DNA from: Mobula hypostoma
Lineage: Eukaryota
Direction: 5' to 3'
Length of the DNA: 64,000 nucleotides
Assembly: GCF_963921235.1 (NCBI RefSeq)
Contig: NC_086108.1
Coordinates: 186,001-250,000 of the forward strand
Shown here: piece after piece, positions 1-64,000 of the stretch
How positions within the stretch are numbered: the stretch's first letter is position 1
Layout of the letters: each line of letters begins with the position of its first letter
Program-made: the position numbers and the translations under genes
The notes under the pieces: model-generated
The model's input: only the letters and a program-made list of their open reading frames with translations
What the model was told of the DNA's origin: nothing
Databases searched by the model: none

Positions 1-3000
1 AGATTACTTCACCAAGCACAGATGATGTGGTCTTTTCAAGCACTGATTCACAAGCCACAGCGATTCACTCTGGAGAGAGTCATCATACTCCAGGTCAGAC
101 GAGAGATAACCCAGGTCACGTTTCAGGTCACAGTACCCAGGTAGATCCTTCTCATGATGGCGGTGGTGAGGAGGTAGAGAAGAAGAGGAAGGTCAAGTGG
201 CCAGCAATGGCAGATGAGAAGGCTTGGCATGTAATTGATGAGGATATCAGTATGATGTTGGAGAACATTCTCAGGGGAACATCAAAGAGAAAGTTGGAAG
301 TGATGGGCGATATGATTTACGATGTTGGAAAGTACAGGTATGGTTTGGTTGAGTTGAAGAAAACAAAGCCTACACAGCAACCAAGCAGGTGCCAGAAGGA
401 GATCAGTAGGTTGAGGAGAGAGCTTAGATCGTTGAGACAGAGGTGGAAGGTAGTAAGTGAGGGTGACAAGCCAGGGATTGCTGATCTCTGAGAGCATTTT
501 CAAATAAAGTTAGCATCATTCCGTCGTGCAGAGTCACAACGTAAAAAGAGAAAGAAGAGAGAGAAGGCAGGAAAATCGTTCTTTGGCAACCTTCACAAGT
601 TCACAAAGAAACTGTTTGAACAAAGTAAGAGCGGGCAGCTTAACATCTCTCAACAAGAGCTTGAGGATCACCTAGCAAGCACTTACTCTAACGAACAGCT
701 GGAGGCTCCTTTGCTTGACATTTCAGGGCTTGTGAATCCTACCAAGCCAGGAGTGAAGTTCGATCTGTCAGAACCCAAATTGACAGAAGTTGAACAGTTC
801 ATCAGAAAGACATGGTCAGGCTGAGTGCCAGGACCTAATGGAGTGCTGTATAAGGTGTTCAAGAAGTGTGAACAGCTGAGGAAATACTTGTGGAGATTGT
901 TAAAGGTGGTGTGGAGACAAGGTGTTGTTCCTTTGTCATGGAGTGAGGCTGAAGGAGTATACATCCCAAAGGAAGATAATTCTTCTATATTGAATCAGTT
1001 CTGACCAATTTCACTCCTGAATGTAGAGGGGAAGATTATGTTTGGCATTCTGGCAGAAAGAATATCTTCATTTGTGATAGAGAATGGATTAGTAAATACA
1101 TGTGTGCAGAAGGCAGGAATACCAGGCTTCCCGGGATGCCTTGAACACTCCAGTGTGATATGACATACCATCCAGGAGTCAAAAAGGTTGAGAAGAATTC
1201 TGGCTGTAGTTTGGCTTGATCTGGCAAATGCGTATGGTTCTGTTCCCCATGTCCTGATTGAGTTTATGATGGAATTCCTATGGATTCCTGCTAAGGTGAG
1301 GAACTTTGTTATGCAGTACTACAACGATTTCCGGATGAGGTTTTCCAATCAGCAGTTTACAACCAGGTGGCAGATCTTGGATGTTGGAATCCCGATGGGA
1401 TGTGCAATTTCACCCATCCTTTTTGTGTTAGCCATGGAGGTTATTGTGAGGGCTGCAGAATCAGTGGGACCAGGTGTCGCACTTGATGGCAGAGGGGAGT
1501 TATCACCAATACCATGGACGATCTCACCCTTTTGGGTCCCAGCACAGAGGCAGTGGAAAATGTACCATCTAGACTCGAGGAGCTAATGGATTGGGGAAGA
1601 ATGAAGTTCAAGACCAAGAAGTCAAGGAGCTTTGTTCTTAGGAGAGGAAAGCTGGTTCACTTTCATTTCACCCTTTGTGGAGAGGAGACTCCATCCATTC
1701 AGGACCAACCAGTTAAGAGCCTCGGGCGATGTTACACAGAGGAGCTGAGAGACACCAAGTGGGTTCAAGAGACAGGAGAACAGATCAGTAGAGGTCTGAT
1801 GTCTGTTGACAAGTGTGGCTTGCCTGGGAAGATGAAGTTATGGTGCTTGCAGCACGGACTGATGCCACGGATAATGTGGCCACTAACTGTCTATGAAGTG
1901 GCAATGTCCCACGTTGAGGCAATGGAACGGAAGATCAACAAGTATGTGAAGAAGTGGCTTGGAGTACCGAGCAGCCTCACCAATTTTGCAATCCACAGTA
2001 GCCAGACAAAGCTTACCATCCCAGTGCAATCCCTTGTTGAAGAGGTCAAGGTAGCCAAGGTAAGATCATTCTTGATGTTTCGAGACTCAAAAGACCCTGT
2101 CATCAAGAACACTCAGCCAGATGTGAGATCAGGGAGGAAGTGGTCAGCCCGTGTAGCAGTTGATGAGGCAGAGTCTAGATTGAAGCACAAGGAGACGGTT
2201 GGGGCTACCCAGCTAGCCCGCCAGGGACTTGGGTGGACAACCCACAAGTGGTGGTCATCTTCTACAGGTACGGAGCACCGTGAGCTTGTAACACAAGAAA
2301 TACGAGAGGGAGAAGAGGAGAAGAGGTTAACTAAAACAGCTGGCCTGACCAAACAAGGGGCTTGGACCTGGTGGGAAAGTGTTGAACAACGACATCTATC
2401 TTGGAATGTTCTGTGGCAGATGGAACCGCTCCGCATTTCTTTTCCATGCAGAGCAGCGTACGATCTGCTCCCAACACCTGCCAACCTCAGCACCTGGTAT
2501 GAAGGTAAGACAGACAGGTGTGCTGCTTGTGGCGAGAAGGGAACACTTCAACATATCTTGAGTGCATGCAGAGTCAATCTTTCCAGCGGCATGTACACTT
2601 GGAGACATAACAACGTTCTCAAAGTTGTAACAGAAGCGGTTGAGCAGAGAGTACTGCAGCACAACTTATCTCATGCCCCATGCTGCACAGAACATCGCAT
2701 ATCATTTGTGAAAGAAGGCTCCAAGTCAAGGGTGTACAGCATAGGCTCACGATCAAGCATACTTTCTTCAGCCAATGATTGGTGTGTCAAGGCCGACCTG
2801 GACGGGAAAGGCAGTTTCCCAGAGCAAATAGCTTTCACCACATTGCGTCCAGATATAATCGTATGGTCTGACACCAGTAGAGAAGTGGTTATTGGTGAAC
2901 TCACAGTCCCCTGGGAAGACAACATCGATGAAGCCCATGAGCGCAAGTTAACCAAGTATGCAGAATTAAGATCAGAGTGCAGAGACAGAGGGTGGAAGGT

Positions 3001-3460
3001 CTCATGCTATCCATTCGAAGTAGGCCGCTGTGGGTTTATTGCGTTCACTCTCCAGAAGTGGCTGCGTGACCTTGGCTTCACTAGAAGAGAGATCAAGTCA
3101 ACCAGCAAGGCTGTAGCTGAGACAGCAGAGAAAGGAGCAGCATGGGTGTGGACCAGGTATGTCCAGAGGGGCAGATAGTCAGACAGTGTATACATATCTT
3201 GCAAACCCTTCAGTAGTTGCATAGACACCTGAAGAGCAGACTATCTGTTGGATGGAAGTGACCAACAACTCTGATAGAGGCAGATGCCAAGTTTTTAAGC
3301 TCACCAGTGGGAGGTGGTGCTTTAGCACTGCTGGCCCACCACCTCGAGGGAGTCTTGATCATAAGCGGGCCGAAACTCCTGAAGACAGGTGGCACATCAA
3401 CTGATGATCCCACTGGTGATAGCACAGGACAGTTAACATCTTAGCCCACGTGTATTTTTA
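1..3460 (+). mobile_element. Hero/R2-group non-LTR retrotransposon (RT + CCHC + restriction-like endonuclease), decayed; 5' end lies outside the window
   Basis: RT motifs PISLLNVEGK, QKAGIPGFPGCLEH, WLDLANAYGSVPH, GIPMGCAISPILF and MDDL. ORF 1514-3178 carries CAAC..HILSAC, YTWRHNNVL, RPDIIVW..ELTVPWE..AHERKLTKY and PFEVG..GF (PD-(D/E)xK RLE typical of Hero). In-frame stops (489, ~1002, ~1161) and frameshifts (~820, ~1510) in the 5' half. 3' end approximate. Confidence 0.9.
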
Positions 3461-3721
3461 ACTCTATGAGAGCAACAGTCTGCTGAAGCAATTCAGTGGG
3501 CTGTGCAGCATCTGTGAGGGGAAAGGAATTGTTGGTATTTGGGTCAAAAACCTACCTCAATGCTAAAATGTTGACAATTCCTCCCTCCCCCCGCCCCACC
3601 TCACTGCCCTCCACAGATTCTGCTCAACCTGCTAAGTTCCTCCAGCAGATGAGGTGTTGCTTCAAGTTCCAGCAACTCCAGAGTCTTGCTATGGGAGCCC
3701 TCACTATTGTTTCTCTTTCAG

Positions 3722-3845
3722 TTGCCCAGAAGGTCTCAGCAGTTAAGAAGCAGCACCTTTTTGTCACATTATGCAAGAGTCTTTGCCGAGCTCTCCAAGC
3801 CCTTTTTCTGGCTCCGTCCCAGTCTCTGCCACTCACAGCAGCCAG
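3722..3845 (+). CDS. Candidate internal exon of an unidentified plus-strand gene (LPRRSQQLRSSTFLSHYARVFAELSKPFFWLRPSLCHSQQP)
   Basis: Strong acceptor ttgtttctctttcAG and donor CAG|GTGAGA; 124 nt, open in phase 0->1; non-repetitive sequence. No homology recognised. Confidence 0.3.
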
Positions 3846-4977
3846 GTGAGAATGAGAGTGTGAGAAAGTGAGAGTGAGGTGGGCTATGTTAGCAATCAAC
3901 CACTGGTATTGTGCTCCAAACGTTTTGCAAATTGGCTGTAACCCAGTTATTGACTCACTTGCTGGTCTCTACCAGGGATGCCCAAGAAACTGTCCACGAT
4001 GTTGAGTAAGGAAAGAAATAAAGAGTTGATATTTCGAGCCGAGACCCTTCATGAGGACTGATGAAGGGTCTCTGCCTGAAAACATCGACTGTTTATTTTC
4101 CCCCATAGATATTGACAGTTCCTCCAGCATTTTGTGTGTGTTGTTCAAGATTTCCAGCATCTGCAGAATCTCTTGTGTCCACTAGGTTGTATGTGAAAGG
4201 GCCTGGAGGTCTTTACATCAAAGACATACAGACATAGGATCCAGGAGCAAGCCATTCAGCTCTTCAAACCTTCTCCAACATTCAGGAAGGTTATTGTGAC
4301 CTGATTATCACCTCATCTTTGTATTGCCACCTGCCCCGGTGACCTTTCAATCCCCTCTTGACTTTGCTTCCACTGGACCCTGAGGAAGAGCATTTTAAAG
4401 ATTACCATCCTTACAGGGAGACTTTCATCTAATCTCTATCTTAAATGAACAACCTTTGATTTTTAGACTGTGACTCCTAGTTTTGGCTTCTTCCATGAGA
4501 AAACTTCCTCTCTACAATTTCCTGTCAGAGCTCCTTGGGATCTTATATGATTCAGTTAAGTCCTTCTATGGGTATATTGACCATATCGTGACATTTGAAA
4601 TCATGAGGAACACGGACAGAGCGAATGCATGCAGTCTTTTCCCAAGGGCATAGGAGCCAAAAACTAGAGGCCGTGGGGTTAAGGTGAGAAGATAAAGACA
4701 TAACAGGGACCTGAGTAGGCAACTTCTTTAGATAAGTTGCCAGAGGAAGTGGTTGAGGCAGGACCAATAATGACATTTAAAAGACATTTGGACAGATACA
4801 TCTGCGAAGGTAGAGCCATGGACTAATTTATACTTTGGAGTCAGGCGTGTAATTAAGGTGTCACACACTTCTCAGCAAACCAAATGGCAATTATGTTTGA
4901 TATACTCCTGGGCTGAAAATCAAGCCTGTTCTGTTTGCTATGAAGGATTAATAATGGGCTTGGTAACTCTTGGCTGC

Positions 4978-5596
4978 CCGGAACGTCGTCTCTGCACCCC
5001 ACTGCCCATGGGAGGACTGCAGTGAGGAGGAGTCTGTGAACCACCTCTTCGCACACTGTCAGTTCACAGATTGGGTGTGGAGGAGGATGGACGGGCTAGT
5101 GTCACGTTTCATCCCCAGCAGCTGCGTAACAGAGGACTCTCTGATCTACGGGCTGTTCCCGGGGATGCACACGGAGAACAACATCCGGTACAGCTGGCAG
5201 ATCATCAATTTGGTGAAAGGTGCTCTTTGGTCGGCCTGAAACATGATGGTCTACCAGCACATGGAGATGTCCGTGGGAGAATGCTGCCGACCGGCACATT
5301 CTTGGCTGCAGGAGTACGTGCTGAGGGACGCACTGAAACTCGGTGCAACCACCGCAAGGGCCTGGTGGGGAAGGAGCACGGTATAGGTTTCTTCACCCAC
5401 GGGAGTGGGAGGGGTCGGGTAGCGGGGAGTATACCCCTCAACAATGCTGTGGTAAGGTGAACAACTGGAGTGCCACGTGGGTGGCCATAAGTATGGATAT
5501 GTACTGACTATAATGGAAACGTATGTAAAGGATGGGAAGTTATTGAATGGTTTATTGTATATATTTATTTTTGAATAAAATTAAAAAAGTTAAAAA
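4978..5596 (+). mobile_element. 5'-truncated L1/Tx1-type LINE 3' end
   Basis: Zinc knuckle CPWEDC..EESVNHLFAHC, AATAAA plus A-rich tail. 13-bp TSD AACTCT(T/C)GGCTGC at 4965-4977 and 5597-5609. Confidence 0.8.
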
Positions 5597-6649
5597 AACT
5601 CTCGGCTGCTCTGGATCAGTAGGATGCAGGGTATGTTCTTCAATCAATTCATCAGTGCAAGCCCTGGCAGATCAGTCCGTGTCAGTGCCTTGGGACTGAA
5701 TTGAATCAATGTTTGCATGATGTGTTTTGGGCAGTTGTGTGTCAAGCTTCTGTCATTACTTGAGAGCCTCCAAGTGAGACGACTGATGAGATTCAAGTTC
5801 AGAGTTATTTATTTATTTATTTATCACGTACATCAAAACATACAGAGAAATGAGTCATTTGCATTAAAAACCAACATAATGTAAGGATGTGCTGTGTGTT
5901 GCCACACATTCTGCTGCCAACATAGCGTGCCCACTGAATTCAGCAGAGCAACACTAGCAACAACAACTCAACAACACACACACATACCACCTCCAACCCC
6001 AGGCCCCAGGCTGCCTCTGGGTCTCCAGCCTCCAGTGGACTCGCAGGCATCAAGCCTTCAACTTTCTAGTGGACTCACAAACCCAGGGCTTTGGCCATCG
6101 ATCCTTGACTTCCGGACTTGTTGAGTTTGGTCTTCAATCTTCAGGCTTCGATCTTCACTATCGACGCTAGGATTCACCAATGACGGGACCCCATACACCA
6201 GGCCTCGAACTTCAGACTCAATGACTCACTGATCCAGGGGTCACTGGCCCTTGTGTCTCCTGGCCACACAGACCTCCGAACCCAGGACACATGGACCAAG
6301 GGAATTCAATGAGCTGGTGGGGGGTGGGGGTGTGGTCACTAGCCCTCTTCCACGCTGGACTTTGTCCATGATGCTTGCTGACCCGATATCTGTCCATGTG
6401 CATTACTGGCCTTTAACCGTGGAGCTCTCCAACCTGGACTCTGGCCTGACCTCTAACTCTCACACATCCCTATCCCTGAGCTTTAACTCCTCGCTCTGTC
6501 TCCGAAACCATCCCTATGAACCTAAAAAACAATTCAGTCTGAACTGTGATCTCAATGAACATTGCAGCTTGGTGCCTTCTTGACCAAAGCAATCGGCACT
6601 GCTTTCCCAGTGTGGACTGTGCATCCTCACTCAGATTATCCTCAATTAC

Positions 6650-6743
6650 CTGACGAAGGGTCTCGGCCTGAAACGTCGACTGCACCTCTTCCTAGAGATG
6701 CTGCCTGGCCTGCTGCGTTCACCAGCAACTTCCATGTGTGTTG
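6650..6743 (+). mobile_element. Penelope pLTR mini-insertion with an intact minimal hammerhead core
   Basis: CTGACGA-A-GGG-TCTCGG-CCT-GAAA-C-GTC-GACTG followed by the PLE tail. Flanked by the direct repeat ATCCTCAATTACC (6638-6650 and 6744-6756). Confidence 0.8.
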
Positions 6744-6904
6744 ATCCTCAATTACCCACTGGTTGGCAGATTCTGGCCGTGGGTATGTCCAGTGACATGC
6801 TGGAGTACTGTTGGATTTTGCCATACTAAGCACTGGTTTAGAGGAAGACTTGGGTTTCTGTTGTACCTGTCAGGGATCTCAAAATACTGTACAGCCAATA
6901 GCAC

Positions 6905-7270
6905 ATTCTTCAATGTTCCAAGTAAAACTTTATTATCAGAGTAGATACATGTCACCACATACAGCCCTGAGATTCTTTTTCTGCAGGCAACTGTAAACAG
7001 CATCAATAAATAACAAACTGTACAAATGCAATAAATAAGGAGAGCATGAAATAACAAGATAAACAGACCTTAAAGTGTGACCATCAGTTGTGGGAACAGC
7101 AGAAATAGAATGAGTGTAGTTATCCCCTTTTGTTCAGGAGCCTGATGGTTGAGGAGTAGTATCTGATCTTGAACCTGGTGGTGCGAGTCCTGAGGTACTT
7201 GTTCCCTCTACCTGATGGCAGCAGCGAGAAAAGAACATGGCCTGAGTGGTGAGGACCTTTGATAACAACT
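6905..7270 (-). mobile_element. Rex1/Babar LINE 3' fragment (un-amplified monomer of the 70-bp array family)
   Basis: Minus-strand HSGHVLFSLLPSGRGNKYLRTRTTRFKIRYYSSTIRLLN. CCTGATGG occurs at 7141 and 7211, 70 bp apart. Confidence 0.8.
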
Positions 7271-8185
7271 ACATATCTTGAAGCTGTAGCTGTTATGAAG
7301 TGGGAACTACAACACAGCAAGATCCCACATTCAGCAAAGTGATGGTTTGTTGTGGTGATGTTGCTTTTATTTGTTTATTTTATTCAGAGATAACAGGCCC
7401 TTCAGAGCCACGTGACCATGTACCCAACGTAAATTGGGGACTACTTTGTCGACCACCTCAGCTCCATCTGCTAAAAGTGGAATTTCCCAGTGGCCAACCA
7501 GTTTAATTGGTAAACATCAAGAGTCAGACAGCACAGGTTCAATTCTGGCACATCTGTACGTTCTCCCCGTGACAGCGTGGGTTTCCTTCGAGTGCTCATT
7601 TCATCCCCCATTCCAGTTGGTAGGTTAACTGGTCATTGTAAATCGTCCCGTGACTAGGCTAGGATCGAATCAGGGGATAGCTGGGCAGCGTGGCTCGGTG
7701 GACCTATTCTGCACTGTAATCTTAATAAATAGATGTTCAGAGGTATCAAATTGGCCCACTCCTCCTCTATAGTGTCGGCCAAGTTGTTCTGGTGAGTTGG
7801 CATTAATGTACCAGCTACCGAAGATGACTAGCAAAGAACTTTGGCAGGCACATCACAATTGACTTGAAACATTTAATTTATGGAAACTGGCCAGGCCAAG
7901 ACGACTGATGCTGCGATACTTATCCTGGCCAGCTCCACTTTGCATGAAGGCATAATCTATGACTAAACTACCACAATCTGAAAGGCCAAATATAATTCAT
8001 GCATTCCTTTTCAAAACGCACAACTGGAGCCAGATTTTGTGGATGAAGTGGGTCCATCTGGGAAGCAACATCACAATCTTTCTACCCTTGTCTACTAGCT
8101 TGCTTACTCGAAAGCAGGGAATCCACATTACACTACCAAAGACGGTTCATGAAGCAATCCCTTTCGCATCTTCGTTTTATTTCAG

Positions 8186-8286
8186 AGGCTGTCCTCTCCA
8201 ATCTGGTGACTCGATTTCCGGCTGATCGGGCACTTTGCTGTCTCCAAGGCCTTCATAAGCCCATGGTCGACTCCACCTCTCGCTGA
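8186..8286 (+). CDS. Candidate terminal exon, phase-compatible with 3722-3845 (EAVLSNLVTRFPADRALCCLQGLHKPMVDSTSR*)
   Basis: Acceptor tcttcgttttatttcAG; open in phase 1 to TGA at 8284-8286, which overlaps ATTAAA. No homology recognised. Confidence 0.2.
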
Positions 8287-8716
8287 TTAAAGCGCTGAAG
8301 AAGATTGAAGTCAAGTCAGGCGCACAGGGCAAGTGAGTATGCAGCGCCGTCTATCAGCCTCTCGCTGGCTGCTGCTGGAGAAGGCGCCAGCTTGTGGCAG
8401 CCTCTCACTGGCTGTTCCCGAGGGAAGGGCCTCGCGCTCAAGTGAATCTCCCTCTCTCCCCCGATGCTGTTGGCCGATGGTACCTGAGCATGCTTTAATC
8501 AAAGTAGATTTCGACTCATTCAGGTTTATGATGTGCTCTAGTTTCTAGTTCCAGTTTATCTCTCTATGTGATGATGCGCTTCTGCAGACACAATTGATGG
8601 ACAGTGGTGTGGCTGGGTGGCCCGACATCCACCCCAGTTTCTCTGATGAAAGATCCGATCAAGAGACACGTACACGAGAAAAGATGCAGCTTATTAGGCA
8701 GTCAATGATTCGTTAC

Positions 8717-9243
8717 GGTTGTCATGGCCAGGGGTGGTAACGGGGACAAGCTCCCACTACAGTCTAAATGCTCCTAATGGCATGCACCTCAAACAGCCTC
8801 TCACACCAAGTCCAGCTCCTGGCCTTTGCATGTGGCTTACTGACCGCAGAAAGCAGGTCACTGACACTTTAAAACTGGTCACTTCGGTCAGATAGGGCTC
8901 ATGGTTAGCAGCTCATCTAGGAGAAGGAATACTCTGATATCAAACCTCCAATGCCTTGCGCCTATACCCACTCACAGGAGTAAACCCCGAGGGAAAGATC
9001 CGGAGCCGGATTCTCCCAGGCAGTCCTACGTTGAGTTCAACGCTGACTGGCAACTCCTGCGACGCCGCTGGTACCAAACTGTATCGGTCTCTGCCGATCC
9101 TTTGAATTCATCAGATGTGTGGAGAGGGGGAGCCTGCTACACGGGCACCAGCTTGCTTTCCATATCATACTGCCCTGGCTTACGTATCACGTAGACAGCT
9201 GCACGTAGCATCCATGGTGGACCCTGACCAACGGAGGGCCTCG
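8717..9243 (+). mobile_element. RTE-related non-autonomous element (5'UTR-derived)
   Basis: CATCTAGGAGAAGGAATACTCTGATATCAAACC resembles the RTE 5'UTR motif; a related copy lies inverted at ~54010-54598. Confidence 0.55.
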
Positions 9244-9508
9244 GGTTAGGCAGTCAGTGGTACAAACATAAAGAACACCATTCACTCTTTTTCACAATCT
9301 CACAACCTTTCAAGACTCTTCACAAGCAATGACGTGCACTTTGTAAGGAGCAGCCACCATCGAAACATGAAGTCAAGTGGCATACAATTCCTTTCCATTT
9401 GCTGTTATCCAGTTCTGGGATCAGATCAGGATGCCAAAGGGGAGGCATGCTGGCATGCTGTTCTCACTTGGAGAAGTGTCACCTGGATATGTGGTACGAC
9501 ATTAAATA

Positions 9509-9972
9509 GAGTCATCGAAAAGCACAGTGCAGAAAAGGCCCTTTGGCCCCTCTCGTCCATTCTGAACAATTCAAACTGTCTACTCCCATCGGCCTGCACC
9601 AGGTCCATAACACCCCCAACCCCCATATCCCTACTATCCATGTACCTATTCAAACTTCTCTTAAATATTGAAACTAAAACTGCATGGGCCACTTGTGCTG
9701 GCAGCTCGTTCCACTCTCATGACCCTCTGTGTGAAGAAGTTTCCCCTCATGTTCCCCTTAAACTTGTCACCTTTCACCCTTAACCCATGACCTCTGGTTG
9801 TCGTCCAACCCCACCTCAGTGGAAAAAACCTGCTTGCATTTAGCTCATCCATACCCCCCCATAATATTGTACCTCCATCAAATCTCCTCTCAATCTCTGC
9901 ATTCTGAAGAATACAGTCCTAACCTATTCAACCTTTCCTTATAAGTCAGGTCCTCCAGACCAGGCAACATCC
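9509..9972 (-). mobile_element. CR1 LINE 3' fragment
   Basis: Minus strand TRGHGLRVKGDKFKGNMRGNFFTQRV, the CR1 ORF2 C-terminus. Confidence 0.85.
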
Positions 9973-9997
9973 ACGGGACACTCATCTCTCACCTGTG

Positions 9998-12900
9998 GGT
10001 ACAGGAGCCTCAGGACTCTCACCACCAGGTTCAAGAACAGTTACTACCCCTCAACCATCAGGTAGAAGGTACAGAAGCCTCAGGACCCACACCACCAGGT
10101 TCAAGAACAGTTACTACCCCTCAACCATCAGGTAGAAGGTACAGAAGCCTCAGGACCCACACCACCAGGTTCAAGAACAGTTACTATCCCTCAACCATCA
10201 GGTAGAAGGTGCAGGAGCCTCAGGACCCACACCACCAGGTTCAAGAACAGTTACTACCCCTCAACCATCAGGTAGAAGGTACAGGAGCCTCAGGACCCAC
10301 ACCAGCAGGTTCAAGAACAGTTATTACCACTCAACCATCAGGTAGAAGGTGCAGGAGCCTCTGGACCCACACCACCAAGTTCAAGAACAGTTACTACCCC
10401 TCAACCATCAGGTAGAAGGTGCAGGAGCCTCAGGACTTTCACCACCAGGTTCAAGAACAGTTACTACCCCTCAACCATCAGGTAGAAGGTACAGAAGCCT
10501 CAGGACCCACACCACCAGGTTCAAGAACAGTTACTACCCCTCAACCATCAGGTAGAAGGTACAGGAGCCTCAGGACCCACACCACCAGGTTCAAGAACAG
10601 TTATTACCCCTCAACCATCAGGTAGAAGGTGCAGGAGCCTCAAGACCACACCACCAGGTTCAAGAACAGTTACTACCCCTCAACCATCAGGTAGAAGGTA
10701 CAGGAGCCTCAGGACCACACCACCAGGTTCAAGAACAGTTATTACCCCTCAACCATCAGGTAGAAGGTGCAGGAGCCTCAGGACCACACCACCAGGTTCA
10801 AGAACAGTTACTACCCCTCAACCATCAGGTAGAAGGTGCAGGAGCCTCAGGACCCACACCACCAGGTTCAAGAACAGTTACTACCCCTCAACCATCAGGT
10901 AGAAGGTACAGGAGCCTCAGGACCACACCACCAGGTTCAAGAACAGTTACTACCCCTCAACCATCAGGTAGAAGGTACAGGAGCCTCAGGACCCACACCA
11001 CCAGGTTCAAGAACAGTTATTACCCCTCAACCATCAGGTAGAAGGTGCAGGAGCCTCAGGACCCACACCACCAGGTTCAAGAACAGTTACTACCCCTCAA
11101 CCATCAGGTAGAAGGTACAGGAGCCTCAGGACCACACCACCAGGTTCAAGAACAGTTACTACCCCTCAACAATCAGGTAGAAGGTACAGAAGCCTCAGGA
11201 CCACACCACCAGGTTCAAGAACAGTTATTACCCCTCAACCATCAGGTAGAAGGTGCAGGAGCCTCAGGACCCACACCACCAGGTTCAAGAACAGTTACTA
11301 CCCCTCAACCATCAGGTAAAAGGTGCAGGAGCCTCAGGACCCACACCACCAGGTTCAAGAACAGTTACTACCCCTCAACCATCAGGTAGAAGGTACAGAA
11401 GCCTCAGGACCCACACCACCAGGTTCAAGAACAGTTACTACCCCTCAACCATCAGGTAGAAGGTACAGGAGCCTCAGGACCCACACCAGCAGGTTCAAGA
11501 ACAGTTATTACCCCTCAACCATCAGGTAGAAGGTGCAGGAGCCTCAGGACCCACACCACCAGGTTCAAGAACAGTTATTACCCCTCAACCATCAGGTAGA
11601 AGGTGCAGGAGCCTCAGGACCCACACCACCAGGTTCAAGAACAGTTACTACCCCTCAACCATCAGGTAGAAGGTGCAGGAGCCTCAGGACCACACCACCA
11701 GGTTCAAGAACAGTTACTACCCCTCAACCATCAGGTAGAAGGTACAGGAGCCTCAGGACCCACACCACCAGGTTCAAGAACAGTTACTACCCCTCAACCA
11801 TCAGGTAGAAGGTACAGGAGCCTCAGGACCCACACCACCAGGTTCAAGAACAGTTATTACCCCTCAACCATCAGGTAGAAGGTGCAGGAGCCTCAGGACC
11901 CACACCACCAGGTTCAAGAACAGTTACTACCCCTCAACCATCAGGTAGAAGGTACAGGAGCCTCAGGACCACACCACCAGGTTCAAGAACAGTTACTACC
12001 CCTCAACCATCAGGTAGAAGGTACAGGAGCCTCAGGACCACACCACCAGGTTCAAGAACAGTTATTACCCCTCAACCATCAGGTAGAAGGTGCAGGAGCC
12101 TCAGGACCCACACCACCAGGTTCAAGAACAGTTACTACCCCTCAACCATCAGGTAGAAGGTGCAGGAGCCTCAGGACCCACACCACCAGGTTCAAGAACA
12201 GTTACTACCCCTCAACCATCAGGTAGAAGGTACAGAAGCCTCAGGACCCACACCACCAGGTTCAAGAACAGTTACTACCCCTCAACCATCAGGTAGAAGG
12301 TACAGGAGCCTCAGGACCCACACCACCAGGTTCAAGAACAGTTATTACCCCTCAACCATCAGGTAGAAGGTGCAGGAGCCTCAGGACCCACACCACCAGG
12401 TTCAAGAACAGTTACTACCCCTCAACCATCAGGTAGAAGGTACAGGAGCCTCAGGACCCACACCACCAGGTTCAAGAACAGTTACTACCCCTCAACCATC
12501 AGGTAGAAGGTACAGGAGCCTCAGGACCCACACCACCAGGTTCAAGAACAGTTACTACCCCTCAACCATCAGGTAGAAGGTACAGGAGCCTCAGGACCCA
12601 CACCACCAGGTTCAAGAACAGTTATTACCCCTCAACCATCAGGTAGAAGGTGCAGGAGCCTCAGGACCCACACCACCAGGTTCAAGAACAGTTACTACCC
12701 CTCAACCATCAGGTAAAAGGTGCAGGAGCCTCAGGACCCACACCACCAGGTTCAAGAACAGTTACTACCCCTCAACCATCAGGTAGAAGGTACAGGAGCC
12801 TCAGGACCCACACCACCAGGTTCAAGAACAGTTACTACCCCTCAACCATCAGGTAGAAGGTGCAGGAGCCTCAGGACTCTCACCACCAGGTTCAAGAACA

Positions 12901-14596
12901 GTTACTACCCCTCAACCATCAGGTAGAAGGTGCAGGAGCCTCAGGACCCACACCACCAGGTTCAAGAACAGTTACTACCCCTCAACCATCAGGTAGAAGG
13001 TACAGGAGCCTCAGGACCCACACCAGCAGGTTCAAGAACAGTTATTACCCCTCAACCATCAGGTAGAAGGTGCAGGAGCCTCAGGACCCACACCACCAGG
13101 TTCAAGAACAGTTACTACCCCTCAACCATCAGGTAGAAGGTGCAGGAGCCTCAGGACTCTCACCACCAGGTTCAAGAACAGTTACTACCCCTCAACCATC
13201 AGGTAGAAGGTACAGGAGCCTCAGGACCCACACCACCAGGTTCAAGAACAGTTATTACCCCTCAACCATCAGGTAGAAGGTGCAGGAGCCTCAGGACCCA
13301 CACCACCAGGTTCAAGAACAGTTACTACCCCTCAACCATCAGGTAGAAGGTACAGGAGCCTCAGGACTCTCACCACAAGGTTCAAGAACAGTTACTACCT
13401 CTCAACAATCAGGTAGAAGGTACAGAAGCCTCAGGACCACACCACCAGGTTCAAGAACAGTTACTACCCCTCAACCATCAGGTAGAAGGTACAGGAGCCT
13501 CAGGACCCACACCACCAGGTTCAAGAACAGTTACTACCCCTCAACCATCAGGTAGAAGGTACAGGAGCCTCAGGACTCTCACCACAAGGTTCAAGAACAG
13601 TTACTACCTCTCAACAATCAGGTAGAAGGTACAGAAGCCTCAGGACCACACCACCAGGTTCAAGAACAGTTACTACCCCTCAACCATCAGGTAGAAGGTA
13701 CAGGAGCCTCAGGACCCACACCAGCAGGTTCAAGAACAGTTATTACCCCTCAACCATCAGGTAGAAGGTGCAGGAGCCTCAGGACCCACACCACCAGGTT
13801 CAAGAACAGTTAATACCCCTCAACCATCAGGTAGAAGGTGCAGGAGCCTCAAGACCACACCACCAGGTTCAAGAACAGTTACTACCCCTCAACCATCAGG
13901 TAGAAGGTACAGGAGCCTCAGGACCACACCACCAGGTTCAAGAACAGTTATTACCCCTCAACCATCAGGTAGAAGGTACAGGAGCCTCAGGACCCACACC
14001 AGCAGGTTCAAGAACAGTTATTACCCCTCAACCATCAGGTAGAAGGTGCAGGAGCCTCAGGACCCACACCACCAGGTTCAAGAACAGTTACTACCCCTCA
14101 ACCATCAGGTAGAAGGTACAGGAGCCTCAGGACCACACCACCAGGTTCAAGAACAGTTACTACCCCTCAACAATCAGGTAGAAGGTACAGAAGCCTCAGG
14201 ACCACACCACCAGGTTCAAGAACAGTTATTACCCCTCAACCATCAGGTAGAAGGTGCAGGAGCCTCAGGACCCACACCACCAGGTTCAAGAACAGTTACT
14301 ACCCCTCAACCATCAGGTAGAAGGTACAGGAGCCTCAGGACTCTCACCACAAGGTTCAAGAACAGTTACTACCTCTCAACAATCAGGTAGAAGGTACAGA
14401 AGCCTCAGGACCACACCACCAGGTTCAAGAACAGTTACTACCCCTCAACCATCAGGTAGAAGGTACAGGAGCCTCAGGACCCACACCAGCAGGTTCAAGA
14501 ACAGTTATTACCCCTCAACCATCAGGTAGAAGGTGCAGGAGCCTCAGGACCCACACCACCAGGTTCAAGAACAGTTAATACCCCTCAACCATCAGG
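9998..14596 (+). repeat. ~4.6-kb minisatellite of about 66 units of 69/70 bp, derived from the Rex1/Babar ORF2 3' end
   Basis: Unit TAGAAGGT(A/G)CAGGAGCCTCAGGAC(C)CACACCACCAGGTTCAAGAACAGTTA(C/T)TACCCCTCAACCATCAGG, translating as PSGRRYRSLRTHTTRFKNSYYPSTIR. It runs into the normal LINE end (LLNNRG* and 3'UTR) at 14597. Copy number estimated as length divided by unit size. Confidence 0.97.
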
Positions 14597-14831
14597 CTCT
14601 TGAACAACAGGGGATAGGTACACTTATTCGATTGAGATGTTCCCACAACCAATGATCTTACTTTAATTATTCTTTATCTTGTTATTTCATACTCTTGTTA
14701 TTTATTGCTATTTATTTATATTGCATTTGCACTTGATCTTTTATTGATCCTGTTCACAGTTACTATTCTATAGAAATTGCTGAGTATGCCCACAGGAAAA
14801 TGAATCTCAGGGTCGTATGTGGTGACATGTA

Positions 14832-16408
14832 CAGGTGTCCCCCACTTTTCCAACGTTCGCTTTACGAAACCTCACTGTTACGAAAGACCTACATTAGTAC
14901 CCTGCTTTCGCTTTCAGAAGGTGTTTTCACTGTTACGAAAAAAAAATCAGCGCGCGATAAAAAATCAACGCGCAAAAAAATCAGCGCGTGATAAAACGCA
15001 GCCACACTCCCCCGGATTCAGGATGGCATTGCTTAAACACGAGCCTCTGAGCAGCCGTTTGCAAGATGAGTTCTAAGGTATCGGAAAAGCCTGAAAGAGC
15101 TCGTAAGGGTGTTACACTTAGCGTAAAACTAGACATAATTAAGCGTTTTGATCATGGTGAACGAAGTAAGGACAACGTGAGCTTGGCTTGCGGAAGCTGA
15201 TGAACATGATGTTGAAGAGGTTTTGGCATCCCATGACCAAGAACTGACAGATGAAGAGCTGATGCAATTGGAAAAAAAAAAGGATAACAATCGAAATCGA
15301 ATGTGTAATGATAAAGTACGACTTTAATTTTGAAAGGGTACGTCAGTTTAGGAGATACTTGCAGGATGGTTTAAGTCCTTACAAAGAACTGTGTGATAGA
15401 AAAATGCACGAGGCTCAGCAGTCAAGCAAGCCTTCCACATCAGCCACAGCGGACAACGAACCTCGACCTTCGACGTTGAGGCGGGCAGAGATAGAAGATG
15501 AGCTGCCTGCTCTAATGGAAACAGACGATGACGAGATGACACCCCAGTGTCCCACCACCCCAACCCTCAGGCCATGGACAGATACTGATTCGCGGAGAAT
15601 GCAATGGTAGCCGGGAGGCACACAGCACATTTTTAAGAAAGAAGCCGAAATAAACAAGCTAATTAATTAGGTGATGCCTACACGTAATTGTCGGCCCAGA
15701 TCAGAGACGATGCAATCGGAAATCACCTCTGATCTGGGCCGACAATTACGTTTCAGGCAGCACCTAATTAATTACCTTGTTTATTTCGGCTTTTTTCTTA
15801 AAGATGTGCTGTGTGCCTCCCGGCTGCCGCTGCATTCCTGCATGCTTCGCAGCAATGTATCGCTCTGCAACCTGGAGGGTGGGGGCCACTGCACCATCCA
15901 AACTCTGACTCAGCCTAACACACCATCATCAGTGTGCTCGGCACTGCCTTCCCGATTCCGGTAAGTGATACTACACTGTACATACATTATTTCTACTTTG
16001 TATAGGCTGTGTATTTTTATGTGTTATTTGGTATGATTTGGCAGCTTCATAGCTTAAAGGTTACTGGAGGGAGTGTTTTTGCCAACAGCGCTTGTGTGAG
16101 ATTTTCTGCTGACGGCGCTTGCGTGAGATTTTCGCTACGGAGAACAGTGCCGACAATGATTGTGGAAAAGCATTTCTACTTTATATAGGCTGTGTATTTA
16201 TCATATCATTCCTGCTTTTACTATATGTTACTGTTATTTCAGGTTTTATGTGTTATTTGGCATGATTTGGTAGGTTATTTTTGGGTCTGCGAACGCTCAC
16301 AAAATTTTCCTATATAAATAAATGGTAATTGCTTCTTCACTTTACGACATTTCGGCTTACGAACCGTTTCATAGGAATGCTCTACCTTCGAATGGCGGTG
16401 GAAACCTG
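14832..16408 (+). mobile_element. Tigger/pogo-like DNA transposon, internally deleted
   Basis: TA|CAGGTGTCCCC...GGAAACCTG|TA termini with TA duplication, inserted in the Rex/Babar tail. Remnants RARKGVTLSVKLDIIKRFDHGE (CENP-B-type HTH) and DVEEVLASHDQELTDEELMQLE. Internal ~350-bp palindrome at ~15545-15892. Confidence 0.85.
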
Positions 16409-16645
16409 TATGTACTCTGAAAATATCAACTTCAAAATTGAAAATCTGAACTGTACTTTAGCTACGGACTTCATTCCAAGATTCGTTTATATGTGGTCTT
16501 CAGCATAGAAAGTGCCTTTTGTTATGGTCTGTCATTAGCAATGATAGCAGAACATTATAAATACAATAAACTCCGTACCATTACAATGCAATTGTTTTCC
16601 AATAATGGGTTGGTGCCAATTTCACAAGTACGCTGGCAACCTTTA

Positions 16646-17366
16646 TCTTGTTCTGGCATATTCCCCCTTCCTTTCCAGTCCTGATGAAAGGTCTTGGCCC
16701 AAAACGTCGACTGTTTATTCACTTCCACAGATGCAGCCTGACCTGCTGAGTTCCTCCAGCATTTTGTGTGAAGCCTTTCCCATGAACTTTCCTTCAACTA
16801 TCACTTTCTAGAATATTCCCCTTCTCCTCCCCCCTACCACGTTCTTGTTCTGGCATATTCCCCCTTCCTTTCCAGTCCTGATGAAAGGTCTTGGCCCAAA
16901 ACGTCGACTGTTTATTCACTTCCACAGATGCAGCCTGACCTGCTGAGTTCCTCCAGCATTTTGTGTGAAGCCTTTCCCATGAACTTTCCTTCAACTATCA
17001 CTTTCTAGAATATTCCCCTTCTCCTCCCCCCTACCACGTTCTTGTTCTGGCATATTCCCCCTTCCTTTCCAGTCCTGATGAAAGGTCTTGGCCCAAAACG
17101 TCGACTGTTTATTCACTTCCACAGATGCAGCCTGACCTGCTGAGTTCCTCCAGCATTTTGTGTGAAGCCTTTCCCATGAACTTTCCTTCAACTATCACTT
17201 TCTAGAATATTCCCCTTCTCCTCCCCCCCACCACGTTCTTGTTCTGGCATATTCCTCCTTCCTTTCCAGTCCTGATGAAAGGTCTTGGCCCAAAACGTCG
17301 ACTGTTTATTCACTTCCACAGATGCAGCCTGACCTGCTGAGTTCCTCCAGCATTTTTGTGTGTGTT
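16646..17366 (+). repeat. 197-bp tandem array (3.7 units) of a Penelope pLTR, each unit with a minimal hammerhead-like motif
   Basis: Units start at 16646, 16843, 17040 and 17237. CAGTC-CTGATGA-AAGGTCTTGGCCC-AAAA-C-GTC-GACTG with CTGATGA at 16681, 16878, 17075 and 17272. Confidence 0.92.
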
Positions 17367-17567
17367 ACCTTATCTAGAGCTTATTTTTGAACACGGGTTA
17401 GTTATCTTATAAAGACAAACAATATAAAGTCTTTGCCTGTTCCAAGGGTAACAATCCTAAGCTGACAAAATGAGCTGTGTTTTCTGTGTGCTTTTGAACA
17501 CCGGTCCATCTGTAATTTGCTTTAATATTCAATCAGGTTTACGGTTTTGAATTATGTGATTTTATCA

Positions 17568-17712
17568 TGGGTGGCGGGGTGGAAATACATCTCTGCCAAG
17601 AGAGGTGTAAGGCGTTCCTTCCCTCCGCTAGCCTGCAGGTCACCCTTGGGCAAGGTGTAGCACCTGCTTAGCCACCCCCCCCCCCCAGTCAGGGTCACGT
17701 GAAGCCATGGGG
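17568..17712 (+). mobile_element. RTE-related SINE 5' fragment (longer inverted copies at ~52075-52458 and ~55270-55610)
   Basis: GGGTGGCGGGGTGGA...GCAGGTCACCCTTGGGCAAGGTGTAGCACC is shared by three loci. The longer copies carry GGCAATGGCAAACCAC, a BovB/RTE-type motif. Confidence 0.6.
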
Positions 17713-17884
17713 TAAGAGGAAAGAAACCCAGAGAAATGTTGCTGTTGTGTTCAGATGTTTATCAATGAGTGGATACCTCATGCTCTGGTAAAGAAATAAA
17801 TGAGAGGGGAGAAAAAGGGATTGGTTAGATAAATGATGTCCATTTAGAAGCAGCATTCTTTAGTGTTACCCAGGTAAAACATGG

Positions 17885-18321
17885 TCATAGTCATAGTCTA
17901 CTTTATTGATCCCGGGGGAAATTGGTTTTTGTTACAGTTGCAGCATAAATAATAAATAGGAATAGAACCATAAATAGTTAAATAGTAATATGTAAATTAT
18001 GCCAGTAAATTATGAAATAAGTCCAGGACCAGCCTATTGGCTCAGAGGGTCTGACCCTCCAAGGGAGGAGTTGTAAAGTTTGATGGCCACAGGCAGGAAT
18101 GACTTCCTATGATGCTGTGTTGCATCTCGGTGGAATGAGTTTCTGGCTGAATGTACTCCTGTGCCCAACCAGTACATTATGTAATGGATGGGAGACATTG
18201 ACCAAGATGGCATGCAACTTAGACAGTATCCTCTTTTCAGACACCACCGTCAGAGAGTCCAGTTCCATCCCCACAACATCACTGGCCTTACGAATGAGTT
18301 TGTTGATTCTGTTGGTGTCTA
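17885..18321 (-). mobile_element. Rex1/Babar LINE 3' fragment
   Basis: Near-identical to 47168-47590; CATAGT-type tail. Confidence 0.85.
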
Positions 18322-20349
18322 CAGCTGTAATGATCTATCCTTGATAATATATCCACAGATAAACTAGCTGCTTCAGTACAGATTTTACACTCATACAGAA
18401 CAGAAAGATTTAATCTCAATGCTTTGAGGTGGGACCGGAATTTTCTGGCCTTAAGAGACGGAATTTTAAGTTTTTATAGAAAGGCAAAGTTGAGAAAACA
18501 TTGTCGTTGATGGCTCTGAATCTGAAAGTATGGTACACAGACAACAACATGGGCGATTGTAATCAGCTAGTTTCTCAGGTCAAAAAAACAACTAAATAAT
18601 GTTATTTAATCATTAAACAATGTTTCTTGATTGTTAAATAATGTTAAACTGATCGTTATTGTTTGCAATTAATTTATGTTGGCAATGTGCCTTATTTTGA
18701 AGATTTGGATTACACTGCGGTGAGAAAAGCATGGAGATTTCAGTAGATCCGAGTGTTTTCCCAGGCTAGGAAAGTCTAAGACTAAAGGGCACAGATCTAA
18801 TTGGAGACACAGAACAGAACAAGCTGGTCCGGCCCTTCAAACTGCACTGCCAGTAACCCACCAACTTGTGCAACAATCTACAACGACCCTTTAACCTACT
18901 AACCGGAATGCTTTTGGACTATGCGAGGAAACCAGAGCCTCAACTGCCAACAGCCTCACCGAATCCTGTGAAAAAGTTGTTCAAACCGGGTTTGAGCTGG
19001 TTCTTAATTAAAACACAAAATTAATTTACTGAAGTTAACATTAGGAAGAACTAATCTCATCAAAAAAACGGTAAAAATAAATACTGACAATATAACAATT
19101 GTTTCCCAAATGATATCCATTCAGATCACCTAGAAAGTAGCAACAGGGTTCATTACTTTGCAATGTGTGCTGGAATCTTCCCAGGATACAAGTACTGGAC
19201 TGGAGATACTGAGCTTGTAAGTTATAACTGCTGAAAAGGCATGTTTAATTGGGGCCCATTCAACTGTCCGAGGCTACACCTTTAGTTTGGAGAAAGTGGG
19301 AGAAACCTAAGTCAAACTTGAGAGTAAGAACACTTTTCTACCAGGTGAGGAGGAAAGATGGCGATGAAGGGGAACTGATAAGGTCTGTTGTCTAGAAAGA
19401 AGCAGAACTTTAAGGACTTCCTGGAAGGGGATGAAAATGTATAAACACCAAATCCATAGTGAAAATAAGGTGATCTGGGCCAGGCAACTGTAAGTGATTG
19501 AAGTGATGGAGAGATTACAGACCAGATAATGTTCTAAGTGTCGGTTACCAGAAAAACATTGGCAAGAACTCGAGGAAGAACACTTCCTACTTCTTTTTAA
19601 AATTAGGACAACATTATTTTGTAACATTGATAAAACCAGACAGGCTTCTGAATACCATTGCATCTCTATTGGTAGAGTAATCCTTCAATACCGTACCATA
19701 TGAATAGCCTGGACTGTGGGATTCCAGGTCAGTCTTACAAGAGATATTGTTAAGCCTGGAAAATTGTAGCTATGGAGGAAAGATTGGATAAGTTTGGGTT
19801 GTTTTCTAGTCTTGAGATGTATAAAATTGGGAGGATTAAATGGCAGAAATGAGAAGGACTTATTTCCTGAACAGGGGGATTAAAAACAAACTGAGGTGCA
19901 TAGTAACTGCTAGTAGTATTAAAAGTATTTTCACTCAGAGGATGGTAGAGGGATCTGAAATACTTCCAAGGCATAAATTCCCCTCATATTTAAAAAGTAA
20001 ATGAATACCTGAAGAGCTGTGATCAACGGGGCTACAAAGCCTGAGGTCGGACGTGGAATTAGAATGGGTAGCTCTTTTCTCCAGCATCACAGATACCGTT
20101 CCCATCATATTTATTCTTATGGTTCTGTGAGCTTGGCTTAGGAAATAGGCAGGTAGGTTTTATTTTCAGAAACACAATTTAGTTGTTCAACTAATTTTGA
20201 AAGTGTTTATACTTGTAAACTTTCAACTTAAAAGATTTTCTTTGATCAGGTTTTTTTGGAATGTGTCATCTCAGGTGTTTACAGAGAGAACATTTTGAGA
20301 TGCAGACGTACCCTTTTTAACAATGCAACTCAATGACACATTAGATCCT

Positions 20350-20380
20350 TCACCCTTTCCAGCTCTTTGCAGATTCAGTC
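20350..20380 (-). pseudogene. CEP350: CEP350-like exon with frameshift and premature stop (R-TESAKSWKG*)
   Basis: Acceptor ttttgttttcAG, phase 2. Matches recalled CEP350 RSETAKNWK, then TGA at 20350-20352. Similarity (GEGSNVSLSCI vs SERSRGSLESI) resumes in a shifted frame. Confidence 0.7.
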
Positions 20381-21040
20381 CTGAAAACAAAAAGCAGAAA
20401 ACTAATTTTGAGTTTAAGAGCTTGGCAGATAAATATCATATTGTCTTTGGAATTTTGCAGTGACAAAGGATCGCAGATCGACATTGTAGACTGCTTTTCT
20501 TTTCACAAATTCTGCCTGATTCCGTGCACGTTACAGCAAGCTACTCACAACATTTCTGAGCCAAATCCCAGAGTCTCAAAAGCACAGCAAATTTTACAGA
20601 TTATCATTAAACTGCAGAATAGAGTGAATTATGTCACTGGATGGAACAGTCAGCTATTGAAAGAAAACCTGCTAGAAATTTAGGGAAACTTTTTGAAAAC
20701 AGAAATCAAAATATCACAGATGCTGGAAATGTAAAGAGAATGACAGAAATATTCAGCAGGTGAAGCAGTGTCTAAAAAGAGAGAAACAGAATTACTGAAA
20801 TAATATTTCAAAAGTCACTGTCATTGTTTCATGCTCCACCTCCTCAGTAGAAAATACTGTACTACTCTTTAAAGAAGTCTGCTAAATAAATGAACGACAG
20901 TCACGTGCAACCTAATTTTTTAAAAAGTACTTTCAATAGGGGAGAAGGCCTCCCATTATGTTTAACTTATAAAACAGTGATACTACCAATATTCAGAGAA
21001 GTCTTTTTCCAACTGAGGCTGTATTGCCCAGTGACATTAC

Positions 21041-21171
21041 CTTTGCAGAGAAAGTGGTTTAGCCTTGGGCTTCTCAGCAGCAATGGAGGAAGGGGTTTTG
21101 ATTTGTGGTTTGGTGGAACTGGACACTTTGCTTAGTTTTGCTGGAGTCCTTTTAATTATTTCATTACAGGA
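21041..21171 (-). CDS. CEP350: CEP350-like internal exon (SCNEIIKRTPAKLSKVSSSTKPQIKTPSSIAAEKPKAKPLSLQR)
   Basis: AG/GT boundaries, 131 nt, phase 0->2. Matches recalled human SYDEFIKKTEAELS..TAKPQIKTLSSASEKPKIKPLTPLHR. Confidence 0.85.
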
Positions 21172-22193
21172 CTGGTAATACAAGAGAAAGAAAAAGATTA
21201 AATGTTGAAAGGTTCATTTTATTGTCGAAGTATGCACGTACAACTCTGATATTTGTCTTCTCCAGATAGCCCTGAAATACAGAAAGACCATGAGAGTTGA
21301 AGAAAGAAAAGACACCAATTCTCCCCCACCATCAGTATGAAAAAGAAAAGAAACAATAACAACCCCCAACTCCCTGACTCACAGAAAAAAACAGCGACAA
21401 TAACAATCTGCAATCCCCTGACTCACAGAGAAAAACAGCGACAATAACAATTCCCGACCTGCTCACTTGCAGAAAAATCAGGGACAATAGCATTAAATCC
21501 ACACTGCTCCCCCACAGGAAAAAAATTATAATAACAATCCCCGACCCCCTCGCCTGCAAAAAAGAACAGTGACAGTAGCATCAAAACCCCCAACCCCCAC
21601 CTTACACACAAAATATTTACAGCTCACCCACCCACCCACCAACCAGCCACAATTAAGAAAACACCAAAAACCTGAAGGAAACCAATATAAAGTACAGTCC
21701 AAAATTCACATATGTCTCAGAATATTGGAAACAACTTTCCATCAGCATACGAAGGCAGTGGCTGCAAACTCAACAAATCAGCAAAAGCATTTTCAACTTA
21801 ATAAATCCAATTTTAGTTGGTAAATTAATCAAGGCTGACAACTGAAAATATTCAGAGGATGGCAAATCAATTTGGCTAAATGCTGTAAAAAATAAATTGT
21901 AAAGACTGCAACAATCCAGATTTCTCCAAACTTTCAGAAAGCGTTGCCTCCTGCTGCTTTAACATAGCAGATACAAAGCAGGAGAATAGCAGCAATTGGG
22001 GAGAGACAACCGAACGTACTATTGAGTGCTGCATAATTTTCAAAGACTTTGAAAGTCAGAAGCAATATAGCAATGCAAAGAGCCTTAAGAATGAGTTGAG
22101 GGTGATATAAAGGATTTTCCAGCAATGGAACAGAAACAAAAAGAATAAAGGTAGATCAAGCCCTTTGAATAATCATATACTTAATTTCCTCAA

Positions 22194-22264
22194 ACACGAG
22201 GAAATCTGCAGATGCTGGAATTTCAAGCAACACACATAAACGTTCACCAGCAACTTTTATGTGT
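22194..22264. mobile_element. 71-bp inverted Penelope-end micro-insertion
   Basis: Two opposed pLTR pieces between a perfect 16-bp TSD TACTTAATTTCCTCAA (22178-22193 and 22265-22280). Confidence 0.75.
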
Positions 22265-22415
22265 TACTTAATTTCCTCAACAATTTTCCAAATTAAACAA
22301 TGAATATTGTGGATAGCAAATTGATTTTGGAGTAGTATATACTTACAAGTTTCTTATTGCCCTAATCAAAGACTGGCAGGACAGTCAAGGTAAGAAGGTA
22401 CGACGATAATCTTAC

Positions 22416-22573
22416 CGTTAGCTCTTTAATGAGACTGGCCTCCTGTGCCTTCAATCTCTCCTTCTGAAGCTTCTGCTCTTTCTTCAATTTGTTTACAACA
22501 GGTTTATGTTTCCTCAGATCATCTTTCAGTGCATGAATCCTGCCCTCGATATCACTCTGCTCAGATACTTTCT
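22416..22573 (-). CDS. CEP350: CEP350-like coiled-coil exon (EKVSEQSDIEGRIHALKDDLRKHKPVVNKLKKEQKLQKERLKAQEASLIKELT)
   Basis: ctaacAG and ACG|GTAAG boundaries, 158 nt, phase 1->0. Matches recalled human SDQSDIEGRIRALKDELRKRKSVVNQLKKEQKKRQKERLKAQEASLIKQLE. Confidence 0.92.
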
Positions 22574-24067
22574 CTGTTAGGGATGCAATCAAATCAAAGT
22601 TATAATAGGTAGTAGCTTCCAATTCAACCAATTATTTATCATTCAAAATACATATCTCAGCAGGGTGAAATCAACTAACAATTTTACTTAGTTTCTATTC
22701 ATTTATTGCTACTTGAAGCTTAAATTTCCAATTGAAATCCACCTGATTCAATGCAGTAATAGCTGCAAGAATTAAATGGAAACTCTCACATACCATTTTG
22801 TTTTGTTTATCACACATGTCCTGAGATCCCCAGTGGCAGGAAATGCATTTTGATTTTGACACTGTCCTCCTGGTACCATTCTCCTGTAAATATAATCAAA
22901 AGCTGTCACTGTACAGTGCAATCAGATCCATAACTCACTAAATGCACTCTTAAAGCTCAGAATACGAGTAACACACAGCTGAGCAAAGCAATAGACTCTC
23001 AAATGCCTTCTTAATTGGCCCAGTAAGCCAATAGATGAAGGGCAAACAGGGAAGGAAAGAAATACTGATATCCCCCAAAATACTAATTATGCACATCGAG
23101 CCCCAACCTCGTCGGACGCCGACCGGCCAGAGTCACAGCCTCGTTGGAGACGTGGCTCACACTCTCAACAGCAAATACAGTTGTGGACTCATTGAGATCA
23201 TAAACAGGGGAACATCAGGAAACAATTTAAATATAAAATCGGATTTAAAAAAAAATGGAAGCTAATGGTGAGCATTGCATCAATAGGCAGAGAAACACTT
23301 GCTGCAAAATAGAGTACGTGCAGCATTTCGCTAACCAAAGTTAGAACTCACTGACCACTGCTTTTAAACCTTTTCCTTTCTGTGGTACAAATCTTGCCAG
23401 TGTAGTTTTCACATTGATTTCCAGAGTTCAATTTGATTCAGGCTATTTAATCCCACACCCAGCCTCATTAAAGGCAGTCACTCAAATCACCTGTAAATAC
23501 TGCACTAACTCTGACCATGGAAGGTCAAAATGGGCATGGAGGAACAGATTACTGAAAAGCAAACATTCCTTAAGAGCACTGTTGGTGACACCTCCCATTA
23601 CTTTTATGATAGGACAGTAATTAGCCAGATCGGATAGACTCTGTTTTTGGTGGATAAAACGTAACTAGGGACATGTAGTTGCCACTGACAGACCTGTACT
23701 GGATATGCTTGGCATGCCAGGCATTTAGTTCTGAAGTGCAACTTTAAGCACGACACATCGGAGGTTGCCCATTTTCATTATTATTGCTTTTCCTGCTACT
23801 CGCTCATTCTTTGATTTGGCTGAAAACTACCATTATAACAGTGAGGACTTTGGGAGGAAGCACAGATGCATCATTCACTCAGTTCTTCCAGTTGAATATA
23901 GTTTCACAAAGTTCATTCCAGGCTCTGGTTTAACCGAAGGTGGGGATCTTTACTGGAGAAGTGTCCTCATGTTAGCTAACCTATCACCATCATGACTGTG
24001 TGAACCAGGGTGGCAGAACTTTGATAAGATCCATTGGTTGGGGAACTGCTGAACACTTAATTGAAGA

Positions 24068-25582
24068 TGAGAAAATCTGCAGATGTAGAAAATCCAAAGT
24101 AATACCCAGAAAATGCTGAAGGAACTCAGCAGGCCAGGCAACAGCTATGGAAAAGAGTTAACAGTCGTGGAATAGTCCATGTTTCGAACCTAAACGGGCA
24201 TCACTCCACAACTCTTCCTACGCTACAAAGATAACTGCATTGGTCCTGCTTCCAGCACCCATGCCGAGCTCATCAATTTCCTCAACTTTCTCCAATTTCC
24301 ACACTGCCCTCAACTGGCTCATTTCTGACACCTCTCTCCCCTTTCTCGATCTCTGTCTCCATCTTTGGAGACAGTTTATCTACTGATACTCTTCACAAAC
24401 CCACTAACTCTCACAGCTCTCTGGACAAGACGTCTTCCCGCCCTATCACTTGCAAAAATGCCATTCCCTAGCTTCAGTTCCTCCATCTCCACTGCATCTG
24501 CTCCCAGAATGAAGCTTTTCATTCCAGAACAACTGAGATATCCTCCTTCTTCAAAGGAAAGGGCTTCCTTTCCTCCACTATCAACGCAGCCCTCAACCAC
24601 ATTGCACATCACCCTCAACCCTTCCACCTGCCGCCACACGAGGGATAGGGTTCCTCTTGTCCTCACCTATCACCACACAAGCCTCTGCATCCCACATGTA
24701 ACTCTCTGCAACTTCTGCTATCTCCAAAGGGAGCCCACCACCAAGCACATCTTTCCATAGGAATCACTCCCTACACGACTCCCTTGTCCACTCGTCCCTC
24801 CCCACTGATCTCCCTCCTGGCACTTATCCTTGCAAGCAGAACAAGGGCCACACCTGCCCCTACACCTCCTTCCTCACTACCATTCAGGACCTCAAACAGC
24901 CCTTCCACGCCAGGCGACACTTCACCCGTGAGTCTGTTGGGATCACCTATTGTATCTGGTGCTGCCTCCTATATACTGATCAGACCAGACTGGGAGACTT
25001 ATGTCAAGCAGCTTTGCTCCATTTGCCACAAGAAGCGGGATTTTCCAGTGGCCAGCCATTCCAACTCTACTTCCCATTCCAATATGTCAGTCCATGGTGT
25101 CCTGTCACTGTGAGGCCACCCTCAGGTTGGAGGGGCAACAGCTTATTTTTTGTCTGGGTCATCTGCAAGCTGATGGCACAAACATCAATTTCTCAAACTT
25201 CCACTAACTGCCCTCTCCTCCTTTCCATTTGTTTCCTCTCTCACCTCAAATCTCATTACCTGCCCATCACCTCCCACTGGTGCTCCTCCTCCTTCCCTTC
25301 TTCAATGGTTCTCTGTCCTCTCCTGTCAAATACCCCCTACTCCAACCCTTTACCCCTTTCACCAATCAACTTCCCGGCTCTTTACTTTAACCACTCCACC
25401 TCTCCCAGTATCACCTATCACCTCCAACTTGTATCTCTTCCTTCCCTTCCCCCTACCTTCTTTTTCTGACTCCTTCTTCCTTCCGTTCCAGTCGTGAAGG
25501 TTTTCGGCCTGAAACATCGATTGCATACTCTTTTCCGTTAATGCTGTCTGGCCTGCTGAGTTCCTCCAGCATTATGTGTGAT
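24068..25582 (+). mobile_element. Penelope-like element, decayed, with inverted pLTR piece at its 5' end
   Basis: RT C-terminal remnant, RDRVPLVLTYH, GIY-YIG-region remnant, pyrimidine-rich UTR and degenerate hammerhead at ~25489. Confidence 0.8.
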
Positions 25583-25959
25583 GCATCTGTTTACTGCATG
25601 CTGCTTTTGCCATTTAACAAGCTGATGGTTCTGTGTAGCATCTCTATTCAGTTCAGATCACCCAATGCAACTTGTAAAACTTCTTTCTATACTCGCCACT
25701 GAACTGGCATTGGTCCCTAGCTTGATAGTAATGGTCAAAAGCAGTGATAGACCAGGCCTCGAGATTACAGTTTGCAGTTGAATACAATTCTTCTGATATG
25801 GACAATTGCAACCCTTCATGAGCAGCTAGATTTCCTGAGACTATCCCATCAGTACTGAGCTGTAATGTTAGCTGTGGTTACATGGAATTCTGTGAGTACC
25901 TACCAAGTATTTTCAATAAATACTGAAAAGCTCACACATAGCTGTTAGAAACTTCATAC

Positions 25960-26089
25960 CTGATTGAGTCACAGATATAGATTCGTCAGACGAGCTGCAG
26001 GATCCTTGGCGTGACTGTAAACTAGGGCTGGAGTTATTCTTCCTATCAGCTTCATTTGATGCAGGGACACTCACTTCTGAGGAAGCAGA
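25960..26089 (-). CDS. CEP350: CEP350-like internal exon (SASSEVSVPASNEADRKNNSSPSLQSRQGSCSSSDESISVTQS)
   Basis: cccttgtatAG and CAG|GTATG boundaries, 130 nt, phase 0->1, in frame with 22416-22573. End matches recalled human SWSDESLSMTQSE. Confidence 0.8.
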
Positions 26090-26901
26090 CTATACAAGGG
26101 CAAGGGAATGGCAATAGATTAGTTCCCGAGCTGTTAGTATTTTCTGATTTGATAAAATAAAGATTAGATGGGCAGGAAGCTTGCAAAAGTTTAACATCCA
26201 GCAACTTAAATTCTGTACATCTGTCCACTGGATTGCCCCCTCCCTGCCCTTTCAATGCGTCCCATTATATCCTTCCATATATTTCACTAAACTGCTCCAA
26301 CCTATTAGCCCAAACCCTCAAAGTTTAATGTTCATCTCAAACACGTTACCCTTGAAAGAACCACACAAGAAACACCCCCTTGACCAAATTGATCTAAAAA
26401 TAACCCACCAAATCATACCAAATAACACATAAACCTAAAGTAACACTAACATATAGTAAAAGCAGGAATGATACGATAAATACACAGTGTGGCAGCTCGC
26501 CCACGCGGCAAGCGAACCGGCTCCAGCAGTCGCGGGCGAGTCTGCAGCCAGCGGCAACCGAGAGGGCTCTGAGTGCGGGGCAGACCTCGGCCTGAAAGCT
26601 GACCTCACTTCTGCCCTGCAAAGAGCGGGGGATGCTGGGAGCAGGCACTTAAGCGTGCGCAGTTTGAAACAGTAAACAGTTCAACCAGACCATGCTCGAC
26701 TCAGTGTGTTGCTTTCACTCGTTGCATATCACCGCGACCACAACAGCCTATATAAAGTAGAAATAATATATGTACAGCAGTGGTCCCCAACCTCCGGGCC
26801 GCGGACTGATACCGATCCGTGAAGCATGCAGTGGTGCAGCGGTAGCCAGGACACACCCAGCACATTTTTTTAAAAAGGCTGAAATAAACAAGCTAATTAA
26901 T

Positions 26902-29900
26902 GCTGAGCTCGCTGCATTGGCACTGCTTCCTGCATGCATGCTAAGCTCATTGACTTCATTAACTTTGCCTCCAACTTTCACCCTGCCCTCAAGTTTATCT
27001 TTATACTTCATACTTTATACTTCATTGTCGCCAAACAATTGGTACTAGAATGTACAATCATCACAGCGATATTTGATTTTGTGCTTCACACTCCCTGATT
27101 ACAAATATTAAATATTAAAGATATTAAAAACAGTTAAAAATAGTAAACATTAAAAATTTAAATTTTACATCATACATAAAAAATAGAAAAATGGGAAGTA
27201 AGGTAGTGCAAAAAAACTGAGAGGCAGGTCCGGATATTTGTAGGGTACGGCCCAGATCTGGGTCAGGATCCGTTCAGCAGTCTTATCACAGTTGGAAAGA
27301 AGCTGTTCCCAAATCTGGCCGTACGAGTCTTCAAGCTCCTGAACCTTCTCCCGGAGGGAAGAGGGATGAAAAGTCTGTTGGCTGGGTGGGTCGTGTCCTT
27401 GATTATCCTGACAGCACTGCTCCGACAGCGTGTGGTGTAAAGTGAGTCCACAGACGGAAGATTGGTTTGTGTGATGTGCTGCGCCGTGTTCACGATCTTC
27501 TGCAGCTTCTTTCGATCTTGGACAGGACAACTTCCATACCAGGTTGTGATGCACCCGAGAAGAATGCTTTCTATGGTGCATCTATAAAAAATAGTGAGGG
27601 TTTTAGGGGACAGGCCAAATTTCTTTAGTTTTCTCAGGAAGTAAAGGTGCTGGTGGGCCTTCTTGGCAGTGAACTCTACTTGGTTGGACCAAGACAGGTC
27701 ATTTGTGATATTGACCCCAAGGAACTTAAAGCTTTTGACCTGTTCCACTTGCGCACCACCGATGTAAATTGGGTTATGCGGTCCGCTACTCCTTCTGAAG
27801 TCAGCAACCAATTCCTTCGTCTTGCTGACGTTGAGGGATAGGTTATTGTCTTCGCACCATGCCACCAGGTTCTTAATTTCCTCTCTGTACTCAAACTCAT
27901 CATTACCCGAGATATGGCCAACAATTGTTGTGTCATCAGCAAACTTATATATTGAGTTTGATGGAAACTTGGCTGCACAATCATGGGTATACAGTGAGTA
28001 GAGCAGGGGGCTGAGTACACAGCCTTGTGGGGCATCGGTGCTCAGAGTGATTGTAGAGGAGAGCTTGTCCCCTATTTTTACAGCCTGGGTCCTGTTTGTG
28101 AGGAAGTTGAAGATCCAGCTGCAGATCTGAGTGCTAAGGCCCAGGTTCCAGGAATCAGTTTATTTGGAATGATGGTATTAAAGGCAGAGCTGTTGTCAAT
28201 GAAAAGGAGCCTTACATATGCGTCTTTATTCTCCAGGTGTTCTAAGGAGGAATGTAGGGCCAGAGAGATGGCATTTGCCGTTGACCTGTTGCTCTGGTAG
28301 GCGAATTGCAAAGCATCGAGGTTGACCGGTAGGCTGTGGTTGATGTGTGCCAAAACCAATCTCTCGAAGCACTTCATATCAATTGATGTCAGAGCCACAG
28401 GTCGATAGTCGTTCAGGCATGCCACCTTCCTCTTCTTCGGCACTGGGATTATCGTTGCCTTCTTCAAACACGAGGAGATCTTAGACTGAAGGAAGAAGCA
28501 GTTGAAGATGTCAGCAAACACTCCAGCTAGCTCCCTTGCACAGGCCCAGAGAACCCGTCCTGGGACGCCATCTGGGCCCGTCGCCTTCCTTGGATTTATC
28601 TTCAGGAAGGCCCTTCTAACGTCCTCCTCGGTGACGATGAATCTCGATTCCACCAGGTCTGGTTCATCCGGAGGGAGCGGGATGCTCCTCTTCTGTTCGA
28701 ATATTGCGTAGAATACGTTAAGTTTGTCAGGAAGAGAAGCGCCACAGTTATTGATATTCCCAACCTTTTCTTTGCACCCAGTGATCTCATTCAGACCCTG
28801 TCATAGTCTACTGGCATCCCTTTGGTTAGCCTGGGCTTCCAACTTGGCCCAATATTGCCTCTTGGCGCCCTTAATGGCTTTCCGGAGTTCACACCTGGAT
28901 TCTGTGTAGTGACTGGTAACCCCGGACCTAAAAGCCGCAGCTCTAGCCTTTAAAAGTGACGACCTCATAATTCATCCAAGATTTCTGGTTAGGGGATACC
29001 CGGATCGCCTTGCGAGACACACAGTCCTCCGTGCACTTCCAAATAAAGTCCGTGACAGCTGAGGCATACTCATCGAGGTTAGCTCCGAGTCCTTGAATAC
29101 TAACCTTGAATACCTGGTCCATTTCCGACACCTCCCTCCCTTTTCTAGATTTTTCTGTCTCTATCTCTGAAGACAGCTTATCTACTGATGCCTACTATAA
29201 GCCTACGGACTCTCACAGCTATCTGGACTCTTCCTCTTCTCACCCTGTCTCTTGAAAAAATGCCATCCCCTTCTCGCAATTCCTCCATCTCCGCCGTGTC
29301 TGCTCTCAGGATGAGGCTTTTCATTCCAGGACAAAGGAGATGTCCTCCTTTTTTAAAGAAAGGGGCTTCCCTTCCTCCACTATCAACTCTGCTCTCAAAC
29401 GCATCTTCCCCATTTCATGCACATCTGCTCTCACTCCATCCTCCCACCACTCCACTAGGGATAGGGTTCCCTTTGTCTTCACCTACCACCCCACCAGCCT
29501 CCAGGTCCAACAAATAATTCTCCGTAACTTCCGCCACCTCCAATGGGATCCCACTAATAAACACATCTTTCCCTCTCCCCACTCTGCTTTCCGCAGGGAT
29601 CGCTCCCTACGTGACTCCCTTGTCCATTCGTTCCCCCCATCCCACCCCACCGATCTCCCTCCCGGCACTTATCCTTGTAAGCGGACCAAGTGCTGCACAT
29701 GCCTTACACTTCCTCCCTTACCACCGTTCAGAGCCCCAGACAGTCCTTCCCGGTGAGGTGACACTTCACCTGTGAGTCGGCTGGGGTGATATACTGCGTC
29801 TGATGCTCCCGATGTGGCCTTCTATATATTGGCGAGACCCGACGCAGACTGGGAGATCGTTTCGCTGAACACCTACGCTCTGTCCACCAGAGAAAGCAGG

Positions 29901-30402
29901 ATCTCCCAGTGGCCACACATTTTAATTCCACATCCCATTCCCATTCCGATATGTCTATCCATGGCCTCCTCTACTGTAAAGATGAAGCCACACTCAGGTT
30001 GGAGGAACAACACCTTATATTCCGTCTGGATAGCCTCCAACCTGATGGCTTGAACATTGATTTCTCTAACTTCTGTTAATGCCCCACCTCCCCCTCGTAC
30101 CCCATCCATTATTGCCCATCCTCTCGGCTTCCCCCCTCCCCCTTTCTTTCTCCCTTGGCCTCCTGTCCCATGATCCTCTCATATCCCTTTTGCCAATCAG
30201 CTGTCCAGCTCTTGGCTCCATCCCTCCTCCTCCTGTCGTCTCCTATCATTTCGGATCTCCCCTTCCCCCTCCCACTTTCAAATCTCTTACTAGCTCTTCC
30301 TACAGTTTGTCCTGATGAAGGGTCTCGGCCCGAAACATCGACTGTACCTCTTCCTATAGATGCTGCCTGGCCTGCTGTGTACACAGCAACTTTTATGTGT
30401 GT
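26902..30402 (+). mobile_element. Penelope-like element (RT end + GIY-YIG + pLTR), interrupted by Rex1/Babar
   Basis: FINFASNFHPALKF (to 26997) resumes as TWSISDTSLPFLD at 29112. GVIYC..C..LYIGETRRRLGDRFAEH. Hammerhead motif at ~30308-30345. Inserted at TAATTAAT. Confidence 0.88.
26998..29110 (-). mobile_element. Rex1/Babar LINE, 5'-truncated
   Basis: KATGPDG, DYRPVALTS, SSAFNTI, FADD and [22 protein letters not shown]; short-repeat tail. Confidence 0.92.
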
Positions 30403-31353
30403 TAATTAATTAGGTGCTGATTGCATCGTCTCTGATCTGGGCTGACATTTATGTGCTGGGCGGCACCTAATGAATTAGCTTGTTTATTTCGGCTTTTTTC
30501 TGGGTGCGTTCTGGCTACTGCTGCACCCCTGCATGCTTCGCTGATTGATACCGGTCCGCGGCCCGGGGGTTGGGGACCACTGATGTACAGCATAGTTTCA
30601 CTTAGCAGAGTCAAGAAGACAGCCAGCACACTGGAAGGTTCACACGTCTTTCTATCATACAATTCTTTGTAAGCACTCAAAACATCCTGCAAACCTGCCC
30701 TGAACCTACGTGCCCTTTCAAAGTTAAAGTCATACTTTTCTGCAATCATTGTAGCATTGTCAATTGTAGCGAAAATCTCACGCAATTCAAAGCTATGACG
30801 GCTTAATGCTGAGATACTGAGTGTAGTTCCCGGGGAAGAAGCTTGGCTTTTCACCACTCTTGCAGCTCGGGGTACGCGCTGCCTCTATAACGGCTCGCTT
30901 CACAACAAACGCTGAACGCTATTTCGCTTTTCGCTGCTCAGGGTGCGCGCTGCCTCTATAACAGCTCGCTTCACAACAAACGCTGAACAGTATTTTCGCC
31001 ACTCTTGCTGCTCGGGGTGCATGCTGCATTTTTTTGTAACAGTGAAAACACCTTCTTGTCAGCGAAAACAGGTAACTAATGTAGGTCTTTTGTAACAGCG
31101 AGGTGTCGTAAAGTGAACTTTCGAAAAACGGGGGCCACCTGTACACTGAACACTTGCTGACAAGTTCGGAATTACCTGAGGTCTTTCCTCTTCATCCTGC
31201 CTGAGCAAGCATCTGCTCCATCCCAACCTCATTTGTTCGGGAGTTATCACCTCTTTAGCTCTCCAGTATTTCCTAGCTGAAGACTGAGACACAACAGTTT
31301 GTGCTTCTTATCTGATATCAATACCAAAATATTTCTCATGGTTTCTGATTTAA

Positions 31354-31433
31354 AGCCACTGTGATGTCATCAGCCACTGTGATGTCATCAGCCACTGTGA
31401 TGACATCAGCCACTGTGATGACATCAGCCACTG
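31354..31433. repeat. 18-bp minisatellite, 4.4 copies (AGCCACTGTGATG(T/A)CATC)
   Basis: Read directly from the sequence. Confidence 0.9.
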
Positions 31434-31939
31434 ATTAAAACTAATTAAAACATTCAATCTGATAAAATGAAGCTATCCCAAATATTTGAAACATTTCATT
31501 ATTTGCACCTTCCCATCATTGATTATAATCAGTGGCCACAAATTTCAGTTGGGCTGGGTCTTGTGATTTATTTAATGGAACAGTTATGTATGACAGACTT
31601 TTTGTTCCAATGTACACAGTAAAGAAAATGACACAGAATGACATTCATGATCCCAGTACATTAATATTCACCTCTTTGGGCAAGTTAGGATTTAAAAAAA
31701 GAAATCACTCGAAATTGTTCCCTGAGGCAAAAAAAGGGGAAAGTTGACAGTTGTCCATACAATTGGCTTTAATTGATTCCTAATCTAAATTACCTTACCA
31801 CCAATGGTTAGTCAAATAACCGCACACCTCCTCCCTTGCGGGAAGCAAAGAATCTTTAAAATATAGAAATGGTCTTTGAGAAAAACAAATCCTGGCACTG
31901 CTAGGAGAATTGCCAATTGAAGAAAACTCAATTCTACCG

Positions 31940-32766
31940 TTGACTTGTTTCCAAAATGCAGCAGGCTTGTTTAGATGTTCCTTTTCAAACTTCTGATGCT
32001 GAAATTTGTGGTGAGAATGCAGGAAAAGTTTTCTTCTGATGACTCTTCCATGAAGGTCATATTTGTTCAGAGTCGCTGCACAGTAGAACAGTGCACCACC
32101 ACTCCAGAGTCTGCTAAATCTTCCTGAAGGTCTTTTGCAGTCAAACAGGGGTTTTGATTTGCCTTTCTAGCAATCCTACAAGTAACTCTCTTGGAAAGTT
32201 TTCTTGGTCTTACAGACCTCAACTGGACCTCCACCGTTCCTGCTGACTGCCATTTCTTAATTACGTTATGAACTGAGGAAACGACTATCTGAAAATGCTT
32301 TGCTATCATCTTATAGCCTTCTCCTGATCTGCGGGCATCATTTATTTTAATTTTCAGAGTGCTAGGCAGCTGCTTAGAGGAGCCCATGGCTGCTGATTGT
32401 TGGGACAAGGTTTGAGGAGTCAGGGTATTTATAAAGCTTTGTAATTTCCATCACCTGGCCTTTCCTAATGATGACTGTGAACAAGTCATAACCCTAACAA
32501 GCTAATTAAGGTCTGAAACCTTGGTAAAAGTTATCTGAGAGCTCAAATCTTTTGGGGTGCCTAAACTTTTCAATGGTGCTCCTTTCCTTTTTTCACTCTA
32601 AAATTGTACAAAACCAAAATAATACACTAATCTTGCTCAAAACATTGAAAAGAATGTGTCATCTTCAACTTTATGATTTTTGAAGATCAGTTCATCTTCT
32701 ACTCACTTAACTATTCACAGTAACAGAAATTTTGACCAGGGGTGCCCAAACGTTTTCCTTCCACTG
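31940..32766 (-). mobile_element. Tc1-like transposon 5' half
   Basis: TA|CAGTGGAAGGAAAACGTTTGGGCACCC terminus; paired-like N-terminus GEGYKMIAKHFQI..VRPRKLS..NPCLTAKDLQ. Confidence 0.88.
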
Positions 32767-32987
32767 TATGTCAATTTAGGCAGCTGCAAGTATCATGATG
32801 TTTACTTCTGCATAGACTGCAAGTAAACGTTATTTTTTTTTCAATAATATTACTGGTATTGTGAAAATGGTATTCTTCACCATCCACTTCAAGGTTCGAC
32901 ATGTGTGTTTAGAGATGCTCTTCTGCACACCACTGTTGTAACGTGAGGTGATTTGAGTTACTGTCACCTTCCTGTCAGCTTGAACCA

Positions 32988-33660
32988 GTCAGTTGTCGTT
33001 TTGGGCCAAGATGCTTCATCAGGACTAGAAAAAAAAAGATGAGATCAGAGTAAGAAGGCGGGTGAAGATGTACAAGGTTGTGGGTGATAGGTGAAACCAT
33101 GAGATGGGGAGTGGTGAGGTAAAGATCTGAGAAATTGGTGAAAGAGATAAAGGGCTGGAGAAGGGGGAATCTGATAGGAGAGGACAGAAGGCCATGGAAG
33201 AAGGGGAAGGGGGGAAGAGCACCAGAGGGAGGTGATGGGCAGGTAAGGAGATAATGTGAGGGAGCAAAATGGGAATGGGGAATGTTGAAGTGGGGGGGGG
33301 GGGTGGTCATTACCAGAAGCAGGAGAAATTGATGTTGATGCCATCAGGTTGGAGGCTACCCAGATGGAATAAGGAGTTGTTCCTCCAACCCAAGTGTGGC
33401 CTCATAGCGGCAGTAGAGAAGGCCATGGACCGACATGTTGGAATGGGAATGGGAAATAGAATTAAAATTGGTGGCCACCAGTTGAAGTGCCACACCTGCC
33501 CCTGGATCTCCTCCCTCACTACCATTCGGGGCCCAAACAGTCCTTCCAGGTGAGGCGACATTTCACCTGTGAGACCCGGCCCAGATTGGGTGACCACTTC
33601 GACGAGCACCTACAGTCCATCCAGCAGAAGACAACAGGACCTCTCGGTGGCCACCAATTG
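32988..33660 (-). mobile_element. Penelope 3' fragment with internal inversion
   Basis: Minus-strand pLTR with degenerate hammerhead (~32990-33027); plus-strand PLE piece at 33485-33655. Confidence 0.75.
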
Positions 33661-36405
33661 ACCTAGATGAGGAAGTGGAGGGCTAGGTTAGTAAATTTGC
33701 GGATGACACAATGATTGGCAGGGTTGTGGACAGTGTGAATAGCGGGACATTGATAGGATGCAAAACTGAGCTGAGTAGTGATAGATGAAATTCAACGCAG
33801 ATAAGTGAGAGGTGGTTCATTTTGGTAGGTCAAATATGACGACAGAATATAGTATGAATGGTAAGGCTCTTAGCAATATGGTGACCTTTTATCCAATATT
33901 TTCATTTAATTGTTTATTAGTCTTTCAGTCTTTATTTCAAAGTTTTAGATTTGATCAGAAAGCCTTTCTTTCTTTTTTGATCGTATCCTCAAAATGGAAT
34001 GCCCAGACTTTTTTTTTTGTTTTGTTTTTTTTTAGTGTAGTGGGTTTTTTTTCCTTTTCATTTAAAACCCAATGTTTTTTCCTTTCTCTTCATAAACTGC
34101 TAAGAGAATTGTTATTTTCATTTTTTTGTTATATATTTTATACTAGTTTAACAATATCTATGATCTTGACAATGTCTATCTTAACCTTGGATTATATTGT
34201 TACTGATATATATATTTGAATGAATTCTCCTCTTGATTGTATTTATGCTTTTTTTAAATCAATAAAAAGATTAATGAAGAAAAAGACTCTTGACAGTGTG
34301 GGGGATCAGAGGGATCTTGGGGTCCAAGTCCATAGGACGCTCAAAGCTGCTGTGCAGGTTGGCTCTGTGGTTAAGAAAGCATACAGTGTATTGACCTTCA
34401 TCAACCGTGGGATTGAGTTTAGAGCCAAGGGGTAATGTTGCAGCTGTATAGGACCCTGGTCAGACCCCACTTGGAGTACTCTGCTCAGTTCTGGTCGCCT
34501 CGCTATCGGAAGGATGTGGAAAGCATAGAAAGGGTGCAGAGGAGATTTACAAGGATGTTGCCTGGATTGGGGAGCATGCCTTATGAGAATAGGTTGAGTG
34601 AACTCGGCCTTTTTTTCTTGGAGCGACGGAGGATGAGAAGTGACCTGATAGAGGTGTATAAGATGATGAGAAGCATTAATTGTTTGGATAGTCAGAAGCT
34701 TTTTCCCAGCTAGCACGAGAGGGCACAGTTTTAAGGTGCTTGGAAGTAGGTACAGAGGAGATGTCAGGGCTAAGTTTTTTATGCAGAGAGTGGTGACTGC
34801 GTGGAATGGGCTGCTGGCGATGGTGGTGGAGGTGTTCTAAGAGTAAACCTAAGAGTAAATTGCTAGGTTCTAAGAGTAAACCTGAGAGTAAATTGCTAGG
34901 TTCTAAGAGTAAACCTAGCAATTGTCGGCCTATAAGTTTGACGTCAGTGGTGGGTAAATTAATGGAAAGTATTCTTAGAGATGGTATATATAATTATCTG
35001 GATAGACAGGGTCTGTTTAGGAACAGTCAACATGGATTGCTGCGTGGAAGGTCATGTTTGACGAATCTTATTGAATTTTTTGAAGAGGTTACTTGGAAAA
35101 TTGACAAGGGTAAAGTGGTGGATGTTGTCTATATGGACTTCCGTAAGGCCTTTGACAAAGTTCCACACGGAAGGTTAGTTAGGAAGGTTCAATCGTTAGG
35201 TATTAATATTGAAGTAGTAAAATGGACTTAACAGTGGCTGGATGGGAGATGCCAGAGAATAGTGGTGGATAACTGTTTGTCAGGTTGGAGGCCGGCGACT
35301 AGTGGCGTGCCTCAGGGATCTGTACTGGGTCCAATATTGTTTGTCATATACATTAATGATCTGGATGATGGAGTGGTAAATTGGATTAGTAAGTATGCAG
35401 ATGATACTAAGATAGGTGGCATTGTGGATAATGAAGTGGATTTTCAAAGCTTGCAGAGAATTTGGGCCAGTTAGAAGAGTGGGCTGAAAGATGGCAGATG
35501 GAGTTTAATGCTGATAAGTGTGAGGTGCTACATTTTGGTAGGACTAATCAAAGTAGGACATACATGGTAAATGGTAGGGCATTGAGGAATGCAGTAGAAC
35601 AGTGTAGTCTAGGAATAATAGTGCATAGTTCCCTGAAGGTGGAATCTCATGTGGATAGGATGGTGAAGAAAGCTTCTGGTATGCTGGCCTTTATAAATCC
35701 TAGCATTGAGTATAGGAGTTGGGATGTAATGTTAAAATTGTACAAGGCATTGGTGAGGCCAAATTTGGAGTATTGTGTACAGTTCTGGTCACTGAATTAT
35801 AGGAAGGATGTCAACAAAATAGAGAGAGTACAGAGGAGATTTACTAGAATGTTACCTGGGTTTCAGCACCTAAGTTACAGAGAAAGGTTGAACAAGTTAG
35901 GTCTTTATTGTTTGGAGCGTAGAAGGTTGAGGGGGGACTTGATAGAGGTATTTAAAACTATGAGTTGACGTGGATTGGCTTTTTCCATTGAGAGTAGGGG
36001 AGATTCAAACAAGAGGACATGAGTTGAGAGTTAAGGGGCAAAAGTTTAGGGGTAACTCGAGTGGGAACTTCTTTTCTCAGGGAGTGGTAGCTGTGTGGAA
36101 CGAGCTTCCAGTAGAAGTGGTAGAGGCAGGTACGATTTTGTCATTAAAAAAAAAATTCGATAGGTATATGGATAGGAAAGGAATGGAAGGTTATGGGCTA
36201 AGTGCAGGAAGATGGGACTAGGTGAGAGAAAGCGTTCGGCACGGACAAGAAGGGCCAAGATGGCCTGTTTCCGTGCTGCAATTGTTATATGGTTTTATGG
36301 AAAGCAGGAGATTACAGCTGAAAGGAAAAATGGATCAGCCATGATGAAATGGCAGAACAGACTTGACGGGCCAAATGGCCTAATTCTGATCTGCATCTTC
36401 TGGTC
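33661..36405 (+). mobile_element. CR1 fragment containing an L1/Tx1-like tail (33876-34283) and a second CR1 (34835-36300)
   Basis: RPHLEY, RPISLTS, DFRKAFDKVPH, SGVPQGSVLGP and YADD motifs; the outer element resumes after each insert. Confidence 0.85.
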
Positions 36406-36746
36406 TTAACCACATTCTCTACCGCTCCTTTATAATCCCTCCCCAATCCTATCGCCCTCTTTCTAATCCCACACCACTTCCCCACTACCCACAACACAAT
36501 TGTGTCGCGTTCTGGTTGCCTCATGATTGGAAAGGTGCAGAGGAGGTTTGTAAGTGTAACTTTGCTGGATCAAATAACGACAGTACAAAAAGATCGTTAC
36601 TTATCTTTCTACCCGTTTATTTCTTCGAGCTCAGCCGGCAAGTGAATTTGGACCCGACATCAGGGAGAGAACCTTTCTGACCTCCCCGTCAGTTCAGCAA
36701 ATTCTCTGCCTGATTTCAGAATTGTCAGAAGTTATAAGGCCACCCA

Positions 36747-36944
36747 TACAAAAGAACAATCAATTTGATAAGCATTCCAGCCAAGTCGATGGACTATTGA
36801 TACAAAGAACAATCAGCTTGATAACCATTCCGGCTAAGTCGATGGACTACTGATACCAATGAACAATCAGTTTCATAACTATTCTGGCCAAGTCAATGGA
36901 CTATTGATACAAATAGACAATCAATTTGATAGACTCTCCAGCCA
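36747..36944. repeat. ~54-bp tandem repeat, 3.7 copies, possibly inside a solo LTR (~36555-37001)
   Basis: ATACAAAGAACAATCA..TTGATAA..ATTCC.GCCAAGTC.ATGGACTA.TG repeated. The surrounding segment begins TGTAA and ends TTACA; no TSD found. Confidence 0.7.
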
Positions 36945-37264
36945 CCTTAATTAAAGTAAGGAATGTCCTACCTGGTTTGCTGGAGCCACAACATAATTAC
37001 AAAGATAAGTCAAATTTGTGTTTTAATTAAGAAAGGAATGTTCTGTCTAATTTCCATCAGGTACTGCTTTTTGTCAAAATCAAAAGGTGTGAAAAGCCCA
37101 GAGACATCTTATGTGGATCTGGGTGAACGTTAACCCTTACCTTGCTCCAAAGAAAGCAGCTGTGAGACATTATTCAAACACACTGCAGTCACAGATATAG
37201 TCAGTACCGAATCCATTGTTTACAGGGATCTGAGAATCCCCCATTCCCTTAAACTTTATCAGGT

Positions 37265-38735
37265 TTACCAGGATGCTGCCCAGATCAGAGAGCATGGCTT
37301 TATGGAATGGGTGAACGAGTTAGGGCTTTTCTCTTTGGAGCGAAGGAGGGTGAGAGGTGACTTGATGAAGGAGATGAAAAAGGCATAGATCAAATGGGCA
37401 GTCAGAGACTTTTTCTCAGGTTGGAAGTGGCTAATGGGGAAGGGGGGCATCATTTTAAGGTAATTGGAGGAAAGTATAGGGGGGATGTCAGAGGTAAATT
37501 CTTCACACAGAGAGTAATGAGTGCATGGAACACCCTGCCAGGGGTGGTGGTAGAGGCAGATACATTAGGGACATTAAAGAGACTCTTAGATGGGCACATG
37601 GATGATAGAAGAATGGAGGGCTCTGTGGAAGGGAAAGGTTAAATTGACCTTAAAGTAGGTTAAAGATTAGCACCACATCGTGGGGTGAAGGGCCTGTACT
37701 GTGCTGTCAGGTTCTATGTTCTCTCCCTCCACAGCTATATATTCTTACCATCATTAAGGAACCCCACCACCCAGGACGTGCCCTCTTCTCATTGCTACCA
37801 TCAGGGAGGAGGTACAGGAGCCTGAAGACCCACAGTCAACGATTCAGGAACAGCTTCTTCCCCTGTGCCACCGGATTTCAGAATGGACATTGAGCCCAGG
37901 AACACCACCTCACTGTTTCTTGCAGTCTTTTTGCACTACTCATTCAGTTTAATTTTTAGTATGTTTCCTATTGCAACTTACAGTGTTTTTATGTCGCAAG
38001 TTTCACAACAACTTTCCCAATATATGTCAATGATGTGAAACCTGATTGTGATCAAGTGTGGTGATTCATCACTGGTGATACGGAACAGAATCAGAATTTG
38101 GTTCATATCACTGGGGTACGTGGTGAAACTTGTTGTTACGTGTTAGCAGTACAATGTAATACATAATAATCAAAACTGTGAATTACTGTATATATATAAA
38201 ACAGTTAAATTAATTAAGTAGTGCAAAAAGAGGGGGAGCAAAGTAGTGAGCTCGTGTCCATTCAGAAACCTGATGGCTGAGGGGAAAGAGCTGTTCCTGA
38301 ATTGTTGCGTTTGTGCCTTCAGGCTCCTGTACCTCCCCCCTGATGGTTGCAGTGAGAAGAGGGCATGCCTTGGGCGATGGGGGTCCTTGATGGTGGAGGC
38401 CATCTTTTTGAGGCATCGCTCCTTGAAGATGCCCTGGATGCTGGGGAGGTTAGTGCTCATGGTGGAGCTGACTGAGTTCACAACTTTCTGTAGCTCCTTT
38501 CGGTCCTGTGCAGTGCCCACTCCCCCACCATACCAGATGGTGATGCAGCCGATTAGACTGCTCTCCATGGTATATCTGTAGAGATTTGCAAGTGTCTTTG
38601 CAGACCTACTAAATCACCTCAGCCTCCTCATGATACATAGCCGATGTTGTGCCTTCTTTGTAACTGCATCGATATCCTCAGAGATGTTGACACCCAGGAA
38701 CATGAAATTGCTCACTCTCTCCACTTCTGATCCCT
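37265..38735. mobile_element. Cluster of LINE 3' fragments: CR1 (+, 37265-37720), Rex1/Babar (+, 37740-38050; -, 38090-38735)
   Basis: FFTQRV; PSGRRYRSLK and ESSLIGCITIWYG motifs. Confidence 0.8.
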
Positions 38736-38737
38736 CT

Positions 38738-41700
38738 ATGGTGGTGAGCAGCGAGCTAAATGGACCTTCCAGGTCGGAGGAGGCTCGGCAGGTGAAGCTA
38801 ATGACTCAAATTATCAGCTGATATAAGCAAGGCTCGTTCTCGGGGAGCGGCCTTGTCGAGGGAAGTGCCTTGTGAGAAAAGTGCCAGTCTTTGGCTCGGG
38901 AGTCTTCGGCGAGGAGGCTGAGAGTGAAGACTACGCCACAGTTGGACAGGGTGAGAAGTGGTGAAGAGATGACCACTAGGCTGATTCAGTGTGCTGCGTG
39001 CATGATGTGGGAAGTCAGGGACACTGATAACGCCTCTGGCTCCTGCACCTGTGGAAAATGTGTCCAGATTCAGCTTCTGAAGGACCGTGTTGCAGCACTG
39101 GAGAGGAAACTGGATGACATTAGGTTCATCTGGGAGAACGAAAGTTTTCTGGACAGGACCTACAGTTAGATCGTTACACCCAGGATACTGGAAGAGAGAA
39201 GGGGGAGGACGATGAGCAAGGAAAGGATGCTTGAAGTACAGGAGACCCCGGGAGCTGTGCCTCTCGTAAACAGGTTCTCCCTCTTGGAAGCTGGCGGGAC
39301 AGAAGACAGTGCCAGTCTGAGAGGCGGAGGGGTCTGCGAGTCAACAATTGGCGCTGAGGTCCGAGGAGACAGACGTCAGGCAGAGCCGTGGTAGTAGGGG
39401 ATTCCATAGTGAGAGGTACAGAAAGGGGTTTCTGTGGCAACAGGCAAGATTTAAGGATGGTGTGTTGCCTCCCTGGTGCCGGGATCCAGGATGTCACGGA
39501 CTGATTGCAGGGAATTCTCAAGAGTGAAGGTGAACATCCGGAAGTGGTAATGCATGTGGGCACAAATGACGTGGGGAAGAACGGGAAAGACATTCTACAG
39601 CGTGATTTCAGAGAACTCAGAAGAAAGCTGAAAAGCAGGACTTCCAGGGTGGTTATCTCCAGTTTGCTTCCAGTTCCCCGTGCTGGAGTGGTCAAGAACA
39701 GAGAGATAATGGATCTGAATGTGTGGCTGAGGAACTGGTGCAGGAAGCAAGGATTTACATTCTTGGACCACTGGGGTATGTTTCGGGGTAAGGATGAATT
39801 GTACAAAAGGGACGGGTTGCACCTTAATAAGCGGGGCACCAGCATTCTGGCAGGCAGGTTTGCCTCTGCAACACGGGTGTGTTTAAACTAAGTAGTGGGG
39901 GGGAGGGGACGAACTGGAAACATACGGATGGAGATAAAGGGAAAGTGAGAATAAGAAAAGTTAAGAAAGTCAGCAGAATCAACAGAGCAGAAAGCTCAAG
40001 AAGGGATCGTACAGTATGGCCAAGTGAAATAGGAATCGATATGGGAGGTGAGGGGAGTAATGAATTAAAAGTATTGTATATGAATGCACGGAGAATAAGA
40101 AATAAAGTGGATGAGCTTGAGGCTCAGTTGGAAACTGTATGATGTTGTGGGAATAACAGAGACATGGCTTCAAGTGGACAGGGCCTGGGAAATGAATATT
40201 CAAGGGTATATGTCCTATCGAAAGGACAGACTGATGGGCAGAGGGGGTGGGGTGGCTCTGTTGGTGAGGAATGATATTCAGTCCCTTGCGAGGGGGGACA
40301 TAGAATCAGGAGATGTAGAGTCAGTATGGATAGAACTGAGAAATTCTAAGGGTAGAAAGACCCGAATGGGAGTTATCTACAGGCCCCCAAACAGTAGTCT
40401 GGATGTAGGGTGTAAGTTGAATCAAGAGTTAAAGTTGGCATGTCGCAAGGGTAATGCTACAGTTGTTATGGGGGACTTCAACATGCAGGTAGACTGGAGG
40501 AATCAAGATGGTACTGGAGTTTGTGGAGTCCCTCCGAGATGGATTCTTAGAACAGCTTATACTGGAGCCTACCAGAGAGAACACAATTCTAGATTTAGTG
40601 TTGTGCAATGAACCGGATTTGATCAGGGACCTCGAGGTAAAGGAGCCATTAGGAGGTAGTGACCATAATATGCTAAGTTTTATAGACAATAGACAATAGG
40701 TGCAGAAGTAGACCATTTGGCCCTTCGAGCCTGCACAGTCATTCTGAGATCATGGCTGATCATCTACTATCAATACCCGGTTCCTACCTTGTCCCCATAA
40801 CCCTTGATTCCCCTATCCATAAGATACCTATCTAGCTCCTTCTTGAAAGCATCCAGAGAATTGGCCTCCACTGCCTTCTGAGGCAGCACGTTCCACACCT
40901 CCACAACTCTCTGGGAGTAGAAGTTCCTCCTCAACTCTGTCCTAAATGACCTACCCCTTATTCTTAAACCATGCCCTCTGGTACTGGACTCTCCCAGCAT
41001 CTGGAACATATTTCCAGCCTCTACCTTGTCCTATCCCTTAATAATCTTATATGTATCAATCAGATCCCCCCTCAATCTCCTTAATTCCAGCGTGTACAAG
41101 CCCAGTCTCTCTAACCTCTCTGCATAAGACAGTCCAGACATCCCAGGAATTAACCTAGTGAACCTACGCTGCACCTCCTCCACAGCCAGGATGTCCTTCC
41201 TTAACCCTGGAGACCAAAACTGCACACAATACTCCAGGTGTGGTCTCACCAGGGCCCTGTACAAATGCAAAAGGATTTCCTTGCTCTTGTACTCAATTCC
41301 CTTTGTAATAAAGACCAACATTCCATTAGCCTTCTTCATTGCCTGCTGCACTTGCTCATTCACCTTCAGAGACTGATGAACAAGTACTCCTAGATCTCTT
41401 TGTATTTCTCCCTTACCTAACTCCACACCATTCAGATAATAATCTGCCTTCCTGTTCTTGCTCCCAAAGTGAATAACCTCACACTTATTCACATTAAACG
41501 CTATCTGCCAAGTTTCTGCCCACTCACCCAGCCTATCCAAGTCACCCTGAATTCTCCTAACATCCGCATCACACGTCACACTGCCACCCAGCTTAGTATC
41601 ATCAGCAAACTTGCTGATGTTATTCACAATGCCTTCCTCTAAATCATTGACGTAAATTGTAAACAGCTGTGGTCCCAATACCGAGCCCTGTGGCACCCCA

Positions 41701-44442
41701 CTAGTCACCACCTGCCATTCCGAGAAACACCCATTCACTGCTACCCTTTGCTTTCTATCTGCCAACCAGTTTTCTATCCATGTCGATATCCTCCCCCCAA
41801 CGCCATGAGCTCTGATTTTACCCACCAATCTCCTATGTGGTACCTTATCAAATGCCTTCTGAAAGTCAAGCTACACCACCTCCACTGGATCTCCCGCGTC
41901 TATCTTCCTGGTTACATCCTCGAAAATCTCCAATAGATTAGTCAAGCATGATTTGCCCTTGGTAAATCCATGCTGGGTCGGCCCAATCCTATCACTGCTA
42001 TCAAGATATACCGCTCTTTCATCTTTAATAATGGACTCTAGCATCTTCCCCACTATGGATGTTAGGCTAACAGGGCGATAGTTCTCTGTTTTCTCCCTCC
42101 CTCCTTTCTTAAAAAGTGGGATAACATTAGCCATTCGCCAATCCTCAGGAACTGATCCTGAATCTAAGGAACATTGGAAAATGATCACCAATGCATCTGC
42201 AATTTCCAGAGCCACCTCCCTCTACAATTTGAGAGGGAGAAAGGAAACTCGGAAGTGTCAGTATTACAGTTGAACAAAGGGAACTATGGTGCTATGAGGG
42301 AGGAGCTGGCCAAAGTTCAATGGAACAATACTCTAGCAGGGATGACAGTGGAACAGCAATGGCAAGTGTTTCTGGGAATAATGCGGAAGGTGCAGGATCA
42401 GTTCATTCCAAAGAGGAAGAAAGATCTTAAGGAGAGTAAGGGGAGGCCATGGCTGACAAGGGAAGTAATGGACAGTATAAAAAAAAGAGAAGTATAACAT
42501 AGCAAAGATGAGTGGGAAGCCGGAGGATTGGGAAACTTTTAAAGAGCAACAGAAGGTAACTAAAAAGGCAATACGCGGAGGAAAAATGAGGTACGAAGGT
42601 AAACTAGCCAAGAATATAAAGGAGGATAGTAAAAGCTTCTTTAGGTATGTGAAAAGGAAGAAAATAGTTAAGACCAAAATTGGGCCCTTGAAGACAGAAG
42701 TGGGTGAATTTATTATGGGGAACAGGAAATGGCAGTCGAGTTGAACAGGTACTTTGGATCTGTCTTCACTAGGGAAGACACAAACAATCTCCCAGATGTA
42801 ATAGTGGCCAAAGGACCTAGGGTAATGGATGAATTGAGGGAAATTTATATTAGGCATGAAATGGTGTTGGATAGGCTGTTGGGTCTGAAGGCTGATAAGT
42901 CCCCGGGACCTGATGGTCTGCATCCCAGGGTACTTAATGAAGTGGCTTCAGAAATCGTGGACGCATTGGTAATCATTTTCCAATGTTCTATAGATTCAGG
43001 ATCAGTTCCTGTGGATTGGAGGGTGGCTAATGTTGTCCCTCTCTTCAAGAAGGGAGGAAGAGAGAAAACAGGGAATTATAGACTGGTTAGCCTGATGTCG
43101 GTGGTGGGAAAGATGCTGGAGTCAATTATAAAAGATGAAATTACGACACATCTGGATAGCAGTAACAGGATTGGTCCAAGTCAGCATGGATTTACGAAGG
43201 GGAAGTCGTGCTTGACTAATCTTCTGGAATTTTTTGAGGGTGTAACTATGAAAATGGACAAGGGAGAGCCAGTGTACCTGGACTTTCAGAAAGCCTTTAA
43301 TAAGGTCCCACATAGGAGATTAGTGGGCAAAATTAGAGCACATGGTATTGGGGGTACAGTACTGACAGGGATAGAAAATTGGTTGGCAGACTCGAAACAA
43401 AGAGTAGGGATTAATCGGTCCCTTTCAGAATGGCAGGCAGTGACTAGTGGGGTACCACAAGGCTCGGTGCTGGGACCGCAGCTATTTACAATATACATTA
43501 ATGATTTAGATGAAGGGATTAAAAGTAACATTAGCAAATTTGCAGATGACACAAAGCTGGGTGGCAGTGTGAAATGTGCGGAGGATGTTGAGATAATGCA
43601 GGATGACTTGGACAGGTTGGGTGTGTGGGCAGATGCAGTTTAATGTGGATAAATGTGAGGTTATCCACTTTGGTGGCAAGAACAGGAAGGCAGATTACTA
43701 CTTGAATGGTGTCAAGTTAGGAAAACGGGAAGCACAACAAGATCTTGTACATCAGTCACTGAAAGCAAGCATGCAAGTACAGCAGGCAGTGAAGAAAGCT
43801 AATGGCATGCTGGCCTTCATATCAAGGGGAATTGAGTATAAGAGCAAAGAGGTCCTTCTGCAGTTGTACAGGGCCCTGGTGAGACCACACCTGGAGTGCT
43901 GTGTGCAGTTTTGGTCTCCAAATTTGAGGAAGGACATTCTTGCTATTGAGGGAGTGCAGCGTAGGTTCACAAGGTTAACTCCCGGGGGAATGTCATATGT
44001 TGAAAGACTGGAGCGACTGGGCTTGTATACTCTGGAATTTAGAAGGCTGAGAGGGGATCTTATTGAAACATATAAGGTTATTAAGGGATTGGACACGCTG
44101 GAGGCAGGAAGCACGTTCCCGCTGATGGGTGAGTCCAGAACCAAAGGCCACAGTTTAAGAATAAGGGGTAGGCCATTTAGAACGGAGTTGAGGAAAAACT
44201 TTTCCACCCAGAGAGTGGTGGATATATGGAATGCTCTGCCCCAGAAGGTTCTGGAGGCCAAGTCTCTGGATGCTTTCAAGAAAGAAATGGATAGAGCTCT
44301 TAAAGATAGCAGAATCAAAGGTTACGGGGATAAGGCAGGAACTGGATACTGATTGTGGATGATTAGCCATGATCACAGTGAATGGTGGTGCTGGCTCAAA
44401 GGGCCGAATGGCCTACTCCTGCACCTACTGTCTATTGTCTAT
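38738..44442 (+). mobile_element. Near full-length CR1 LINE (ORF1 zinc finger + SGNH esterase; ORF2 APE + RT), inactivated
   Basis: CAAC..CGKC, VVVGDSIVRG, HVGTND and DGLHLN; GITETW, IYRPP, GDFN and SDH; KSPGPDG, QGSVLGP and FADD; (TCTATTG)n tail. Contains stops and frameshifts. Confidence 0.92.
40682..42219 (-). mobile_element. 5'-truncated CR1 inserted antisense into the 38738-44442 CR1
   Basis: Minus-strand RT ORFs 41871-42215, 41031-41828 and 40770-41009; same TCTATTG tail. The host reads through the site (AAGTTT..TCTACAATTTGAG). Confidence 0.92.
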
Positions 44443-44519
44443 TAACGATTTAATCTGCGAGATGTAGATGATTTCAGCTGAGCTGACATCTTGTAGATGA
44501 TTTACAGCTCAGTTCAAAG

Positions 44520-47500
44520 CGACATCTCAGCTCAATCAGGGTCGGGAATTAAATATCAGGTAATACGGTAGGATAGGCAGGAAGGTAAGGGAGGTGGGGT
44601 AGCACTCTTAATTAAGGATGAGATCAGGGCAACAGTGAGAGACGATATAAGATCTTCTAAGAAGCAGAATATTGAATCCATCTAGGCAGAAATTAAGGAA
44701 CAGTCAGGGAAAAAAAATCACTGGTGAGAGTTGTCCATCAGCCACCGAATAATAACATTACAGTGGCACAGGCAATAAACAGAAATATCTCAGGCATGTA
44801 AGAATGGAACAGCAGTTATCATGGGAGACTAACTTGCACAAAGATTGGGTGAATCAAGTTGATCAGGACAGTCTTGAGGAGGACTTCACAGAATGCATAA
44901 ATGATGGCTTTCTTGAACAGCATGTTACTTAACCTACAAGAGAATCTGTTATCTTAGATCTGGTCCTGTGCAATAAGACAGGTAAAACTAGTGATCTTGT
45001 AGTTAGGGATCCTCTTGGAAAGATTGATCACAGTATGATTTAGTTTCCCATACAAATGGAGGGTGCAAAAGTTTGATATAAAACTGTTGTGTTATGTCTA
45101 AACCATGGAGACTACAATGGGATGAGGAAGGATTTGGCTAGTGTCGACTGGGAACACAGGCTATATGGTGGGACTATTGAGGAACAGTGGAAGACTTGCA
45201 AAGAGATTTTTCATGGTGCTCAATAAAAGTATATTCCAGTAAAAAGCAAGGACAGTAAGGGTGGGGAGAGCCAGTCTTGGATGACTAAGGATATAAAAGA
45301 AGGCGTCAAACTAAACACTTGTGAATAGAAAGCCTCCAAGTGTAGTGGGAAACTGGAAGACTGGGAAAACTTTAAAAAGCAACAAAGGACCATCAAGCAA
45401 GTAATAACAAAAGGGAATAAAGAAAGAAAATAAAGAAAATATAAAAACTGAGAGTTAAAGTTTTTATAATTATATAAAGTGGAAAAGGGTGGCTAAAGTG
45501 AACATAGGTTCCTTGGAGGATGAGAAGTGGGAATTGATATTGGGCAACGAGGAAATGGCAGAAGCTTTGATTGACTATTTTGTGTTGGTCTTCACGGGGG
45601 AGGACATGTTTAACATGCCAAAGAGATATGTTATGGAAGTGATGGGAGGTGAAGACCTCGATACAATAGCTATCATTAAAGAGGTAGTGCTGAGCAAACT
45701 TGTGGGCCTGAAGATATATAAGTCCTCTGGTCCTGATGGAATGTATCCTGGTGTCCTAAAAGAGATGGCAGAAGATATAGTAGAGGCTTTGGTGAGAATC
45801 CACTAAAATTCTCTGGACTCTGGGCGGGTTCTGGTGGATGAGGAGACAGCGAATGTCACGCCACTGTTCAAAAAATGATGTAGGCAAAAGCAGGTAACTA
45901 TAGATCAGTAAGTTTAATATCTGTAGTTCGGAAAATGCTTGAAGCTATCATTAAAGAAGAAATAGCAAGACATCTGGCAAGAAATGGATCCATCAGGCAG
46001 ATGCAGCATGGATTCAGCAAAGGCAGATCCTGTTTGACAAACTTACTGGAGTTCTTTGAGCTTATAATGAGCGCAGTGGATACAGGAGAACAGATGGACG
46101 TTATTTACTTGGATTTCTGGAAGGTGTTTGATAAGGTGCTGCATAAAAGACTTATCAATAAGATAAGGATGCAAAGAGTTGGGGTGATGTATTAGCATGG
46201 ATACAGGATTGGTTAACTGAAAGAGAGCAGAGTTGGGATACATGGGTGTTACTCTGGTTGGCAATCAGTGGTGAGCGGTGGTGCCGTATGGGTCGGTGCT
46301 GGGCCTGCAACTGTTCACGATATATATTAACGATCTCGAAGAGGGAATCGAGTGTAGTGTATCTAAGTTTGCTGATGATACCAAACTGAGTGGAAAAGTA
46401 AATTGTGCAGAAGATACAGAGAATACGTATAGATAGGTTAGGTGAGTGGGCAAGGGTCTAGCAGATGGAGTACTATGTTGGTAAATGCGAGGTCATCTAC
46501 TTTGGAAGGAAAACTGGAAGAGCAGATTATTATTTAAACGGTAAAAATTTCCATCATGCTGCTGTGCTGAGGGACTTGGGAGTAATTACGCATGAGTCAC
46601 AAAAGGTTGGTTTGCAGGTGCAGCAGACTATCACAAAAGCAAGTGGAATGTTGGTCTTCATTACCAGAGGGACTGAATTGAAGAGCAGGAAGGTTATGCT
46701 GCAACTCTACAGGGTACTGGTGAGGCTGCACCTGGAGTACTGCAGGCAGTTCTGGTCTCCTTACTTGAGGAAGGATATACTGGCTTTGGAGGCGGTGCAG
46801 AGGAGGTTCACCAGGTTGATTCCAGAGATGAGGAGTTTAGACGATGAGGAGAGATTGAGTAGCCTGGGACTGTACTCGCTGGAATTCAGAAGAATGAGAG
46901 GAGACCGTATAGAAACATACAAAATTATGAAGGAGATAGATCAGATAGAGGCAAGAAAATTGTTTCCACTGGTAGGTGAGTCTAGAACTAGGGGACGTAG
47001 CCTCAAGATTTGGGGGAAGTGATTTAGGATGGAGATGAGGAGGAACTGCTTTTCCCAGAGGGTGGTGAATCTGTGGAATTCTCTGCCCAATGAAGCAGTG
47101 GAAGCTACCTCAGTAAATATAATTAAGACAAGGTTGGATAGATTTTTGCACAGTAGGGGAATTAGGCATAGTCATACTTTATTGATCCCAGGGGAAATTG
47201 GTTTTCGTTACAGTTGCACCATAAATAATAAATAGTAATAAAACCATAAATAGTTAAGTAGTAATATGTAAATTACGCCAGGAAATAAGTCCAGGACCAG
47301 CCAATTGGCGCAGGGTGTCTGACCCTCCAAGGGAGGAGTTGTAAAGTTTGATGGCCACAGGCAGGAATGACTTCCTATGATGCTCTTTGTTGCATCTCGG
47401 TGGAATGAGTCTCTGGCTGAATGTACTCCTGTGCCCACCCAGTACATTATGTAGTGGATGGGAGACATTGTCCAAGATGGCATGCAACTTGGACGGCATC

Positions 47501-48640
47501 CTCTTTTCAGACACCACCGTCAGAGAGTCCAGTTCCATCCCCACAACATCACTGGCCTTACGAATGAGTTTGTTGATTCTATTGGTGTCTGCTACCCTCA
47601 GCCTGCTGTCCCAGCACACAACAGCAAACATGATCGCACTGGCCACCACAGACTCGTAGAACATCCTCAGCATCGTCCGGCCGATGTTAAAGGACCTCAG
47701 TCTCCTCAGAAAGTAGAGACAGCTCTGACCCTTCTTGTTGACAGCCTCAGTGTTCTTTGACCAGTCCAGTTTATTGTCAATTCGTATCCCCAGGTATTTG
47801 TAATCCTCCACCATGTCCACACCGACCCCCTGGATGGAAACAGGGATCACCGGTACCTTAACTCTCCTCAGGTCTACCACCAGCTCCTTAGTCTTTTTCA
47901 CATTAAGCTGCAGATAATTCTGCTCACACCATGTGACACAGTTTCCTACTGTAGTCCTGTACTCAGCCTCATCTCCCTTGCTGATGTATCCAACTATGGA
48001 AGAGTCATCAGACAATTTCTGAAGATGACAAGACTCTGTGCAGTAGTTGAAGTCCGAGGTGTAAATGGTGAAGAGAAAGGGAGACAAGACAGTCCCCTGT
48101 GGAGCCCCAGTGCTGCTGATCACTCTGTCGGACACACAGTGTTGCAAGCACACGTACAATGGCCTGCCAGTCAAGTAGTCAAGAATCCATGACACCAGGA
48201 AAGCATCCACCTGCATTGCTGTTAGCTTCTCCCCCAGCAGAGCAGGGCGGATGGTGTTGAACGCACTGGAGAAGTCAAAAAACATGACCCTCACAGTGCT
48301 CGCTGGGCAGGTGTCCAGGTGGGCGTAGACACGGTGCAGCAGGTAGACAATGGCATCCTCAACTCCTAGTTGGGGCTGGTAGGTGAACTGGAGCGGATCT
48401 GAGTGTGGCCTGACCATAGGCCAGAGCAGCTCCGGAACAAGTCTCTCCAGGGTCTTCGTGATGTGGGAGGTCAATGCCACCGGTCTGTAGTCATTGAGGC
48501 CACTGGGTTCTTGGGAAAAGGCAGGTAGGTGGAGATGAGTCGATGGCCAGATCAGCCATGATCTTATTAAATGGTGGAGTAGGCTTGATGGGCCAGATGG
48601 CCTACTCCTGTTCCTTTTTCCTATTTCTTATGTTCTTATG
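44520..48640 (+). mobile_element. Older CR1 ORF2 copy, interrupted near its 3' end by Rex1/Babar
   Basis: Decayed APE/RT. GGAATTAGG (47166) resumes as GGTTCTTGGGAAAAGGCAGG (~48506). Confidence 0.88.
47168..48505 (-). mobile_element. Rex1/Babar LINE RT, 5'-truncated (408-aa ORF 47254-48480)
   Basis: ALTSHITKTLERLV, FFDFSSAFNTI, GAPQGTVLSPFLF, LSDD (from FSDD) and RKSFLPVAIKLYN. Confidence 0.93.
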
Positions 48641-49560
48641 TAGGAGGTGGCAGTCTGGTGCTTATGGTCTCACTCCAAGGCTTGACTGATGAGAAATTTC
48701 CACTTTGTATAAGGTGCTGTTCTGGTCTCGGGGGCCCATCTATGTTCTCCTGAATATCAGGCAGCTTTTTGTGTGTCGGGCATAGAATGGAATCGAGATA
48801 TGAGGACATGAGTTCAGTGGGGCAGTAGCAGGCAGAGACAACAGGCCTACCCGGAGAGTCCGTTCTGTGGATCTTTGGTGGGAGGTAGAAGCGAGCAGTG
48901 CAGGGTTAGGGAACTACGAGTTTGGTAACAGTGGTTGGGAGATCTCCAGAGTGGATGAAGTCAGTGATGTGTCGGAGACAGTTTTCTGATGGTGTGGAGT
49001 GGGGTCGTCCTCGAGGGGTAGGTGTGAGGAAGTGTCTGAGAGTCGCCGCCTGGCCTCAGCAAAGTAGAGGTCAGTGGGCCACACTACAACAGCATCCCAT
49101 TCGCCTGCCAGTTTGATGGTCAGGTTGGGATTGGTGCAGGGAGAGTAGAGGGCAGTGCATTCAGTGGAGGAGTGAAGCAGTGATGAAGTCGAGATGGTTG
49201 ATGTCCCGTCGGCAATTCGAGATCAGAAGATCTACCCTCCCTCCTTGTCACCACTCCAAGCCCACTGCCAACATCGAGAGTGCCAACTTACCACAGGGAT
49301 TGAAACATCAAGTCCTAGTAGCTCTACTACTATTGGAGAGCATTCTAACCGGCTGCATCACTGGTCTGGTATGGAGGGGCCACTGCACAGGATTGGAAAC
49401 AACTGCGGATGGTTGCAAACTCAGGCGGCTCCAACACAGGATATAGCCCACCCCCTCCCCCTCAGCATCAAGGACATCTTCAAAAGGTGATGCCTCAGAA
49501 AGTCGGCATCCATTATGAAGGACCCCCCATCACCCAAGACACGCCCTCTTCTCATTGCTA

Positions 49561-49917
49561 CCATCAGGGAGGAGGAACTGGAGCCTGAAGACACACACCC
49601 AATGATTCAGGAACAGTTTCTTCCCCTCCGCCATCAGGGAGGAGGTACAGGAGCCTGAAGACACACACTCAGCGATTCAGGAACAGTTTCTTCCCCTCCG
49701 CCATCAGGGAGGAGGTACAGGAGCCTGAAGACACACACTCAGCGATTCAGGAACAGTTTCTTCCCCTCCGCCATCAGGGAGGAGGTACAGGAGCCTGAAG
49801 ACACACAACCAATGATTCAGGAACAGTTTCTTCCCCTCTGCCATCAGGGAGGAGGTACAGGAGCCTGAAGACACACACCCAGTGATTCAGGAACAGTTTC
49901 TTCCCCTCTGCCATCAG
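49561..49917 (+). repeat. Five 70-bp tandem units within a Rex1/Babar 3' end
   Basis: CCATCAG at 49561, 49631, 49701, 49771, 49841 and 49911. The unit encodes PSGRRYRSLKTHTQRFRNSFFPSAIR. Confidence 0.95.
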
Positions 49918-50495
49918 ATTTCTGAATGGACACTGAACCCATGAACACCACCTCGCTGCTTTCTTTGCTCTCATTTTGCACTCTTTAAATTTTGTATCAG
50001 GATCAGGTTTAACATCGCCGGCATACGTCATGAAGTTTGTTAACTTTGCTGGAGCGGCACAATGCAATAACAAGCGAATTACAGCAAGTATATGTACAGT
50101 ATATTAAATAGATAAACTTAGATAAGTAGTGCAAAAAACAGAAAATTTACAAAAAGAAGTAATGAGTTCATGGGTTCAATGTCCATTTTGAAATCTGTGT
50201 GTATAAGCTATCTTATGTTTTCATATTTATTCTGTTTTTTTTAAATTACAGTGTTCTTTATCTTACTGTGTTGGTCATCTTGTGTTTTTTTTTGTCCTGT
50301 ATCAGATCTGGAGTTACATTTATTTTGTTCTCCTTTACACTTGACATTAACCAATCGTGGAGTTCTCCTGCGTTCCGAGAATCAATCAGTAACTTCACTG
50401 AGGAACTGAATCGACTTGCAGCATCTAAGGTCCCTCTTTTGGGCAACACTCTACGAGCAAGCTGGGTGCATCGGAAGCTTTCAAACTCCCCTTAC

Positions 50496-50595
50496 CTTCG
50501 AATATTACTTGCTGCTGGCTTTCCACCTGACCGGCCTCCTTCGGGAGAGGAGCCCAAAGAAACGTGCGGTAATCTCTAGCTGTACTCAGTCCAAC
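50496..50595 (-). CDS. CALCOCO2: SKICH-domain exon 2, CALCOCO2/TAX1BP1-like (VGLSTARDYRTFLWAPLPKEAGQVESQQQVIFE)
   Basis: ttttgccgcAG and AAG|GTAAG boundaries, 100 nt, phase 0->1, in frame with 53257-53427. Compare TAX1BP1 VGWSTARDYYTFLW and CALCOCO2 QQEVQF. Family is secure; paralog is uncertain. Confidence 0.85.
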
Positions 50596-52484
50596 CTGCG
50601 GCAAAACGGAAGGATAGCTAAAAGCCAAAGAGCTGTGCAGGTAGATCACAAAACTACAAGACATAAAGCACTGTGCAAAAGGCTCAGGTATATAGTGGGG
50701 TGCCCAAGACTTTTAGACAGTACTGTACTAAATTTATGTATCACACAGAATCAGGTTTATTATCACCGGCATGTGTCATATAATTTATCCAATTAGCAGC
50801 GACCGTTCAATGCAACACGTAATGTAGAAGAAAAAAAGAAAAATAAATAAGTAAATCAATTACAGTCTATGCATGTTGAATAGATTGTGCAGAAACAGAA
50901 ATAATATAGATTAAAAAAGCGAGGTAGTGTCCAAGGGTTCAATGTCCATTTGGGAATCGGATGGCAGAGAGAAAGAAGCTGTTCCTGTGCTGTCAGGCTG
51001 CTGTCCCTCCTACCTGATTGTAACAGTGAGAAAAGGGCATGACCTGGTGCTGGCGGTCCTTAATAATGGACGCTGCCTTTCTGAGACACCGCTCCTTGAA
51101 GATGCCCTGGGTACTTTGTAGACTAGTACCCAAGATGGAGCTGACTAGATTCACCACCCTCTGCAGCTTCTTTCGGTCCTATGCAGTAGCCCCCACCTCC
51201 CCCCACCCCCATATCTGACAGTGTCAGAATGCTCTCCACGGAAGTTTTCGAGTGCATTTGTTGACATACCAAATCTCTTCAAACTCCTACTCTGTAGCTC
51301 TCAATTCTGTACTGCTGCCATGAAGAATAAAATTTCACGACATATGTGAGTGACAATAAACCTGATTCTGATGTGGGTGTCTATTGTGGACTGAGAGTAG
51401 AAGGGGGCAGGGAGAGGGGAATCATGGTTGGGAAAAGGGAAAGGGAGAGGGGAGGGAGCGGGAAGCACCAGAGGGACATTCTGTAATGATCAATAAACCT
51501 ATTGTTTGGAATCAGATGACCTTGCCTGCTCTCTCAGGGCTGGGTGTGTTTGCTCCTGCCTCTGGCACTCCTTCTCTGCCACCTGTCCCACACCCCTCCC
51601 GCAGTGCTCCGTCCTCACCATTCCCAACGTCCTTTACTCCCATCGGATTTACAAGCTCACTCTCCGCTCCACATTGACAACTTTTGCACTGTACTGTAGT
51701 TAAGCAGCATCTGTAAAAAAAAGACAAAACTAGTCAATCTAGATTATTTCATCCTCTCCCCTCCCATCAGACAGATGGATAAAGTGCCACCCGGTTCCAG
51801 GTTAGTTTTTAACCTGCTGTTATAGGACTACTGAACGATCCCCGAACAGGATAACATAGACTCTTAACCTCACAATGTACCTCATTGTAACTATTCACTT
51901 TATTATCTGCTGGCGTTGCACTTTCTGAGTAACTGTAATATATTCTGCACTCTGTTATTGTCTTCCCTCAATTGTCGTGTTGGAATGAAATAATCTCTGC
52001 GGAGGGCACGCGAAGCAAGTATTTTCACTGTCTCTTAGTTCATTGGTTATGGGCCACGTCGCCTGACATCATCACGCGCCGTGTTGCGTGACGTGGGCGA
52101 TCACGGTCTTTCCATGACCATGATTGTTCTTGGCAAATTTTTCTACAGAAGTGGTTTGCCATTGCCTCCTTCTGGCCAGTGTCTTTACAAGACAGCTGAC
52201 CTCACCCCAGCCACATTATCAATACTCTTCAGAGATTGTCCGCCTGGCGTCGGTGGTCACATAACCAGAACTTGTGATCTTCACCGGCTGCTCATACGAC
52301 CATCCACCGCCTGCTCCCATGCTTTCATGTGACCCTGATCGGGGGGTGGCGGCTACGCGGGTGCTACACCTTGCCCAAGGGTGACCAGCAGGCCAGCAGA
52401 GGGAAGCAGCGCCTCACACCTCCTTTGGTAGAGATTCATCTCCACCCCGCCACCCACATGTCCCTCAGTACATGTGACAATAGT

Positions 52485-52675
52485 AAGGGGTGGGATTCCA
52501 CGGTAGCGTAGTGGTTCGCGTGAGGCCATTACAGCTCAGGGCATTGGGATTGGTGTTAAAATCCTGCACCCTCAGTCAGCACGTTTGTGTGGTCTTCCTG
52601 TGTGCTCGTGGGTTTCCCCTTGGTGCTCCGGGTCCCTCACACAGAACAAAGACGGGTAGGTTAATAAGTTAATTC
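52485..52675 (+). mobile_element. tRNA-derived V-SINE remnant
   Basis: A-box-like GGTAGCGTAGTGG and V-domain-like CGTGGGTTTCCCCTTGGTGCTCCGG. Similar remnant at ~7555-7730. Confidence 0.55.
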
Positions 52676-53140
52676 TCATTCCCGCATGTCGATCCATGGC
52701 CTCCTCTCGAGCCAAGATGAGGCCACCCTCAGGGTGGGGGAGCCCCAACACTCATATTCCATCTGGGTAGCCTCCAACCTGATGGTATGAACATTGATTT
52801 CTCCTTCCGGTGAACAAAATTCACCCCCCCCCCACCATTCCCGGCTCTGACCTTCCACTTCTTCTCACCTGCCTTCCCTTTCTCCAATGGTTCACTCTCC
52901 ATCTCCAGTCAGACTCTTCCTTCTCTCGCCCCCTTGACCTTTCCCACTCACCTGGCTTCACCTAGCACCTTCCAGTTAGCCTCTCCCACCTCCCTCCCAC
53001 CCCCACCATTTTATTCAGGCATCGTCCCCCTTCCTTCTCAGTCCTGAAGACGACTCTCCGCCCAAAGCATCACCGGTTTTACTCCTTTCCATGGGTGTTG
53101 CCTGATGTGCTGCAGTTCCTCCAGCAGTTTGTGTGTGTTG
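52676..53140 (+). mobile_element. Penelope 3' fragment
   Basis: GATGAGGCCACCCTCAGG..GGGTAGCCTCCAACCTGATGG and pLTR tail, as in other copies in the window. Confidence 0.75.
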
Positions 53141-53256
53141 AGAGGTTGGGTTTAAAATTGGTGGGGGCTGCTCGAAGGGCCTATCCTGTGCTGTGTCTCT
53201 AAATCGATAAACCGATTACTATTTTGTATTTGCGGGGGGTGGGGGGGGGTTCTTAC

Positions 53257-53427
53257 CTTGAAAATTCCAATCCAGTCGTTCTTATGGGGTGTGATCCTGG
53301 GGGTCAAGGTGTAATTGCATTTTACAGCAACGTCTCTCATGTACTGCTTTTCGACGTTGACAGAGATTACTTGGGCGAAGGTGCTGGAGTACAGTGAAGA
53401 GGTGCCAGTCAATGACTCTTCGTTCAT
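53257..53427 (-). CDS. CALCOCO2: First coding exon of a CALCOCO2/TAX1BP1-like SKICH gene (MNEESLTGTSSLYSSTFAQVISVNVEKQYMRDVAVKCNYTLTPRITPHKNDWIGIFK)
   Basis: Acceptor ttgtttctctctttgttgctcAG (exon starts at 53437), ACCATG start, donor AAG|GTAAG. SKICH signature FAQV..NVEK.Y..C.YTL..P..DWIGIFK. Paralog is uncertain. Confidence 0.88.
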
Positions 53428-53549
53428 GGTGTCCAGACTGAGCAACAAAGAGAGAAACAAAATGTATTTAGCCACAGTGTCTGAGATCTCCTTCATAGGG
53501 GGAAAAAAACACCTTTATGATGCCAGACCACAGACGTAGGAACAGAATC

Positions 53550-54005
53550 AGGCCATTTGGGACTGCAGTTGGGAGGGTGAGTAGTTTCACGTTCCTCGGC
53601 ATACACATCACCGAAGATCTCACCTGGATTGTACACACCGGCTATGTGGCAAAAAAAAGCACAACAGCCTCTCTTCCACCTCAGGCGACTGAAGAGGTTC
53701 GGCACGAGTCCCCAAATCCTCAAGACCTTCTGCAGGGGCACCAGTGAGAGCATCCTGACTGGCTGTATCACCGCCTGGTACGGGAACTGCACCAACCTTG
53801 ATTGCTGGTCACTGCAGAGAGTAGTACGGACAGCCCAGCACATCTGTGGATGTGAACTTCCCTCCATTGAGGACATTTACAGCAGCAGGTGCAGAAAGGA
53901 AGATCATCGGGGACACCAGTCACCCCCCCCAACCATAAACTGTTTCTGCTGCTTCATTACCGCAGCATTAAAGCCAGGATCAATAGACTACGGGACAGCT
54001 TCTTT
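53550..54005 (+). mobile_element. Rex1/Babar fragment
   Basis: FTFLGIHITEDLTW and ESILTGCITAWYGNC. Confidence 0.85.
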
Positions 54006-54009
54006 CTTC

Positions 54010-54598
54010 AAACGGGTGGTGGCATCCGTTAGTCTCACAAGACCACGGATCCACCCTGGAAGGTTTCCAGGGCGCAGACCTGGGCAAGGTTTTATGGAAG
54101 ACCGGCAGTTACCCATGCAGCAAGTCTTCCCGCTCCACGACACCGACGTTGTCCAAGGGAAGAGCAAGGGCCGATACAACTTGGCACCGGTGTCGTCACA
54201 GGAGTTGCCAGAATGAGGTTGAAGGCAGTGTCAGATTGCCTTAGGGACTCCAGCTCCGGATCTGTCCTCAGGGTTTACTCTCAAAGCCTTTCCCATGAGT
54301 GGGTATGGCTGCAAGGCAGCGGAGGTTTGAAAGCAGAGTTTTCCCTCTCTTAGATGGACTGCCTTCCCAGACCGATGAGCTCGATCTACCTGAAGCACTG
54401 GTTTTAAGGCGCCAGGACCCGCCTTTGCCCCTTCTCCTGTCAGTAGAAACAGTTGCGCTGGGCCTAGAGGCTAAGCCACACGAGAAGGCCAGGAGTTGAA
54501 CTTGGTTGTCAGAGGCTATTTGAGTCACATGCCGTAAGGAGCACCTTTAGGTAGTGGGAGCTTGTCCCCATTACCACTCCTCAGCTTGACAACCTTAG
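54010..54598 (-). mobile_element. RTE-related non-autonomous element
   Basis: Reverse complement is similar to 8717-9243 over most of its length. Confidence 0.55.
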
Positions 54599-54759
54599 GA
54601 ACCAAACTTCTTCAAACTATTAGACTTGTAAATTCACATGTCTGTACACTGCGACAGTCAAAGATTTTTACTCCCTCACGTTGTGGGATGGATGCAAGAT
54701 TTAAATAGACGCAAATTAAATTCAAATTCAAATCTCCTCCATCATTCCATTGAGGCTGA

Positions 54760-56312
54760 TAAGTACCCAAGAAATAGGAGCAGGAGTAGGCCATCTGGCT
54801 GTCGAGCCTGCTCCACCATTCAATAAGATCATGGTTGATCTGGCCATGGACTCATCTCCACGATCCTGACTTTTCCCCATAACCCTTAATTCCCCTGCTC
54901 TGCAAAAATCTATCCAACCTTGTCTTCAATATATTTACTGGGGTAGCTTCCACTGCTTCATTGGGCAGAGAATTCCACAGATTCACCACTCTTTGGGAAA
55001 AGCAGTTTCTCCTCATCTCTGTCCTAAATCTACTCCCCCGAATCTTGAGGCCATGTCCCCTCATTCTAGTCTCACCTATCAGTGGAAACAACTTTCCTGC
55101 CTCTATCTTATCTAGCCTTTTCATAATTTTATATGTTTCTATAAGATCTCTTCTCATTCTTCTGAACTCCCGTCCCAGTCCCAGGCGACTCAATCTCTCC
55201 TCAAAATGTATTATCCCCCTCAGCCCCATTCCCCTGCCTCCTCCTTGTATCTTTTGACACCCTTGCTATTTACAAGACAGGTGACTACAGCCATTATCAA
55301 TACTCTTCAGAGATTATCTGCCTGGCATCAGTGGTCGCATAACCAGGACTTGTGATCTGCACCGGCTGCTCATATGACCATCCACCACCTGCTCCTGTGG
55401 CTTCATGTGACCTAGATCTGGGAGGGTGGCGGGGGCTAAGCAGGTGCTACACCCTGCCCAAGGGTGACCTGCAGGCTAGTGGAGGGAAGGAGTGCCTTAC
55501 ACCTCCTTTGGTAGGGACGTATCTCCACCCGCCACCCGGACGGCGGCAGTGGCAAATTACTTCTGAGGAAAAATATGCCAAGAACAATCATGGTCAAAGA
55601 CCGTGATTCTGTGAAATGAATTCCATAGATTCATTACCCTCTGCCGAAAGAAATTCCTTCTCATCTCTGTTCTAAGGGCAGGACCTTCTATTCTGAGGCT
55701 GTGCCCACCATGTTCACTCTGTCGAGGCCTTTCACTATCTGACGGGTTTCAGTCAGATCCTCCCGTCTCAACTCTGGCGAGTACAGGCCCAGAGCAGAGT
55801 ATTCCAATGCTCCTCACACGTTAACCCTTCCATCCCTAGGATCATCCCCGTGAACCTCCTCTCTAATGTCAGCACATCCTTGCTCAGATAAGGCTCCCAA
55901 AATTGCTCACAATACTCCAAGTGAGGCCTCACCTGTGCCCTATAAAGCCTCATCATCACATCCTTGCTTTCGTATTCTCGTCCTCTCCAGATGAATGCCC
56001 ACATCACATTTGCCTTCCTCCCCGATGATGTATCCAGCAACTTATCCTTTAGGTAATTCTGCGCGAGAACTCCCAAGTCCCTCTGTACATCGGGTTTTTA
56101 AAATTTTCTCCCTGTTTCAAAAATAGCCCATGCCTTTACTCCTCCCAAAGTGCATGTCTGTACACTTCCCGACACTGCATTCCACCTGCCACTTCTTTGT
56201 CCGTTCTCCTAATCTGTCCAAGTCCTTCCTGCTTCCTCAACACCACCGGCCCCCACCACCCATCTTTGTATCGTCCACAAACTTGGCCACAAAGCCAGCA
56301 GTTCCGTCATCC
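54760..56312 (-). mobile_element. CR1 3' fragments (54760-55210 and 55610-56312) around an RTE-related SINE
   Basis: RRDLIETYKIM, FSQRVVNLWN and RPHLEYC. Confidence 0.8.
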
Positions 56313-56696
56313 AGGGATGAGAGCTGGAGAGGTGAGGGAAGGATCTGAACACAGGGACTGCTTTTAAAAAAAAATTATCAAATCTTATCCTCATTTATCA
56401 CCAAAGAAAATGAGACCAACTTGGATCAGTCTGTGCAAGGAAAGAAATTCAAACACAAGTGACATGAAAGGGAATGAAAAAGAAATTGCAGGGAACACAC
56501 TGTTTAAAACAGCCAGAAACACTGCAGCAGACCAGCATTTAAGATGGACAATGGTGGCAGACAGGATCTCATGAAAACCTGACATTCTCCTGACATTAAT
56601 CACTCGGCATCTATTCAGTCAAAAAGTTGGGACTAGGAATCAGACACAGTTTCTCATATTGAGAACAACAGATCTTACAACACACAAGGTATACAT

Positions 56697-56764
56697 TATA
56701 TATGTGAGTGTGTATATATATAGATAGAGAGAGAGAGAGAGAGAGAGAAACACACACACACACA
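56697..56764. repeat. Compound (TA)/(GA)/(CA) microsatellite
   Basis: Read directly from the sequence. Confidence 0.85.
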
Positions 56765-57994
56765 GCGAAGGAGGTTAAAAATTTGCAGAACACTGTAGTA
56801 ATTTTACATATTGTACTGCACTGTAGCCACACAAAATAAAACAAGTTTCATGACATATATGAGTGACGATAAACCTGATTCCGATGTGGGTCTCCATTGT
56901 GGACTGAGAGTGGGAAGGGAGGCAGGGAGAGGGGAATCATGGTTGGGAAAAGGGTGGGAGTGGGAAGCATCAGAGAGACATTCTGTCATGATCGGTAAAC
57001 CAATTGTTTGGAATCAAATGACCTTGCCTGGTGTCTCAGGGCCGGGTGTGTCGGTACCCCCGCCAGACACACCTTCTCTGCCACCTGTCCCCACACCCCT
57101 ACGGCGGTATTCCACACGCAAAATTCCCAACATCCCTTTGCTCCCGCCGGATTTAAAAGCACGCTCTCAGTGCACGTTGACAAACACAGTACTGCGTGCA
57201 GAAGTCTTAGGCACCCCAACTACATACAGGCGCCCGAGATGTTTGCACAGACTGTAAACAGCAGAATTAAGCCATTCAGCCCATCGAGTCTGCTCTGGAA
57301 GAGGAGAGAAAACAGGGGTACAGTTGAGCAGCGATAGGATCAATGTTCAGGCTGTGATACAACAAAAGGGTGTACATTTCATGGTGTGCCCAACTTACTG
57401 GAACATAGATGGAAAAATCATACAACTCCCATGATTGGAAAATCCACCAGGGTGGGGCAGAAAAATCTGTTAGCAGTAAAATTATATCCCAACAACTGCC
57501 CAACACATTAACCAAAGAGAATAAATGAAATGTCCAAATCACTTCTACTGTTTTTGTGTGGGGGAGATAGAGGAAGGGGGGGGTTGTGGATTGATGTTCA
57601 ATCTGACGTTTCTGTGTGGACAATCAGTTAGTTTTTGTGAGAGGGAGGGGATTCGGGAGGGGTTTGGGATTTGATGTTCAATCTGATGTTTCCGTGTGGA
57701 CGATCTGTTAAGTTTTTGTGTGAGTCAGGGGATTGCGGGGGGAGTTGGGGTATATGCCTAAGACATTTACACAGTACTCTTCATATAAGTTGACTTATAA
57801 ATTAAATTGTTTATAGTATTTATTTTAAATAAATTAAATATGTAGTGCAGAAAGAGAGCAAAAACGGTGAGGTAGTGTTCATGGGTTGATGGTCCGTTCA
57901 GAAATCTGATGGCAGAGGGAAAGAAGCTGTTCCTGAATCGCTGAGTGTGAGCCTTCAGGCTTCTGGACGGTAGCGATGAGAAGAGGCCATGTCA

Positions 57995-58442
57995 GAGCAG
58001 ATTCACCAGGATGCTGCCTGGTTCAGAGTATGCATTATGATCAGAGATGAAGGGAGCTAGGGTTTACTCTTCAGAGAGAAGGAGGATGAGAGGAGACATG
58101 ATAGAGGTGTACAAGATAATAAGAGGAATAGATAGAGTGGATAGCCAGCGCCTCTTCCCCTGGGCACCACTGCTCAATACAAGAGGACATGGCTTTAAGG
58201 TAAGGGGTGGGAAGTTCAAGGGGGATATTAGAGGAAGGTTTTTTACTCAGAGAGTGGTTGGTGTGTGGAATGCACTGCCTGAGTCAGTGGTGGAGGCAGA
58301 TACACTAGTGAAGTTTAAGAGACTACTAGACAGGTATATGGAGGAATTTAAGGTGGGGGGTTATATGGGAGGCAGGGTTTGAGGGTCGGCACAACATTGT
58401 GGGCCGAAGGGCCTGTACTGTGCTGTACTATTCTATGTTCTA
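57995..58442 (+). mobile_element. CR1 3' fragment
   Basis: RGDMIEVYKI, TRGHGFKV and FFTQRVV; TTCTA-type tail. Confidence 0.88.
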
Positions 58443-58454
58443 TCTCCTGGGTGA

Positions 58455-59250
58455 TGGATGTCGGTGTTCCCACATCACAATAGTGGCTGCACTTCAAACG
58501 TAAGCTGCAAAGAACCGCCGACACTTCCAGACCGACCGCCATCCAGCCACCATTCCCGTGGGCTCAACTGTCAAAACTGCTGGACATCAGTTCCCAGTTG
58601 TGTCGGCGTGACCGGGGGTGGCTGGTCAGGATCCTGTCGGGACTCTCAGTCTTTTCTCCAGAGGGAGAGAGATCGATCGGAAAACTCGGGCCTGACGGGG
58701 AGATTCTCTCTCTCTCTCTGATCCTCCGGCATAATGAAACGCTCCCTGAACGAGCTGTCCCGAGGCTCCTCAAAGGAGGCTCTTTCGGACGGGAGCTCGG
58801 GGGCTGCGACTGCCAGCCACGGGGAAGATGGCTGCGAGACCCTGCAAGACACTTCCCGAACGGACACCGTGATTCTCTGCCAAGCCCGTAAAGCCCGGGC
58901 CGAGATGATGAGGCGGAAGAGGTAACGACCAAATAAATGGCGGGCAATCCGGTATTGGGTGGGTGGTGCGTCCGTCCGTCGCCGGTAGTGTTGTGGGTCG
59001 TTCGCTCATCATCCAAGTCGAGTTCTTAAATTTAGCCTCAGACTAGACGGTCGACCCTTGGGAGCAGAGATGAAGGAAAACATTTCCACCATGGACTAGA
59101 TGGGCCGAAGGGCTCGCTGATGTACTGCAGTGCTGCCTGAGGAGGGCCCTCCTCGGCCAGAGGCGCCGAGTCTGTGGAAAGCGCTGTCACAAGATGGCGG
59201 ACGAGGCCAAAGCGGGGTTGGTGCCGCCTTGTTGGGCCAGAGCTTCAGAG
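58455..59250. promoter_or_regulatory. CpG-island-like candidate promoter
   Basis: CpG-rich unique sequence in a CpG-poor window. YY1-type AAGATGGCGG (59191) and AAATGGCGG (58935); ETS-type ACTTCC (~58523, ~58851). Lies 5 kb upstream of the SKICH start exon, which has a splice acceptor and so needs an upstream non-coding exon. Confidence 0.6.
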
Positions 59251-59454
59251 GTTATGGGGAGAAAGCTGGAGACTGGGGTTGAGAGGGAAAATAAAGGATC
59301 AGGGATTAAATATTACGTTTTCCTGCACTAGGAACTTGCTGTGGTGTGTTTGTCAGGACTCAACATATGAAAAACTTTCAAAAATTATAAAGAATTGACT
59401 TTATTTCTTACATCCTTCACATACATGAGGAGTAAAATCCTTTACGTTATACAG

Positions 59455-60095
59455 AGAAACATAGAAAATAGGTGCAGGAGTAGGCCATTCGGCCCTTCGA
59501 GCCTGCACTGCCATTCAGTATGATCATGGCTGATCATCCAACTCAGAACCCCGCCCCAGCCTTCCCTCCATACCCACTGATCCCTTCAGCCACAAGGGCC
59601 ATATCTAACTCCCTCTTAAATATAGCCAATGAACTGGCCTCAGCTGTTTCCTGTGGCAGAGAATTCCACAGATTCACCACTCTCTGTGTGAAGAAGTTTT
59701 TCCTAATCTCGGTCCTAAAAGGCTTCCCCTCTATCCTCAAACTGTGGCCCCTCGTTCTGGACTTCCCCAACATCGGGAACAATCTTCCTGCATCTAGTCT
59801 GTCTAATCCCTTTAAGATTTTATATGTTTCAATCAGATCCCCCCTCAATCTTCTAAATTCCAGAGAGTACAAGCCTAGTCGATCCAGTCTTTCATCATAT
59901 GAAAGTCCTGCCATCCCAGGAATCAATCTGGTGAACCTTCTTTGTACTCCCTCTATGGCAAGGATGTCTTTCCTCAGATTAGGGGACCAAAACTGCACAC
60001 AATACTCCAGGTGTGGTCTCACCAAGGCCTTGTACAACTGCAGTAGTACCTCCCTGCTCCTGTACTCGAATTCTCTTGCTATGAATGCCAATGTA
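59455..60095 (-). mobile_element. CR1 3' fragment with uninterrupted ORF2 C-terminus
   Basis: ORF 59543-60091: LVRPHLEYCVQFWSP..FFTQRVVNLWN. Confidence 0.92.
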
Positions 60096-60214
60096 TTGGC
60101 TCTTTCTTTGTGATGTTAAATGCTGAGAAAGTCTTTAGCTGGACGTTTGCTTGGGTTAATACAAATTGTAGGGTGTTATTAGCCAGTGGGTGTTCATGTG
60201 TCGTTTTTTTTCAG

Positions 60215-63200
60215 ATCTCTCTCTCTCCCTCCCTCCCTCTCCCTTTCTCTCTCTCCCTCCCTCTCACTCTCTCTCTCTTTCCCTCCCTCTCCCCTCCCCT
60301 GTATCTCTCTCTCCCCCTCTCTCCCTCCCTCCTTCTCCCACTCACTTTCCACCTCTCTCACCGCCTCTCCACACTCCTCTCACCCTCCCCTTTCTCACCG
60401 CCTCTCTCCCCTCCCCCCACCCTTCCCCCCTCTCTCCCCCTCCCTCCCTCCCTCCCTCTCTCCCTCATCCTCCCTCCCTCCCTCTCTCCCTCTCCCTCCC
60501 TCCCTCACTCCCTCTTCCTCCCCCCTCCCTCTTTCCCTCTTCCTCCCCCTCCCTCTTTCCCTCTTCCTCCCCCTCCCGCTCTCCCACTCTCCCTCTTCCT
60601 CCCTCCCTCCCTCTCTCCCTCTTCCTCCCTCCACCCCTCTCCCTCTTCCTCCCTCCCCCCTCCCTCCCTCCCTCTCCCTCTCTCCCTCTCTCCCTCTCCC
60701 TCCCTCCCTCTCCCGCTCCCTCTTCCTCCCCCCTCTCCCCCCCCTCTCCCCCTCTCCCTCCCTCTCTCTCCCTCTCCCTCTCTCCCTCTTCCTCCCTCCC
60801 TCCCTCTCTCCCCCTTCCTCCCTCCCCACCTCTCTCACCCCCCTCTCCACTCACCTCTCCCTTACCCCTCTCCCTTCCCCCTCCCTCTCCCTCCCCCCTC
60901 GCCCTCTCCACTCCCTCTCTCCGACCATCCTTCTCCCTCTCCCTCGCCACCTCTCTCACCCCCTCTCTTTCCTCTCCTCTCCCCCCTTCTCACCACCTCT
61001 CTCCCACTCCCTCCCTCACTCTCCCCTCTCCCTCCCTCCCTCACGCTCCCCATCTCCCTCACCCTCTCCCTCCATCCCTTATGCTCCCCATCTCCCTCAC
61101 TCTCCCTTACTCTCCCTCGCTCCCTCCCTCACTCTCCCCTCCCTCCCTGACTCTCCCCTCCCTCTTTCACTCTCCCCCTGTCCTTCGCTCCCCCTCCCCC
61201 TCCCTCCCTCACTCTCCCCTCTCCCTCCTGCACTGTCCCCTCCTCCCTCTCTCCCTCATTCTCACCCTCTTCCTCCCTCACTCTCCCCCTCTCCCTCCCT
61301 CACTCTCCCTTTCCATCCCTCACTCCCCCCTCTCCCCCTCACTATCCACTCCCTCCCCCATTCTCCCCCTCTCCCTCTCACTCTCCTTCCCTCACTCTAC
61401 CCTCTCCCTCCCTCCCTCTCCCCTATCCCTACCTCACTCTCCCTCCCTCCCTCACTCACCCCCTCTCCCTCCCTCTCTCTCCCCCTCCCTCCCTGACTCT
61501 CCCCTCCCTCATTCTCTGCCTCCCTCCTTCACTCTCCCCCTCTCCTTCCCTCACTCTCCCCCTCCCTCCCTCACTCTCCTCTCTCCCTCCCACACCGTCC
61601 CCTCCTCCCTCACTCCCTCACTATCACCCTCTCTGTCCCTCACTCCCCCCTCCCTCCCTGACTCCCCTCTCATTCCCCCTCCCTCACTCTCCCCTCTCCC
61701 TTCCTCACTCTCCCCCTCCCTCACTTTCCCCTCCCTCCCTCACTCTCCCCCTCTCCCTCACTCACTCTCCCTCTCCATCCCTCACTCTACTCCTCTCCCT
61801 CCCTCACTCTCCCACTCTCCCTCCCTCCCTCACTCACCCCCTCTCCCTCCCTCACTCTCACTCTCCCTCCCAGTCTTCCTCCCTACCTCACACTCCCCCT
61901 CTCCCTCCCTCCCTCACTCACCACCTCTCCCTCCCTCACATTCTCTCCCCCTCCCTCTCCCTCTCTCCCTCTTCCTCCCTTCCTCCCTCCCTCCCTCCCT
62001 CCCTCTTCCTCCCTCCCTCCCTCTCCCTCTCTCCCTCTCTCCCTCTCTCCCTCTCTCCCTCTCTCCCTCTCCCTCTTCCTCCCTCCCTCTGCCTCTTCCT
62101 CCCCCCTCTCCCTCCCTCTCCCCCCTCCCCCCTTCTCCCTCTCTTCCTCTCTCCCTCTCCCTCCCTCCCTCTTCCTCCCCCTCCCCCTCCCTCCCTCTCT
62201 CTCCCCTCCCTCTCTCCCTGTTCCTCCTTCCCTCCCTCTCTCCCCTTCATCCCTCCCCACCTCTCTCACCCCCCTCTCCACTCTCCTCTCCCCTACCCCT
62301 CTCCCTTTCCCCCTCCCTCTCCCTCCCCCCTCGCCTTCTCCACTCCCTCTCTCCGTCTATCCTTCTCCCTCTCCCTCGCCACCTCTGTCACCCCCTCTCT
62401 CTCACCCCCCTCTCTCACCCCCTCTCCCATCCCCCTCTCTCTGCCAGCCTCTCCTCCTCTCTACGTGCCTCCTTCTCCCTCGCCACCTCTCTCACCCCCT
62501 CTCTTTCCTCTCCTCTCCCCCTTCTCACCACCTCTCTCCCCCTCCCTCCCTCACTCTCCCCCTCCCTCCCTCACGCTCCCCATCTCCCTCACCCTCTCCC
62601 TCCCTCACTCTCCCTCCATCCCTCATGCTCCCCATCTCCCTCACTCTCTCCTCTCCCTTACTCTCACTCCCTCCTTCACTCTCCCCCTCCCTCCCTGACT
62701 CTCCCCCACTTTTACTCTCCCCCTGTCCTTCGCTCCCCCCCTTCCTCACTCTCCCCTCTCCCTCCTGCACTGTCCCCTCCTCCCTCTCTCCCTCACTCTC
62801 ACCCACTTCCTCCCTCACTCTCCCCCTCTCCCTCACTCACTCTCCCTTTCCATCCCTCACTCTCCCCCTCTCCCCCCTCACTATCCACTCCCTCCCCCAC
62901 TCTCCCCCACTCCCTCACTCACTCTCCTTCCCTCACTCTACCCTCTCCCTCCCTCTCTCTCCCCCTCCCTCCCTGACTCTCCCCTCCCTCATTCTCTGCC
63001 TCCCTCCTCCACTCTCCCCTTTCCTTCCCTCACTCTCCCCCTCCCTCCCTCACTCACTCTCCTCTCTCCCTCCCACACCATCCCCTCCTCCCTCACTCCC
63101 TCAATATCACTCTCTCTCCCTCACTCCCCCTCCCTCCCTGACTCCCCTCTCATTCCCCCCTCACTCTCCCCTCCCTCACTTTCCCCTCCCTCCCTCACCC

Positions 63201-64000
63201 TCCCCTATCCCTCACTCACTCTCCTTCTCCATCCCTCACTCTACTCCTCTCCCTCACTCACTCTCCCACTCTTCCTCCCTCCCTCACTCACCCCCTCTCC
63301 CTCCCTCACTCTCGCTCCCCTCTCCCTCTCTCACTCTTACTCTCCCTCCCTCAGTCTTCCTCCCTACCTCACACTCCCCCTCTCCCTCCCTCCCTCACTC
63401 ACCCCCTCTCACTCCTTCACATTCCCTCTCCCTCACTCGCTCTCCCCCTCCCTCTCCCTCTCTCCCTCTTCCTCCCTCCCTCCCTCTCTCCCTCTTCCTC
63501 CCTCCCTCCCTCTCTCCCTCTTCCTCCCTCCCTCCCTCTCCCTCTCTCCCTCTCTCCCTCTTCCTCCCTCCCTCTCCCTCTTCCTCCCCCCTCCCCCCCT
63601 CCCTCCCTCTCCCTCTTCCTCTCTCCCTCTCCCTCCCTCCCTCTCCCACTCCCTCCCCCTCTCCTCCCTCTCCCTCCCTCTCCCTCCCCACCTCTCTCAC
63701 CCCCCTCTCCACTCACCGCTCCCTTTCCCCCTCCCTCTCCCTCCCACCTAGCCCTCTCCACTCCCTCTCTCTGTCCATCCTTCTCCCTCGCCACCTCTGT
63801 CACCCCCTCTCTCTCACCGCCCTCTCTCTCACCCCCTCTCTCTCACCCCCTCTCTCTCACTGCCCTCTCTCTCACCCCCTCTCTCTCACCCCCCCTCAGC
63901 CCCTCTCTCCCATCCCCCTCTCCCCTTTTCTCTGCCAGCCTCTCCTCCTCTCTACGTGCCTCCTTCTCCCTCGCCACCTCTCTCCCCCTCCCTCCCTCCC
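60215..64000. repeat. >3.7-kb polypyrimidine/polypurine tract with ~1.5-kb higher-order duplication
   Basis: Almost entirely C/T, with CCCT/CTCT/CTCA motifs. Marker strings recur at 61870/63352, 62443/63934 and 61223/62761. Confidence 0.95.

Follow-up and report, generated by a model that had tools for sequence, protein, structure and literature searches.

The window analysed here, a 64,000-nucleotide stretch of the Mobula hypostoma genome, carries on its minus strand two exons of a CALCOCO2-like/TAX1BP1-like SKICH domain and four internal exons of CEP350, all with GT-AG sites. Read along that strand, the region runs from a CALCOCO2-like/TAX1BP1-like 5′ flank with exons 1 and 2, through about 23 kb of LINE-rich spacer, to the four CEP350 exons and a stub of a PP2A-A exon. 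AG or GT was present at every internal boundary of the six exons, and the coordinates and intact splice sites given in a first-pass annotation of this DNA were reproduced.

The CALCOCO2-like-derived segment (49471..55124, minus strand) showed 82–88% identity in blastn to C91:61.675-61.680 Mb. Exons 1 and 2 lie within it together with the intron between them, preceded by no less than 1.7 kb of 5′ flank and followed by about 1 kb of intron 2; the segment's upstream limit is a minimum, since the C91 sequence compared ended at 61,680,000. Because at least 1.7 kb of the parental 5′ flank was co-duplicated, this flank may include a promoter. SKICH exon 1 (53257..53427, minus strand) starts with an ATG at 53427 and encodes 57 codons with 93% identity to the parental protein P0030, and exon 2 (50496..50595, minus strand) adds 33 codons and one nucleotide. 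Homology to the parent ends at a 70-bp tandem repeat of five copies (49561..49917), and this satellite is also plentiful in the surroundings of the parental CALCOCO2-like gene, on C91:61.4-69 Mb.

The two exons were compared with the SKICH profile of Pfam (PF17751). Exon 1 matched profile positions 5–38 of 103 (E 3e-8, 34.5 bits, cutoff 23.4), and exon 2 on its own matched positions 39–69 (E 0.011, 16.7 bits). The closest solved structure is the TAX1BP1 SKICH domain (5z7g_A, E 1.5e-11), followed by that of NDP52/CALCOCO2. The encoded part, positions 5–69, amounts to about two thirds of the fold, which is incomplete because exon 3 is absent. The core Trp of the parental motif VGWST is replaced by Leu in the window copy and by Arg in the other amplicon copies. 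The third SKICH exon, which encodes parental residues 89–148, was found by tblastn neither in the window, as the first-pass annotation had also noted, nor in any amplicon copy; only the C91 parent and a distant C62 paralog carry it. With eight CALCOCO family proteins as queries, five of them longer than 500 aa, the tblastn matches in the window were confined to residues 1–91, and no exon for the native coiled coil or the UBZ zinc finger was detected there. A CALCOCO-type receptor combines SKICH, coiled coil and a C-terminal UBZ, and the window locus does not hold this combination.

Between the two gene fragments lies a spacer of about 23 kb (26179..49470), rich in LINE fragments and repeats and shared with both other mosaic copies described below. 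Six ORFs of 150 aa or longer in it have LINE matches, five to RVT_1 (27266-28159, 28081-28800, 41034-41870, 42708-43640 and 47257-48627) and one to Exo_endo_phos (40099-40608), and the contig depth over the spacer was in the thousands for most bins. A further partial spacer copy adjoins the region, and a contig end is 186-250 kb away.

The CEP350-derived segment (20085..26178, minus strand) showed 81–92% DNA identity in blastn to C50:16.25-16.27 Mb. Its four exons, all on the minus strand, are a (25960..26089), b (22416..22573), c (21041..21171) and d (20300..20380, with an approximate 3′ limit). Exons b and c align with residues 868–979 of an elephant CEP350, and the tail of exon a matches the residues just before these. 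Exon b encodes a charged, helical, coiled-coil-like sequence that is 73–78% identical in protein to bird and mammal CEP350 and corresponds to about residue 1,850–2,300 in full-length CEP350 representatives of 2,500–3,500 aa. Together, the exons cover about residues 825–1009 of the partial elephant query rather than a full gene, and tblastn detected no CEP350 exon other than these four in the window, in agreement with the first-pass annotation. For the last exon, that annotation had placed the start correctly, but its interval 20380-20350 holds only the first part, as homology continues to about 20295. Compared with the parental gene, exon d carries an 11-nt deletion that causes a frameshift and a TGA at 20352-20350; the deletion is common to four copies and absent from the C50 parent and from the PP2A-A-linked copy at C40:36.35. 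The segment also includes a stretch (25449..25517, minus strand; tblastn, 87% over 23 aa) that matches the first coding exon of the Mobula birostris CEP350–PP2A-A chimeric model P0006. Farther along lie an exon stub and acceptor of a PP2A scaffold subunit (PPP2R1-like; 18936..18965, minus strand), truncated by a deletion that the copy at C40:27.77 Mb lacks.

In the window copy, splicing of 53427-53257, 50595-50496, 22573-22416, 21171-21041 and 20380-20350 yields 591 nt encoding 196 aa with a terminal stop, and replacing SKICH exon 2 by 26089-25960 yields 621 nt and 206 aa, in frame. Both frames had been reported in the first-pass annotation, which proposed that a CALCOCO promoter and N-terminus may have captured a centrosomal coiled coil and so recreated the CALCOCO-like architecture. 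On this reading, a functional protein of 196 or 206 aa would be made. The intact ATG, open frame and canonical splice sites of this copy would allow such a product. Phase compatibility is, however, weak evidence for a fusion, because one junction in three would match by chance. Moreover, the SKICH fold is truncated, and the coiled-coil part ends at the frameshift-derived stop codon of exon d.

Comparison with the rest of the genome showed that the region belongs to a segmental duplication. The unit (15431..57742, about 42 kb by blastn) is colinear with C40:27.737-27.782 Mb, in inverted orientation, and with C40:31.352-31.412 Mb, and homology to the latter extends down to window position 14310. 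The three mosaic copies are about 94–95% identical, spacer included, with the same strand and order of the SKICH and CEP350 parts in all; this constancy counts in favor of the fusion reading. The blocks exceed 1 kb and 90% identity and include introns and repeats. A processed pseudogene was ruled out, since the CALCOCO2-like segment and the CEP350 segment each keep their parental introns. The proposal of a duplication mosaic was upheld, and the search for intact parents elsewhere recovered both: the full CALCOCO2-like gene at C91:61,588,731-61,678,899 (minus strand) and the full CEP350 gene at C50:16,230,585-16,349,764 (minus strand). Only exons 1–2 of the former and a few internal exons of the latter were copied. 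Extra copies cover only residues 1–91 of the CALCOCO2-like protein, with 12 matches to SKICH exon 1 among 21 scored candidates; in CEP350, only the exon for query residues 874–933 is multi-copy, and exon b was found in 8 of 20 scored candidates.

The repeats of the region, its distance from the contig end and the adjoining partial spacer copy could point to mis-joining between 26 and 50 kb during assembly. We regard such an artefact as extremely improbable: the window has no N, the order and the entire spacer recur colinearly at the two C40 loci, each with private indels and substitutions, and the CEP350/spacer junction is present at full length at three other loci.

The copies differ in their lesions. 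The five-exon ORF is intact in one of the three mosaics, that of the window; C40b lacks one nucleotide of SKICH exon 1, and its exon b acceptor has changed from AG to CG, whereas C40a lacks one nucleotide of exon c. Elsewhere, the copy at C40:42.08 has GTG in place of ATG, and stop codons interrupt SKICH exon 2 in the copy at C96:7.79 and both SKICH exons in that at C96:14.98. Both SKICH exons are intact in only two of the six amplicon copies from which both were recovered. The exons differ between the window and each C40 copy at 34 of 770 sites (4.4%), against a background substitution divergence of 4.76% and 4.72% over 37–40 kb. Copy-specific changes comprised 45 non-synonymous and 22 synonymous differences when pooled (omega 0.59, p 0.055) and 11 and 5 in the window copy alone. 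The pooled value is borderline below 1 and may be compatible with mild constraint on the amplicon exons. Overall, these rates suggest that the copies have drifted essentially neutrally since amplification, like a pseudogene.

A somewhat different picture emerged from dN/dS against the parents, a check proposed in the first-pass annotation. SKICH exons 1–2 gave dS 0.21–0.26, dN 0.04–0.05 and an omega of about 0.2 (8–11 non-synonymous and 11–13 synonymous differences), and the CEP350 exons gave an omega of about 0.55. Because the SKICH value falls below the roughly 0.55 expected under neutrality since the split, either the SKICH fragment or a full-length ancestor may have evolved under constraint during part of its history.

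Gene models of the sister species Mobula birostris show how related fragments are annotated as spliced. Four SKICH models of 102–176 aa (P0035, P0065, P0037 and P0066) join SKICH exon 2 to stop-bearing exonised spacer or intron sequence. In P0035 and P0065, the terminal coding exon corresponds to exonised CEP350-intron sequence in the window (22794..22883, minus strand), which is bounded by an AG acceptor and a GT donor and contains a TGA in frame; in P0037 and P0066, it corresponds to exonised repeat-like sequence in the spacer (32978..33031, minus strand; tblastn, 94% over 18 aa). None of the sister-species models splices SKICH exon 2 in frame to a CEP350 exon, and SKICH and CEP350 motifs did not occur together in any of the 76 proteins scanned or of 61 further representatives. 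CEP350 exon b is instead joined to PP2A-A HEAT repeats in nine models; residues 169–736 of P0006, for example, align to residues 23–588 of the 589 of PP2A-A alpha. Models of this kind (P0006-P0008 and P0067-P0076) are annotated as “PP2A 65 kDa regulatory subunit A beta isoform-like”.

These results bear on two functional readings. The captured coiled coil found no support in the comparison: the frame is broken in two of the three mosaics, the exons diverge at the background rate, the 11-nt deletion is shared among copies, the acceptor at 22883-22794 with its in-frame stop lies upstream of exon b and is used in the sister-species models, and none of the proteins scanned combines the two motifs. 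We therefore consider a functional SKICH–CEP350 fusion very unlikely. The second reading is a different chimeric gene, in which the CALCOCO2-like promoter drives SKICH residues 1–90 followed by a novel tail of exonised CEP350-intron or repeat sequence, with a function such as that of a decoy for SKICH-binding adaptors. The four sister-species SKICH models have exactly this structure, the corresponding exons and splice sites are intact in the window, and the low omega of the SKICH exons against the parent is in line with it. However, one third of the SKICH β-sandwich is missing, the core Trp is lost in every amplicon copy, both SKICH exons are undamaged in only two of the six copies that yielded both, exon divergence equals the background, and no such protein model from the window's own genome appeared among the protein search matches, the support in the sister species coming from annotated models. 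This reading seems to us unlikely, though less so than the fusion.

We thus favor, as the probable explanation, that the region is one copy of a decaying mosaic amplicon of at least 42 kb, composed of fragments of three unrelated genes and drifting, from which no in-frame SKICH–CEP350 protein is expected. The CEP350 piece would first have been part of an older, amplified family of CEP350-exon/PP2A-A chimeric genes on C40. A degraded derivative of it, with most of PP2A-A deleted and the 11-nt frameshift in exon d, would then have been placed downstream of the duplicated CALCOCO2-like 5′ fragment, and the whole mosaic copied at least three times. Each copy has since gathered disabling lesions of its own, and it is by chance that the window copy has kept the open 196-aa frame. 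The amplicon is possibly transcribed. The sister-species models connect SKICH exons with an exon that lies within the CEP350-derived segment, which makes some form of chimeric transcript plausible; if the co-duplicated promoter is active, such transcripts would be non-functional or non-coding, running from SKICH exon 2 into stop-bearing exonised sequence. The alternative raised in the first-pass annotation, two dead fragments, comes nearer the truth than the fusion, but there are three fragments, which are multi-copy and in part probably transcribed.

A broader and more speculative reading, which we think has a small chance of being correct, is that C40 27-42 Mb is a Mobula-specific ampliconic array with inverted-repeat arms. 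Its core would be an expressed family of chimeric genes that fuse a CEP350 helical exon to a fast-evolving PP2A-A scaffold, and the duplicated CALCOCO2-like promoters, that of the window among them, would drive chimeric SKICH-stub/CEP350-segment transcripts whose role would be regulatory or at the protein level. If so, the array would parallel, in an elasmobranch, the families of ampliconic chimeric genes on mammalian sex chromosomes. In many sister-species models, CEP350 exons take the place of PP2A-A exon 1. PP2A-A is very highly conserved among vertebrates; if expressed, these models would represent a lineage-specific chimeric PP2A-A variant and a useful case of segmental duplication building new genes in cartilaginous fishes. 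As for the window, the result shows that an open frame with matching phases should not by itself be taken to mark a fusion gene; comparison of copies shows drift.

Exons 1–2 of the window descend from the CALCOCO family (CALCOCO2/NDP52, TAX1BP1 and the elasmobranch “CALCOCO2-like/TAX1BP1 homolog B-like” proteins), but the window differs from that family in lacking exon 3, the native coiled coil and the UBZ zinc finger. Likewise, its four consecutive internal CEP350 exons match the species' own C50 locus, but they represent about 140 of roughly 3,100 residues, without a CAP-Gly domain and with the frame broken in the fourth exon. The M. birostris CEP350-exon/PP2A-A models share with the window CEP350 exons b–d, the exon at 25517-25449 and, in its stub, one PP2A-A exon; whereas these models have a near-complete HEAT-repeat scaffold, the window has lost almost all of it and gained the upstream SKICH fragment. 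A literature search found no paper on such an elasmobranch mosaic. The closest parallel is with the pericentromeric and subtelomeric duplication mosaics of primates, which create chimeric pseudogenes or transcripts. The devil-ray unit resembles these in that fragments of unlinked genes stand side by side, introns included, and were re-duplicated as a block at about 95% identity; it lies close to a contig end and in clustered arrays, its open chimeric frames appear by chance, and its copies drift neutrally. The devil-ray mosaic, which is clustered and recently amplified, differs in occurring in an elasmobranch and in combining CALCOCO2-like, CEP350 and PP2A-A pieces.

All six exons of the first-pass annotation were borne out on the minus strand, together with their splice sites and in-frame joins. 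Two SKICH exons (53427-53257 and 50595-50496) and four CEP350-like exons, termed a (26089-25960), b (22573-22416), c (21171-21041) and d (from 20380), have AG/GT boundaries, and both proposed splice products, one of 591 nt (196 aa) and one of 621 nt (206 aa), are in frame. The Pfam SKICH profile matched exon 1 at E 3e-8, which is over the curated cutoff, and exon 2 at E 0.011; jointly, the two exons span profile positions 5-69 of 103. The closest solved structures were the TAX1BP1 SKICH domain (E 1.5e-11) and then the NDP52 SKICH domain. In comparisons with CEP350 of birds and mammals, exon b showed 73-78% identity (of 55 candidate proteins, 24 matched at E≤0.01), and it falls at about residue 1,850-2,300 of the full-length CEP350 representatives (62 matches at E≤0.001). 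The exons missing from either gene were sought by tblastn in the 64-kb window, and neither the third SKICH exon nor any CEP350 exon beyond a-d was found there.

Intact parents of both halves were located elsewhere in the host genome, which is 3.48 Gb in size. The CALCOCO2-like gene, also annotated as 'TAX1BP1 homolog B-like', lies on contig C91 (61,588,731-61,678,899) and encodes a protein of ~630 aa that occurs across sharks and rays (of 42 candidates, 36 matched at E≤0.001). The parental protein P0030, from Mobula hypostoma according to its source, matches the C91 exons at 98-100%, and the top protein matches came from devil rays (Mobula). An intact parental CEP350 occupies C50:16,230,585-16,349,764, on the same contig as the window (C50:186,001-250,000). 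The extra genomic copies of the CALCOCO2-like protein are limited to residues 1-91, and the only multi-copy part of CEP350 is the exon for query residues 874-933. At the DNA level, window 49,471-55,124 is homologous to the CALCOCO2-like locus (82-88% identity), including at least 1.7 kb of its 5' flank, a lower bound because the C91 sequence compared ended there, and window 20,085-26,178 is homologous to the CEP350 locus (81-92% identity). Because the parental introns are kept, the segments are DNA-level duplications, and an origin as retrocopies is ruled out. The window also carries a 70-bp tandem repeat (9998-14596; 66 copies, 95% match) and a related 70-bp array at 49561-49917; the region surrounding the parental CALCOCO2-like gene (C91:61.4-69 Mb) is very rich in the satellite of this second array.

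The SKICH-CEP350 arrangement is not a one-off fusion: both halves are multi-copy, and the whole arrangement is present in three mosaics. Genomic matches accounted for 12 of the 21 scored candidates for SKICH exon 1, 7 of 10 for SKICH exon 2, 8 of 20 for CEP350 exon b and 7 of 8 for exon c. Two segments of contig C40 (together the mosaics C40a and C40b), at 27.737-27.782 Mb (inverted) and 31.352-31.412 Mb, are colinear with window ~15.4-57.7 kb, spacer included, at substitution divergences of 4.76% and 4.72%. The CEP350/spacer junction (window 25,900-26,800) recurs at full length at three other loci and partially at three PP2A-A-linked loci. The repeated colinear unit and the recurrent junction exclude an assembly chimera, and the repetition of the unit makes the SKICH-CEP350 juxtaposition older than the most recent duplication round. 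Directly to the left of the window, part of the spacer is present once more (C50:168,070-177,565, equivalent to window 26,814-36,314). A dispersed, SINE-like repeat of ~255 bp (window 26488-26742; >30 copies on many contigs, 89-93%) lies ~300 bp past the upstream end (26,178) of the CEP350-derived segment. Two SKICH-exon-1 copies, at C40:42,332,878-42,336,930 and 42,677,916-42,681,581, are in mirror orientation ~345 kb apart, each with intron-2 sequence and 98% identity to window exon 1, which suggests a large inverted repeat (palindrome) inside the amplicon cluster.

A third parent is PP2A-A. In the sister species, M. birostris, gene models P0006-P0008 and P0067-P0076 link a near-complete PP2A-A HEAT scaffold to CEP350 exon b, either alone or accompanied by exons c and d; residues 169-736 of P0006 align with residues 23-588 of the 589 of PP2A-A alpha. 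A motif scan of 76 proteins found CEP350 and PP2A-A motifs together in nine. By exon-by-exon matching, C40:35.8-36.4 Mb holds eight or more PP2A-A-like exon sets, and there are others besides; the set at C40:36.34-36.36 Mb immediately follows CEP350 exons b-d, and exon d there is in frame. The sole PP2A-A remnant in the window is a 30-nt exon stub (18965-18936) that keeps its acceptor and, as comparison with the C40:27.77 copy shows, is truncated by a deletion. The C40:35.8-36.4 Mb cluster is an amplified PP2A-A (PPP2R1-like) scaffold family, and the sister-species models have CEP350 exons in place of its first exon. Four exon matches between this family and a locus on contig C22, probably the ordinary PP2A-A gene, gave 54-78% identity, which is low for a PP2A-A scaffold subunit. 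An older copy of exon b (68% identical) lies on the contig of the parental CALCOCO2-like gene, at C91:61,201,970-61,202,101 (locus L016), ~390 kb away from that gene.

The coding frame has fared unevenly among the copies. The TGA at 20350, taken in the first-pass annotation as the stop of the fusion, arises from an 11-nt deletion in exon d. Four copies have this deletion, namely the three mosaics (window included) and C40:31.53; parental CEP350 and the PP2A-A-linked copy lack it. Other lesions are private. SKICH exon 1 of C40b has lost one nucleotide, and the exon-b acceptor of C40b has changed from AG to CG; C40a lacks one nucleotide of exon c; the ATG of C40:42.08 has become GTG; and stops interrupt SKICH exon 2 in C96:7.79 and both SKICH exons in C96:14.98. 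Because of such lesions, the five-exon chimeric frame is intact in just one of the three mosaics; SKICH exons 1 and 2 are intact in two of the six copies having both. Every amplicon copy has lost the core Trp found in the parental 'VGWST', with Leu or Arg in its place.

Substitution rates were compared. Between the window exons and either C40 mosaic, 34 of 770 sites differ (4.4%), equal to the background. Pooled copy-specific substitutions comprised 45 non-synonymous and 22 synonymous changes, giving an omega of 0.59 (p 0.055 in a binomial test of equal-rate neutrality); in the window copy alone the numbers were 11 and 5. Among amplicon copies, pairwise omega, from very small counts, ranged over 0.28-2.75 in the SKICH exons and over 0.5-0.75 in the CEP350 exons. 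Against the parents, omega was ~0.55 for the CEP350 exons (dS ~0.2). However, the value for SKICH exons 1-2 was ~0.2 (dS 0.21-0.26), below what neutral evolution since the split would give, which points the opposite way to the other rate results; constraint may therefore have acted at an early stage, on the SKICH fragment or on a full-length ancestor.

Sister-species SKICH-stub models (102-176 aa) contain SKICH exons 1-2 and a terminal exon that maps to either of two window sites, namely exonised CEP350-intron sequence with an in-frame TGA (22883-22794), 220 bp upstream of exon b, or exonised repeat-like sequence (33031-32978). The terminal exon of one such model, P0037, is probably repeat-derived because the translation of a 197-bp tandem repeat in the window (16646-17362; 3.6 copies, 99% match) resembles it. 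No protein with SKICH and CEP350 motifs together was found among the 76 proteins scanned and 61 further representatives. No sequencing run on record as RNA was found, but six small runs were marked as RNA by a guess; read contigs from four of them were aligned to window 16001-36000; repeats dominated, leaving three usable rows. A 614-nt contig of set X3 covers 22685-22426 and 21172-21040, joining exon b to exon c, but on the upstream side it continues past the 22573 acceptor for 112 nt without splicing. Two contigs of set X2 terminate 9 nt past 22574, consistent with use of that acceptor, and one X2 contig has exon c flanked on both sides by unaligned sequence. Every covering contig has C at 22465, where the window has T, and the X1 and X3 contigs also have C at 22477; this combination is that of the PP2A-A-linked C40:36.35 copy and not of the window. 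The read contigs thus show only paralogous exon b and c sequences in spliced form. No CpG island was found upstream of the ATG in either the parent or the copy, and their comparison is uninformative. A 3.7-kb CT-rich low-complexity tract of (CTCC)n-like units (60217-63909) gives rise to long ORFs without stops in several frames, none of which matched Pfam.

The idea of a duplication mosaic thus stands, with fragments of three genes and not two, and that of a functional fusion is not supported, given a frame open in one of three mosaics and divergence at the background rate. Production of an in-frame SKICH-CEP350 protein is unlikely, and the open 196-aa frame of the window copy is best interpreted as one that drift has so far spared; judging from the gene models, chimeric transcripts that terminate in stop-bearing exons are plausible. 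In literature searches on Mobula segmental duplication, on CEP350 with PPP2R1B and on ampliconic elasmobranch sequence, no description of such a mosaic was found, and we consider the region to be, quite probably, a decaying tripartite mosaic amplicon.

What the first reader, a model, noticed from the sequence alone, without database searches (positions are those of the whole stretch)
49561..49917. Independent amplification of the homologous 70-bp LINE segment in a different subfamily
Seen: five exact 70-bp periods, again bounded by CCATCAG, but with a clearly different unit sequence (..SLKTHTQRFRNSFFPSAIR vs ..SLRTHTTRFKNSYYPSTIR). A monomeric relative has CCTGATGG at 38269 and 38339. Two separate origins within 40 kb suggest that Rex1/Babar 3' ends are a recurrent genome-wide source of 70-bp VNTRs. 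I do not know of a description of this.
Basis: partly seen in the sequence, partly recalled or inferred. Interest (0 to 1): 0.7.

Follow-up and report, generated by a model that had tools for sequence, protein, structure and literature searches.

The report
LINE-tail 70-bp minisatellite in rays
The same 70-base piece near the end of a common jumping gene has been copied head-to-tail on two separate occasions in this stretch of ray DNA, and similar arrays occur in other rays; it is a clear new example of a known way in which mobile elements seed short tandem repeats.

Summary
The array is real: five 70-bp units plus a closing CCATCAG, without indels. The units differ by 0-5 bases, so only the spacing is exact. 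It sits inside a decayed LINE 3' end, with LINE body upstream and LINE tail downstream. A second array of about 66 units lies at 9998-14596.

Separate origins are well supported. Each array groups with monomers of its own subfamily. The differences between the two units are conservative in the ORF2 frame (p<=1.5e-4), so the units diverged in coding LINEs before they were duplicated. Arrays of the other subfamily's kind appear as 16 predicted proteins on 9 contigs of three ray species.

Three things are not shown: a sharp genome-wide peak at period 70, recurrence of this subfamily's array at other loci, and the absence of pre-duplicated masters within a subfamily. No genome was available. The CCATCAG pair is not unusual among the LINE's short repeats, and other periods occur.

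The mechanism (duplication between 5-10-bp direct repeats, then local expansion) is known from Alu-derived minisatellites. I found no paper on this unit. The scan noted LINE-tail minisatellites before in other genomes, not this unit. Verdict: new member of a known kind.

The parts
49334..49560 (+). Decayed LINE ORF2 3' body upstream of array B (stops and frameshifts)
   Evidence: blastn to the monomer at 38270-38567, 76% over 309 bp; translation
49561..49910 (+). Array B: five 70-bp units, each starting with CCATCAG (codons P-S-G of ORF2)
49911..49917 (+). Closing CCATCAG (codons A-I-R of ORF2), second copy of the 7-bp direct repeat
49918..49985 (+). End of ORF2 (FLNGH, stop at 49934-49936) and start of the B-type 3' tail, cut short
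50000..50197 (-). Tail-only fragment of a B-type element, inverted, directly behind element B (left limit approximate)
9998..14596 (+). Array A: a partial first unit (from unit position 14) plus 65 full units (49 of 70 bp, 16 of 69 bp), A subfamily
14597..14830 (+). A-type ORF2 end and 3' tail; interrupted at about 14832-16409 by a DNA-transposon-like insert, tail resumes near 16412-16455
   Evidence: insert ends read by eye
6915..7263 (-). A-type monomer with both CCATCAGG copies (7142-7218)
38180..38745 (-). B-type monomer with both CCATCAGG copies (38270-38346)
37741..37940 (+). B-type monomer, second site changed to CCACCGG
50914..51203 (-). B-type monomer with an internal deletion of about 14 bp
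57827..57993 (-). B-type monomer with an internal deletion of about 12 bp
27263..28800 (-). Longer copy of a third subfamily with RT (PF00078) and PF09004; same C-terminus, neither CCATCAG present, monomeric
53257..53418 (-). SKICH-domain exon (TAX1BP1/CALCOCO family), context only; array B lies about 3.3 kb downstream on the opposite strand

Best explanation
Array B is a minisatellite born inside one dead copy of an RT-encoding LINE of a myliobatiform ray. In subfamilies A and B the codons for P-S-G and A-I-R (A-type: T-I-R) both spell CCATCAG(G), 70 bp apart (shown). Misalignment between the two short repeats, by replication slippage or unequal exchange, duplicated the 70-bp segment (inferred from the junction). 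Longer homology then drove further local gains (shown indirectly: units 2 and 3 are identical, others differ). This happened separately from array A, in a LINE lineage that had already diverged from A's as a coding element (shown). The first duplication came early in the copy's life (inferred). Because 3' ends are the most numerous part of the family, the same seed fires repeatedly in ray genomes (shown for A-type at protein level, only hinted for B-type). No function is proposed.
For: Anatomy body-[unit]x5-CCATCAG-tail. A and B consensus differ at 15 of 70 sites: monomer 7218 is A-like at 14 of 15, monomers 37798 and 38346 are B-like at 11 of 15 each; no B unit (0 of 5) carries an A allele and no A unit (0 of 49 70-mers) a B allele; the tree splits A+7218 from B+B monomers at 97/96. 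The 17 differences between the commonest A unit and B unit 2 give BLOSUM62 97 in the ORF2 frame against about 58 for random placement (p 0/20000 and 1.5e-4), with 7 synonymous codon changes, while variants within each array include stops. Tails also match by subfamily. 16 of 114 candidates are array read-through proteins in Hypanus sabinus (6 contigs), Mobula birostris (2) and M. hypostoma (1); several show a 70-residue period; P0003 and P0008 begin in LINE body. In contigs of 4 runs from 4 studies, depth falls about 3-12-fold on leaving the unit on either side, and the best-supported row of the 12 listed in table 5c is a 70-bp go-back joint. The model is that of Haber and Louis as cited in PMC3389668 and PMC6947457.
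Against: Exact repeats of 7-9 bp at 10-150 bp spacing are common in these LINE copies (11 in 566 bp; 13 in 1636 bp), so the pair alone does not explain a preference. Only 1 of 63 sites is a private change shared by all five B units, which fits duplication at or before insertion equally well (P=0.085 for the deepest unit pair being as old as the flanks). Array A lacks the 5' CCATCAG and LINE body needed for in-place duplication. No B-type array was found elsewhere at protein level, though a stop in the third frame makes that expected. The depth signal is weak: a second peak as high lies in the LINE body at 38690-38729, the reference is diverged next to both boundaries, and no clean 70-bp joint is among the 15 joints shown of 776. 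Six of the 7 listed go-back joints have other periods (41-56). The window is rich in other tandem repeats.
Confidence: 0.6

Rival explanations
1. The duplication is made or spread by retrotransposition. Either the reverse transcriptase slips back from the upstream to the downstream CCAUCAG on its own RNA, or a master (or transcribed array) that already carries two or more units and an intact 3' tail is copied to new sites. A and B would still be separate events, but many loci within a subfamily would share one origin.
For: Array A begins at unit position 14 with no LINE body upstream, as a 5'-truncated copy of a multi-unit RNA would (flank score reached by 62-496 of 1000 shuffles). Its junction puts a TAG six codons before the natural ORF2 end (TIR* against TIRLLNNRG*), so a duplicated master might stay functional. 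B units share only one private change. PMC3389668 suggests both routes for human TEs.
Against: No target-site duplication was found for A; the one 7-mer for B lies inside neighbouring repeats. Monomers of both subfamilies exist in the window and no dimer was seen among 10 copies. A later deletion explains A's 5' end equally well. Junction-proximal codons differ among array A, the Hypanus/Mobula arrays and array B.
Confidence: 0.25
2. There is no special hotspot. LINE 3' ends are simply very numerous and this region favours tandem repeats, so duplications arise at many microhomologies; the 70-bp one stands out by chance and by the way it was searched for.
For: Many equal microhomologies; go-back joints of period 48 (two runs), 47, 51, 56 and 41; proteins of other lineages show LINE-end arrays of period 88 and 52, and possibly 67; other arrays of 197, 54, 33 and 18 bp and a 3.7-kb CT-rich tract in the window; my protein queries held the 70-bp junction.
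Against: The only arrays that Tandem Repeats Finder reports on the 10 copies of this 3' end in the window have the same period and register; the same unit is amplified on 9 contigs in three species; in run X17 the unit's depth is about twice the control peak, against 0.6-0.75 in the other three runs.
Confidence: 0.15
3. One ancestral array gave rise to both, by descent or by recombination between an A-type array and a B-type monomer followed by homogenisation.
For: The units share their first 28 bases at most sites; predicted protein P0014 has A-type units ending in a B-like last unit, though this may be a gene-model splice.
Against: No A alleles in B units or the reverse at 15 sites; the divergence carries a coding signature; tails match subfamily.
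Confidence: 0.05

Closest known systems
TE-derived minisatellites of the human genome (Ahmed and Liang 2012, PMC3389668; Introduction and Results read), with Alu-derived minisatellites of Jurka and Gentles 2006 (not read; known through this paper and PMC6947457)
   Same: Unit is an internal piece of a retroelement; array flanked by a short direct repeat (the paper finds most at 7 bp); local expansion after birth; multilocus arrays and weak hotspots within a TE consensus are reported.
   Different: Here the source is the coding end of an autonomous LINE in a cartilaginous fish; both repeats are codons; the same unit arose in two subfamilies 21% apart and reaches about 66 copies.
Haber and Louis 1998 model of minisatellite origin (not read; as summarised in PMC3389668 and PMC6947457)
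   Same: A motif flanked by 5-10-bp direct repeats is duplicated by slippage or unequal crossing-over, then expands.
   Different: Array A lacks the 5' repeat, so it fits only if a later deletion or a 5'-truncated insertion is assumed.
Satellites derived from LINE ORF2 or 3' ends (chicken HinfI/CR1, Phodopus PROsat/L1, cetacean common satellite/L1; passages of PMC9659126)
   Same: Tandem repeat built from LINE ORF2 or 3' sequence.
   Different: Those are large satellites, mostly with long units; this is a dispersed set of short arrays still inside their parent copies.
LTR12 internal repeats and the SVA VNTR (LTR12 from PMC3389668; SVA structure from its Introduction)
   Same: Would be the model if arrays travel with the element.
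   Different: Travel with the element is not shown here; monomers dominate in the window (8 of 10 copies).

Membership tests
Minisatellite | Head-to-tail units of about 10-100 bp | tested here: met
   Period 70, 5.1 copies
Minisatellite (VNTR) | Copy number varies between individuals | not tested
TE-derived tandem repeat | Unit matches part of a dispersed element and lies within a copy of it | tested here: met
   LINE body upstream, tail downstream, monomeric relatives
Haber-Louis type minisatellite | Array flanked by a 5-10-bp direct repeat that is also present in the unduplicated state | tested here: met
   Array B: CCATCAG at both ends; monomers 7218 and 38346 have CCATCAGG twice, 70 bp apart. 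Array A meets it at the 3' end only.
Non-LTR retrotransposon (LINE) ORF2 3' end | Continuous with an RT-encoding frame | tested here: met
   B-type monomer ORF is 50% identical over 119 aa to the C-terminal part of the 27263-28159 ORF, which has PF00078 and PF09004
Rex1/Babar clade | RT groups with Rex1/Babar references in a tree | not testable with these tools
Rex1/Babar clade | AP endonuclease domain with the RT; conserved 3' UTR followed by short oligonucleotide repeats (PMC6274825 section 2) | tested here: inconclusive
   All copies are 5'-truncated; tails are conserved within subfamilies but decayed
Minisatellite carried by a mobile element (SVA/LTR12-like) | Multi-unit copies inserted as such, with shared array structure and target-site duplications | tested here: inconclusive
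   No target-site duplication found; array A is truncated mid-unit; no genome to compare loci

The most novel reading that the evidence does not exclude
This LINE family manufactures and spreads its own minisatellite: the reverse transcriptase slips between two codon-encoded CCAUCAG sites, or tail-bearing arrays are retrotransposed. One 70-bp VNTR seed is thus renewed in several subfamilies across stingrays and devil rays, and in the A lineage a duplicated master could stay active because the junction stop removes only six residues. The same P-S / A-I-R codon overlap may seed arrays in distant LINE lineages (unnamed proteins P0021 and P0026, leads only).
Probability: 0.2. Interest if true: 0.6.

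Novelty: new member of a known kind. Interest (0 to 1): 0.3.

Why it matters
Minisatellite birth is rarely seen with the unduplicated state, small arrays and large arrays side by side. A family with many monomers and repeated births of one unit would allow birth and expansion rates, and the role of microhomology against retrotransposition, to be measured in public ray assemblies. There is also a practical point. These arrays are annotated in three ray genomes as 'mucin-2-like', 'basic salivary proline-rich', 'osa-like' or uncharacterised proteins and as UBE2Z isoform ends, which are most likely read-throughs of the repeat rather than real proteins (inference).

Tried and rejected
Cluster look-up for accession numbers could not be made.

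Hairpin bringing the two repeats together: B-type units can fold so, but no better than shuffles (z from -1.36 to +1.38 over 6 RNA and 6 DNA folds). Rejected as unsupported.

Special length of the microhomology: rejected. Protein constraint forcing the repeat: rejected as a full explanation, since the third subfamily keeps P-S-G with other codons and has neither site.

Target-site duplications: none credible. Array A being the array beside UBE2Z in Mobula: no UBE2Z exon in the window. Higher-order period in array A: none strong (best 0.20 at 11 units), although short blocks recur.

DNA pattern scans: 0 hits in viral contigs, 0 in metagenomes, and 1 with a looser pattern, a monomer of a more distant relative.

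Contig depth was not used as copy number. Assembly artefact: unlikely, since the units differ from each other.

Literature: eight searches and passages of three ray genome papers showed no description of this unit. Supplements were not read, bioRxiv supplements are closed, and repeat libraries could not be searched, so an entry may exist there.

Full report
OBSERVATION. The array is at 49561-49917: period 70, 5.1 copies, no indels, with CCATCAG at six positions 70 apart. Units differ by 0-5 bases (mean 3.6 of 70); only units 2 and 3 are identical. A second array, here called A, spans 9998-14596 with a partial unit and 65 full units. The spaced CCATCAG pair has 62 matches in the window against 0.06 expected; 60 are in the two arrays and 2 in monomers.

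HOST AND ELEMENT. No genome is held. The nearest named proteins are from Hypanus and Mobula, and earlier scan notes call the genome a devil ray (unchecked). Array B has decayed ORF2 sequence upstream and the ORF2 end and tail downstream. A B-type monomer is 50% identical over 119 residues to the C-terminus of an ORF with RT and PF09004 domains at 27263-28159, so this is a LINE 3' end. The Rex1/Babar name is recalled and untested. The window holds 10 copies of this 3' end that include the unit: 2 arrays, 6 clear monomers and 2 weak ones. The two CCATCAG copies are the codons for P-S-G and A/T-I-R.

INDEPENDENCE OF A AND B. The array consensuses differ at 15 of 70 sites. The monomer at 7218 has the A state at 14 of them; those at 37798 and 38346 have the B state at 11 each. 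No allele crosses between arrays (5 B units, 49 A 70-mers). A tree of 19 rows (5 B units, the 8 commonest of 20 distinct A units, 6 monomers) splits A+7218 from the rest at 97/96, with bootstrap not fully settled. Tails agree with this split. The differences between the commonest A unit and B unit 2 are strongly conservative in the ORF2 frame (BLOSUM62 97 against 58; p<=1.5e-4), not in frame +1 (p about 0.97), and mildly in frame +2 (p about 0.008). Variants within each array include stops. The units therefore diverged inside active LINE lineages, and one ancestral non-coding array is very unlikely.

RECURRENCE. The junction read-through peptide found 5 proteins among 6 candidates, 3 of them multi-copy arrays. 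Several have a 70-residue period. Some may be one array or orthologues, such as those in UBE2Z models of both Mobula. All are A-type. B-type arrays carry a stop in the third frame and would rarely be annotated; none appeared among 15 hits in 1.84 billion representatives. That search gave unnamed proteins with cycles of 88, 52 and 67 residues. The first two lie in or end in LINE-like sequence of other lineages; the third is unproven.

READS. Contigs of 4 runs, of 23 listed, were laid on the monomer at 38150-38745 at 80% likeness. Depth at 38337 against 38348, across the upstream repeat, was 1077830/350336, 509201/180997, 742846/172421 and 400874/34329. At 38278 against 38269 it was 462963/169530, 282626/95725, 307811/94078 and 112624/13777. 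Against this: a peak as high lies in the LINE body, the reference is diverged near both edges, and such depth is no copy number. Only run X17 shows a clear excess over that control peak. Of 12 joints listed with inserted letters (57 hidden), 7 go back; by my arithmetic their periods are 70 (the deepest row), 48, 48, 47, 51, 56 and 41. The 15 plain joints shown of 776 are all skips. This is a hint of amplification, not proof of a sharp peak.

MECHANISM. Shown: the repeat pair in monomers, the junction, subfamily-specific origin, and recent local gain (units 2 and 3). Inferred: slippage or unequal exchange at CCATCAG. Timing is early: one private change is shared by all five units, and the deepest pair (5 of 63) is not clearly younger than the flanks (17 of 116 against monomer 37798; P=0.085). 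Array A starts at unit position 14 with a flank unlike LINE and no target-site duplication, and its junction places a stop six codons before the ORF2 end. This keeps open duplication during reverse transcription or spread from a duplicated master. Why this pair is favoured is unexplained: equal repeats are common and folding is unremarkable. The most likely reasons are the high copy number of 3' ends and retention of the pair in two large subfamilies (inference).

KNOWN WORK. Ahmed and Liang (PMC3389668; outline, Introduction and Results read) report 7,276 TE-derived human minisatellites, 300 flanked by 5-20-bp direct repeats mostly of 7 bp, multilocus clusters, and hotspots in AluS and LTR12. 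Reviews list LINE-derived satellites (PMC9659126 and PMC6947457, passages). PMC6274825 (passages and section 2) describes Rex1 without such arrays in the parts read. Passages of three ray genome papers (10.1101/2025.06.08.657570, 10.64898/2026.10.27.761883, PMC12946260) do not mention this unit; one reports L2/CR1/Rex at 12.5-22% of batoid genomes. Eight searches found no description; supplements and repeat libraries were not seen.

VERDICT. Real, independent at subfamily level, recurrent in rays for the A type, and mechanistically of a known kind. Interest 0.3. The bolder reading, a LINE that makes and spreads its own minisatellite, has about 0.2 probability.

Noticed in passing
window 16646-17362: Young 197-bp x 3.6 array (99% matches) built from a dispersed repeat plus about 70 bp present only in the junctions.
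   Followed up: no
window 60217-63932: 3.7-kb CT-rich low-complexity tract; with several other short arrays it suggests a tandem-repeat-rich region.
   Followed up: no
window 53257-53418 (-): SKICH-domain exon of a TAX1BP1/CALCOCO-family gene; other exons were not looked for.
   Followed up: partly
window 1164-3178 (+): Long ORFs of a different non-LTR element with a zinc-binding and restriction-like-endonuclease-type C-terminus (type recalled; Pfam gave only weak zf-RVT).
   Followed up: no
window 14832-16409: DNA-transposon-like insert at TA inside the tail of element A, ends CAGGT...ACCTG.
   Followed up: partly
window 50914-51203 and 57827-57993: Two B-type monomers carry short deletions inside the same 70-bp segment, one between CAG repeats.
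   Followed up: partly
proteins P0017, P0019, P0004: Gene models of UBE2Z (two Mobula species) and plexin-A1 (Hypanus) end in this LINE segment: possible exonisation or annotation artefact.
   Followed up: no
protein P0014: A-type units followed by a B-like last unit; a chimaeric array or a gene-model splice.
   Followed up: no
proteins P0021, P0022, P0026: Three-frame cycles of 67, 88 and 52 residues from unnamed sources, pointing to LINE-end minisatellites in other lineages; P0021 and P0026 end their unit at S-A-I.
   Followed up: partly
window 49565-49582 and each unit: The purine-rich start of the unit resembles the human minisatellite core sequence (recalled, not tested).
   Followed up: no
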